Shown: positions 1-64,000, counted from the first letter of the stretch. The stretch is 64,000 bases of DNA from Haliotis cracherodii (GCF_022045235.1 NW_027266286.1:16182001-16246000), one strand, 5' to 3'. Notes: generated from the sequence alone by a model not told the origin. A program made the numbers and translations.

Positions 1-113
1 AACGTCTGAGACCTACATCACTTCGGGCTTTCCTCCCACATAAAGCTGACACACCGTGATATAACTGGAATACTGTTAAAAGTGGTGTTAAACCCAACTC
101 ACTCACTCACTCA
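1..113 (+). mobile_element. 3' part of tRNA-derived SINE family A
   Basis: Near-identical to the 3' half of copies at 3280-3568 and 4394-4674; ends in a (TCAC)n tail. Confidence 0.85.
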
Positions 114-1020
114 AAGATCATTGGATCCAAGATCAAATGTTGTAGGACTATCATTTTGTTTTCAATATATTTTTCTATGAAAAAATAACAAATTATTCTC
201 CTGGGGAAAAGGTAAGAGGAAATAGAATTTTCTTCAGGTTTTGGTGAGGTTGATGTGCGTGTTGGAAGGTACTCTTGTACCTTGAAGTATCATGGTACAC
301 TTGCTTCTCTGTATCAGCAAATTATCTCAGAAAATCGTGAAGAATTTTAGATATTTCTCATTGTGCTGGTTATTTTAAACATACCATGTTAAAATTCCTT
401 TTTCATGGTGGTAAATATGTTTTGGATTTGTCTGGTAAAAACTCCAGTTTCAGTATTAGTTCTGTCAATGTTTGAATTGTCCGGATTTTAATGTATGAGT
501 TATCTTTCCTTGTCTGAAACATGTTGCAATGGCTGCTAACTGGTTTTTAGAACAACTGCCTTCTGGGAAGAAAAAAGCCATGTTGAAAATAAGCTCCTGA
601 TGAGAAACATATTTTATGCCTAATACAAAAATACTATGTGTAGATGTCCCTTTGGCAAGATATCGTGTTTCTGTCATGGTCACCCATACCTTGCCACAGA
701 TTGATGTCCGATCTGCAAGGACATCCTGCTGAAATGGTGTCTAATAATTGTGACTGTTATCTGACGGCCTACTGCTGCTATCATTAGGTCATCACTATGG
801 TTACGGTGTAGTGTTTGCGGTTCAAATCCCATATCACCAAGATTAAGATTCTTGGTCAGCACTATACCTGTGTTGGATGGTTCCAGCAAAGTGGTGAACA
901 GTCATGCACTAGGTTACTTTGAGATTTCCCCCCACATATAGCTGACACGCCATGAACTATTGTTCAAAATTCAACTCGCTCACTCACTTTCAAACAAAAG
1001 GAAACTACACATCAACTAAT

Positions 1021-1298
1021 GTTGGTTGGTTGGTTGATTGGTTTGTTGTTTAACGCCGCACTCAGCAGTATTCCAGCTATATGACGGCGGTCTGGAATTA
1101 ATCGAGTCTGGACCAGACAATCCAGTGATTAATACCATGAGCATCGATCCACGCAATTGGGATCGATGACATGTATCAACCAAGTCAGCGAGCCTGACCA
1201 CCCAATCCCGTTAGTCGCCTTTTACGACTAGCATAGTTGCCTCTTACGGCAAGCATGGGTTGCTGAAGACCTATTCTACCCCGGCGTCTTCACGGGCC
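1021..1298 (-). mobile_element. SINE-like family B (no tRNA head), full-length copy
   Basis: Matches copies at 21033-21297, 23200-23470, 28088-28350, 29685-29899 and 53281-53543; shared 3' tail ...GCTGGAATATTGCTGAGTGCGGCGTTAAAC plus (AACC/AAAC)n. Confidence 0.85.
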
Positions 1299-2292
1299 TC
1301 AACTAATGTAACTGTGTGGCGAGTGAGTGAGTCAATTTTACACAGCTTCAAATATGGCAGAGGACACTAAAAATAGGCTTCACATATTCTGCCTATGTCT
1401 CATTGAGCCAGAACTGTAATCACTTTGCTGCCTGCCACCCACACCCCTTCTACCGGGAAGGACTGAAGAAAGGGCTTATGCTCAGGAGAAGAACCTCACT
1501 ATTTCCATAGATTCTCACAGGCACTCATTTAAGGTTAAGTCTTTCTTGTGTCACTAGTTTATTATGGGGACAATTTTAAGTAGAAGATTACAGTTTCCAC
1601 AATTCACACCTTTGCATTTTTTAGTAAAGACGCCTGTGTCTGTACAATCATATATTACTCGAGTGTATATTTTGAGTTTTGACTTTCTGACCTGTTGCAT
1701 GTTTTAGTGCATATTTTGTTAACTGACAATATACAGTGTAGTCTTGATTATGTTATTTATTTCATCACTGTCTACATAGTGATTCTGCATGTAGTTATAG
1801 AGCAGAGCAGCTTTGTTATTTAATTAGAATTTGCAGGCAATTTATTGGATTGCCGTTTGACTTTATACTTTTACACTGTTCTTCCTCGAGAACTGATCAT
1901 GCTGTCCTTGTCAGAGTCCACTAGGAACAGTAATGTCTCTATTCTTTTTTTGGTTTGTAGAATTGTTACCATTCAGTCTCGTTTATGTCAGGTTTTTTAC
2001 TCTCATATGATACCTTGCTGCACGAAGATCTGACAACACTCTGCCAAGGAAGTCGCATCAGGTGAACTTTCTAATCTGCCTGTCAGCATTGAGGCTTTTA
2101 ATTTCCTTGCTGTCAGTGAGGGAAACATTCTAATCAGCATGTATCTGGATATTTTATACACCTGTTGTTTCTGAGCACCATGGCATCTATATACAAAGGA
2201 TGAACTAGGGAATATTTTTTTTGTGTATGGATTTTTTATTATTTAAAGTTGAATTAAATTCCGTGATATATTTAAAAGATTAATATTGGTTA

Positions 2293-2713
2293 TGTCTGAT
2301 ACAGCTGTAAATGTCTGATACAGCTGTAAATGTCTGATACAGCTGTAAATGTCTGACACAGCTGTAACTGTCTGATACAGCTGTAAATGTCTGATACAGC
2401 TGTAAATGTCTGACACAGCTGTAACTGTCTGATACAGCTGTAAATGTCTGACACAGCTGTAAATGTCTGACACAGCTGTAAATGTCTGATATTGCTGTAA
2501 ATATCTGATACAACTGTAAATGCCTGACACAGCTGTAAATGTCTGATACAGCTGTAAATGTCTGATACAGCTGTAAATGTCTGATACAGCTGTAAATGAT
2601 GGACACAGCTTTAAATGTCTGATCAGCTGTAACTGTCTGACACAGCTGTAAATGTCTGATAAGCTGTAACTGTCTGACACAGCTGTAAATGTCGACACAG
2701 CTGTAAATGTCTG
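2293..2713. repeat. 19-bp minisatellite, ~22 copies (TGTCTGAYACAGCTGTAAA)
   Basis: Direct tandem repeat; each unit contains the palindrome (T)ACAGCTGT(A). Confidence 0.95.
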
Positions 2714-3279
2714 CAGAACATGAAACACCATCCTCATCACATTTGTTATCTCTATCTGTTCCATGAACACATCACCGCCACTATTGTTTGTTATGCGTCA
2801 TAATACGCAGCAGCATCACTGACCCATGCACTGTTGGGCATTTTCATCTGTCTGCACTTGGACATTGATTTTCAGTTCACTTATCAAACAGAATTTGGCA
2901 TTAATTAATTGAAATAATATCGACCAGTCATGTGATATAGAGGCTTGGGTGTCAGAGAGAATCAGGCGAGGGTCACCAAAATATAGGACAGTCTCAAGGG
3001 CTGGGTCATGAAACATACCACACATATTCATGAGGAAATGGACATTTTATGTTAAAATATAAAGTGCTTTTGCAATAGCCTTTTCAGGGAGGGTCATGAA
3101 AAATATGTTCAAGGACATGGGGAGGGTCATCCAAAAATATGACAAGCATTAGGGGAGGGTCATTGTTTTGAGGACATTATTGTATCAACAACCACTGAAC
3201 CAAGCCCCTCCTGTATTAAATGAGCATTCTCTTATTTATATTTATGTATGACGGACGATTCATGTTTCACATTGTCAAC

Positions 3280-3568
3280 GGGTAGCACGGGTGACCCAGT
3301 CGTCTAAGGCGCCGCGATTCGCTGTGCAGAGTTGCGTCCCTTAGGCACGCCAGAAACCTATGATTGTGGGGTCGAATCCCGGTTCGCCCCGATTATGTTT
3401 CTAGGTTTGTCAGCACCATACCCGTGCTCGTGGGTTTCACCAAAGTGGTAAACGTCTGAGACCTGCATCACTTCGGGCTTTCCTCCCACATTAAGCTGAC
3501 ATGCCGTGATATAACTGGAATACTGTTAAAAGCGGCGTTAAACCAAACTCACTCACTCACTCACTCAC
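3280..3568 (+). mobile_element. tRNA(Leu-like)-derived SINE family A, full length with TSD
   Basis: A-box-like GTGACCCAGTCGTCTAAGGCG, B-box-like GGTCGAATCCC, (TCAC)n tail; TSD TCACATTGTCAAC at 3267-3279 and 3565-3577. Confidence 0.9.
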
Positions 3569-4393
3569 ATTGTCAACACGACTCAGATTCAGTATATTAT
3601 ATAGGTTGTGTGACTTATATTGTTTTTGCCATATATAAAATTATGTTAAATGGCTTTAATATTTTCCGAGATATTCTGCATACTTTCTGTACACAGTATC
3701 ACAAGTAACAATCTCCCAGTAATTAAGGCTGTTTTTTAATTACGTCTTTTTCCGGTTTGGAAAAACTGATGGCTCGCTGGACAATGTTAGTGGAATTTTG
3801 TAGTGTTTCCCTTCCATCTGGCTACTGAATATTGCAAAACATATGGTGGAGTGTGTGCTGAAATCTGATTTTTTTAAACGCATTGTTAAGCCCGAATGGA
3901 AACCCGGAAATCTTTGTATGCTCAAATGGTATCATAAATATTCATATTTCCAAATTTGAAATTCTGGTCGTTCTACTGGACAAAATGGACAACACGTCAA
4001 TTATGTATTAGATTTGATGAATATTTATCAGAAGATCTTTGAATTTGTTAATTTGTTTTTTCTCTGTCTGAGATCAGTTGTCATGGAAATATATGATCCA
4101 TTTTGTCACAACATCCTAACATTCCTGAGTAACTTCAACTGTGTCAACTGAGTTCTCAGAGGACAGGGATGCAGAGAGTTCTTGAGAACATTCGGATGTG
4201 AAGTTGTAGATGAACTTTGTGTAGTTTCAAATCTACCGAGTATTAGTTGATGAAAAAATTTAACATTTGAACCAATGTCATCCAAATGAAACTTTTGGGC
4301 ATACTACTCAATAACACCCAGAAATCTAAAACCTGAAACAACTGTAGTCATTGGTATGTTTATTTCATAGTTATGTCTCTTACATTGTTATGA

Positions 4394-4674
4394 GGGGGCA
4401 CGGGTGGCCCAGTCGTCTAAGGCGCCACGATTTGCTGTGCACAGTTGCGTCCCTTGGACATGCCAGAAACCTGATTGTGGGTTCGAATCCCGGTTCGCCC
4501 CTGTTGTGTTTCTAGGTGTGTCAGCACCATACCCGTGCTCGTGGGTTTCACAGAAGTGGTAAACGTCTGAGACCTGCATCACTTCAGGCTTTCCTCTCAC
4601 ATTAAGCTGACATGCCGCGATATAACTGGAATATATACTGTTAACCAAACTCACTCACTCACTCACTCACTCAC
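4394..4674 (+). mobile_element. SINE family A, full length
   Basis: Highly similar to 3280-3568; intact GGTTCGAATCCC B box; degenerate TSD ACATTGTTATGAG/ACATTGAAATGAG. Confidence 0.9.
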
Positions 4675-5971
4675 ATTGAAATGAGAAATTATTTTGTTTT
4701 CGGAATCCAGGAAGGTTTTCTTTCTAGTTCTGTTAAATAATTACTGATTGGTTATTTGTGTCACTTTGGATATAGTACAAGGAATTTCATTGGTGCTTTC
4801 ATATGTTTTGGAATGGAAATCAGATGTTTTCTGCACTCATTTACAGTAGCTTTTGATAAAATCATGAAGCTTGTTGTCAAACATCTTCCAAAGGCAAGCG
4901 TGTCCACAAGCCTATAATCATACCCTAGTTTCTACCCTTGCCACAACAAGGCCACATTTCTTGGCTCAACCCTAGCGCCACCTCACGTTCATCACGACTT
5001 GTGCCCCTTGTAATGAAAACGCGATATCCAATCAGATTGCTGGTCTTATCCCGTATGGCTTCACAAAGATGATGACTACCATAGGTGACAACGTTATCAA
5101 TCAGATAATGAAAACATTTGTGGTTTTTTTTATCCAATCCATGACACAAAAACATAGGCAATCTTTGAATCTTTTTTTTTGGGGGGGGGGGGATCTAAAT
5201 GATATGAAAGACATATACGTACATATTCTTCTCAACAAAGACAGGCAGCGGTAAATTACCTGTCGTGGATGTTGATTTTGTGAAACGTTCTCTGATTGTA
5301 CTATTGATATGTGGGATAGTCCAATCATATTTAGCATAGGAAAGGCGGCTTGATGTGACAAGGGTGGAAGCAAGACTTTCATAAAAAGGCAAGTGGCTCT
5401 CTTGCCTCGGGAAGAGGGTTGTCACGCTGACCCAGGTGATTGCTTGTACACAAAGCCTGTATTGTTAGAGATCAGTCATTTATACTATTCTAGGAGGGTC
5501 CTGAGATTTTGTAAGAGACAGCTTCAAGACAATAGTTTATTGAGGACCCAAACATATTGTTTTTCTGACAAACGTTTCATTCTTCAGAACATGCAGTGAA
5601 CATTTTTTTTTAGATATTGTGTGCAAAACCTCAGGTAAAATCACTATTTCCAGTGTTTTTTTAAAGAAGTTAATCATTTTTCAAATATATTACATACAAA
5701 CGGTCGGTCCTTTTAATTCTAACTCTTTATTCTAGTTTTATTTTTGCAATAGGTCACTACAAATGTGATACAGTGAGAACTTATTTATACTGACAATGAT
5801 TACCAGGGTAATTTACAAGATATTGCTAATTTATCTCAAAATCAGGTCTACCAAGTTGATGTTATATAACAAAAAACTTATGTTAAACTGGTATATTTCA
5901 TCTGACAATCAAAACGTGTGATTATGTTTAAGAGGTCAGATAATGTTTACAGGAGTTTCTTGGGAAAGAAA

Positions 5972-6135
5972 GGGTCGGTCGGGTAGCCTAGTGGTTAAAG
6001 CATTTGATCATCATGCCAAAGACCCGGGTTCGATTCCCAAAATGGGTACAATGTGTGAAGCCCATTTCTGGTGTCCCCTGCCGTGATATTGCTGGAATAT
6101 TGGTAAAAGCGGTGTAGAACCATACTCAATCACTT
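5972..6135 (+). mobile_element. Short tRNA(Asp-like)-derived SINE family C
   Basis: GGTAGCCTAGTGGTTAAAGC...GGGTTCGATTCCC head followed by the same 3' tail as the other families. Confidence 0.85.
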
Positions 6136-7221
6136 GGTAAAGAAAATTCAAAGGTATATCCATTAAAAATATGATTTGTAAATTTTATTTGTTATGGGCT
6201 AAGAATTGAGAACATGGAGAAAAGGAGTTTTTTTTTTCTTTTCATAAACATGTAACATCAATTTTTATTTTGTACCAATAAACCGTGATGCATGTCATTT
6301 TTTTAAACATTACTTAAAATCACAAGGTTTGCTTATCCTCAAACTAGTTAATATCACTGTGCAAACAATACTATTAACAATGTCATTGTGAATATGATTA
6401 CAAGGATGTGATTTGGTACACGTTGCCTTTAAAACATTTTTATTTATTTTCCCCAAATCAGGAATGTGTGGATCAACGAGACTCGACTGTATATACAATA
6501 GCTATTTGTTTTACTGCTGTTTATGAAAGGTGTGAGACTATATCATCACCTACATAAACCGTCATTGTGAGTGCCAGGCACGTTTCATGTTGTACGTATA
6601 TTGAGAGTATTGTGGTGCTATGGTCAATTTCCTATGAGGAAGAGTTGATGCAGTACAGATCCAGGGCTTGCTTCTGATTGCTTCTGTGGTACTCTGCCAA
6701 TACATATACCAGTATGTCTGGCTTGCCTCTACCAGATTGTACCAGATAGGAATAATAATGATAATGATAATAATAATGTGGAACCTCATTCTGGTTTGAT
6801 CTAAGCGAACAGACTGAATTAAGAAGTTTCAAGAAAGGACTTCAAAGTTAAATACGCTGTACATATAGCCCTCTTTGGTGTGATGCTAAGTTACAAGGAA
6901 TTGCAGGTTATCTTTTCAGTGGATGAGCGGGTTAAGTCGATATTGTGGCAAGGGTCATGGAGCATTCATTCTCTAGAGACCATAAATCTGTAATTCTGAG
7001 TTTCAAGTGGGATTATTATATTTACTACTTGGATATTTTGATGAAAAAAATGGATGGCATCATAAGTATCATACTGAAAATCAGGTTCTGTGGCAGCAAC
7101 ATTTTGATGGGACTTAACGTCAAATTTGAGAATAAGTTCACGGCAAAAATTGGAAAGTTATTATGCTCAATCTGTCAAACTTTATGGGTAATATTAAGAT
7201 TTTCACACACTCTGAAGTATA

Positions 7222-7554
7222 CCGTATTTGACATAATAAGCGCCCAGGGTGCTCTCAAAATTAGAAATAGGGGGCTCTTATTAGAATATTATTTTAATGA
7301 AAAACAACAGAGTTCAAAGAGCGTAAATTTTGTTGTTTATGCTGAAATGTTTATAAACGACAGATATATTTTTCCAGAATTTAATTGATCATAATTAAGG
7401 GTGCATATAACAAACGTATTATGCACGAATAAATAGCCTTGTGTACATTTATCAATCAGAAGGGGTGCTAATTGGGATTGTTCACTAGCCAGTATATTAG
7501 CAAATATCGCCGTGTGTGCTTATTAGAGCGGGGCGCTTATTACGTCGAATACAG
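7222..7554. mobile_element. Tc1/mariner-pogo-type MITE (second, truncated copy at 44616-44892)
   Basis: TIRs CCGTATTTGACATAATAAGCGCCC / GGGCGCTTATTACGTCGAATACAG, with TA on both sides. Confidence 0.8.
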
Positions 7555-7796
7555 TAATAGTTCTAGCTTCAACTGCTATCATTCATAGGGTCAGGTTTCT
7601 GGATTAATGAGATGTATTTGGTTACCTGTCATCCACACTGATCAGATCTCAACATAGCTGAATGCTGTAGTGTGTAGTCAACATTGACCAGTAGTTGGCC
7701 ATGCGACTGTTGGAAGTCACACAAACCTGGGCTTTCAGTGTATCAGCCTCGTCTTACTTTACTTTTATCATAGGGACTTCCTCTTTGTACATTGAA

Positions 7797-7943
7797 GGCG
7801 GCGGGGTAGCCTAGTGGTTAAAGCATTTGCTCGTCACGCCAAAGGCCCGGGGTCAATTCCCCTCATGGGTACAAAGTGTGAAGCCAATATCCGCTGTGAT
7901 ATTGCTGGAATATTGCTAAAAGTGGCATACTCTCTCTCTCTCT
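7797..7943 (+). mobile_element. SINE family C with TSD
   Basis: tRNA head plus tail; flanking direct repeat CTCTTTGTACATT. Confidence 0.85.
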
Positions 7944-8556
7944 TTGTACATTTAATAATTTACAGATAAAGAATTTACCTGAAACATTGCTTGAGAGTTT
8001 TTAATCAATTGAGTGATCATAGTCAGATTATCAGATAACCAAAGTATTTGTGTCTTGAGGACATCAACGGAAGAGTTGCACTTATGTTACCACATTTTTC
8101 TGATTAATCCATTCAGGCAATAGATTTTCTTCAAATAGGAACAATTCCTGGTGCTAAATCTGCCAGAATTAGCTCATCTAAGCGACTATTGCCTCCATGC
8201 TTGATACGATGTGAATTTAAAATTCAGTTTTGATTTGTATGAGAACATGGATCCTGTCAAGTCACTGCAAAAAGTGTTGTTTTACTGCAAGTCATGCACT
8301 ATGCGCCATTTGCATGCATGATGGTGTGTGGCTTTCATAACAATAAATGCATGAGTTTACTCAGAGTGTCTGTTGTTTATCAGGTTAGTTTAGATCTTGA
8401 TGGGGCAGCTAGTGCAGAAGATCCATCGAGTGGGTTTTAGATTGTAGTCTCCCATACCATGAATTGCTAGTCAGTGGTAAAAGTGTACCCTGGGGAGTAC
8501 TGGAGCATGGAGCGGGTTTGGAGTCTTAACGTCAAGGATTCAACTACCTTAACAGT

Positions 8557-8654
8557 GCCCCGTTCCACAAAGCGCTAAGATGATCGTAACTCCCATACTT
8601 TAACACAGGCTTATGACAATCATAGCACTAAAATTGCTTTGGGGAATGGGCCCC
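8557..8654. mobile_element. Short palindromic MITE (PIF/Harbinger-like ends), degenerate
   Basis: Similar to 17764-17872; G/C-rich GGGCCC-type termini. Confidence 0.55.
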
Positions 8655-9210
8655 AGGGGAGATAACTCAAATCTTCACGTCTGTAACCAGTGTTGCAGAC
8701 ATGGAGGAGAAAAAGAGAAATCTTGAAAACTATACAATATCTAATTGGCACATAGATTGGTTGAGTGGCCAAATGGTGCCTTTTGATAGTTTGGGATTTA
8801 TAAACAAAAAAATCTTTCGAGTTTAAATGGCAACAACTTTGACTCTGACTGAATAAGCAGTAGTGCTCCTTTCCACAGTTTGAAAAACGTACAATATTTC
8901 TTTACCAAACTTGGCACATAAATAGGTCTTGTGGTGAACAGGACCAATTGGATAGTTTGGTATTTTCTGAACAAATGACTTTCAAGTTTCCATGGCAACA
9001 CGTTTCATATATTTATTATCCACAAGTATTTGCTGTTGCGGAGAGATCAATGCTTTGTCCTCTAGCTGAAAATTTGATGTCCCGTTCACAAGCCATAATT
9101 TGATGACGCGGCTCTACTAGGGTTTAATAGTCAATGCAGTAAACATCGGCTACAAGATGACATTGGGCAACTTTTCAATGTTGCCTTTAACTAAACTCAC
9201 TCATCTATAA

Positions 9211-9375
9211 GGGGCAGTCGGGTAGCCTGGTGGTTAAAGCTTTCGCTCGTCACGCCGAAGACCCGGGTTCGATTCCCGGCATGGATACGATGTGTGAAGC
9301 CCATTTCTGGTGTGCCCCGCCGTGTAATTGCTGGAATATTGCTAAAAGCAGCGTAAAGCCATACTCACTCACTCA
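9211..9375 (+). mobile_element. SINE family C, full length with 16-bp TSD
   Basis: GTCACGCCGAAGACCCGGGTTCGATTCCC resembles the tRNA-Asp anticodon/T arm; TSD ACTCACTCATCTATAA at 9195-9210 and 9367-9382. Confidence 0.9.
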
Positions 9376-9662
9376 TCTATAAACCGCTCGTGTTGACATG
9401 GCGGCATATCCGATGTGCTCTATACATGGCCAGCCTCAAGTCTTGCTTCAAACAGGAAGTGGCGGGTGTAAAAAGGTTAATAGGGAGGCCACGGTCGGTG
9501 TCCTGGTGCTCGTTTTACGCCTAGTTCTATTTAGGTGCATTTCAAGCACAATTCAACAGTCACAATCATGGCCAGTGCCTTACAGGATGGCATGAAGAAC
9601 GAAGCATTCACATTCGCATTTACCCATGGCCGTAATTTGGCACCAGTGAATCGCAAGTGATG

Positions 9663-9856
9663 TTTAACGCCGATTTTAACAGTATTTAAGTTATATCACG
9701 GCGTGTCAGCTTACTGTGGGAGGATAGCCCGAAGCAATGCAGGTATCATTTACCACTTTGGTGAAACCCCCGAGCACGGGTATGGTGCTGACAAACCTAG
9801 AAACATAATTGGGGCGAACCGGGATTCATCATAGGTTTCTGGCGTGCCTATGGGCA
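9663..9856 (-). mobile_element. SINE family A, 5'-truncated
   Basis: Reverse complement of the family A body and tail. Confidence 0.8.
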
Positions 9857-10487
9857 TTTAGAAAAATTATATAATGTTTTAGATGTATATAACTGTTCTT
9901 AATATAAAGGCTTGACTCGGAAAGTAAATTAGCTCGTAATTGTGTTTCGGAAATAAGCTCCTTTGTACGCATGCTGAAAAAACTTCACTGGGGATTTAGG
10001 CGAGCTGTTTTTTGTGGGTTTTTTTTAACATCTGAGTTTTTCATTTTATGCATGCGTTTCTGTACGCAAGCTTATTGAAAGTAATTGGGTTTTAATTGAA
10101 AGTAATTTCGTTCCCAGATTCTGATGATGTCAATCACTGGATAGTCTGGTCCAGACTCGATTATTTAGGGACCGCCGTTATATAGGTTGAATAGTACTAG
10201 GTGCGGCGTTAAACAAGCAACAATATCGTAGATCGATGCTCATGAAGTCAATCACTGAATTGTCTGGTCCAAACCCGATTATTTTGAGACCGCCGCTATA
10301 AACAGTAGAACATGGATATAACGAACTACAAGGGAACGGAGAAATCACTTCGTTATACACATTATATGTTACTGAGTGCGGCATCAAACAAAAGACCAGC
10401 GAAAGAAAAAAAGGGAGAGCAGCGGTACCAAACGAAGGGTACGCGAATCCGTCTCCAACTTGGTCTGTCACACTCTGGCGCACTGAT

Positions 10488-10656
10488 GACCGGAAAGAAC
10501 GCGGAAGTCGGGGAGATTTGTGTGAGCTTAGACAGATTGGCCACCTGGGTAGGAGAATGAGTCACGCTCCATTAGCGGACTGTGACGTCATACTGTAATA
10601 AACATCCAAGAATCATGACGTCATTTGTTCTGAATACCAGTTCTTGTGACGTCACA
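10488..10656 (+). promoter_or_regulatory. Putative promoter: ETS-like CGGAAG, reverse CCAAT and three perfect CRE palindromes (TGACGTCA)
   Basis: GCGGAAGT ~10501, GATTGG ~10535, TGACGTCA at ~10583, ~10616 and ~10647; locally CpG-rich; ~1 kb upstream of the kinase ORF. Confidence 0.55.
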
Positions 10657-11618
10657 ATAAAATATGTTGCAAACAGACTGTGAAATGTCAGAACATTGAT
10701 GTTGGCGGTTAATTTATTGTTATTTTTTTTCCCATATGTATAATATTAAGGAGTCATCCCCCAAATGATATTTTCTCATCCCTTGATAAATTTGTTGTAT
10801 CTTGGTTGCCCTTGGATACATCTATTACGTCACACACGTTTCGATAGCCAAGAGCTAATCAAATATCCGCCTCATCTGAGAAGGGAATGGTACATTTCTC
10901 CATATCAAACGTCGCCTTATTCCATATCTGCACCAAGGATGAAACTTGAATGGAGGGTCGTTCCTCCTTGTGCGTGTGTATAACGATGATTCCCCGCTGG
11001 CTGTGCTTGGCGTAGATTCGAGATCAAGCTGAAACTATACTGAAAGTCCTCAAGATCAAGCCTGAAGATGATATGGAAGTGTAATTCTCCCAACCTAAGT
11101 GTTATTACGGTTGACAAGGTAAGAATTTTCAATTTAGCACCCTTTTCAATCCAACATCGGAACAATACGAAAATACGAATCGAACCCAAAACGAGTGGGT
11201 CCAGGGTATTTATCGATATCATACACTGGATCTTCGAGGATACTGTATCGATAGAAGTAAATGGGTAACCTTTGTTCATATGTTCAAAATGCATATATCA
11301 TATTTAAGAAATCAGCGCTATACTAATCAATATATAACTTTGTACATTGAACTAAAAACATATAATATAAATATATTTTAACGTCTCCTTTTGCAAACTT
11401 ATATTTACCAAACAGCTGTAAAAACAAAGCATATTTTATCTGATAAAATTTGTTTTGTTGTAGACACAGTTTATTCCATACACGATTGCTGATGTCTTTG
11501 ATAACCATGTCGGACCTGATTCCAAATATCTTTCCATAGAGCTGCCGGAGGTGGCTGATATAAATAACACAGAACGGTTTATACTGGTTAGAAGCAGGGA
11601 ATCTCGGCCCGAATCCAC

Positions 11619-14600
11619 ATGTTGAGCGACCCTCAGATGGAGCAACTTGGGGACATGGATATTGCTGATGACTATTGGAGTTCTTGTTCCACTCACCAAC
11701 AAGCCATACTGAACGGATATAGTAAATGTCAGACCCAGTATATACCCTTCACCGGGAACCAATCATCCAAGGTCAATTTGAGGACAAATAATGGCAACAA
11801 CGTATCAAGAATCCGTCTATATTTTGATGTGTTTTGTGTTTACGATTTCCACGAACAGATGATAGGAGACGGTGCTAGCCTCAACATGAACAATAACAGT
11901 AATGGCAGTGATTCAAGTAACTGTGACGGGCAGGTACAGTCTTCCCGATCCATGACTTCCATTCCTCCCAAAACGTACAAGGGGTACCTATTGAGTTCTC
12001 GGCTGCTGGGAGTGACGTCAAGGAACAGCTGTGACATCCATGGTCTTTTCTACAGATCCCGCAACACACGACGGGATAGACATTATTCCAAGACATTTTT
12101 ATGCAATGCACGTACTCCAGAGTTTTCTATTTTGTCTAGAGCGGAGAGGCTGACAGAAATCTACTTACTGATGAAGCAGCATCAGTTGGGAACCCTGGGT
12201 ATGGAGGGACAGTCGACTGAGGGAACTGCCCAAAACAAAGCTGTGTCTTTAATGAAACGTAAGACATCCCCTTCCATTCAGACGGAGAGTTTGGAAGTTA
12301 AAAATACAGGTTCTCATTCTGATCTAGAGATTTCTGGTGCTGCTGTACAGACCATCGAAAGCTTCCGGTCTGGTCTAAACGTCACTGATAGTTCTGTGCA
12401 GACCAACCACAGCTTCCGGTCTGGTCTAGACGTCACAGATAGTTCTGTACAGACCATCCACAGCTTCCGATCTGGTCTAGACGTCACAGATAGTTCTGTA
12501 CAGACCAACCACAGCTTCCGGTCTGGTCTGGACGTCACAGATAGTTCTGTACAGACCATCCACAGCTTTCGGTTTGGTCTAGACGTCACCGAAAGTTCTG
12601 CACAGACCATCCCAAGCTTCCAGTCTGGTCTGGACGTCACAGATAGTTCTGTACAAGCCAACCACAGTTTCCGGTCTGGTCTGGACGTCACAGATAGTTC
12701 TGTACAGACCATCCACAGCTTTCGGTCTGGTCTAGACGTCACCGAAAGTTCTGCACAGACCATCCCAAGCTTCCAGTCTGGTCTGGACGTCACAGATAGT
12801 TCTGTACAAGCCAACCACAGCTTCCGGTCTGGCCTGGACGTCACAGATAGCTCTGAAAATATCCCACATAGCTTCCAGTCTGATCTGCAACAGCTACTTG
12901 ATGCTATCTCCAATAAACAGGTGTCAGACGTTCCACAAACTCTGAAGGATCATTTGGTTCAAAGAATATGTGTCTTATTGATTCATGGAAAGAAGTCCAG
13001 TGGAAATATATTGGATAGATCTCTTATTAATTCTTTGAAACACAACAATAGCAGGTACGTCTGTTTTTGTTCATGCATTTGTCACTTAAGGACCGACCAT
13101 TTGTTATTAAGTGTGCGTGTACTATATGGAGACTACATATTGTTTTCAGCTACAGGTGAAAAACCAAATATTTCTTATTTAAAACTATAAGCCTAAATCT
13201 TTTTTGGTATAAAAACGCCTTGCAACAATGTAATTTTGGTGGCAGACATTTTCTTGTCTTTCATTTGTCAACAGTCTGAGGTATGATTATTTTTTTAAAG
13301 AATTTTCGGGACAGTAAATAATTTTCGAGAAAATCGCCTTATTTGACATTGCAACGGACCACCACCAGATTCACATATCATTTCATATTCATGGTATATT
13401 TGTTTCAATTAATTAAGACGATTTAATGACAAACGTTTTCTCCCTTTTCTCTCGTTTACACTTGGAACATACATAATCGCTTGAAGAAGCACAATCTGCC
13501 AATATATACAACACTGTGATGTTATATATTCTCAATGTATTTATTAGAAATATGATCTCATCGCTATATGGCTGCAATATTACCGGTGCGATGTAAACTT
13601 AACTCTCTCTCACTCACTATATGCCTCCTTTTGTACTAATATCCCTATATTGTTTCTACTTCCAGCAGAACGTCCCTTCCTAACTCAGCTAGTTCCTGTC
13701 ATACCAACACATCAAGACACAGTTTCAACAAAAAGGAACCTTTTACTTCTGAGTTTGTGTTCAAGAAGGTGTTTGGTCCAGACTTCCGTGTTGCTAAGCA
13801 CTACTGGCATGTCCAGCCTCCTGTCTTACCACCGCCATGTGTTAAATACAAGAGCAAAAGTGGCGCACTTTCAAGCAACATCTTAGGTCGGGGAACATTT
13901 GCAGAGATTACAGTAGCAACACTGCACGTGGACGGACAAAGCAGACACGTTGTGCTGAAGGAACACTACATCGACATGGTCTCAAAAGACGATGTGTTTC
14001 GTGAAGCCAAACTGACCATGTACTTGGAGCCAACTGGCTATGTTCCTGTATGTTATGGCTTAGTTAAAGATGGAATTGGTGGTCACAGTGTTGTCCTGGA
14101 ACTCATCGGATCGGGAACCACCCTCGGTGATGTTGTGGGGAAAGTGACTCTACCGTTACTACACTGGTTGAGCATTGCACGGCAGCTGGCTGAAGGCCTC
14201 ACCAAGATCCATGAGATGGACATTCTGATCAACGATGTCAAACCGGACAACGTGTTAGTGGATCTGACAAAACCAGCCCCAGTTCTGAAGTACTGTGACT
14301 TCGGCCATGGGTCCTATAAGTATGGTATTGTATTCACGGACCAGAACATGGAACAGTTTGTCCACTTGGCTCCCGAAGTTCGTGGAGGTGGCCAGACATC
14401 AAGGGCTAATGATGTGTATGGTTTAGGCAGACTACTGGGACGTATTGTAGACGTGTCTGGGATTTCGGCCATAGTACCCCTATGTCAGAGATGTAAGAAG
14501 GAAAACCCGGATCGCCGGATCTCAGCTGCAGAGGCAAGCGCTTGGCTGAAATCAGTTCACACAGAACAAGTGGCAGACACGATAGCATCATACTCAGACC

Positions 14601-14809
14601 CACACATCTCCAGCGGATACGGGTCATCGCCATCCTCCTCCTACGCTTCTCTGTCAGTGTACTCGACAAGTGGTGACTGGTGGAATTCAAATTATACATG
14701 GCTTGGGGTTAATGTTTCAGGAGCAAATGTCCTTATCTTACTAATCCTCTTAATAACCATGGCATTGCATCCATGGGTTATCGGTCCCTGCTGTTACTCT
14801 AAGTGTTGA
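11619..14809 (+). CDS. Two-exon atypical Ser/Thr(-like) protein kinase (~859 aa) with 17-aa repeats and a C-terminal hydrophobic tail; exons 11619-13054 and 13666-14809
   Basis: Donor CAG|GTACGT at 13054/55 and acceptor TTCTACTTCCAG| at 13665 join in phase 2 (AG+C = Ser), fusing ORF 11619 in frame to kinase ORF 13757. Motifs: GRGTFA, VVLK, RE, INDVKPDN, DFG, APE, DVYGLG, RRIS. Confidence 0.8.
12343..12885 (+). repeat. Coding 51-bp tandem repeat, ~10.5 units (SFRSGLDVTDSSVQT[N/I]H)
   Basis: Visible in both DNA and translation; includes a higher-order 153-bp (3-unit) duplication. Confidence 0.95.
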
Positions 14810-15992
14810 ATCTATTCTGATGCCTTTCCGGGGAAACAGGTGAGCGGAGTTGCGTCCCTTACCTGTGCAAGGATCCTTGGGGTGTAAGCACTATTGGGTT
14901 TCCGCGTAGATCCTGTGATTTTACAGCTTTGAACCCAACTCACTCATTAACTCTCTTTGAATTCAATGTTACTCAATTCATCGACTTCATTCCATCAATA
15001 AGGACGAACCATCTGTTACAAGTGCTAGTCAATCGTTAGTTTGAACCTGGTTAGAAAGTTGAGATATATTGAATGACGAAACAGATGCTGCCATCGATCC
15101 TGCTTATCTGTTTATGCGCTAGGATTCGGTCAGGTGTCTCTGTTGTGTGTGTGTACGCCGATGTCGGGACTCACAGCCAACCACTGGTGTGCTTGTTCCG
15201 GGAACGAACATACTTTACAGGCCGCCCTGATCTGGCATTAATAATGCTGACGACGGAGTCTTTGTAGAGACCTCGTGGAGTGTCCCACGTAATTAATATT
15301 AATATGTAGAAACGTAAATACTAGCTTACAACCTGATATTATTACATCATCTTTTGAGTATCAGAACCAGGAAATATACCAGAATTTCACTGTACATTAG
15401 ACATCTTTTCACGTTCAATATACAATTATACAAAGTCATATTCAATGTGTTTGTAAGAAACTATCCTTTATTTTTAACCCTTTTTTTCTACATGAATATT
15501 TCTTCAACATGTATCCGTCTTTACATATACATGTATTTCCCAGATTTTGATCTGAATTCATTGGTAATGAATATGTGTGCACAATAGTTAATAAACGTAT
15601 GTTTTATTCTAAATCGTTAATTTCATTATTTATTGAAAGGAAAATAGTTTTTGAAACGCAATTGATGTGTGACTCCAGTAATTGACCGATGTACATTATT
15701 GTGTCCCTATTTGCCAGAACAACTTGTAATGAACAAGAAACGACTTGACACACCAACTGGGCACTAAGTTAGTGCTATCTCCAGCAGAAACATCATTAAG
15801 CTCAATACGTCGATGTTTTTTTTTTATCTTTGATACGATGACATGCATCAACCAAGTCAGCGAGCCTGACCACGCGATCCCGTCATTCGCCTCTTATATG
15901 ACAAGCATAGTCTCTTACTGCAAGCATGGGTTGCTGAAGACCTATTCTACCCCGGATCTTCGCGGGTCCAATGAAACAACTGAAAATATTGG

Positions 15993-18164
15993 TCACTTGA
16001 AAAATTCGTTTGAGTCTCTGTACAGAATGTAGTCTTTTAACATTCGTGGAACACACAGAGTGGACACTGCATATCGAAGGTTGCTCTTGGTAACCGACTT
16101 CCGCACGCGCACCCTGGCACAGTCTTGCAATGATGGCACTCTCCTCATATGGGACTCATACCAAAACACAAATGGCCTCAAGTCATCGGATTCTTTTAAT
16201 TTGTTGAGCAGGCTTTCACTTGGTCGGTGTCCCATCAGTACTAACACCTTCAGGAGAAACTGCTGCCATTCGTCCCAAATAATTATCGGACGTTCCAGAA
16301 TTCTAGCAAGACAGCGATGTAATCCTACAACTGAGTTGCAAGCGCGTAAGGTCTCAAGCGCCATCAAGGACTTTGTCTTGTTTCTAGAATCAAAGTTCAT
16401 ATCAAAGTCATTGAGGAACACGGCGGTGTGTTTGATCACTCTTCTTGAAATACGTCTGGTCGAACGAAGTCCCTGGCGATGGCAAGGGGAAACAATTTGC
16501 CATACTAGGAAATCTGGCAGTAGGTCTATGAATACCGTGTCTGTGTTTATGCCAACTGCTTTTACGTACGGGTTCGACTCCAAGGCGAGGTCTGGCCACA
16601 GGTCCAATATTTCTATGTCCTTTGACAGCAGCAGAGAGTAGCACTCCCTTGCATCATATTCAAGAAGAGTGTTCACAACATCCTTCTTTATACCACCAAT
16701 TTCTGTATCTGAGATTAGGCTTATAAGGTCGGCCAAAGTCTCAGGTTTGTTGCTATGGAGACACCTGAATCCGCTTCGGAGGAGAAGACGTCGTGTGGCG
16801 AAGTTGTCGTTCGCCAGTAACACTGTTCTAAGTTCTTCGAAACACATCGACGAGTGTTGTTTTGGGGCGCATATGTATCTCCTGAAAGCCTCGAGAGCAT
16901 CGTCAGAGAGGTTAGGGCTCTCGAACCCAAGGACGAACCCTTTGGGGTTATGGCTGAAACTATAGGAAGAACATGAGTGAGTGAGTGAGTGAGTGAGTGA
17001 GTGAGTGAGTGAGTGAGTGAGTGAGTTGGTTGTTGGGTGGGTGGGTAGTTGGGCGGGCGTGAGTGAGTGAGTGATTTGGTGGTTGGGTGGGTGGGCGGTC
17101 AGGAGTGAGTGAGTGACAATTTACTCATGTGGGGAATTGAAGCCGCATCTTCGGCGTGACGAGAGAACACTTTAACCACTAGGCTACCTCACCGACCCCT
17201 AAGACAACATGATGTTTAGCAAACAAGGTTTAATGTACGAAATGTACACTATTCATAAAAATATGTACAGATGCCAATACTGTTTTATCCTTAAAAGTAA
17301 CATGAAACCGTCATTTTTAGATTTTTGGGAAATGTTTGGGCAATGAACGTGCACGGTATTGTGTTTTCACTTCCTTTTTTAAATTAAATGATTCCAATAC
17401 AGCAGTGTTCCAGCAAGGGGCACAACGAAGACAAAATACATATTAATACATAAACTACGTTTATAACGAACACGCTTATAACGAACTGGCGGATATAACG
17501 AACTATTTTTTGGTCCTGTCCATTTGCTGTATATATCCCGTAGATTTGCTTATAACGAACTACGGTTATAACGAATTAAAATTTGTGGTCCCTTTGGGTT
17601 CGTTATAACCGTAGTTTACTGTACTCGATCTTATGCTTTCACTCACTGGTTTGCTGGGTCCAGGTCTAGAATGGTCCATTAATAATTGAAGACATCCGTG
17701 AAACAGGTGGAAAATTGCACACAGTGGCATCAAATAACATTCATTTACTCACCTCACCCTTCTGGGCCCACTTGCACAAAGCGAACTTAGCGCTAAGATG
17801 ATCATAACTCCCATACTTTAACATAGGCTTACAATAGTCTTAGCGCTAAGATCGTTTTGTGCAAGTGGGCCCTAGTGTCAAAGGTCGTCTCTAGCAATTT
17901 GATTTTTCTAAACAGCCATCGCTTTTCCAGAAAAGAGTGGAATTTAGTTTTCATTTAAGATTGAAGAATTTTGCTTACATTTGAAAGACATCCTCTTGGT
18001 GTACACATTGATGAAAACAATCAATACTATAAACAAACTATACAAAATAAATAAATAAATATGTCATCGGCGAAACGTTATTGGTGTCAATTATTCACAC
18101 AATTCAGTGCATCTGAGTAATCCTGTAGATAATATCGAATTCATATTTACCTCAGTAAGTGCAT
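15993..18164 (-). CDS. SOCS-box protein A; main exon ~16954-15993 plus a putative 14-nt first coding exon 18164-18151
   Basis: C-terminus VPSLQDCARVRVRKSV...LCVPRMLKDYILY is a BC box + Cul5 box. The frame is open upstream of 16847 to acceptor TTCCTATAG/TTTCAG; ATGCACTTACTGAG|GTAAAT splices in phase 2. Confidence 0.75.
16975..17025. repeat. (GAGT)n microsatellite, probably an expanded SINE tail, followed by a partial family C SINE (~17103-17200, minus)
   Basis: Direct reading. Confidence 0.85.
17449..17623. mobile_element. Tigger/pogo-like MITE with internal TATAACGAA repeats
   Basis: Right TIR TTCGTTATAACCGTAGTTTACTG+TA; left end TAAACTACGTTTATAACGAA; TATAACGAA recurs internally. Confidence 0.7.
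17764..17872. mobile_element. Palindromic MITE (PIF/Harbinger-like termini)
   Basis: GGGCCCACTTGCACAAA...TTTGTGCAAGTGGGCCC inverted repeat. Confidence 0.7.
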
Positions 18165-19452
18165 CCTCTGCGAGGTTTATAGAGTTGCCATAGCTACAAC
18201 ACTATAAATATATAGTTCCTGTAGCTAACAATATAGCTATATAGCTATAGTATTGGCTATATACAGCCTTAGACAGCGTACGTGTTGGCCTTCAAGGGAC
18301 TTAACACTGCAGTAATGGTGAGTGAGTTCAACAAAACTCTCTTGGTATACGTGAATAACCTCAAATTGTCAGCGTTAACAGAATACGCATACATGTACAC
18401 TGTCCGCATACAAAGCCGTTGATATACCAGACCATATCTTGCATATCAGTCAGTATACATAAATAGACATCGCGACTCATTCATGTGACGGTGACAGTCG
18501 AGGAATAGATTAATATAGAACACGGATGACTGTGATTCGATCAAAATGACACAAATGTCTGCGTAGTAGGTTTGTGATGATGTTGGCGTCAGCTCTGTGA
18601 CTAAGCCTACCTGTATTGGCCTGTAGGTATACGAGCCATTGTCAAGGAACACGTAGGGTATTTACTTCCTTCTGTAACCTGAATATTGCCAAGGACTCTT
18701 TGGTCAAGGGGAGGTAACTCAGAAATCCCCTATTTCTATAGATTGAAAGTAAATTGTGTATATATATATATATATATGACCAACATCCCCGAAACAATAT
18801 CTATATTCTGTAAGCAGACATAATTTTCGAACGGAAACATCTCGCATGTTTGAATTTTCGTTATTATTCCAGGTACACTTTTTCATACAACCACCTCGTT
18901 TACCCATAGTACGGTAAGTTGAAGTGGGAGGGTTATTGTGAATGTTTGTGTTCGCATATGATGTAAGATGACGCTGAGTGTTTATGTCCTTGTCGTTATC
19001 CTTTTTCTAGAACTACTATTCTTCACAGAACACGACGTTTTATTGCAGCTGAAGAACATTATTCACAGAAAGATATCATTTCGGTTGTTCTAGGCCGCGC
19101 TTAACGGAAAGCCCTGTTTAGAGTGTTAGTGCAAGCTCCTAACAGCATCTCTGTTTTTTTGCCATTCGTGGTCGTGATCCTCTGAAATAAACCTGTTCAC
19201 CATCCACGGACCATCAGTTATTAATGAAAATGTTTATATATAGACATAGTAAAAATTTTTATTTCTTCACAGTCAGTCAAGGTAACTATGATATACTTCA
19301 TTTATCAGATTTATATTTAAATGATACGATCTTGCAGCCTGCATATGGTTGTCACACAGGAACTTGATGATAGCGTGTATAACATAATATATTCGTATAG
19401 TGAAAAACAAATCACACCTCTCTATATACATAGAGTTTATATGTATATAGAT

Positions 19453-19802
19453 GTGAGGTGAAATTGGGTTTAACGTCGCGTCCAAGATTATTGCACTTAT
19501 ATAGCGACGTGCATGCACGTGTATGTGTGTGTGTGGCTGCTTGTACTAGTCCGGACTGATGCCGATTTATAGTGCTAGCTCACTGAGATACCATGCCGCA
19601 GTTTAACACGAATACCCCACTCAGACACAGTATACTGACTCCGAGCCGACCAGTCCTTGTTTTAGCCCTTTAATGCCGAGCGCCAGACAGGGTAACAACA
19701 AGTACAATCTTTTAACGTCTTTTTGTATGACGCGGCCCGGGATCGAACCCTGGACCTTCCGCTCTCCGGGCGGACGCTCTACCACAGGACCACGGAGGCG
19801 GT
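19453..19802 (-). mobile_element. tRNA-derived SINE family D (Meta-domain-like centre)
   Basis: tRNA head with GGGTTCGATCCC, then GTCATACAAAAAGACGTTAAAAGATTGTACTTGTTGTTACCCTGTCTGGCGCTCGGCATTAAAGGG, resembling the MetaSINE core from recall; second copy at 34048-34378. Confidence 0.8.
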
Positions 19803-19991
19803 CATATGTATATAGAGGGGTGTTATTGTTTTCTCTTTGCGAATAAAGTATGTCACACACGCTATCATCGAGTTCCTATGATACAGTGGTATGAAGGTCG
19901 TCATCTTAATGTAATAATGTTTTAAATTGTTTCAGACGGTCTGAAAAATGTCATAAGTCAGCCACCGAAAAATAAAAGCCTTGTTCTCGCC

Positions 19992-20921
19992 ATGAGCAAA
20001 TTCTCAGAGAAAAACCCGAGTGACACTCTTTCAGATCACGTGATCGTACCGAGTGACTCAAGGACACAAGCTATGACCATCACCAGACAATACTGCTTGG
20101 GTGAAAATCAAGAAGATTTGCTTAGAATCAAGGAACTAGTTTCCAAAATTACGGTCAGAAATGAAATAATTCTCTATCTGAGGTGGCTTTTGTCACGGGA
20201 ACAACGCACCAGTGTTGTCAACATTTGTAAAGTTCTGCTTGGATCAGGCCGCCCCGTAGAACGCTTCGTCAGAGACGAGATATTGTCGGAGCTCATCGTT
20301 CACGTGGCTGTCGACCTTCTGCAGATACTTCTAAAAGCGGATCTAGATTTCACAAGCTTTCTGCCATGTCAACACTTTGTTTCGGACTTAAAGGAGGATC
20401 CGACTGTGTTTCTATGGAACTGTTTGATATTTCACTCCTTGCTTTGTGGAAAGTTGGGCTACAGGTACGAAAGTCGACCTGACCCAAGCGAACGCTTTGC
20501 TTACGTTGTGATCGTTGCGATGATCCAGGCTTGTTGCTCTCGACCTGAGTCTATATCAGCGTTGGCATATGTGATTGACAAGTACCCAATTCACCCTGGA
20601 GATTCCTACACGTATGGGAAGGTGTTTCGTGCGCTTGTAGTCGGGGGCTTTGACCCAAGTGAGGGTTTTGTGGCTGAAATGGAAGGAAGGGAGAAGAAAT
20701 CGGTTCCAGAGTATTATGAAGAGTACAGGAAATGGTATATGGACTACAAGCGGCGTGTTCCGTCTCTGAAACACTGTGCTCGATTGGTCGTGAGGCGGTC
20801 TGTCCTGGTGAACATTGAGCTAGCCACCTCGAGCCTGGAGCTTCCAAAACGTGTCGCAGACTTTTTGTTACTTAGAGATCCACATACACTGTCTGTAATT
20901 AATATTGATGATAAAGTTTGA
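19992..20921 (+). CDS. SOCS-box protein B (309 aa, single coding exon), paralogue of protein A
   Basis: GCCATG start after acceptor TTGTTTCAG| (19935); C-terminal VPSLKHCARLVVRRSV...LELPKRVADFLL SOCS box; shares the PSE...WY...RRVPSL...RD layout with protein A. Confidence 0.85.
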   Translation: MSKFSEKNPSDTLSDHVIVPSDSRTQAMTITRQYCLGENQEDLLRIKELVSKITVRNEIILYLRWLLSREQRTSVVNICKVLLGSGRPVERFVRDEILSELIVHVAVDLLQILLKADLDFTSFLPCQHFVSDLKEDPTVFLWNCLIFHSLLCGKLGYRYESRPDPSERFAYVVIVAMIQACCSRPESISALAYVIDKYPIHPGDSYTYGKVFRALVVGGFDPSEGFVAEMEGREKKSVPEYYEEYRKWYMDYKRRVPSLKHCARLVVRRSVLVNIELATSSLELPKRVADFLLLRDPHTLSVINIDDKV

Positions 20922-21032
20922 TTCATAATTCGTCGTAGTTGATTTGCTTACTCGCCCATCGTGACAGAGGATCGGCAGTGCCCTCGTAGCTTTGCGTCAT
21001 GAATTGTCAATACGCACCAGCAATACTCGGGC

Positions 21033-21440
21033 CTGGTGAAGATCCGGGGTAGAATAGGTCTTCAGAAACCAATGCTTGCCGGAAAAGGCGACTATGCTTG
21101 TCGTAAAAGGCGACTAACGGGATCGGGTGGTCAGGCTCGCTGACTTGGTTGATACATGTCATCATATCCCAATTGCGTGGATCGATGCTCATGATGTCAA
21201 TCACCGGATTGTCTGGTCCAGACTCGATAATTTACAGACCGCCGTCATATAGCTGGAATATTGCTGAGTGCGGCGTTACACAACAAACAAACAAATCATT
21301 TTGTGTCACCGTACTCCGACGGGGTGATCACAATATCGATCACTGGATTGTCTACTTCAGACTCGATTATGCCCAGGCCGCCGTCATACAGCTTGAATGT
21401 TGCTGAGTGTGGCGTTAAACAACAATCAGTCAGCAATCAA
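21033..21440 (+). mobile_element. Family B full copy (21033-21297) plus a second 3' fragment
   Basis: Direct similarity to the other family B copies. Confidence 0.85.
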
Positions 21441-22485
21441 TAAAGTCTCAACGGAAGTCCAACATCACCTAACAATCTACCTGTAAACGTCTTTTAGCCT
21501 TTACGTATCTATAATGGATAAAAGCGACAAAACCCTCTCCATATTCATACGAATTCTCTGCTAAAAGCAGATGTACGATTCCGACTATATCGTGATCATG
21601 ATTGTGTTCATGAATCACTATCAAATAGTAATGATGACAGGTGTTCGTGAAAAGGTGATAGAATCATCCTGCCCTACCGGTAGCAGCCGTAACAAACACA
21701 CGCAAAGGCAAGTTAATTGTTCACCTGGAAAAACACGGGAACGGACATCCATATGAAGCAATACTCTTACGTGATGACCGTTTACTGCATGAAGACAGTG
21801 ACTATGATCGATCATCCTAGCAATGGTGTCGCAGGGGTTTATGAAGCCTGTGTAATTGCCAGTCCTGGGAAACGGAATTTAATGACTGAGTAAAGAAATC
21901 TGACATGGAATGTCCGAACATTGATACAGAAATATCATACACATCAAACTTATAGTTTCAGTTTAATCATCCCAGCATCCATATCCCTGTGTGTCCAATG
22001 GATATTATTTGCATCCTGTCATAATTGTTATGCGTACAGGGCGCAATATTTTCCCCTGGTAAAACCCTGGTGTCTCTACAAATATGGATACCAGAATTCT
22101 GATCCGATTCTAAACATCGTTGCCATGTAAACCATACAGAACATGACATTTTTAACTGTTACTTAATTAAGATTTTTTATTTCTTATTTTTTAATGCATC
22201 ATCATGACCTCAGAGTTTTTGCTTATTATACCAGTATGGGTCTCTCTGGAACATGCATATTGTTTTGTTGTGTTGAAACTTCTGTTAACAGGTTTGGCAT
22301 TTCGTGGTAATATTGTTTTTAATTAGTATTATTATTTTGAAATTACTCCAGAAAAAATACAGGTGAGCTACAGAACTTTGTGCATGTCGCAGTATATTTG
22401 CATATATCATTATAAAACTGGTTATTAATCCTAGCTCCTTTCCGTAACTCCACTTTGTTTCCCCATATCATTCGCCATACCTTCT

Positions 22486-23630
22486 GAGTGAGTTCGGTTT
22501 TACGTCGTTTTTAGCAATATTCCAGCAATATCACGGCGCCCGACAGCAGAAATGGGCTTCACACATTATACCCATGTGGGTTTGTTTGTTTGTTGTTTAA
22601 CGCTGTACTCAGAAATATTCAGGTCGACTAATTTACAACAATGTATATGTCAGTTAAGTGAGGGAGTTGGTTTTAACGCCGCTTGAACAGTATTACGGTT
22701 ATATCACGTCGTGTCAGCTAAGTGGAGGGTGAAAACCCAAAGTGATGCACGTCTAATACATATACCACATCGGTAAAACCCACGAGCAGGACGCTGAGAA
22801 ACATTCGAACCAACAATCATAGGTATCTGGCATGTCTAAGGAACTCTACACAGCTAATTGCGGCGCCTAAGATGACTGGGCCATCCATGTCCCTGTTTGA
22901 GATAAAGATTCTCTGTTGTTTAAGGTCGCACTCAGCTATATGACAGCGGTCTGTAAATTATCGAGTCTGGACCAGTGATTGAAATCATGAACATCGATCT
23001 ACGCAATTGGGATACGATGACATGCATCAGCCAAGTCAGCAAGCCTGACCACCCTTTCCCGTTAGTCGCTTCTTACGACAAGCACGGGTTGCTGAAGACC
23101 TATTCTAACCCGGTTTCCAGCTATATCGCGGCGGTCTGTCAATAATCGAGTCTTGACCAGACAATCCAGTGATTAACATCATGAGCATCCATCCACATAA
23201 TTGGTTGGTTGGTTTGTTGTTTAACGCCGCACTCAGCAATATTCCAGCTATATGGCGATGGTCTGTAAATAATCGAGTATTGACCAGACAATCGAGTGAT
23301 TGACATCATGAGCATCGATCCACGCAATTCGTTTCGATGACATTCACCGATCAAGTCAGCGAGCCTGACAACCCGATCCCGTTAGTCGCCTTTAACAACA
23401 AGCATAGTCGCCTTTTACGGCAAGCATGGGTTTTTGAAGACCTATTCTACCCCGGATCTTCACGGGTCCACCCAACTGGGATACGATGACATGCATCAAC
23501 CAAGTCAGCGAGCTTGACCACCTGAACCCGTTAGTCGCCTCTCACGACAAGCATAGTCGCCTTTTACGGCAATTCACGGGTTGTACCCATGTGGGGAATC
23601 GAACCCGCTTTAACCACCACAAGGCTACCC
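22486..23630 (-). mobile_element. Pile-up of SINE fragments, all on the minus strand (families C, A and at least four family B segments)
   Basis: Successive matches at ~22486-22580, 22660-22895, 22913-23115, 23116-23195, 23200-23470, 23475-23580 and 23580-23630. Confidence 0.8.
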
Positions 23631-24419
23631 CCTTATTATCCCCTCTTTAAAGTTGGCTGACAATACATACATTCTAAGGGACCGACTATATGAATTTCGT
23701 TGATGGGTATCTTTGATATCTTATCTTGAAAATCAATAAATTTGCTCTTTTCGACATAAATTGATAACATTTCAAACATGTTAGGGATCACGTGGAAGCA
23801 AGTTCATTTCCTACCCTAGTCTTCATCGAACCAATATATATTTACACAAAATTCTTCAGCCACAGATTACTTTTCACAAACTGTTGCAGGAATGATTGAT
23901 GGTTAAATAGACATAATCAAATTTAACAAGAGCTCCTCAATAATTTTCAATTGCAAAAACAAAAACTCGGTATACTGTCCTTTGAACCTCACTTTATACG
24001 TTTTTACTCGTGTGGTACTTTATACATATTGTTCACAATTCTTTGATAATATTTTCTTCTTTTTCATAATCATCATTATGATTAAAATGCATTAAAATGG
24101 TAAGGCGCTTGGCAACTCATGGTCGAACATCCACTGTATTACATCTCCATTCTAATATGATGAATACCGCTAAAAATTACCATTTATAATTACAAAATCA
24201 TTTGCGAAATTTGGAACAAAATCCAAACCATATTATGGAGAGGGGCGTCAAAATCGGCTCTACATGGTGTACCCATGTTGTGAAATGGTGTGACGAGTCA
24301 ACGCTTTAACCTCGCTAGACAAACCCCACCGCAAATGGCTTTGTCGGTTAAGATTATTTATACAAACAAATGTCGCATCAGGTTAGAAGTCTTGTATATT
24401 TCATGCAGGTGTTCACCAG

Positions 24420-24795
24420 AATAGTCACGTGATGTCATGGTTACGAGTTTAGCCAATCGGGAAACACTTCCGTTGCACGAGTTTTTCCTGCGCGTAATCC
24501 AGACTCTATAGATCGAAGCAGACGACGCTTACTTTATCAAATGCACCGGTGCATGTTAAATTAATTTCAAAAAGTTGTTTAGAATTCATTTAAAATCGAG
24601 ATTACAATGGGCTTAGACCCCTATTTGTCATGTTTATATTATTCACGCGCTACTTTGAAGGCTGCGTTTAGAACTTAGGTATGTCATGTGCATTATGAAG
24701 ACTTTCCACGAAGAAACATTTTTCAGCTTGATTTCCTGCCCTGTCGTATGTTTTCACTCTGGAGAGGACGTTGAACAAAACGACATGGTAAGTGC
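24420..24795 (+). promoter_or_regulatory. Putative promoter (GTCACGTGA E-box, CCAAT, ACTTCCG ETS) with two short 5' exons ending ATGG|GTAAGT
   Basis: Motif cluster at 24424-24472; donor TTAG|GTATGT ~24678, acceptor TTTTTCAG ~24726, donor ATG/G|GTAAGT ~24787; no downstream coding exon identified. Confidence 0.4.
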
Positions 24796-24943
24796 AGCAA
24801 TATTTAATTTAACAATCTGTTGGTGAACACATAATTATGTAAACGAATAACCTCTGTGGCTGTAACGATTCGCAGATGATGTGATGTTATATTCGATACA
24901 AAACAGCACCAGGGCACCAGGCCGGTAAGAGCGTTTCTCTGTC

Positions 24944-24982
<39 letters not shown>

Positions 24983-25321
24983 TGCGTGCGTGCGTGCTTG
25001 TGTCTGTGTGGAGGGGGTGGGGGAGATTGTCCCATGTCGTCAATGAATGAAGCATATTATTTAATGTAAGAATACAGCATGTACATGGAACATACTGATT
25101 CTAAATTTTGTTTATGTTCTTAGACCTATGTCGTTAGTGTTTTCAACTTAACCAATTACACAATTATAATTATATTTCACACACCAGTGATGTAACCAAG
25201 AGAAAACAGTTTCGTTGCCGTCATAATTGCTTCCTCAACACAATTTTGCAGTGTTAATATACCATTTATAAACTCCACCCGCACGAACAAGTAGTATATC
25301 ATTTATCAGTATTTTTTAGAT

Positions 25322-25457
25322 GATGAATGAATGAATGAATGAATGAATGAATGAATGAATGAGTATGTTTTTTTACGCCACTATTAGCAATATCACGGCG
25401 GGGATCGCAGAAATAGGCTTCACACATTGTGAGTACCCATGTCGGGATTCGAACCCG
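25322..25457 (-). mobile_element. Partial SINE family C with (TTCA)n tail
   Basis: Reverse complement of the family C 3' half. Confidence 0.7.
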
Positions 25458-26949
25458 CATGTGCACACTATACACACACCGAATTATTGTTTTCAACAAT
25501 TTTTTACAAGGAGAATTGTGTCCAACGCCTCCAAAATATGCATACATTCAGAGTATTTGCTGCGAAATGACCGTTTTAACCATGCATTGCAGCACTATCT
25601 TGTCAAGCTCCGCTATGAAAGGTGTAGTAACATAAATACATGCTGTTTCTATGTGAAACCTACAAACTGTAGTTGTTTGGTCCGCTGTAAGCAGCGCAAA
25701 CTTAGTACCAGTGTCTAAATAGGGAGGGGTGAGGTTAGGTGTCACATTTTCCTTCGGAAATTTTATCAATAAATCTTCTCAAGGTGAGACTTTGCTTAAC
25801 CCCTAGAAATGTTAGAAATGTTCTTAATCGCGACAGCGATCCACATAATTTTGGAGTCGATAGCTTACAATATATTTCTATCGGAGTCCATCCTGAACAA
25901 GTGCGAAACAACATACATAACCAACGATAATTTGGTGTCGGCAGGCTCTATGGAAATCTTATTGATTTAAAAAGGAAATACGTGTGATCAAATAGGTGTA
26001 TAGTATATTAGTATAAAGAGTATATCTAATGTTTTTCTAGCAAAAGTAATTGTACATCGTTTCGTTTTCAAAACAACACCAAGGACAAATATCAGAGTGA
26101 TTAAATATTGTCTATTAAATAATTGCATTCTTTAAAAACAGGTGATTGTCGACATAGATGTATTCCATTAAATATTGCAAATTATTGATATTTTGAGAGC
26201 AAAAGTTAAGCACATATTTTCGTATCGTATTTTCGAGAATGGCGATTTGAAAAATGAAGTAAAAAAAGGAATCCCATGCTCATTTGGGTTTAAAATGTCG
26301 TAAAGAAGTAACATATTTTGAACATTGTCCAAAATTCACTTTCCTATATATTTTCACAGGAAATGTTTATTGAATGAAATTTACTGATCAATATAAAATT
26401 GATATTTTCACCACAATAATCTTTGAATTTTGCATTCAATTGACCGATTTTAAAATAATAATTGATGTTGGTCTTTTTAAAATTTAAGTGTACATTTACC
26501 CGTTTTATATTCACAAAATATAGATACTTGAGACCATTCAAACAATAATATCATTGTAGAGGATTGGATCACCGGACAAATACAATTAGTTGACCCTCAG
26601 CAATGCTTTCAGACAAGCCAAGCGTCATCGAACTACGTTCTGGAATAGATTTTACACATGGACAGTGTAGACATTTCGCTCCTCTGCCAGATTTAAATCA
26701 AATCAGACAAATCCTCGTATTAGCTCTACTTAATTTAAAAGGATAGAAAAGGACTATATGTATGTTTACGTTAACTTGTGGCGTGTTCCATGAGACAACA
26801 TCACTTGACAATTCCTAAGTTATCTCCCTTTGTAAACGAAAGTGACACTTTCAAATTTTGATAAGAATTATGATTCTACACATTTTTTAAAAAAAAATTA
26901 CATCATCTAAATACAAATAGCTTGGTAATGTATTTGAGTCTTTCCTTTT

Positions 26950-29900
26950 TTTCAGCTCTGATTGTGACGTGCCACTTCCTATAATGAGTTGTTCTCATGT
27001 GTTTCAGATCCAGTTCTGACGCGGCACTTGTAGTATGAGCTGAGTTTTTTATGATTTATGTCCAGTTGAGACGCATCATTAAGACGAAGCAGATTTTTTT
27101 TCCAGACAGAAGCATTTTCTCAAGATTACGATGTAAACTCGGTGCTACTTTAACTCCATAAAGTTTCTATGTCACAGTGACTTTGACTGAATGTAAGCAT
27201 GTCCTTCTACAATTGTAGGTTATACCTAGACGACCAAGGTGCCTGGGCATGGGTTACACATTGCAACTGTCCGTGGTCATGTGGGCTCCATTCTGAGAAA
27301 GCCAGGTTATGCTGGACTTTCCCTGTGAAGAATGTGGTCAGTAGATATAGGGGTGTATTTTGCTGGTCCGAATGTTTCGAGTAGTAGGGAATGTATAACC
27401 TTCCGCATTCATGGTGAAGGGTATGAATGAGTTGCGGGTGCTGTCCACACCCAATGATACCCCAGTTACCGTAGAAAGGCAGTTGTAGTGTCAGCTGAGG
27501 TTGTCTGGAAGTCTGATCTCTAGAGCACATACACTGAAAGATATTAAAAAGCCCTCAGCTTCAGGTTAAAATGAAGAGATACGCTGTCTCCGTTTGACCA
27601 TTTATTTAGCACAATAGTCAGTGCAAAGATTTGGAGTTGTGGACCTCTATGGTGTGTACCCGTTCCGGCAAGTAACTTTGTAGAGGTTTATAACAATTTG
27701 CGTATCACTACCAAAGGATCATTGTGAAAACAAAATCAAAAATCTATAGTCTAAATTGAAATGTTCCACCTCCAGTAACGATTTAGTCTTTTAATGTTTT
27801 AGATCCAGTTCAGACGCGCAAAATCCTATTTTAATGAGTTGGTCTTCAATGTTTCATCCTAAGTTGTTAGCACCACTTCCTATAATGAGTTGGTCTTCAA
27901 TGTTTTATCTCAAGTTGTGACAAGCCACTTCATATAATGAGTTGGTCTTTTATGTTTCAGCTCCGGTTGTGACGCGCCATTTCATATAATGATTTGGTCT
28001 CAATTTTTTTCAGCTGCAGTTGTGATGCACCATTACATTTAATTAGAAACTCTCTAATCTCCAGTTGTGACGCACCACTTCATAACACCCGTGAAGATCC
28101 GAGGTAGAATACGTCTTCAGCAATCCATACCTGCCATAAAAGGCGACGATGCTTGTCGTAAGAGGCGACTAACGGGATCGAGTGGTCAGGCTCGCTGACT
28201 TGGTTGATAAATGTCATCGACCCCAATTGCGTTGATCGATGGTTATGATGTCAATCACTGGATTGTCTGTTCCAGACTCGATTATTTACAAACCGCCGTC
28301 ATATAGCTGGAATATTGCTGAGTGTGGCGTTAAACAACAAGCAAACAGACACTTCATATAATGTGTTGGTCTCAAATGTTACAGCTCCAGTTGTGACACG
28401 CCACTTCATATAATGAGTTGGCCTATAATGATTCAGTTCCAGTTGTAATATGCCACTTCATATAATGAGTTGGTCTCTAATGTTTCAGGTTCAGTTGTGA
28501 GCACCACGTCCTATGATGAGTTGGTCACTATTGTTTCAGCCCTGATTGTGATGCGCCACTTCCTATAATGAGTTGTTCTCATATGTTTCCGATCGAGTTG
28601 TGACGCACCACTTCCTACAAGTATGAGCTGGGTTTTTGTTATGATTTATGTCCAGTTGAGACGCATCACTAAGACGAAGCCGATAATTTTTCAGACAGAA
28701 GCATTTTCTCAAGATTACGGTGTAAACTCGGAGCTACTTTAACTCCATAAAGTTTTTATAGTCACAGTGACTTTGACTGAATGTAAGCATGTCCTTCTAC
28801 AATTGTAGGTTATACCTAGACGACCAAGGTGCCTGGGCATGGGTTACACATTGCAACTGTCCGTGGTCATGTGGGCTCCATTCTGAGAAAGCCATGCTAT
28901 GCTGGACTTTCCCTGTGAAGAATGTGGTCAGTAGATATAGGGGTGTATTTTGCTGGTCCGAATGTTCCGAGTAGTAGGGAAAGTATAACCTTCCGCATTC
29001 ATGGTGAAGTGTAAGAATGAGTTGCGGGTGCTGTCCACACCCAATGATACCCCAGTTACCGTAGAAAGGCAGTTGTAGTGTCAGCTGAGGTCGTCTGGAA
29101 GTCTGATCTCTAGAGCGCATATACTAATAGATATTAAAAAGCTCCCAGCTTCAGGTTAAAATGAAGAGATACGCTGTCTCCGTTTGACCATTAATTTAGC
29201 ACAATAGTCAGTGCAAAGATTTGGAGTTATGGACCTCTGTGTTGTGTACCCGTTCCGGCAAGTAACGTTTGTAGAAGTTTATAACGATTTGCGTATCACT
29301 ACCAAAGGAGCATTGTGAAAACAAAATCAGAACTCTATAGTCTATATTGAAATGTTCCACCTCCAGTAACGACGATTTAGTCTTTTAATGTTTTAGATCC
29401 AGTTCAGACGTGCAAAGTCATATTTTAATGAGTTGGTCTTTTCAGATCAATTTGAGGAGCGCCACTTCCTGGTATAATGAGTTGGTCTTCTATGTTTCAG
29501 CTCCGGTGGTGACACGCCACTTCTTATAATGACTTGTTCTCATGCTTCAGCTCCGATTGTGACGTGCTGCTCCATATAATGATTTTGGTCACTAGTTTTT
29601 CAGCTGCAGTTGTGATGAACCACTTCATTTAATTAGAAGCTCTCCAATGTTTCACCTCCAGTTGTGACGCACCACTTCAAAACATCCGTGAAGATCCGGG
29701 GTAGAATAGGTCTCCAGCCACCCATACTTGCCATAAAAGGCGACTATGTTTGTCGTAAGAGGCGACTTATGGGATCGAGTGGTCAGGCTTGCTGACATGG
29801 TTGATGAATGTCATCGACCCCAATTGCGTGAGCCGATGGTTATGATGTCAATCACTGAATTGTCTGGTCCAAACTCGATTATTTACAGACCGCCGTCGCT
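26950..29900. repeat. Tandem duplication of a ~1.59-kb unit bounded by ~52-bp minisatellite arrays; each unit contains a family B SINE
   Basis: 27199 aligns with 28789 (offset 1590); repeat unit ~GTTTCAGCTCCAGTTGTGACGCGCCACTTCATATAATGAGTTGGTCTCTAAT. Confidence 0.9.
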
Positions 29901-31496
29901 AGCCCGTCTAACGTAAGGGCAAGCGCAGAACCATTATCTGGGATGCTGAGAACACCACAACCCATGTGTAAAAAAAGCTTTGAAATTCCCCCAACATTTG
30001 AGAGAATTACCTCGTCGCATCCGTATCACGCATTCATGCGCGGGGCTTTTGACATTCAATGTGTACAGTGTAGTACAGTGGAATATCTGCTTTGACTTTA
30101 TTGCGTCATTGTTTTGACATCAGGGCGAAATGAACGTTTTACTTGTTGTGGGGCCGAAAGTGAGTCTGAGTTTCACAGAGGCGTTTTTTTAGGATTAATA
30201 TAACAGAGGATAACAAATGTAAATAGAATCAAGATTCAAAGAAGTATTATTATGAATCATAGTAAATTACAAATGCTGATTAGTCAAAGTCCTGTCTCGA
30301 CAGATTCTTCTGTGCACGGTAATATTTTATGAGTGAAGGAAATATGTCCATGATAGCAGTAAGGTAGCCCAGTGTCTCAATAAAGGTTTGGCACCTCACG
30401 CCGATACGACTGAGTTCGATTCCTTACATCTGGCTAATGTTTCGTATGAAGTCCATTCCTACAGTCCTCCACCGCGAAGCGTATAACACCATACCCATGC
30501 ATTTAGTGCACACACACAACTCAAACTATGGGGTACATAATAGACTAACATATAGTCTCTGCTCAGAAATGAACATATCGTACAGAAAAAACAGTTGTTC
30601 AGTTACCTTAATATAAATATTTAAAAAAGGGAGCCCAGTGATTCTCTTCATTTCCTGATACTGCAGTAATCTAGACTTGCCAAACATTATAGACTTGCAT
30701 GGGCTGTAGTTGATATATTTGTATCAGGGTCTGTAAGACAGATTAGGTACATAATAACATAGACATTTATTTGATAACAGAATAATAAACGCATATAATA
30801 TATCCATTGTAATTAAAAATGTGTTTTGGGTACACTTCCTTCAAGTAGCCACGACACCAGCAAGTATTAACACACTCGGGGTACTGTGACGCGCAATCAA
30901 AGTAAGTCGCCTCTTACGACAAGCACAGGTTACTTGAGGCGACGCCTACTTCGGACTCCCCATAGGGTGACATTATTATTTAAGGCCATTGACACATTTT
31001 TGTTTGTTTTTCAACGCCGCACTCAGCAATATTCCACGGTCCACAGACCACGGGTCTGTAAATAATCGAGTCTGCACCAGACAATTCTGTGATTGACATC
31101 GTGAGCATCGATCACGCAAATGGGATACAATGACATGCGGCGTTAAACAAGCAAACAAGCAAACAAACAAACCAACAAAGCAACAAACAAACTGAAGCCT
31201 GAAAGCGAGAGAAAGCCTCGGAGTTTTTCCACTTTTATCAACTCGTGTTGATATATTTGATATCAAATGACACTCGGGTGAGATTCTCTCTCTATATATA
31301 GCGTTGTTGATGCAATGTGGACACTCTATGAATAATTTATCTTTTCAAAAAGGTCTCACTTAATGGATTCTAAAAGACTAACTTGTTTCTTCTCTGCAGT
31401 TTTTATTAAGTTATGAATAACAACGAAGTTATTATATTCGCTCGATCGGGCAACAAAGTGTATACCATGCGTTTCGTTTATTGATAAAGGGATAAT

Positions 31497-31635
31497 TAGG
31501 CCAGTAGGAAAATCCCCTAATTCAATTACACCTAGACATTTTTTTCGATAACAGAATATGTATATGATTCATTTAAACATAAAATTTGTCTTTTATCAAA
31601 AATGTCTAGGTGTTTCAATATTTCTACTGGCCTAA
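31497..31635. repeat. Imperfect inverted repeat (hairpin element) upstream of FAAP100
   Basis: AGGCCAGTAG/CTACTGGCCT and ACACCTAGACATTTTT/AAAAATGTCTAGGTGT arms. Confidence 0.75.
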
Positions 31636-31896
31636 AACATTATATCCTTAATCCGCTTTCGTGCGAGATTTCGCATTTTGTACTAAGTGAAAGTAATTGT
31701 TTGAAATATTTTATGACGTATAAGATGGCAAGTGTTCACTGTCAGAAAAGACAAATGTGTCATATTCCGTAAGACAACTTAAATCCTAGTTCACTGGTTC
31801 CCTTTTCAATGTCAATGCAGTCTGCGGTATATTAGAGTGAGCTCGTGTTTGTACACAATGACTTCTCCACGGAAAGGGGGGCAACTCTAGTGAAAG

Positions 31897-34800
31897 ATGG
31901 CGGGAAAATGGGCTTGAATTGCTGAGTTTCGAGAATTTGACTGAAACTAAAATGCGAGGATTTGTCATTCATAAACGGTTTCTGCATTTATACGCAGGAT
32001 GCAAGAGGAAGGTAACTGGTGTTGTAAGAAAGCCTGACGAATTGCCACACATGAATAACACAATCAAACAAATCAAAACGTGGAATATGAATCAAATATG
32101 GCCACACCCACTATTTACAAAAATAACACTGAGTGCAGTGCCGATTGAAGGCATTCACCTGTGCACCGTGATACTAAACTCAGTAACACACAATATACTT
32201 CATCCTGTATTGTTATTGTCAGCACATCAAGTGGCTGAGGAGGTGTCTAACAGCGACATCCTCCCAGTCCCACACTGTAGCCCAGTCCGTATAACACAAT
32301 CGGACAGTGTCAAAGAGCGGATTACCAGCTAGAGCGAAAGACAGGGCTCATCACCCGCGTACCTAAAAGAGGTTGGCACCCTTATATTCTCATATGTGCG
32401 GTCTTTGTGCTTAATTTTAATAGTGCCAGGACAATCTTGAGTCCATATTTTCTTGCTCAGTGGTAATTAAAATATCTAGATGTAGCTTGTAAAATAAAGA
32501 AAACAATGTGAAATGATTTTTGTTTGAGAAACAATAATCACTTGAAATAAAGTTGAACAAAATTAGAAACAGAAGATCCAGGTTCACATATTTAACACAA
32601 ATACAGCTTCTTAATTGTTGATATATTTTTGTAAATTTAGACTGGGCTATAACTACATTGACACTCAGACCTATATGATAATATACAGGTCCGTTGTTGA
32701 TATAAGACCAAAAATGAATTACATCTGTAATTTGAATCGGGATCTCCAAGCCTGTCTCTCAAACTACGCTATGAATGATTACAGGTTTTTTTCTAATTGA
32801 TTTTGTAAGGTTAAAGATGTTATTGTGATAGAATCTATGTATCTGTTCAACAGGTAATCATCAAATCTGGTGATGACTTCACAGACTTCTCTGTATGTAG
32901 CCGACACGCATCATCTGTGTGGCGGGTTCTCATACTGACTCAAACTCACAAGGTCTATCTCATAGATGTACCTGACACTGACACACCCTCAGAGGACATA
33001 AGGTCAGTACCACATGTGAATGCAGTGTTCCCGCTGGCTTTTAAAAGTCCTGGTGGACTGGCAACTCGAACAATTGCCTGTCCCCTCCAGTTTTTGTCAG
33101 TCCCAACTTTCAACAAATAAAAACACATTTGAAAATTACCTGGTTTTAATTCATTCAACATCATGTTCAATGCAATGATGTCATCTCTGAACTTCGCACA
33201 TCATGGAATTTGCTCACGTGAGGCACTGTCTTCATCAGCTGATGAATGTCAACAAATGCAACTTCAATCCTTAAGTGAATATTGCTGATGTTTTGTTTAC
33301 CACAAAAGATTTATAAGGTTTTGTATTTGCCAGTCCAATTTAACCAGTGAAAACTGGTAATTACTGGTAAACGGGAACACTGGTATGAGATGCTACATGT
33401 AGTGGCGGACCCAGGGAGGGATGCCACACCCCTTTTGAAATGACATGACCCCCCCCCCCCCCCCCCCTAATAAAACCAAAATACCTTGTATTATTGAAAT
33501 GATTGTAATACTTGTATACATCATTGTTTCCTGTTTTCCACAAATTTTACCCTTTATTTTTTCTACTGTTGAAATGCCTGGTAGACAAAGGGGAAATAAC
33601 TCTCCTCAGCTGTCATGTTGCAGATTGTGTTTCCCTTGATAACATGAGGTGAAACGTCACATCCAAGATTATTGCACTTATATAGTGACATGGGTGTGGG
33701 TGGCTGCTTGTACTTGTCCAGACTACTGCCAATTTTATAGTGCTAGCCCACTGAGATACCATGCCATTGTTTAACATGACTGCCCTACTCAGACACAGTG
33801 TCTCATTGTAAATCAACATGGAAGGTTCCTCCACTGTGCAACTGGGTAGCTTGGTGGTTATGTGTTTTCTCTTCACATTGAAGGCCCGGGTTTGATTCCC
33901 CACATGGGTACAATGTGCGAAGGCCATTTCTCGAGGAATGTCACTAAAAGTGGGGTAAAACCGTCCATGCCCTCCATTTTCAGGAATTACAACAGGGTGC
34001 CACGATGGAAGCCAAGGGTTGCTCTCAGTCACTCTCCATAAATAACTGACCACCTCCATGGTCTTGTGGTAGAGCATCCACCCTGAGAGAGGAAGGTCCA
34101 GGGTTTGATCCCCGGCCACGTCATACCAAAAGACGTTAAAAGATGGTACTTGTTGTTACTCTGTCTGGCACTCTGCATTAAGGGGCTAAAACAAAGACTG
34201 GTCGACTCGGAGTCAGTGTACTGTGTCTGAGTAGGGTATTCATGTGAAACTGCAGCATATGGTATCTCAGTGGGCTAGCACTATTATAAATCAACATTAT
34301 TACAGACTAGAACAAGTACCCACACACACATATAAGTACATAATCTTGGACACAACGTAAAACCCCATTTCACCTCACCCATAAATAACTTTTATATTTC
34401 AGTGATGAGGAAAAGCCCAAAGAAGGAAACCAAACAATATTTTCAGAACTTCTCGACAAGGAAGAAGATGAAGAAATTACCATTGTCCCCATCTGTGACA
34501 GTGTGATCCACCTCAACTCGGAACACCTATTTCTGCAAAGTGACTCTCCAATCAAATGTATTGAAGTTGTGCGGAGCCTCCTATTGACATTATCAACAGA
34601 CCCAGTAAGAAAAGTCAAGGTTTATGAGCTGGATAGCTTTCAAAACCATGACCAAAGCAACAACAATCCAACGCTTGAAATAAAGTGTCCAACATTACAA
34701 TTTGATTCACAAGCAGACAAGCTGGGACTCCATGTGCTTGTTTGCAGTGGTGAAGATCAGGATAAATGGATGTCTACAGATGTCATACAGTTGCATCAGA

Positions 34801-35331
34801 TATTATTCACAGCCTTGTTCAAAACAGAAGCGGCACTACTTCATTCACCAATAATCCTGTTCACATTAAATGGCTGTGTCTTTTGCCATCAGATGAAGAC
34901 GCTTTTGTCAGGAGAGTTATGGGAAATTCTATGTGATATTGAAGGATCAGTTGAAAGCATTACAAAATTGCAAGTTAAACCAAAAGATGAAGGGAGTGAT
35001 CTCCCCTTTACTGCTCTTCAGCCTCAGGGTTCAAAATGTTCCGAGGGACTTTTGGTCTGTTCTTCGACTGGGAAGACAGTTTTGGTACACATTAAACAAC
35101 CCGATGGTGGTGTTTTGTATGATATTATTTCCCTTCCTGGTCCTGTTGTGTGTTGCGATGCATTTGAGTCTATGGTCTATCACAGTACTGGCAAACAGAT
35201 CTACAAGCATGTTTTCACCAGGTGCAACAATCCACCAAAGGGAGGTAACTCAGTGGACCTTGAGTCTGAGTTACTTCATCAGACGTTTGTGAATGGACTT
35301 GTAGTTGATGGAGAGAGTCTGGATGCATCAG
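31897..35331 (+). CDS. FAAP100: Fanconi anemia core complex-associated protein 100 homologue, N-terminal exons (31897/31952-32011, 32854-33002, 34403-35331); incomplete in this window
   Basis: Exon 3 contains LFTALFKTEAALLHSPIILFTLNG and ISLPGPVVCC...VYHSTGKQI, matching recalled vertebrate FAAP100 motifs (LFGADATLLQSPVVLCGLPDG; LPGPVLCAAC...VYHST). GT-AG junctions join in phases 0 and 2. Confidence 0.75.
33646..34378. mobile_element. Intronic SINE cluster: partial family D (minus, 33646-33800), family C (33840-33965), full family D (plus, 34048-34378)
   Basis: Similarity to 19453-19802 and to family C. Confidence 0.8.
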
Positions 35332-35412
35332 GTAAATGTACCATTGAAAAATACGTTAATACTTTAGAATATTTTTTATATATTTTGCACAACTTTTATA
35401 GAATTGAATTTA

Positions 35413-35940
35413 CAGTCAAGTCTCGTTAATCCGACACTCGTTAATCTGACAATCAGCTTTATGCGACACTAATGATGGGAACCAATTAAATCAGTGCTAT
35501 GTAGACCTGTTAATCCGACAGTCTCGCACTCCAACTCGGACACACCTAATTTGCAACGAATTACTGAAATCATCACTCTCGTTGATCCGACACAATGATC
35601 AGCTTACTCTGTGGTCATCTGTCCGCGAGTACACAGCCAGTGTTTTGATGCGAGACGAGTTGGCTGGTAGCTGCATATTACAAAGCTTAACAATAGACAA
35701 TTAATGCTTTAAATGAAGAAAACAGGTTTAATCACGTGCTAAGATTACCTCAATCCCGTTAAAATCAGATTCAAGTTCTCACTATCGCCGAGGACATCCC
35801 ATTACAGGTCACGTCAGAAGAGCCTTTCGCGAACTATGACCTATGAATGTTGGTACTACTTATTTTCGTTTATCCGACATACTTGTTAATCCGACATAAT
35901 CATGTGCAACCAGCCATGTCGGATTAACGGGACTTGACTG
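35413..35940. mobile_element. Tigger/pogo-like MITE (528 bp)
   Basis: TIRs CAGTCAAGTCTCGTTAATCCGACA / TGTCGGATTAACGGGACTTGACTG with TA TSD; internal TTAATCCGACA repeats. Confidence 0.9.
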
Positions 35941-36421
35941 TAATTGGTACCAGTCATTTTTTTTATTGTTATGCTATGGGTCACAAAATATTGTGATGAT
36001 TAATTAAAGAAGATAGCTGCATGTATACCTAAAAAGTGAAAATAAGACATTCTGCTCATCAGGAATATTAGTTACAGTAATTGATAACATGTCAGTCCTA
36101 ACTACGTTGTGTGATGTTTACATTCGAGTGTACTGGAAGTGACCTCTGAACTTGACTACGAGTGCACATGCAAGAGTGGAAGCTCAGGGGTTTGATGGGT
36201 AAAACAGGAGGCAGTAGCATGGTTACAAATGGTGGGGATTTGACATGAACTGTCAGTGGTGTGAACTGTAACAAGTTGTGTGAGAGAAGGAGTGGAAAGG
36301 GCAATAAAGGTAACTAACAGTTATGACAAAACTTGCAAAGTGCCCCTTTCCAAGCAATATCCTTTTTGCTAGCAATAAATAGTATGATTGAGTTTTGAAC
36401 ACATAGTTTCAATCCTGGAAG

Positions 36422-36550
36422 CGTGAGTGATTATGGTTTTTACGCTGCATTTAGCAATATTCCAGCAATATCACAGCAGGGGACTCCAGAAATGGGCTTC
36501 ACACATTGTACCCATGTAGGGGAGTCGAACCCGGATCTTCGGTGTGGCGA
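36422..36550 (-). mobile_element. SINE family C, partial
   Basis: Reverse-complement match. Confidence 0.75.
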
Positions 36551-37299
36551 GGGAACTACAATCCTGGTAAGAATTGGCAGTCATGTGACTGTGAGCTGAT
36601 ATATTGGCAGTGAACTTGGTCAATAGTGCTATATATACTACATCTGCATGTTTTTATGCCCCAAGTTTGAAAAACGGTCTAGTGGTGCCTTTTGATGATT
36701 TGAGATTTTTATTATTTTTTTATTTTCTTTTGTTTTCATGCTTTTTCATGATGAAAACTATTTTTTCCATTTCCAGAGCAGAACTCCAAAACTGTTCAAT
36801 ATTTCCAGATGAAACTTGTTATACAGGTCAGCCTATTGGTGAATTGGTGTCTTTTGATGATTTGGGATTTTGAAAAAAGTACTGAACAGCATTATTTTTT
36901 CCTTCACTGAACTGAAGGTATCCAACGGCAATGAACCAAAAGTGGGTTATAAGTAGCCAAACACCTTTTCCTAATTGCACCAGAATGGGGGGATATGTCA
37001 TCTCCTGATGACTCTTGGTTCTTTCAGTTCACGCAGGTACTGCATGTACACTGCACATGCTGATAAATACTGTAATTCTGGAAAGTTTTGCGCCATGAAA
37101 TTACTGAGAGTGGCAAACAAGGGGCCTCAACTGCGTTTGTAAAGTTTGGTGACACCCTGTTAAGATTACCAAAGATCAAAGCTACTTTTGCAGGTGTTAT
37201 ATTTTTTAAATTATTCCCCCACATCAGTATGCAATATTCCTTCTCGCTTCGAATACATAACAGTGTAGAACATTGTGAACACTCTGTTTTGGTTTCCAT

Positions 37300-39010
37300 T
37301 TTTCGCGTGTTTCTACCTCCCTTGTTTTTACGCGAACGGCTGTGTTGACGATGACCTTCGCCCTCTTTTCAAAAGTGTGTGGACTGCCATGAGAAGAAAT
37401 TGGCTTTCCACAGCCTTTGCCCTGACTTCAAGGTCAAGGTCCACTGCTGCTTGGACAAGCGATGCTCTGCTTGCGCCCACTTATCCTCCGACCTTTTCAA
37501 CGTTTACCTAGCTAAACTCCGCAAAAGGGCTAACCAATAACTACAGCGCCAGACTTCAAGCCCCTCTCATAAATCTGCGACTGTCACCACCACCGCCTCA
37601 ACAACGGATTGGGCTTGTCATTGGGTGGATCGTCCTTGTCCCCAGTTACACGGTCACACTTGCACACACGTGTGCACTCACGTTTCGCTCCTTCAGCCAT
37701 TCCAGGTGCCCACGCACGCACGCGCGCACGCGCGCTCACACACACACACCTATCTGTTTGCTCCGGAACTTGTCTGACGGATACTATGATGGCGTCTGCC
37801 ACAACTACGTGCGCCTCTTCAGCAGCGACATCTCCTCACATAATGTCATCTGCCACTGATGGTTATTGGCAAGCCCTGCCCCACATCCCATCGTGACAGT
37901 CCTCCAGGAGCCATCAGATGTATTCCATGCACCTAGCGATACATGCCATCCTTTCTGCCCCCAACCCCGGCGCCTCCTCACATAGCGCGGGCGCCACCTC
38001 AGGCATTTCTCCATGCACCTCAACAAACTTCCATTGTCGTTCCCCTCCATTACAGGGTTATCAGCCTTGGATGTTGGGTTATCCCCCTGTACACCAGCCA
38101 TTCCAGGTGCCCTCAACCTGGCCTCTTCGTTTTACTCACAGCAAGTGCACGCTCTTCCGCCACCATTGCCTCAGGCGCTGCTTTTGCCATCTTAGGTGCC
38201 ACCATTGCCTCCTTAGTTGGCGCCTGTTCCCTCTTCTCGGGTGCAGCTATCGCAGACTCTGCCTTTGTTATCCTCACCTCGGGTCGGCTCGCCACTGGTG
38301 ACCTCTCCTCAGATTTAGTGCTGGGACGATACACCAACTGTGCGATCTGATACGTATCATGATATGTTGCTCACGACCCGATACGTATCACGATACTTGC
38401 ATGTGCACTTTTCTGTGGTGCGTGAGCCATGTTTTTCATAGACATGATGGCCAAATACCTGGCACACTAACGATTTCCAGTGGCAGTGTCAAGTATGGCG
38501 CAATGGATGAAATTATTTACGCATTCACTACTCATTTTCACTAGTAATTAGTGTTTGGTGTACCATTTATTGAAAAATACATTTAAGATAAGAATGGATA
38601 CTTTTTAATTTTTTGTGTGTGATTGTGATCAATACTTGCATCGAGAAGTTAGAAATCGGGATTTACATTGGTGTATCGTCCCACTACTAGTGAGGTGTCA
38701 TTTCGGTACCACAGTAGCCCATCACGCCTGATCAGGCATCTCAGGTTGATTATGCCTCTGGCTCTCTTGCTCAGTGTTCAAAATCCCATTCATTCATGAC
38801 AGGGTTTCCAAGTCTGTATGTTCTTCATTGAGAGTCTCCTCTTGTGTTTTGGCGCCTAGTGTTGCTACCTCTAAGGCTGAGGAGAAACCACTCTACTCCC
38901 CTAGAATTGGATCCTGTGGATCTTGGATGTCCTTAAACTCGCAAAGCTTATCCCACTGCCTTCTGTGAAATCTTCCTTCGATCCGAACCTTACACGGTCC
39001 CCGTTCATCA
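37300..39010 (+). mobile_element. Decayed DIRS-like retrotransposon gag region, interrupted by a MITE
   Basis: One frame reads KCVDCHEKKLAFHSLCPDFKVKVHCCLDKRCSACAHL, resembling the Cys-rich N-terminus of animal DIRS1 gag, followed by GC-rich Pro/Ser/Ala low-complexity sequence with stops. Confidence 0.5.
38316..38689. mobile_element. hAT-like MITE
   Basis: TIRs TAGTGCTGGGACGATACACC / GGTGTATCGTCCCACTACTA; internal CGATAC repeats; no matching TSD seen. Confidence 0.65.
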
Positions 39011-39249
39011 GGGCTGTTATAAGGAAATTATAACTTGATGAGGAATACCAGTGGAATACACACACTTTATTCAGTACTTGTAGGCCATGGGCCTTTTTGT
39101 ACAAACTACAATATAGGTGTAAAACAGGACAAAATACGACATAATTCTTTGATTTTGATTAACAGAAGCAGTTTTCACATAATTGCATATTATCAAAGTT
39201 GGAGTATTTGTGTTCTTAAAGAATTGGCATAAAACAAGTACATTGCTTT

Positions 39250-40005
39250 ATTCATATTGAGAATAGGATCTTGCGATGACAGTAGTGTATAAACTTTAGA
39301 ATATTTGGAAAGATGTAAAATTTAGACTTTATGTAGCTTTGCCTGAGATATCTATAAACTGGACAAATTAACAAAAAGTGATATTCATTTTCAATCTGAT
39401 ATAAGTTATAAACTTTACATATTCTAAATTCACGAGGAATTTTAAAATGTTGCCCACATTCAATTGTGGTCCTTAATTAATTTGCAGTAATACTACTCAA
39501 ATAGTTCTCACATGAAATGGATGTTTTAAACTGTGCATAATAAGCCATTTTGTTAAATTCAGATAAATTACTATGCCAGACTGAAAATCGCTGACATAAC
39601 ATATTTAAAAGTATGGTTTTATTACCACATGTTTGAAAGTGCAAGACATAAAAAAATCTGAATCTAAAATTAACATTTTTAAGTTTTGTTACCCAATTTA
39701 TGTTGCCTTGTTCATGGTACAACTGCAACATATTATAACATTTTTTGGGTAAAAGAGAGTCTGAGATTCCTGCATATTGATATGAGACAATATTTGACAC
39801 ATTTCAAAACATCAAGCAGCTGTATAGAATATCGACCACAGTCGCCTAACACCCCATTATTTGAAGTTGATAACTTTACATTTAAAAGACGCCTACGTGG
39901 TTCTATGTCACTGAGCCCAAACTGTCTGCCCTGGATAAAAGCATTGATGTAACTGTTGTCTCTGCATCAAATTATTTGAAGTAAAAGTGAGGCGAGTATG
40001 GTTTC
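39250..40005 (-). mobile_element. Decayed LINE ORF2 3' region
   Basis: Fragments LLPKKCYNML...NWVTKLKN...YYAQFKTSISCENYL and ENEYHFLLICPVY are typical of the LINE ORF2 C-terminus. Confidence 0.7.
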
Positions 40006-40008
40006 CAC

Positions 40009-40549
40009 ATCTTCCCGAGGCAAGGGAGTTAACTGACTTTAAAAGTCCAGTTTCCACCCTTGCTAAACTATGATGGAATTCTTGGGCTCGATCGTAGAGT
40101 CACGAGTGGCTATTGCAAGTTGTGACCCTTCTATGCCTCTCCTATGGACCAATCAGATTCAACCTCTCGTATCACTTGCATTTGCTTCAAACAAAATGAT
40201 GGTGCCCAGTCAAGACGATCTGATCGATAATGAAGATCTATATTATGATAAAACGGGTCTTACATCGTGAAGAGCATCAAATCATGTGAGCACCTTGATT
40301 AAAAACATGAAAAGATTTGGAAAGTATCTGTTGACAAGTTGGCAGTACACATGCTTTGCAAATCCTGCAATCAACGAAAATCTGCATGACAGTTTACGAT
40401 CTGGATTTCGATTGTGTTGCGTGATTGTGGTTAGACTATGCATGGACTCGTTAGTCCCGCCAAAATGTAACTCCTTAATACCAGCCTTGATCGACAAGGG
40501 TGGAAACTGGACTTTAATTGTCAGTTAACTGACTTGCCTCGCGAAGATG
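40009..40549. mobile_element. MITE with ~55-bp TIRs starting CAT and a near-perfect 8-bp TSD (P- or hAT-type); partial copies at 52349-52579 and 60355-60825, lone TIR at ~5358-5418
   Basis: CATCTTCCCGAGGCAAG...TTTCCACCCTTG / CAAGGGTGGAAAC...CTTGCCTCGCGAAGATG; flanks GGTTTCCA and GGTTTCAA. Confidence 0.75.
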
Positions 40550-42121
40550 GGTTTCAAGGAATGTATACTGCTCAACAGGACCATGAACACCTTTCTTGCC
40601 TGAATTGCCATCTTATTAAATACTATTGCTAAAATACAAGACAAGATAACTGTATCCAGTAACTACGTACATTAATTATGCCTTTCTATTATATTGTGAC
40701 ATGCTATTTGTATTTTTTATTCATGTATAAAGACTGCCAATGTATATAGAGGTTATCACGCAAGCGTGATAACCTTTTTATCATATAATGTCATTCTTTA
40801 ATTCTGTGCTTCAAAATCGCTTTCCCTCTCTCACAAACATTATCGAAACATTGCGAGTTTTCCTGGAATGCGCGCATTAATATTTATTACGTCACAGGGT
40901 AAGTGATGTGTCAGTCGGACAGTGACAGTAGCCAATATAGTTCCAACTGAAATCTGTTTCTTATACAGTGGCGAAGCAACATATACGCAAAACAACAGTT
41001 GTTTTTAATTGCCTTTCGCGGCAATCCATCGGTCTGTCCGCTAGAGTAACTGCCCTTTGTCAAAGGGAAGCTACTCTAACCCTAGTCTATGGGACGTCAC
41101 GGCCACGGTCAGACATTGTTGACAGTCGGTCTGTCCTGTCATTACGTTAAGAAGTGTAGTCAGATGTACACACAGCGACAAAACGAAACAAGGTAATAAT
41201 TCAAACATAGTTCGGCCCAATCCAACTATTTTAATATGTGGAGAAGGTTATAAGCCGCCGAGTTCTACAAGCACAGATATGGCTACTGATCCCGCTTGGC
41301 TAGGCCTCGTGCCCTCGCAAAATTGTTTCAAAATGTATATCTCCAAAGTTGCCAAACCTTATAAAATGCCTTAGCTACGTCACAGTTAGACACTGATTCT
41401 CAGTATATTAGACTGTTCTTTTGATAATGATAGCAATTATCCCTGTAGTTTATCAAGATTCCCGATGGTTAATTCTGACTCGATCGCCGAATGACGAGGG
41501 CGACGCCATGTTTGTTTACAAACAGTGAAAGTAGTCCTACTTGACCTTTGATATTTGCATCTCTATCCGCATATGACCCCAACGGATATCGTTTTTATCC
41601 GTTGGCTTTATCCTGCCGAGAAACCTACCCATTATATGATAAATATATGTACTCATCGGGAGAGGTATTGATATAAGCATTGTTGCTTGTTTACCAATCC
41701 ACATTTCATTCTACAGTGAATGTGATGAAACAAAAATATGTGTAAACCATGAGCTGCATATATGAGTAAAATACACATTAGATAATCAGAACTACGCAGA
41801 CAAATGAAATCCCTAGGACATGAAATACTCAACAAAAACTTCAATTAACGCTATTGAAATTAAGCTAATACACATATTACAACTGGTAGATAAAACCATT
41901 GCATATCAGCCGATGGCGAAATTCATTTACCAACAGTTACATATTTGTAACACATATGTTTACTTCTTTTCATTTTGTTTTAAACAATTTACAGGGATTG
42001 TTACAAAACAGGTTTTCAAATTGAAGGTTTTTAATATATTACTCTAACTGATATATTCAAAATGAATGTGGTGTTTTACCAAGTTATGAAGTAACAAGAT
42101 AGATTAAGATTTAGTGCAATA

Positions 42122-42970
42122 CTACCATCTTTCATATTGTGCACTGATAAGAGACCCTACACTGTTGGCTCCAGGTCGGCACTGCGGAGCCAGTGCCAGC
42201 ATGGACATCAGTAGGTTGGCTTTCTCTATGTTAGTCACATGTGTAGTGACTGCGGAATTGATTTCTTCCTGGGGAGCATCTTTGAATAGCCTTTCAAGTC
42301 GGGTGACTGGAAACAGAAAAGTTTTACTGCCATCCTTGCGAGTTTGCAAGGAATGTATGGCATAGAAGACCATCCCAAGAGAGAAAATATCACATGCTTT
42401 GGTATAGTGACCAGAGTCAACCTCAGGAGCCATAAAAAGTGGGGTGCCAAAACCTGTATTCAAATAGTAGGTGGAGGACATTGTTGCCGTGTTACCAGAT
42501 GTAGAAAAGGTGAATCGAGCAAATCCAAAATCAGCTATCTTGCAGATGGGGACATTACCAGGTCGTGCTGCCAGCAGAATGTTGTCGGGTTTGATGTCTC
42601 TGTGGACGATGTTGTTTCTGTGGAGGTGGTGAATACCCTGAGCCATGTCAAGCATGAAACTGTTCACAGTTCCCTTGTTTGGTCTGTTAACTATCATGTA
42701 GTCATTCAGAGTCCCTAGGTCACAGTACTCCATTTGAATATTGATTTCATCATCTTGAGTCTTCCACGCATTGATCAACTCCACAATATTAGGGTGGTTA
42801 GGGCACGTTTTTAGTACCTTTATTTCCTTTTGAAGAGCTTCTTCATCTAGGTTGAGCCCTCTCTTCAGTTTCTTCACAGCATATGGTTTACCATCAATCA
42901 TCTCCAAGGACACAACACCAAATGTACCTTCTCCAAGTATTTGAGGCACTGGATTACATGCAGCCATCAT
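42122..42970 (-). CDS. PDIK1L/STK35-like Ser/Thr kinase K1 (~282 aa, uninterrupted CDS)
   Basis: GEGTFG, AVK, KE, MEYC, HRDIKPDN, DFG, GTPLFMAPEV, DIFSLG, RP all present; RPNKGTVNSFML and GHYTKACDIF resemble PDIK1L/STK35 from recall. Confidence 0.9.
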   Translation of the reverse strand: MMAACNPVPQILGEGTFGVVSLEMIDGKPYAVKKLKRGLNLDEEALQKEIKVLKTCPNHPNIVELINAWKTQDDEINIQMEYCDLGTLNDYMIVNRPNKGTVNSFMLDMAQGIHHLHRNNIVHRDIKPDNILLAARPGNVPICKIADFGFARFTFSTSGNTATMSSTYYLNTGFGTPLFMAPEVDSGHYTKACDIFSLGMVFYAIHSLQTRKDGSKTFLFPVTRLERLFKDAPQEEINSAVTTHVTNIEKANLLMSMLALAPQCRPGANSVGSLISAQYERW

Positions 42971-43141
42971 TTTGAGTTGCTCCTCGATGAACACGGATGT
43001 TGCTCTGACGTGTTGTGAGGTGGGTGTTCACCAGGTTGTATCTAATTTGGTACAGGGAGTGCAATGTAGAACGAAACCTGGTTGCTATTGTCTAGCTTTG
43101 AATAGCACAAGTTCACGGCCTAGTGGATGTAATTGAGAATA

Positions 43142-43200
43142 TTCAGAACTCATAGTGAAAGTAGCTATTGGCAAGGAAAATTTTTTCTAGGAAAATGACA
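43142..43200. promoter_or_regulatory. Conserved upstream block of K1 (IRF-like AGTGAAAGT + GAS-like TTCTAGGAA)
   Basis: Same block upstream of K2 at 56879-56935. Confidence 0.5.
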
Positions 43201-43368
43201 ATGAGCGATCTTTTTTTGAAAGTGTTGCCCTAGATGTTTGAATATCACACTTTTAAAAATGAAGTAGATTTTTTTTACGTTCCTATATCTATGTTGTAGC
43301 CGAGCGGCCTACATCATATGCATGCATTTCAGTATGTACAGCGGTTAGGCGATGCGGTGCATGAAATG

Positions 43369-43531
43369 AGGAGCGGTTTGGTAGCCTAGTGGTTAAAGCA
43401 TTTGCTTGTCACGCCGAAGACCCGGGTTCGATTCCCCACATGGGTACATTGTGTGAAGCCCATTTCTGGTGTCCCCCGCCGTGATATTGCTGGAATATTG
43501 CTAAAAGCGGCGTAAAACCATACTCACTCAA
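43369..43531 (+). mobile_element. SINE family C, near-consensus copy
   Basis: Intact tRNA head and tail. Confidence 0.9.
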
Positions 43532-43959
43532 TGTATATGAAATGTGAAGGTCTTATGCAACATAAAGTTGCCAGTAGCCTCAATGTTGTGAATACTGGTA
43601 TTTACAGCAACACATGTAAGTATTTATCAGATATATAACTGAGGGAAGTGAGAAATATTTTCAAGAAATTGTAAGAGAAACAGGCACTGTAAAATTATGT
43701 CATCAACTAGATATTTTGAACATACAATGTTCAAAATAATAGAAATGGAATCACTGAAATCTGTTTTGATATTCAAGGTTAAATTAGTGCATGTTGTATA
43801 AAAGGATTTTATGGATGAATGGTGGCTGTTTTTTGCCAGATACTACCATGATTATATTTTAATATGATAAATGAAAAATATATATCATTTTGGCCTTTTT
43901 TAGATTTTACAAAGTAGAAAATTATACATTTTTTCAGACACAGAGGACCCTACATATTA

Positions 43960-44290
43960 TTAGCTCACCGGGTCCGAAAGACCAAGGTGAGCTTATGCCA
44001 TACTGTGGTGTCCGCTGTCTGTCCGTCTGTCGTCCATTTTCTGTTGTCCATGTGTCAACAATTTATTCAAATGACTTCTTCTTCTGAACCACTAACAGGA
44101 AATTAACGAAATTTGACTGGAAGCATCCCTAGGTGGTGGGGATTCAAAATTGTACAAATGGTGGAACTGACCCCCCCAAGGGGCTGAGGGACGGGGCCAA
44201 ATAGGGGTAATTTGGCTATATTGCTGTAAGCAACTTCTCTGGAACTAAGAGATAGATATCAACCATATTTGGTTGGAAGCATTCTCCATG
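43960..44290 (+). mobile_element. Non-autonomous Helentron-associated (HINE/DINE-like) element fragment; similar architecture at 54415-54720 and 61538-61840
   Basis: TTAGCTCACC...GGTGAGCTT 5' hairpin followed by a (CTGT/CCGT)n microsatellite. Confidence 0.55.
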
Positions 44291-46239
44291 TGTTCAATTG
44301 AGAGTATAAGGAGAGGAATGCACATATGCTACAAGGACTAGCCCTTCTGTTCACCTGTCTGGCACTCCCAAAGAAGTTAGAACCTTGACCGTAACATGCA
44401 AACAGATATCCCCACCCTATAACAAAACAGATACATTGTATACATTTGTTTGTTATGAAGAGAATAATACCTTTATATGATTTATCCTAGATCATAACAT
44501 GGAAACCGTTCAGATCTTTATGTTACATTTGTATCTAAAGAAATACATGTTCATGGTGTCAGATTTGCCATCCACCCATTTTAAATGCGAGTCAAATTAC
44601 GAAATATTTGCAGTACCGTATTTGACATAATAAGCGCCCAGGGCGCTCTCAAAATTAGAAGTAGGGGGCTCTTATTAGAATATTATTTTGGTGAAAAAAG
44701 TTGAAAGATATATTTCGTGGTTTATGCTGACAACCTCAAGTGTTTATGAACGAAAGATATATTTTTCCAGAATTTAATTGCCCATAATTAAGGGTGCATA
44801 TAACACACCATTGATCAATGGAAAGGGTGCTAATTGGGATTATTCACTAGCCAATATATTAGCAAATATTGCCTTGGGCACTTATTAGAGTACTTATACC
44901 TCCTACAATTTTTATAAATTAAAACAATATATTCATTCTACCTTTCAATCTCTATAATGTTGATTGTATTAAAATTGCTGTGTCTACATCCAGTTTGCAT
45001 TGACAATAATCAGATGATTGTAACACAGATGAAGCTCATTCTTATTTTCATTAGGCCTTGCTTTTTATGTTTCCTTTTTCTAAACTGATGTTTCAAAATC
45101 CCACATAAACAAATAATAAATGTTATTCTATTTTCTCTTCACACCAACAGATATCTGCATTGCACAATGGCTGTTATTATTTTATTTAATATCTTGGCAT
45201 ACTTGTGCATGTGTACTAGTATTTGATTACACATGCATGACTTTTTAGCAGTCATTATCTGTTACTGAAGTGAATGTTATGTCAATAAAGACATCAATAT
45301 AAACATTTAAAAAAAGGATTCTGGTATTCTTTCATGTTTGGTGAATCAATGATTTCTTTGTGAAAACATTTTTCATTTCTTACATGAGATCAAAATAGAT
45401 CCAAATTAAAATAAGGAGATTAAATAATGAAGTCTAATTCATTTCAGTCAGTCTGAAAATTTAAGAAAAATAAACATTGCCTGAGTGAATCAGTCAATAT
45501 GCATATTGACTGAATTTTTCTGATTATAGACACTGACTGTAACATATGTAAGTATAATCTGTTATATGCAAAAACAAATACAGTCGTGACTCGTTTATAC
45601 GGACACTTGCGTCATTTCACAATTCGTCCGTATAAACAAATTTCCGTATAACTGAAACCAGCTTCTTACTGGAAGAGTTACTTCCCTTCAATTATGCAAC
45701 TCATGACAGATGACAGAGCAAACAGATACGTCCACTCAATCTTTATTCAAGACATACACATTTCAAAAAATCTCTCATGGAAGTTTGAACTTTACCACAT
45801 TTTGAGGTTTGAATTATAAACAATAATTCCAAATTGTCTAGATCGCCTGTGGGTGAAAATCTCAACACCGTAACAATTTCCCACTTGACCTGTACATCAG
45901 TAGTTTGTTTGCAGAAATGTGTTTTAAGATATTTGATTTCCTTTTCAAGACTATTTATAGGTAGCTTACCTTTCTTCAAATGTAAAATGCTAAAAAAATG
46001 TACTTTCAAGTTATTATTTGTTTGTTTAAAAGCAAATATTTTTCTGGATTTACTTTAAACATGGTTGTCAGCTGGACCAGAATAAAAAATATTACCTAAA
46101 CTATATCTAAATATAATAAAAATGTAACAAAGTTTGTTTTTCAGACTCTCAAATGAACCATTAATTACATGAATCCTATCATTATTATCTAAAACCTAAT
46201 TGGAAAAAAAATAAATGAGGAAAAAAAGATGTCACTCAA

Positions 46240-47715
46240 AAGGCACTCAACTCCGTTACAACGTACCAATACTAAAGAAATAAGTGCGCTATGGGAGATA
46301 ACTCTCATACGCTTCCTCATTTGGCAACATGTGTATGAAGTTCATCTGCTGGTGATAGATCGATGCCACATTTATGTACAATGTTCAAGCCAATAACATC
46401 AAGATATGTCTGTTAAGTACAGTATGTTTTCTAAGCCTCAACTCTGTTACACTGTCTATAGATCTACATCTCATTCTAATTTACTTCACTTTTCCAAGAT
46501 ATATTGGTTTGTAAGACCATGTTAACAATGAGTATTTTAATTTCCTTAAAAAGCAATTCATGGTGGGATATGAGCCATATGTATATATGAATATATAGTA
46601 AGGTTTCTCAACTCCGTTACACTCAACTCTGTAATGCTGTACAGCGTAATGGAGTGGAAATCTGTTGTTTTTCTGCACAATTTCGAAAGTTATTCCCAGT
46701 ACATAGCTTTGTTTTTCTTCAAGAATTCTTATTTTAACCCTATACCTGACAAATAATTTTCCCACAGTCAGTTATAAGAATTTTTTTTAAAAATTGTCAC
46801 TCAGACTACTCTGATGTTTCTGATGAACAAGATGTTATGACCTGCGCTAAATGTGGATTTGCTACTATTGATAGTGGTCTTTCAGACAGTATACTAATTA
46901 TTGAAGACAGAACTGTAGTTTGTCACATTGATGGGAGTGACTGGCTATGGTGCTTTGGCTGCAGAAAGCAATTTCATTATGTGTGTATAAAGAACATATT
47001 TGTGGCCAGTGTTGATGTTATGATTGATATGGACTTTGATAATTACAATTGTCAGTTTTGTAACTGTGATAGTGATCTAAAATGGCATTACAAGCAGCAT
47101 TGTGCTTATTTATTTCAACTACTATACAAAGGGTTGAACATTAGTAATTTCGTAAAACCACTTTTGTATGCCATTACTGCAGTAAGTGGCTAATAAACCA
47201 TGAGTACCAAAGTCCTAACAAGTAACACAATACAGTGCCTGTATTTTCATATTTCATCTCAAAAGGGATGAAAAGGTTGTTATTTCATGCTGCAGAGCAA
47301 TAACAAAATATATGAGTTACAACTCTGTTACAACAAACTCAACTCTGTTACTTCAGGATTTTTTTATAGATGATTTCTTTTGACAATTGACAAAAACATT
47401 TGTTGTTTTTATTAGTTTTAACATCAGATTATGATTAATGGTAATATATGTTGTGTCAAAAGATGAAAAATACTCTATTTTGGATAGTGTCTTTCATGTA
47501 AATGACTTTGTTGTCTAGGCAGACTTTTGAAATATTGAGGAAGCACTTACAAATGTCCAATCATACATTTTATTTAGCCAGTTTCCATTTGTATTAACAC
47601 TGAATTGTATTCGCACTTAATGTTAATTGTTGAATATGATTTTATATTTCAAAGCAACCTAGCGCTATTATAATTACTTTCCATTTTGTGACCCGTAACA
47701 GAGTTGAATGTCCTT
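46240..47715 (+). mobile_element. Non-autonomous TIR DNA element carrying a PHD-finger ORF (46837-47193)
   Basis: Imperfect TIRs AAGGCACTCAACTCCGTTAC / GTAACAGAGTTGAATGTCCTT; internal CAACTCYGTTAC repeats; ORF has CAKC...WLWCFGCRKQFHYVC...CQFC (C4HC3). Confidence 0.65.
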
Positions 47716-48490
47716 GCGGATTAGGCTAATTCATTAATTATTTTCTAATTAATTAAACACATCAATGCACTGCATTGATCTAGAAAGTACTTCACAAGTA
47801 TCATATCTCTTATATCAAGTGAAAAATTATATTAGGGACCCTTATTTTTTGGCAAGTTGATAATCAGAAAATTTGTCAGTTTTGAGATTTTTACCCCTGT
47901 GTTCTCGTAATATGTAATAAAGGTCTTTATTACTTGCCCGTGAAGAGATGACCCGTTTAATAAACATACAGCTTTATTACACATTGTGTAATACCAAAAC
48001 GTGTGCTTATGTACTCTCGGAACACGTTTCACGAAGAAATATTGAAAGCTCTCAACATCCCTTGGCTTATTCAACGGCATTGTGTGTGGAGATGATAGAT
48101 CACTGGGAGGAGCTTATGCACACTCGATGACCCCAGCAACCTTGTTGCTAGGCTGACGTCACATGGCATTGTTTCGCCGATGGATCTTGCAACAAAATTC
48201 AACAAATTACGTCATCGGCGATCATACTCTAGCGCAACGACAGTCGTTACCCTTAGAAGTTAAATTGTGTGAGTTGTGACAGCCTTAGCACTACGATAAT
48301 TTTGTGGGACGAACGCCTGAATTCTAAAGGTGGACCATTGTATGATATTAAATTCATACGTTTCAACTTTTGACGTGTTTGAAGTATTAGTCTGTTAAAC
48401 TCAATTGGATTATGCCATGGATCGTGTAGGTGTCAGCCTATTTACACTCAACAGTATAATCATAAAAACATTATAAATGACAAGTAATAA

Positions 48491-48640
48491 ATAAAATACT
48501 AAACTCGCTCTCGTGTAAAACCAATTTTATGAAACTCGTGAATAGTTGTGGTATCTGACTCGCTTTCGCTCGTCAGATACCACAACTATTCACTCGTTTC
48601 ATAAAATTGGTATTACACGGGAGCTCGTTTAGTATTCTAT
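48491..48640. repeat. 150-bp near-perfect hairpin element
   Basis: Arms 48491-48559 and 48571-48640 are reverse complements apart from a few defined mismatches. Confidence 0.9.
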
Positions 48641-49759
48641 ATCTATACAAGCACAAGCTTCCTCGCCCTATTTATCGAATGGGAATACATGTACAATAAA
48701 CAAGCTCTGTGTCACCTAATTGACTTCTTCATGTATCATACACATCTTGAGGGGTAGTTAGTATGATTTGTTGTTTGCTTTGACAAATCTCTGTCATTTA
48801 CTACTATTTTAAGAGCATGAGTATCAGAATTCTGTAATAAATGATTAATTAACACCTGTGCACTTAATGGTGGGACACATGTTATAAGGGCCAGAATAAT
48901 TTGGGTAAATCTCTTATTTCAAAGTATGATGACTAATATGTATATTGCAACTGAGTAACTGATTGCTTGATAGATGCATGGTAAAATTTCATTTGGCATA
49001 TTTCTAAAAAATAATGTCAGAATATAAATTTAAATATTCAGATGCAACATTAATTTTGATATAAAAAGTAAGATTCAAAATCAGTTCTTTTATCATTTTG
49101 AACGTTATTTCTTCTTAGCTATTTGTAAAGGCTTTGATGTATACTAACTGTATAGATCAGTGGTAAAGGCCTGTCAAAGATGTCTGTGTGCTTCAAATAT
49201 AGGCGTATCTCCAATTTTATTACATTGAAGTCCATGGTAGTATTTGTTGAGATTTGAATGCTTTGAATTGTGGTGGGAAATAACACAAAGGCTGATAAAT
49301 AAAATGAGCCTGCATTATTTCATCGATGCAATATGTTAGCCCAGACTGACAGAATGCCTCGCTGTTTTCTAACATAGAAAATACTGTGGCAATATATCTT
49401 TTTTCCCGCTATATTCCTTCATGACAATTTGTCTTTTAGATGAAGACTCAACAAATGTTGATATTATAAACTAATAATCACGACAAAGTATGTGCTAGTT
49501 CAAAATATTCACTTGTAAACGACCGTTTTTGAATGAAGGTGCAACAGGGTAACGCTTTCGCTTGGCTCCGTCTCTACATGTCAGTAGTTGTCGCAGTGCA
49601 CATTGATCCGAGGACCTGACCGGAAGCGACAGGTTAGACAGTCGCTTATATCATTTCAAAAGGAGAGTTATTGCCCTTTGGAACAAAAAGATCGCCCATT
49701 TGATAGCTATGAGTGGTTTGGCAAAATGTAATTTTTTCAGCTCATAAAATGGGCATCAA

Positions 49760-52340
49760 AATGTTTGAATATAGATTAAATGATAAATCCAAATGGGTGT
49801 GGTGAATGCATACAAACTAAAACCATTAGAAATGGCAAATTGATTTAAGTTTGTTTTTCTTAGCCTTTGGACTTTATATAGATATAAACATGTGTTATAA
49901 TGAAAATAATATAATGATGAAATAATTTCAGTAAAAGATGTTACAGTTTGAATCTTGATATACTGTTGATATACTGAATAACGCTCATATACAAGCATGA
50001 AATTCATCTTCAATAAAAGATCTACCATTTTCTATATAATATTTACATATTCGTTCAGTGTATGGGACATTTGTGTATCTCCCTAAATCAACTGCAAGTT
50101 TAAACTTGCTACATCTGAAACAAGTCATACATATTCTCAGATGTACTGGTATGGGGAGTGTAAGCTGTTTTTCTACATTTAACAGGGATTTAAAATGTTT
50201 ATAATAAAAGGTATCAGATATATACTAGCCACATAAAGAAACTGTGCACGGAGAAAATATAGATATTAGGGTACACCGTCCATATATGAAATATAGGCTT
50301 GAACACAGCAATTATTGGAGACATTCAAACGCTCATGCACGTGCCATGCGATATGACGTCATTGATGGGGACCTATGGACGTGCAATGTGTTACTGCACG
50401 TGCATCCTGTGCAGCTGTACACAGCATGTGCAACTCAAAATACGCTGTCACTTTGGAAAGCATGATCTGTGGTCATTCAAAAATTCAAAACTTCTCAGGC
50501 GCAGACACAAGCATATCACAAGCAAATCATGCCAAGATTGACAGCTGCACAGCGGCATGAAGCCATTGGAATGATCCGAGCGTAAATGAGGCAACAACAG
50601 GTGGCAACACATTTCCAATGCCATCGTAACACGATATCGGCATTGGTGAGGCGTTATCAGAACACAAATGACGTTGCCGACCACCAACGTTCAGGACATC
50701 CCCGAGGAACGACGCCAAGACAGGACCGATCGATTCGAGTTACACTTCTCCGACACAGGTTCCAAACGGCAGTAACGATGTTCCAGATAATTCCTGGACT
50801 GCGCCGTATCCATCCCAACACTGTCAGGAATCGTTTAGTAAGGGATTCGACCACGACGCCCTGCCATACGTCCCATCCTGACACACCGTCATCGAGTCAG
50901 CCGTCTAAGATGGTGTCGAAATCATGTCGAAATCACCTCGAATATGGTGGAGAAATGTTGTCTTTACAGATGAATCGAGGTTCAACATTTCCCACAGTGA
51001 CAGGCCCAACCTGTCTACCGGCGTTTGGGAGAACGTTATGCACGCAACTGTATTGTGAAGAGGAATCGTTTTGGTTGTGGCTCTATGATGATTTGGGGTG
51101 GGATAACAGCACGGCACCGAACCCCTTTGGTGGTTGTTCAGGTCAATCTCACCGGTGTTGGCTACAGAGATCAGATTCTGAGGCCTGTGGTCATTCCTTT
51201 CCTGCAACGTCATGGCCCGGGATTCACATTTCAACAGGACAACGCTCGTCCTCACAAGGCTAGGGTCGCAATGGATTTCCTTCACCATAACAATGTCATG
51301 TTACTGCCATGGCCAGCAAATTCTCTCCCCAATAGAGCATGTGTGGGATGAAATGGAGCGCCGTCTGCGTTGTCTTCCACATCCTCCAGATAACGTCCGT
51401 GACTTGGCACAGGATTTGAGGAGGATATGGCAGGCCATTCCCCAGGCATTCCATGCCCATTTGGTGGACTCCAAAGCGCGCTGATGCACTGCTGTGATTC
51501 ACGCACAGGGTGGTCATACCCGTTATTGACTTTGTGACTTTGTCGTTTGACCCCCTACTCCATTGTGATCTTCTGACGTCATCGTAACAGTTGTTGTTCA
51601 GTCCCGTTGACATTTTCTTATGGTCCGATCATTCAGCTGCTACAGCGTCTGCATCATTTTGTTCTTGCTGTGTTGTATTTCAATCCAGAATATATTTTCT
51701 CCGTGCACAGTTTCTTTATGTGGCTAGTATACTATTGATAGAACTACACCATGATTGTTGGAGGTTATCAAATAATCTTTGTTTAAAATGATGAATAAAT
51801 ATCTTCAATTTGCAAACATCTTGTGTTAACCATACATATCCAAAACCTAATTTAGATAAATGTGTAAATGGTTCTTAAATACAGGTAAAACAACAAACAA
51901 TGCTTTGGTTTTAGTAGAGTGTAGTAGAACCCCTCTCCAACTTGTGTATACCACAAGGGCCATCAAGTATTGGTGCAGGCTACTTCGTTTGGATGAGCAC
52001 AGAGTGCCTCGCCAATGCTATTTAATGCTCAAATCACTGGACCATTCTGGTCACACCACATGGGCTACTCACATTAAGAATATTTTTATTCTGTACGTCT
52101 TCAATAATCTTACAATATGAGATACCGTATACCTCTGCGCCGTAACAGACAATAGGCACAGTCATAGCATCAAATATCTTAAATAAATCTTCACAGGGTA
52201 TATTACCAACTTTCTTTTGATATCTATATAATGTCATAATAGCCTTGTTACTCTGTGCAGCAAGAGTATTTAGTGACTTAGTCCAAACAAGTTTGGGCGT
52301 GAACACAATACCCAAATATCTTAAAACGACACACTTTCAA
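49760..52340 (-). mobile_element. Decayed LINE ORF2 3' portion, split by the Tc1 insertion and containing an internal ~230-bp inversion
   Basis: Reads KYLGIVFT...EDVQNK (minus), CKWFL...THIKNI (plus), LSKLGFGYVW...WCSSINS (minus), then after the Tc1 FYYKHFKSLLNVEK...RICKY...IEDEFH (minus). Confidence 0.8.
50223..51729 (+). mobile_element. Tc1-family DNA transposon, full length, transposase pseudogenised (50529-51529)
   Basis: Perfect 39-bp TIRs TACTAGCCACATAAAGAAACTGTGCACGGAGAAAATATA with TA TSD; HTH N-terminus, RSGHPR, VFTDESRF, FQQDNARPH, SPIEHVWD split by a stop and frameshifts. Confidence 0.95.
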
Positions 52341-53280
52341 TGTATACAAAATATCTGTTGACAACCAGTTGGCGGTACAAATGATTTGCAAATCCTGCAA
52401 TCGACCAAAATTTGCACCACAGTTTACGAACTGGATTTCGATTTCGTTACGCGATTGTGATTGGAGTATGCATAGACTCGTTAGTCCAGCCAAAACGTAA
52501 CTCAATAATACCAGCGTAGTTCGGCAAGGGTGGAAACTGGACTTTTATCGTCAGTTAACTCTCTTGCCTCGGGAAGATGCATATAACCAGCAATAGCAAT
52601 CAGCTATGCCAAAATGCTTCCCTTTATGTTTCACGATTTTACGTAATAGTACATGCTGCAACTAAAATAACACAAAATTGATGAAGCATGCTTAATTGGA
52701 TAATTACACAAGCAGGGTCAAAATTCCTGGAATGAGGCAATTCTTGGGGATCACGCAAAACATTTGTGTCATCCAAGGAGTGGGCAGTTCCTTAAGTTAC
52801 GCATTAACTCAATACACTTCCTGAGTATTCGTCTGATGAAGTGGCAAGAAGTAGCCCTGATATGTCGTTACAAAGAATAATGATGTTGTTATCCATAAAA
52901 CATTAAAAAGATCCATGTCTTCATGTCTTGTGTTAGTTGATAATTGTTGGAAAAAAGTGAGCACTTACTATACTCAATACCCCTTTGACTCACCATGAAA
53001 AGACAACAGTGTATGCAAAGATTTTCCTGTTTGACCCTAGTTTCAAATTCTTTAGGAATCAGATTAGCCCTGTCCAGAATCATGCATATTGAAACAGTTC
53101 AGTGTGATTAATTGTAATTCTGGGTCGTGGAGTCATTTGAGCTTACTTCATGATACCGCACACAACAAAATAGGGAAAATTTTGAAAGATTATTTGTATG
53201 TGCAAAAGATGTCCTCATACAAGTAGCTAAGTTATCAGTTATATAATTGTGGGTTGGCACATGTGACCTAACAGATAGAT

Positions 53281-53543
53281 TGTTGTTTGTTGTTTAACAC
53301 TACACTCAGCAATATTCCAGCTATATGACGGCGGTCTGTAAATAGTCGAGTCTGGACCAGACAATCCAGTGATTGACATCATGAGCATCAATCCACGCAG
53401 TTGGGAGACGATTACATGCATCAACCAAGTCAGCAAGCCTGACCACCCGATCCCGTTAGTTGACTTTTACAACAAGGATAGTCGCCTGTTACGGCAAGCA
53501 TGGGTTGCTGAAGACCTATTCTACCCCGAATCTTCACGGGTCC
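53281..53543 (-). mobile_element. Family B full copy
   Basis: Ends precisely at CTTCACGGGTC, the family's 5' terminus. Confidence 0.85.
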
Positions 53544-55738
53544 CTACTCCCTAACAGATAGTGAAAAGGGTGTGCTAAGGTGTTGGAAACTATTAGGATT
53601 TAAATAAAACATTAATTATAGATGTGTAGATGGGTGTGTGCATAATAGGTTTATGATGCTTTTTCTCCCACTCAAAAACATTATTGTGAGCACCTGTTAT
53701 TGATCCTGTTATTAGACTAATGTTATATATATATGTGTTCTTCGCAGATCTGGACTTATGGTCTTATGGTTGTAATCTATTTGATTAATTATCTTCAAAA
53801 TTTCATTCGATATTGTTTACATTAAATATTGCTAAATCGTCTGTGAACTGACGAGCAGACCAACTCACCATTATTTACAGCAACGACAATCAGATGAATG
53901 CTATTGACGCCTTGATAAGAACCTTGGTCATTTGACTACAATGTATCATATGTCAATAAAATGTTTTTGGGTTCAAAATGGCTAGATGTAAAATATAACC
54001 ATCTTCTACAAAGAATAATGATGTTGTTATCCATAAAACATTAAAAAGATCCATGTTTTCATGTCTTGTGTTAGTTGATAATTGTTGGAAAAAAGTGAGC
54101 ACTTACTATACTCAATACCCCTTTGACTCACCATGAAAAGACAACAGTGTATTGAAAGAGTTTGTCTAAACTTTATTGAAAAAGATTATGCATTCATTGG
54201 CAAAATACATAATGCAAACACTGACAAGGATAACAATTTAACTCGGAAGAGGAGCTGATGAATATGTAGTGAATACAAAGACAGGACTACAATAATAATA
54301 TAACAATAGCAGGGTTATATGCAAAGCAGAAATATGCAAAATATATATTGGGCACAATAATATTCATAGTTTCAAGTTCTTGAAAAGAAATACAAAGGTC
54401 CTGTAATTAAGAGATTATTATCCTCCGCCACAAAGTGGGGCGGGGATGTAGGAACAGAGTTCCTCCGTCCGTCCTTCCATCTGTCCATACGCTTCTCAAA
54501 GGAGACACATTTTCGCAAAAACTATTTAAGTCAGAGAAATGAAATTGTACACACTGATGTTACTGGTCAAGATCTCAAATGAGTTCAAAATTGGAGTCGT
54601 AAACTCATTTTTTACAGAGTTATGGCCCTTGCTCCATGATTTTCAACTAAATGCATACTGCGTGAAATGGGGACAAGTTTTCTCAGCAACTGCTGAAGTT
54701 AGCTTATCTACTGGTACTTAAAGAGAGTTATTTTGTCCAGAGAGGGGCCTTTTGTGTGGATTAATTTCACATTTAATCTTTTTTCTGACGGCATAAAGCA
54801 GCCCAAGTGCCTAACTCTTCTTATGGCTTTATAGAACTCTTTTTTTATAGTTTATTTCACTATATGAACAAACAAAGTTCTAATGAGTCTCATTGCGAGG
54901 CATAGTGATAACGCTGTTGTCTTGTTTCACCAGCTCTACACCATTTCATTACTTTACAGGACCCTTACCTTTCCTGAAAGGACCCTTAAAATTAGAAATT
55001 GGGGCCCTCTGGACCCCTAGTTTGAGGTCAAGGTGAAACCCTGCAATAAGCCCTTCAAAATTTCAGTAGAGGACACACTGGGTAGGTAGTTGCCTTGGTC
55101 GCTGTTAATGGCTGGCTGTCTCTGGAGTTCTATATAACAAGCACTTTAAAGCTCCAGAAGCAGTTTTCTTATTGGCTAGTATCGACTTCTTGTCAGTCAT
55201 TTCATTGGTTGTCAAAGTTTGCAAAGGTTCTGACGTGACCCGTAATGGGATGTCCTCAGATTTTTCTTTAGCAGTATAAAGAACTAAGATTTCATTTGAT
55301 TGAGACTGAATGCACCCAAGTACATAGATCAACATATAAAGGTCATATATCAACTGTGATAAACGTGATAGCTTCCGTAGTTCACACTGAATTCAGAACT
55401 CAAAGTGAAAGTAGCTGTGGTGTTATAAAAGATCAAGTCAGTTTGGTGAGTATGAGTACCATAGTAGGAAATACATGGACACTTTCTAAACATATTATTT
55501 TAACTGATACATTCAAAATGGATGTGGTGATTTACCAAGTTATGAAGTAACAAAACAAATTAAGCGTACCTGCACAAGTAGTTTTACATGAACTATCTAA
55601 ATAACATTATGAAGTATAAATGAAGTGGCGAAACTACTGGTTTAGTCTCAAGACCCTCATGCCACTGACAGTCTAGTTCCATACTTTGTTTACCAATAAA
55701 TGGTTATGAAGTAACAAAACAAATTAAGCCAGGCTGCA

Positions 55739-56590
55739 TTAGTCAATTGTAGCTTTGTATGAACTGATAGTAGACTCTACGGTGTCGGCTCCAGGTCGGA
55801 CATGTGGATCCAGTGCCAGCATAGACTTCAGCAGGGCGGCTTTCATGCTGTTGGACACATGTTTTGTGACAGCGCTCTCGATCTCTCCTTGACTTGCTTG
55901 ATGAAACACTTGATTTGATTTTGGGATGACTGGCCACAGTAGAGTACGAGTGCCGACGTTGTCGGTTTCTAGAGAATGCATGGCGTAGAAAACCACCCCA
56001 AGAGAGAAAATATCACATGCTTTGGTATAGTGACGGAAGTTAACCTCAGGAGCCTTAAAAAGGTGAGTGCCACAACCTGTATTCAAATAGTAGGTGGAGG
56101 ACATTGTTGCCGTGTCACCAGATGTAGGAAAGGTGAATCGAGCAAGTCCAAAATCACCAATCTTGCAGATGGGGTCATTATCAGGTCGTGCTACCAGCAG
56201 AATGTTGTCGGGTTTGATATCTCTGTGGGTTATTTCTTTGTTATGGAGACTGTGAATACCCCGAGCCATGTCAAGCATGAAATTAAATATAGTTCCCTCC
56301 CCTGGTCTGTTTTTAATCATGTAGTCATTCAGTGTTCCAAGGTCACAGTACTCCATTAGAATTTCGATCTTACCATGTGACTTCTGCACATCAAACAATT
56401 TCACAATATTGTCATGATCAAAGCACGCCTTTAGTGTACTTATTTCCCTTATAATACCTCTTTGATCTAGGTCGGACGTCTTCAGTTTCTTCAGGGCATA
56501 TAGTTGACCATTAATCGTCACCTTGTACACAACACCGAACTGACCTTCTCCAAGTTTTTCATGTACTGTATAACTTTGTTCAGCCGCCAT
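55739..56590 (-). CDS. PDIK1L/STK35-like kinase K2 (283 aa, uninterrupted CDS)
   Basis: AAGATGGCG start; GEGQFG, ALK, RE, HRDIKPDN, DFG, APE, DIFSLG all intact. Confidence 0.9.
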   Translation of the reverse strand: MAAEQSYTVHEKLGEGQFGVVYKVTINGQLYALKKLKTSDLDQRGIIREISTLKACFDHDNIVKLFDVQKSHGKIEILMEYCDLGTLNDYMIKNRPGEGTIFNFMLDMARGIHSLHNKEITHRDIKPDNILLVARPDNDPICKIGDFGLARFTFPTSGDTATMSSTYYLNTGCGTHLFKAPEVNFRHYTKACDIFSLGVVFYAMHSLETDNVGTRTLLWPVIPKSNQVFHQASQGEIESAVTKHVSNSMKAALLKSMLALDPHVRPGADTVESTISSYKATID

Positions 56591-57919
56591 CTTGAGTTGC
56601 TCCCTGATGAACACGGGTGTTGTGGATGCTCCTGCTCACACACTTTCTCAGAACACGAGATTTTCCCAGCAGCCCCACTTCCGACATGCGCAGTGGGACT
56701 AGCTTAGCAGACGATATATCAACATGCAACACATTTTCTTTTCATTTTTTCTTCGTTATTTGCGAGCACAGAAGTCAGTGTCAAACATTGTTCATAAAAA
56801 TCTGTAAAGTGTTTTCAAATATATTTGAGGACTTTTTAACTTATATTTAACAGAATTACGGAGTAACTGAGAATATGCTCAGAACTCATAGTGAAAGTAG
56901 CTATAGACATGAGAAATGTTTTCGAGGAAAATGAGAATTTGATAGCTTGGTGTGGTTCAGCGAAATGTAATTTTATCTGGTTATACAATGGACAATGTGT
57001 AAGTGGTACATCCAAATGTATGTGGCGCATGTTTAGCTTATGACTAGAAGTCCTGGATTTTTTAAGTACTTGTTGATCAATTTCTTGCTAATGCAATACA
57101 CTTTAATGTAGGATTCTTTTCACAATATTAAACATTGATGTCTGTATTTACGTATATGTGTATCCCATAGATATGATAAGTATCTTAAATGAATTTATGT
57201 TAAGAGTTATGTTAAAATGTTAAAACTGTCAAATTTAGTCAAGCATGCCATCCTAATATTAACACAGTCAGTCTATTGTATGTCACGAAATTGGTGGTTG
57301 TTCAGGGATGTCCAGTGTTCAAGTTTAGTTTGCTGTAAGGCACAAACAACAAACGATATATGTGAATGTAAGTCAGCCTGATACAGATGTGAAGCCTCCA
57401 TGGACTTAAACTGACTGTAAGTTTTCAATTTACTCCAATATGGAAATAGACAGGCAGACAATTGTTTTTAGTAACAGGCCACTGGCCTATAATACTTTAA
57501 TATAGCATGACAATTCAACCCTTAAAAATAGAAAATTTCTACTGGTCCTAATGGTATTGGTCTGAAACTATTGGGCAGTTTGGTAAGGACTAGTGCCGAT
57601 TTCTATCGCCCAAGCACGCACGTAAACACGCACGCACCCACCCAGGCACACACGCATGCACACAGTTCAGTGTAATATGGCGAGATATTTTCTTCCTGTC
57701 GTAGCATATTATTTACATATGAACATCACATGGTATTTATCTTCAATATATTTACAGTTTTTGGACAAACAAATCGCAGAATCATTGATTGTGGGCAGTG
57801 TAGCTGTGTTCAACATATATTTGTATTGAACATAGAAATTACATTTTGAGGATAATTCCATTGAAGAATAGCAGTTTTGATACAGGTTAACTGATAGTCT
57901 TTGCTGAAAGTCATTAAGG

Positions 57920-58330
57920 AACAGTGTTATATCACTGATTTCTTGCAGTAACCAGACCAGCCCAAGCTGAACAAAATGGTTTTAATTGATGTAATCCATG
58001 TCCCTCTTCCCACCTCATCAAGTGCTTTGACAACAAAAAGGCTTGACATGGTAATCTGTAAAGTTGAGATGAAGAAGTCTGCACCAATATTTTACTGCTC
58101 TTGCTTACGGCGTTTTCCTCAGCGTTTTCCTTCCCTCTGTTGCTCCTGACAATTGCCTTCTTATTAATGTTCATGATCGGCCATTTTACCCCTTTCCTGA
58201 TAGACATTATCAAGGGACTCCAGATTGTTTGGGTTTTGCATCGCATTGACAGAGATTTCCCATTTCCAAATTATTTACATATATCCAAAATGTTTAGATG
58301 TATCAGATATAATAGAGATATCTTTGCTTG
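57920..58330 (-). mobile_element. Degenerate LINE ORF2 fragment
   Basis: AVKYWCRLLHL...LDEVGRGTWITSIKTILFSLG is similar to the LINE segment at 51860-52085. Confidence 0.6.
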
Positions 58331-59189
58331 TACATTGGTCCCGTCACGCCTTTTACAGGGAACTGGCTGCACATACACCGTTATCTCTTCGGAACGCGGG
58401 ACACTGTTTCGTTCATCTGCTCTACAGTTCCTTCGCTGTTGATCATGTGATGGAGGTGTGTGGAGTTTTTCACCACAAGCTAGACTAACCTGGTTCCCAG
58501 CTCCCTATGCATGTCATCAACTTGTGCTATGAGAGACAGGCTTAGCTTAAAGCAACACAAGACTGATTTGCCTACCTTAAAACGTTTGCGACCATCGGCG
58601 CATTACAAGCTTCGAGTAGCCATGAAAGGAGAGGATACCGGTCTAGGCAAGTATACAGTATTCTCTCCGCCGGCGCAGAAAAGGTTTTGCATATCCTGTG
58701 TGAGGTTATTTTCCCTGGATTGTAAACAAACCTGCTTATCTTGGAATGAGGCACCGATAACCAAACGTGAGCCGGTCGGCACTGTTTATTTACTGTGGTA
58801 GACGTGACAGTAAGTAGATCAACATTGATTTATACCTCACAGTGTCTCAATCGCTAACTTTTGGTTCGACCTCAATGTCGTGACAACATTTTCACTGTGC
58901 TTAGTTTGGAATCATCGCTTTATTTCCACAGGATTGACCCTGCTTTGTTGATCAATTATATGGTCAGTCTCGGCCTACATGATGCAACTTCGATGTTTAC
59001 AGTGTTTTTTGCAACTTTTCCTTCAGAAATGTGATTAAAAGACCTAGGAGTGATGTGAAATTGTTCCCACCATCGCCTGACCCAACCAAATACCTTTTTG
59101 TTGACGCCTCAACAGTGGGTTGGGGAGCTTATTAACAGGATCTATAAGTGGCAGGGTGGTGAAATATCCCCTTACAGTTCAAAGCAGAG

Positions 59190-59355
59190 AGGGGCGGACG
59201 GGTAGCCTAGTGGTTAAAGCGTTCGCTCATCACGCCGAAGTCCCAGGTTCGATTCCCGACATTGGTACAATGTGTGTAGCCCATTTCTGGTGTCCCCCGC
59301 CATGATATTGCTGGAATATTGCTAAAAGCAGGGTAAAACCATACTCAGTCAGTCA
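59190..59355 (+). mobile_element. SINE family C
   Basis: tRNA head and tail; flanking CAAAGCAG direct repeat. Confidence 0.85.
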
Positions 59356-62300
59356 AAGCAGTGATCTTGTCAGTGTCTCATAGGGCGACACTTCTTCACT
59401 ACTCCATTTCATGGTCGGAAAACCTATCCGTTGTCTGGTACATAACGTCTATGTCACTACTGTCTCTGGCGTTTAATTCTTCTCTACTGATCGACTCACT
59501 CAAGTCCAGAAGAGGCACATCCCCCAGCGCCTCCAAAATCAAAGCTGACTCACTGTCCAGAACCAACAAACCATCTCCCAAGGAATGGCGCCTACATCCA
59601 ATGATTTGCACCGACATCAATCTCTTTGCAACCCCCTTCACCGCTCAGCTATCCCGGGGGTATATATCCCATTCCCCACCCTCAGGCTTGTGACCACAAC
59701 ATGTCAGCACTATTACGGGAGGGCCTTCATACTTACACCTTACCCCCAACCGCTGTTTTACCTCGGGTATTGCAGAAGAATGCTTCCACTATTCATCTCT
59801 CCCTGTTCTTGATCGAGTCCTTTGGGCTTACTTGGAGTTTGTTCACCTCGCTCATCCAACTCGCAGACAGATGGTTTTATCATCTACTTCTAAGAGTCGA
59901 CCTTCTCCTTCAACTTCACTCTCAGTTGCCTCACCGGTCGCTCGACACACCTAATCTGTGCGTTTGGTGCATTTACAAAATCCCTTGTGCGAAGGGTTGC
60001 TCTAGACGGGTAGTTTTAATCCATCTCGCAGGTTTACAGATCGTCAACCAAGTCATTATACAACCATATTAAAGTGGAAGGCTATTGAGGCCTACTCGCA
60101 TGCGCGGGATATTTCTACACCCGCTACTGCTTCTCCACAACAGATTGGAGAATATCCTTACCATCTCCGGCAGTTCCCGGAAGAGGCTCTTTTCCTGCTC
60201 TTTGCCGCAGCGGTAACGGAAGTACCCCATACCACGATTTAGTTCTAGATTCTCAGGATATTCTCCAAACCTATTTATTTGCCGCCCTACCTACCCCTGT
60301 TGCCTTCAGCCAACACAAAACTCGTGTTGTCACTTTTACACAGTAATTGTACTAATGGCTGGAATTCCTGGGCTCGATCGTAGCGCGACCAGTGGCTATT
60401 ATGAGTTATGTCCCTTCTATGCCTCTCCTATGGACAAAACAGATTCCACCTCTCGTATCACTTGCATTTGCTTCCAACTATTAAAATGGCAGTGCCCAGT
60501 CAACACGATCTGATCGATAATCAAGATCTATATTGTGATAAAACGGGTCTTACATCATGAAATGCATCAAATCACGAGAGCACCTTGATTAAAAACATGA
60601 AAAGATTTGAAAAATATCTGTTGACAACGAGTTGGCGGTACAAATGATTTGCAAATCCTGCAGTCGACCGAAATTTGCACCACAGTGTACGAACTTGATT
60701 TCGATTTCGTTACGCGATTGTGATTAGACTCTGCATAGACTCGTTAGTCCAAAATACCAGGCTAGTTCGGCAAGGGTGGAAACTGGAATTTTATAGTCAG
60801 TTAACTCACTTGCCTCCGGAAGATAAATATAACCAGCAATTGCAATCAGCTATGCCAAAATGCTTCTCTTTATGGTTATACGATTTTACATAATAGTACA
60901 AGCTAAAACTAAAATAACACCAAAATTGATGAAGCACGCTAAATTGGATAATTACACAAGCTGGGTCAAAATTCCTGGAATGAGGCAATTCTTGGGCATC
61001 ACGCAAAACATTTGTGTCATCCAGGGAGTGGGCAGTTCCGTAAGTTGCGCATTAACTCAATACACTTCCTGAGTATTCGTCTGATGAAGTGGCAAGAAGT
61101 AGTCCTGATATGTCGTTACAAAGAATAATGATGTTGTTATCCATAAAGCATTAAAAAGATCCATGTCTTCATGTGTTGTGTTAGTTCATAATTGTTGGAC
61201 AAAAGTGAGCACTATACTCAATACCCCTTTGACTCACCATGAAAAGACAACAGTGTATGCAAAGATTTTGTCTAAACTTTATTGAAAAAGATAATGCATT
61301 CATTGGCAAAATACATACTGCAAACACTGACAAGTATAACAATTTAACTCGGAAGAGAATCTGATGAATATGTAGTGATGGGCCTTGGAGTGAATACAAA
61401 GACAGGTCTACAATAATGATATAACAATAGCAGGGTTATACGCAAAGCAGAAATATGCAAAATATATATTGGGCACAATAATATTCATAGTTTCAAGTTC
61501 TTGACAAGACATACAAAGGTCCTGTAATTAAGAGATTATTATCCTCCGCCACAAAGTGGGGAGGGGGATGTAGGAACAGAGTTCCTCCGTCCGTCCTTCC
61601 ATCGGTCCATACGCTTCTCAAAGGAGACAATTTTTCTCCAAAACTATTTAAGTCAGAGAAATGAAATTTTACAAACTGATGTTACTGGTCATGATCTCAA
61701 ATGAGTTCAAAAATTGGTGTCGTAACTCATTTTTTTACAGTGTTATGGCCCTTGCTCCATGATTTTCAACTTAAAGCATACTGCGTGAAATGGGGACAAG
61801 TTTTCTCAGCAACTGCTGAAGTTAGCTTATCTACTGGTACTTAAAGAGAGTTATTTTGTCCAGAGAGGGGCCTTTTGTGTGGATTAATTTCACATTTAAT
61901 CTTTTTTTCTGACGGCATAAAGCAGCCCAAGTGCCTAACGCTTCTTATGGCTTTATAGAACTCTTTTTTTATAGTTTATTTCACTATATGAACAAACAAA
62001 TGAGCCCCATTGCGAGGCATAGGGATAACGCTGTTTTCTTGTTTCACCTTACAGTACAGCTCTACACCATTTCATTAATGTACAGGACCCTTACCTTTCC
62101 TGTAAGGACCCTTGAAATTAGAAATTGGGGCCCTCTGGACCCCTAGTTTGAGGTCAAGGTGAAACCCTGCAATAAGCCCTTCAAAATTTCAGTAGAGGAC
62201 ACACTGGGTAGGTAGTTGCCTTGGTCTTTGTTAATGGCTGGCTTCCATCTCCTGAGTTCTATATGACAAGCACTTTAAAGCTCCAGAGGCTGTTTTCTGA

Positions 62301-62853
62301 TTGGCTAGTATCGACTTCTTGTCAGTCATTTCATTGGTTGTCAAAGTGCGCGAAGGTTCTGACGTGACCCGTAATGGGATGTCCTCAGATTTTTATTTAG
62401 CTGTATAAAGAACTAAGATTTCATTTGATTGAGATTGAATATACCCAAGTACATAGATCAACATATAAAGGTCATATATCAACTGTGATAAACGTGATAG
62501 CTTCCGTAGTTCACACTGAATTCAGAACTCAAAAGTGAAAGTAGCTGTGGTGTTATAAAAGCTCAAGTCAGTTTGGTGACTATTAGTACCATAGTAGGAA
62601 ATACATGGACACTTTTTAAACATATTATTTTAACTGATACATTCAAAATGGATGTGGTGATTAACCAAGTTATGAAGTAACAAAACAAATTAAGCGTAGC
62701 TGCATAAGTAGTTTTACATGAACTGTCTAATTAACATTATGAAGTATAAATGAAGTGGCAAAACTACTGGTTTAGTCTCAAGACCCTCATACCACTGACA
62801 GTCTAGTTCCAAACTTTGTTTACCAATAAGTGGTTATGAAGTAACAAGACAAA

Positions 62854-63717
62854 TTAAACCAAGCTGCACCATGTAGATTGCCATGAACTGATAGTAGACT
62901 CTACGGTGTCGTCTCCAGGTCGGACACGCGGCTTTAGTGCCAGCATAGACTTCAACAGGGCGGCTTTCTGTCTGTTGGACACATGCGTCGTGACTGCGCT
63001 CTTGATCTCTCCTTGACTTGCTTGATGAAACACTTCACTTGAATGTGGGATGACTGGCCACATTAGAGTATGAGTGCCGGCGTTGAAGGTTTGCAAAGAA
63101 TACATGGCGTAGAAGACCACCCCAAGAGAGAAAATATCACATGCTTCGGTATAGTTACCAGAGTCAACCTCAGGAGCCATAAAGAGGGGGGTGCCACAAC
63201 CTGTATTCAAATAGTAGGTGGAGGACATTGTTGCCGTGACACCAGATGTAGGAAAGGTGAATCGAGCAAGTCCCAAATCTGCAATCTTGCAGATGGGATC
63301 TCTGAGAAATCGTGCTACCAGCAGAATGTTGTCAGGTTTGATATCTCTGTGGACGATACCGTTGTCGTGGAGACCCTGAATACCTCGAGCCATGTCAAGC
63401 ATGAAATTACATATAGTTTCCTCCCCTGGTCTGTTTTGAATCATGTAGTCATTCAGCGTTCCAAGGCCACAGTACTCCATTAGAATATAGACCTCATCAT
63501 TAGAGATCAGCTCATCGAACAATTTCACAATATTGTCATGATCAGCGCACGCCTTGAGTGTTCTTATTTCCCTCATAATACCTGTTTGATCTAGGGAGGG
63601 CGTCTTCTTTAGTTTCTTCAGGGCATATAGTTGACCATCAATTGTCACCTTGTACACAACACCGAACTGACCTTCTCCAAGTTTTCCATGGTCTATGTAA
63701 CTTTGTTCAGCCCCCAT
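62854..63717 (-). CDS. PDIK1L/STK35-like kinase K3 (287 aa, uninterrupted CDS; DLG instead of DFG; N-terminal MGAEQS, C-terminal CSLV)
   Basis: The ATG at 63717 is positionally homologous to the K1 and K2 starts; catalytic residues intact. Confidence 0.9.
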   Translation of the reverse strand: MGAEQSYIDHGKLGEGQFGVVYKVTIDGQLYALKKLKKTPSLDQTGIMREIRTLKACADHDNIVKLFDELISNDEVYILMEYCGLGTLNDYMIQNRPGEETICNFMLDMARGIQGLHDNGIVHRDIKPDNILLVARFLRDPICKIADLGLARFTFPTSGVTATMSSTYYLNTGCGTPLFMAPEVDSGNYTEACDIFSLGVVFYAMYSLQTFNAGTHTLMWPVIPHSSEVFHQASQGEIKSAVTTHVSNRQKAALLKSMLALKPRVRPGDDTVESTISSWQSTWCSLV

Positions 63718-64000
63718 ATTGAGTTGCTTCCTGGTGAACACGGGTGTTGTGAATTCATATGATATAGTTAGCCTCAAGTTTGTAATTGATATCTTTCCCC
63801 TAACAACCAAGCCTCGTTCTCAAGTGCGACCTACAAACAGTAATTACAATTTGCTAGCAGATGACATATTCACTCTCTAGTTTCTGTCAGCTGGATAATC
63901 AGGTTTCTACTAAAACAACTGTATTTTTGTACTTTTATTAGTTTTCCATGTTACGAAATATATTCACTGAATATAATTATGCTTTTCACCTGATAATAAG

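Follow-up and report, generated by a model that had tools for sequence, protein, structure and literature searches.

A 64-kb stretch of DNA from the abalone Haliotis cracherodii (the window, in which all positions below are counted) contains three single-exon Ser/Thr kinase genes, two of which, K2 and K3, differ more within their coding sequences than in the DNA downstream of them, silent sites included, the divergence changing sharply at the stop codon. We propose, as a tentative reading held at a little less than an even chance, that they belong to a Haliotis family of inducible immune kinases subject to birth and death, in which the coding sequences would be old paralogues and the 3' flank would be younger, homogenised as far as the stop codon.

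The open reading frames translate to 282 (K1, 42122–42970), 283 (K2, 55739–56590) and 287 (K3, 62854–63717) amino acids, all on the minus strand, and each coding sequence is one unbroken frame without introns. Local amplification, proposed in an initial annotation of this DNA, is confirmed: five copies of the family lie on this H. cracherodii contig, K1–K3 inside the window, and three members are named among the H. rufescens matches. On the plus strand, coding exons 1–3 of a FAAP100-like gene (residues 1–380 of 805) lie at 31952–35331. Its intron 3 starts at 35332 and extends beyond the end of the window, in whose six frames 0 of 419 seven-residue words from residues 381–805 were found, against 363 of 374 for a control; K1–K3 are therefore nested, antisense, within this intron. 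Such a nested, intronless position would fit the retroposition that had been suggested, or insertion; no intron-bearing parent gene of K1–K3 was identified, and no poly(A) remnant was noticed in their region on inspection by eye. Close relatives of the clade were found only in Haliotis. Literature searches on pdik1l/STK35 kinases in abalone and oyster returned no paper on the family, and the words "pdik" and "kinase" are absent from the text and two supplementary files of a 2026 black abalone selection paper, whose gene list may lie elsewhere.

K1–K3 score 162–169 bits against PF00069 and contain the G-loop, the β3 lysine, the αC glutamate, HRD-x-K-x-x-N, a DFG-type motif, APE, the αF aspartate and the αH–αI arginine; a predicted structure (pLDDT 78, pTM 0.83) matches kinases at a TM of about 0.7. 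They carry the features of active eukaryotic Ser/Thr protein kinases, and activity is predicted. The catalytic residues are kept in all three, as the initial annotation had it, with K34, E49, HRD, N129, DFG, APE, D193 and R265 intact in K2 and DLG replacing DFG in K3; the substrate-binding P+1 loop of K2 reads GTHLFKAPE against GTPLFMAPE in the family. The activation segment, described there as fixed, is indeed identical (ATMSSTYYLNTG) in K1–K3, P0002 (H. cracherodii) and P0004 (H. rufescens), but not beyond these five: the H. rufescens K1 orthologue has ATKSS within it, and in the P0005 branch about half of its residues are different. P0007 and P0008 carry KPSN, DAG and APD changes. Purifying selection on the kinase core is supported by a dN/dS of 0.29 at the 121 columns fixed in six outside sequences, compared with 1.12 at the other 150 columns.

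Conserved, low-copy PDIK1L/STK35 genes, the baseline from which the annotation had argued, proved to be the wrong one. The best non-abalone matches include invertebrate proteins named as STK35/PDIK1L-like, at 30–37% identity to K1–K3; NCBI gives clade members various names (pdik1l-B-like, Nek6/7-like, cdc2-inhibitory kinase-like), and several other divergent kinase paralogues occur in Haliotis. In a 32-row tree, built without a vertebrate reference, the clade (100/100) joins further Haliotis paralogues and rows from Patella, Lingula and Branchiostoma at a fork whose order is not resolved, and cnidarian STK35-like rows stand apart (72/76). Vertebrate STK35/PDIK1L is described as conserved and STK35L1 as nuclear, with coding sequences interrupted by 1–3 introns in vertebrates and 8 in Ciona (PMC2737284); for the group, also called NKF4, nuclear location and a complex with the phosphatase SCP4 are reported. 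The abalone kinases share with it a small Ser/Thr kinase domain and, for several clade members, the NCBI label pdik1l-B-like; they differ in being intronless, tandem and fast-evolving, and in that the clade carries lipid-anchor motifs. Neither a conserved gene present once per set, given five copies on the contig and a 38–40% residue difference between clade branches, nor an intron-containing coding sequence describes K1–K3. H. cracherodii and H. asinina orthologues differ at 96 of 290 residues.

The collinear duplication of K2 and K3 that had been noticed by eye extends over 52348–56627 and 60611–63754. The K2 3' flank (52348–55738), which includes an additional segment of 1.1 kb bounded by a 157-bp direct repeat, is 4.4–6.2% divergent from its K3 partner (60611–62853). 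Earlier hand counts were accurate: the non-coding window of 120 nt has 4 differences and 1 gap in 119 aligned sites (about 5 had been given), the coding window 19 in 120, and the proteins differ at 63 of 283 residues. That coding window (15.8%) lies above the mean of the coding sequence. Overall, the coding sequences differ at 101 of 840 sites (12.0%) and the flank at 71 of 1615 (4.4%; p=1e-11), as the annotation had claimed, with 37 of 598 (6.2%) in the distal flank. The change point in divergence lies at 55718 (support 55654–55739), that is, at the stop codon, with a 2LR of 49.8 against a largest value of 16.2 among 300 permutations. Silent four-fold sites are raised just as much as zero-fold sites (14/108, or 13%, p=5e-4 against the flank and p=0.024 against the distal flank; about 60/540, or 11%, p=0.36 against four-fold), and the excess is not specific to amino-acid change, contrary to what had been supposed. 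Estimates of dS between K2 and K3 are 0.14–0.16 pairwise and 0.11–0.18 under site models, with a flank K2P of 0.045–0.065. K2 and K3 thus show a peak of divergence within the gene, at silent sites too, next to a less diverged flank.

Because dS is 2.5–4 times the flank value, the contrast between coding and flanking DNA fails as evidence of positive selection, for which it had originally been offered; coding sequence that diverges faster than its flank does not by itself testify to such selection. The opposite outcome foreseen in the annotation, a low dN/dS with elevated dS, holds in its second part only, since dN/dS is near 1 (0.75–0.94 for K2–K3). No whole-gene or pairwise value clearly exceeds 1: M0 gives a whole-gene ω of 1.0, and three pairs by four methods give 0.75–1.04. 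With three DNA sequences, the M1a/M2a comparison puts 29% of codons at ω of about 4.5 and yields a likelihood-ratio statistic of 32.6, a value reached by 5 of 60 null simulations; allowing multi-base changes lowers it to 15.9, rate variation to 10.2 and both together to 6.5. Across model variants the statistics are 32.6, 16.4, 15.9, 10.2, 6.5, 22.1, 8.6 and 3.1, the last (p=0.21) under the strictest null, which combines removal of gap-adjacent codons, rate variation and multi-base changes. Positive selection on the cluster copies is suggested, not shown, by these results. That the cluster proteins evolve fast relative to their neighbours is supported by comparison between species, in which 13/282 (K1 and its H. 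rufescens orthologue XP_048240630.1), 13/307 and 29/289 residues differ in cluster genes, compared with 17/805 in FAAP100 and 4/306 in the paralogue P0011; a SOCS-box neighbour differs at 13/309 residues, and a 4% cross-species difference is therefore not unique to the cluster.

The genealogy of the coding sequences does not pair K2 with K3. K3 differs at 46 residues from P0002, which lies on the same contig, at 47 from P0004 and at 62–63 from K2, and the tree K2,(K3,(P0002,P0004)) has supports of 99/95 and 100/96. Nine of 13 polarised shared changes unite K3 with P0002, spread over residues 2–238, so the K2–K3 coding split predates the species split. Calibration against that split does not decide between the flank and dS: taking 4.3 Ma and the mutation rate from the literature puts the gap between species at about 0.022, in which case it is the flank that agrees with the protein tree, and our own correction for whole-CDS dating would put it at about 0.045, in which case dS agrees. 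The 5' flanks are mosaic, K2 having an upstream element in common with K1 and the K3 leader reading SYEF like the P0005 N-terminus. An identical run of 41–42 nt between K1 and K2/K3 in the activation segment (permutation p 0.011–0.014, uncorrected) hints at exchange; K1-shared states showed no clustering along the coding sequence (p=0.46).

The predicted membrane anchors differ among the copies. C-terminal CaaX-type motifs occur in 7 of the 8 clade members other than K1 and K2, namely K3 (CSLV), P0002, P0004, P0005, P0038, P0007 and P0008, and are absent from K1, K2 and P0039; exact clade tails had 0 matches in PMC11152559. K3, with a cysteine four from the end and an aliphatic a2 residue, is predicted to be prenylated, and its N-terminus, MGAEQS, is of a predicted myristoylation type; K1 lacks both motifs, and K2 has Ala2. 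The initial annotation saw no stop or frameshift in any copy, which stands for frameshifts and internal stops, but K2 and K1 end early. K2 does so by five codons (…ID*CSLA*), with an intact in-frame CSLA* behind its stop (55724–55738, minus strand) that coincides with the divergence change point, and its predicted CaaX is lost through a nonsense change. The in-frame remnant YCTKS* behind the K1 stop (42104–42121, minus strand) is, from the family alignment, probably a decayed CaaX tail.

About 160–230 nt before the K1 ATG lies an element of predicted regulatory motifs (43129–43202, minus strand), with putative sites for an IRF-like core at 43152–43162 and a full GAS consensus, TTTCN3GAAA, at 43184–43194. 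The homologous K2 element (56863–56938, minus strand; 85.5% over 76 nt) has its putative IRF-like core at 56888–56898 and GAS at 56920–56930, and within the motifs the two differ only at the GAS spacer. In the window there are 3 occurrences of the GAS consensus against 2.0 expected, two of the three being in these elements. There the GAS lies 22–23 nt from the IRF-like core, and among 30 GAS and 23 IRF-like sites only these 2 pairs have such spacing, although the two promoter copies represent a single event and the IRF pattern was defined once it had been noticed. The second half-site of the IRF-like element departs from the ISRE consensus, and canonical GAAANNGAAA is not enriched in the window (6 against 4.1). 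No such element was found in the 283 nt searched upstream of K3. A 26-bp copy of the IRF-like part (AAAGTGAAAGT) lies downstream of K2 (55391–55416), and the K3 copy has the motif at 62532–62542, no GAS accompanying either. Downstream of K1, a putatively MITE-like element with terminal inverted repeats (40008–40549) has partial copies at 52348–52579 and 60360–60824, divergence being 13.5–15.6% from K1 to K2/K3 and 7% from K2 to K3.

Several other explanations have to be weighed. In a modified form of the original proposal, K2 and K3 might stem from a single duplication dated by the flank (about 4.5–6%), with strong positive selection speeding up non-synonymous sites 2–3-fold and a higher gene-body transition rate (methylation, multi-base changes) separately inflating silent ones, which we consider rather unlikely. 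Four-fold sites show 11 transitions and 3 transversions in 108 and the flank 25 and 46 in 1615; the transversion rate is equal in both (2.8%), the silent excess being all transitions, which fits the same age with faster coding mutation. Zero-fold transversions stand at 5.7% against 2.8%, zero-fold differences are far above flank expectation (p=1e-8), CpG-context coding sites differ at 23 of 70 (K1 CpG o/e 0.29), adjacent differences number 25 against 12 expected, and silent changes are commoner beside changed codons (10/50.7 against 10/102.8 sites, p=0.12). The two-fold ratio recurs in K1 (flank divergence 0.13–0.15, dS 0.28–0.45), so the favoured explanation would need a second homogenisation. 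However, four-fold sites outside CpG retain 9 differences in 96 (9.4%) against 4.0%, dS is still 0.126 (10/86 sites) in constrained columns, and the flank ts/tv of 0.54 is itself low against 1.11–1.31 in four of five other repeat pairs of the window. K3 is also sister to P0002/P0004, not K2, and K2/K3 homology stops some 32 nt short of the ATG, so that a single clean duplication does not describe the unit. A flank divergence well above the π (0.0103) and heterozygosity (1.56%, from a HiFi assembly with purge_dups, if it is the one used here) of H. cracherodii, unrelated K2 and K3 5' flanks, and the location of P0002 on the same contig as its sister K3 make it highly improbable that K2 and K3 represent a single locus with ancient balanced alleles, which unequal crossing-over put in tandem or a haplotype-merging assembly error displays side by side, even if recombination between alleles would likewise produce a coding peak with raised dS over similar flanks and copy number seems to differ between species (five against three named).

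Relaxed constraint without an arms race, in which redundant copies keep the core, the rest drifts, chance flank exchanges halt at diverged sequence and the CaaX losses and K2 P+1 loop are early decay, would agree with the M0 and variable-column ω values, the strictest null, the P0007/P0008 changes and the lack of a named H. rufescens counterpart of K2 among the matches. We regard it as unlikely: all 10 clade proteins are free of frameshifts and internal stops across a split that predates the East/West Pacific divergence, the K1 CaaX loss is common to H. rufescens and has therefore persisted in an intact gene, the upstream element is conserved between K1 and K2, and 5 of 6 corrected model variants remain significant. 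Of the immune or gamete-related arms race first imagined, the immune part gained some sequence support and the gamete part none. Intronless nested gene copies are often testis-expressed. Abalone reproductive proteins such as lysin and VERL evolve fast (PMC2704960), and testis or sperm kinases could drive the same process; with no sequence feature pointing to gametes, no signal peptide seen by eye at the N-termini and an upstream element matching GAS and IRF-type motifs, this is quite improbable.

Under the favoured immune, birth-and-death reading, small single-exon Ser/Thr kinases specific to Haliotis would have expanded in tandem inside FAAP100 intron 3, with copies gained and lost. Gene conversion or unequal crossing-over would have made the 3' flanks of the older K2 and K3 coding sequences alike and halted at the stop codon, since coding sequence that has diverged resists exchange and any loss of copy-specific residues is selected against, leaving the coding sequence as the peak. 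The copies keep the catalytic core and differ in surface loops, the P+1 loop (K2) and predicted anchors (myristoylation motif plus CaaX in K3, CaaX only in the P0005 branch, neither in K1 and K2), and would therefore likely be retained for different cell places and partners. The most likely setting would be STAT/IRF-induced innate immunity, in which the kinases would act on pathogen proteins, or serve as bait for them, in the cytosol or at membranes.

Human red/green opsins and Drosophila CG18281/CG17637 are paralogues more alike in non-coding than coding DNA, as in the peak-of-divergence model under gene conversion (PMC3924837, PMC2588116). K2 and K3 share this pattern, but in those genes conversion is proven by orthologues and the peak is a few hundred bases wide around a small number of sites, and here the whole coding sequence forms a plateau and the comparison covers DNA within the window plus proteins. 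Tomato Pto is intronless and myristoylated. Pto and Fen, stand-alone kinases that as paralogues share about 80% identity, meet pathogen effectors through the P+1 loop (PMC5091034). K2 and K3, 78% identical, also differ in the P+1 loop; the tomato kinases are derived from plant RLKs and work with the NLR Prf, no Prf-like partner was seen in the 64-kb window, and the likeness is one of analogy only. Among vertebrate interferon-stimulated effectors, bat GBP5 and OAS1 combine duplication, fast evolution, CaaX gain and loss and an early stop with a readable tail (PMC13128109, PMC10683996), and GAS plus ISRE composite promoters occur in interferon-stimulated genes (PMC10287828). Duplication, fast evolution, a K2-type CaaX loss by early stop and putative GAS plus IRF-type promoter motifs recur here; the folds are unrelated, and induction and antiviral activity, demonstrated for those effectors, are hypothetical here.

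If this reading is right, the locus would be a clean case of a homogenised repeat from which a coding sequence stands apart, the boundary falling sharply at its stop codon, and exchange blocked by selection can be distinguished from faster gene-body mutation with existing abalone genomes. In its strongest form, unlikely as a whole, the proposal is that these are previously undescribed mollusc immune effectors, STAT/IRF-induced kinases serving as pathogen-facing enzymes or decoys and diversified by lipid-anchor switching and rewriting of P+1 and surface loops, with selection holding the coding sequence out of the repeat. If true, the Pto/Fen logic of plants would have a counterpart in animals, one that employs the prenylation switch of GBP5 and OAS1, and kinases would join the effectors whose membrane targeting is switched in evolution. 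It would also provide a specific candidate for cell-level immunity in a critically endangered, epidemic-hit species.

The three kinase copies, K1 (42122–42970), K2 (55739–56590) and K3 (62854–63717), are uninterrupted open reading frames on the minus strand in six-frame translation. On the plus strand, positions 31952–35331 encode the first 380 of the 805 residues of a FAAP100-like protein, the rest of which is absent from the window (0 of 419 words found; control, 363 of 374), so that K1–K3 lie nested in antisense in its third intron; within 35000–64000 there were 0 Rfam matches to structured RNA. Protein searches for copies beyond the window, as proposed in the initial annotation, yielded XP_071112996.1 (P0002) and XP_071114531.1 (P0005) on the same 76.75-Mb contig, whose other proteins NCBI lists under Haliotis cracherodii. 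Eight of the 37 matches at E ≤ 1e-20 exceed 55% identity, all of them Haliotis or window proteins; below that level come Haliotis paralogues at 36–43% and other animals at 41% or less. The profile search gave no additional close member among the 120 matches listed, and the search of all representatives, which mostly returned multi-kinase proteins, added four Haliotis paralogues among the 10 of 150 matches looked up.

The proposed assignment to STK35/PDIK1L holds only loosely, judging from sequence: K1–K3 satisfy every residue test for kinases, but their conservation and intron structure depart from what PMC2737284 describes. Branching is not resolved at STK35/PDIK1L depth in our tree, whose sequences include no vertebrate reference. 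Searches of solved structures and folds returned generic kinases; STK35/PDIK1L was absent from the 60 and approximately 45 matches listed. Every NCBIfam match fell under its cut-off. In the Atlas search, K3 matched generic kinase clusters (0.99), and a cnidarian PDIK1L-like cluster came second.

A collinear block common to K2 and K3 starts about 32 nt before the ATG and reaches more than 2 kb beyond the stop. The two copies differ at 101 of 840 coding positions, 71 of 1615 positions of the shared 3' non-coding flank and 37 of 598 in the more distal flank; a recount also confirmed the hand counts made initially. The change point in divergence falls at 55718 (support 55654–55739), an interval covering the current stop codon as well as the ancestral one. 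This contrast had been taken as a signature of positive selection, a conclusion that does not follow because silent sites are raised too: 14 of 108 four-fold sites differ, three times the flank rate, and they are no less diverged than zero-fold sites (p=0.36). The entire coding sequence, silent sites included, is therefore more diverged than the flank, and is either older or mutating faster. In pairwise comparison dN amounts to 0.11–0.14 and dS to 0.14–0.16 (0.11–0.18 under site models); over the 121 columns that six outside sequences hold invariant, dS remains 0.126, against a dN of 0.037. CpG decay was rejected as the sole cause, since the excess persists without it, and silent changes accompanying amino-acid changes show a trend only (p=0.12 and 0.08). 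The transition/transversion ratio of the K2/K3 flank (54105–55735) is 0.54 (25:46), low beside the 1.11 to 1.31 of four of five other repeat pairs tested; a 1.35-kb tandem duplication of 90% identity (26947–28300 vs 28531–29897) served as a control.

That the K2 and K3 coding sequences predate their flank is, in our estimate, moderately probable. K3 is nearer to P0002 (46 protein differences) and to P0004 of H. rufescens (47) than to K2 (62), and the strongly supported topology K2,(K3,(P0002,P0004)), from a tree built on the named matches other than P0040, which differs from P0007 by a single residue, agrees with the polarised changes, 9 of 13 of which unite K3 with P0002. The 5' sides are mosaic, K2 having a 76-nt element common to K1 and the K3 leader continuing like the N-terminus of P0005, and in the activation segment K1 shares an identical run of 41–42 nt with K2 and K3 (p ~0.01). 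Duplicates under gene conversion and selection show the same pattern (PMC3924837, PMC2588116). A coding sequence that mutates faster than its flank would instead account for a four-fold excess made up of transitions only (11 to 3 vs 25 to 46 in the flank), for a transversion rate of 2.8% at four-fold sites and flank alike, and for the same two-fold gap between K1 and its alignable flanks. Contrasts of this coding/flank kind are already known, and the one seen here does not prove the reading first placed on it. Two other candidates were rejected: K3 as a P0002/K2 chimera with a breakpoint within the gene (K3 joins P0002 along residues 2–238, and nucleotide divergence is flat over the coding sequence), and K1-derived conversion tracts in K2 or K3 (shared states 42 vs 33, unclustered; runs p=0.46).

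Dating of the K2/K3 split by the published clock is ambiguous. The clock of 10.1101/2024.09.16.613283 implies a species gap near 0.022, a scale on which the flank fits the protein tree (path K2–K3 0.283, P0002–P0004 0.103). The clock dates come from whole conserved coding sequences, and with a corrected guess of ~0.045 it is dS that fits instead. Intron distances of 0.059–0.068 between pink abalone and H. discus (PMC2704960) lean towards the larger scale.

Positive selection on the kinase copies is suggested, as a likely reading, by the sequence comparisons. Site models, run with our own code rather than codeml on 267 codons of three sequences, gave a likelihood-ratio statistic (LRT) of 32.6 for M1a/M2a, with 29% of codons at w (dN/dS) ~4.5. 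Corrections lower this statistic: to 15.9 when multi-base changes are allowed, 10.2 under site-rate variation, 6.5 when these two are combined, 8.6 when trimming is added to multi-base changes, and 3.1 (p=0.21) when all three corrections apply; 5 of 60 selection-free simulated data sets attained 32.6. Constrained core columns have w 0.29 vs 1.12 across the other 150, and all ten proteins of the clade formed by K1–K3 and their close Haliotis relatives are identical at 98 of 271 columns. Mapped by hand on a predicted model in which the activation segment is unresolved (pLDDT<50 at 152–174), the candidate selected sites lie in the beta3-alphaC loop, alphaC and the beta4-beta5 hairpin, at the ends of alphaD and alphaE, in the beta7-beta8 loop and in the C-lobe insert. 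Cluster genes differ from H. rufescens at 4.2–10% of residues, FAAP100 at 2.1% and the paralogue P0011 at 1.3%; the values for H. asinina are 33%, 20.5% and 13.1%. A SOCS-box neighbour differs at 4.2% between species.

A CaaX-type tail (CSLV, CSLA, CNLV, CTLV) is found at the end of seven of the ten clade proteins. K2 terminates five codons early, with CSLA and its stop still intact behind; K1 terminates before YCTKS-stop, as does its H. rufescens orthologue, judged by the protein end. K3, P0002 and P0004 start with MGA(E/Q)QS, which fits a myristoylation pattern; the starts of K1, K2 and P0005 lack it. Unique to K2 are two residues of the P+1 loop, His176 and Lys179, and NFR in place of DSG after APE. 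A second copy of the stop-codon region, with a CaaX-like end (CRYA-stop/CSYA-stop), lies 164 bp downstream of the first in K2 (55539–55594 vs 55703–55743) and K3 (62669–62725 vs 62833–62890), whereas K1 has a single copy; the repeat may be left over from the end of a different gene. P0007 and P0008 (H. rubra, H. asinina) depart from KPDN, DFG and APE, reading KPSN, DAG and APD, and may be weak or pseudo-kinases of the western Pacific branch. Other divergent Haliotis paralogues are P0149/P0282, with a hydrophobic, anchor-like C-terminal stretch and on the same contigs as P0008/P0007, P0198, P0199, P0009/P0010/P0041 and P0011/P0042/P0044; the starts of P0011 and P0199 are of the myristoylation type. 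Anchoring to membranes appears to vary between members of the wider family.

K1 and K2 have an upstream element in which a full GAS consensus (TTTCN3GAAA; PMC10287828) stands 22–23 nt from an IRF-like AGTGAAAGT, the IRF pattern having been picked after the element had been seen. Two of the window's three GAS consensus sites sit here, and between the K1 and K2 copies of these motifs the spacer alone differs; the two elements are homologous and therefore count as one event. Molluscs possess an IRF/STING pathway, according to PMC8218723. By eye, a pair of CCAAT boxes together with a TGACGT site and TATA-like words occur at 55165–55285 and 62295–62415, in the conserved 3' flank near an IRF-like copy, part of the stretch matching 35790–35840; perhaps a promoter, either antisense or belonging to a lost copy, keeps the flank under constraint here.

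Elsewhere in the window, two single-ORF genes oriented head to head (15996–17120, minus strand; 19926–20918, plus strand) encode proteins whose only Pfam domain is a C-terminal SOCS box (PF07525); between the second and its counterpart in H. rufescens, 13 of 309 residues differ. They are possible Cullin adaptors beside the kinase array. A 532-codon ORF (11592–13187, plus strand) contains a tandem repeat of 17 residues and matches nothing in Pfam; it is followed by a divergent single-exon kinase (13640–14806, plus strand; PF00069 at 60 bits) whose C-terminus includes a hydrophobic stretch and whose identity to the cluster family is only 24–34%. The span tried had no entry in the protein collection. 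Between K1 and K2 lies a decayed Tc1/mariner-like element (50208–51745), with weak HTH matches and 51-bp terminal inverted repeats (50212–50261 and 51691–51740).

The FAAP100-intron kinase locus is real and somewhat unusual. Tandem kinase copies would be born and lost inside the intron, and exchange between copies would hold their non-coding parts alike, with the coding sequences escaping homogenisation thanks to their fast divergence and to the benefit that differing anchors, P+1 loops and surfaces would bring; the products would be induced kinases at different cellular sites. Parallels in working, not in membership, appear in bat GBP5, which lost its CaaX by an early stop like K2 (PMC13128109), bat OAS1, which lost prenylation (PMC10683996), and the Pto/Fen kinases (PMC5091034). 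Anchor switching, together with the promoter element, suggests a fresh immune hypothesis for this family that is open to testing.
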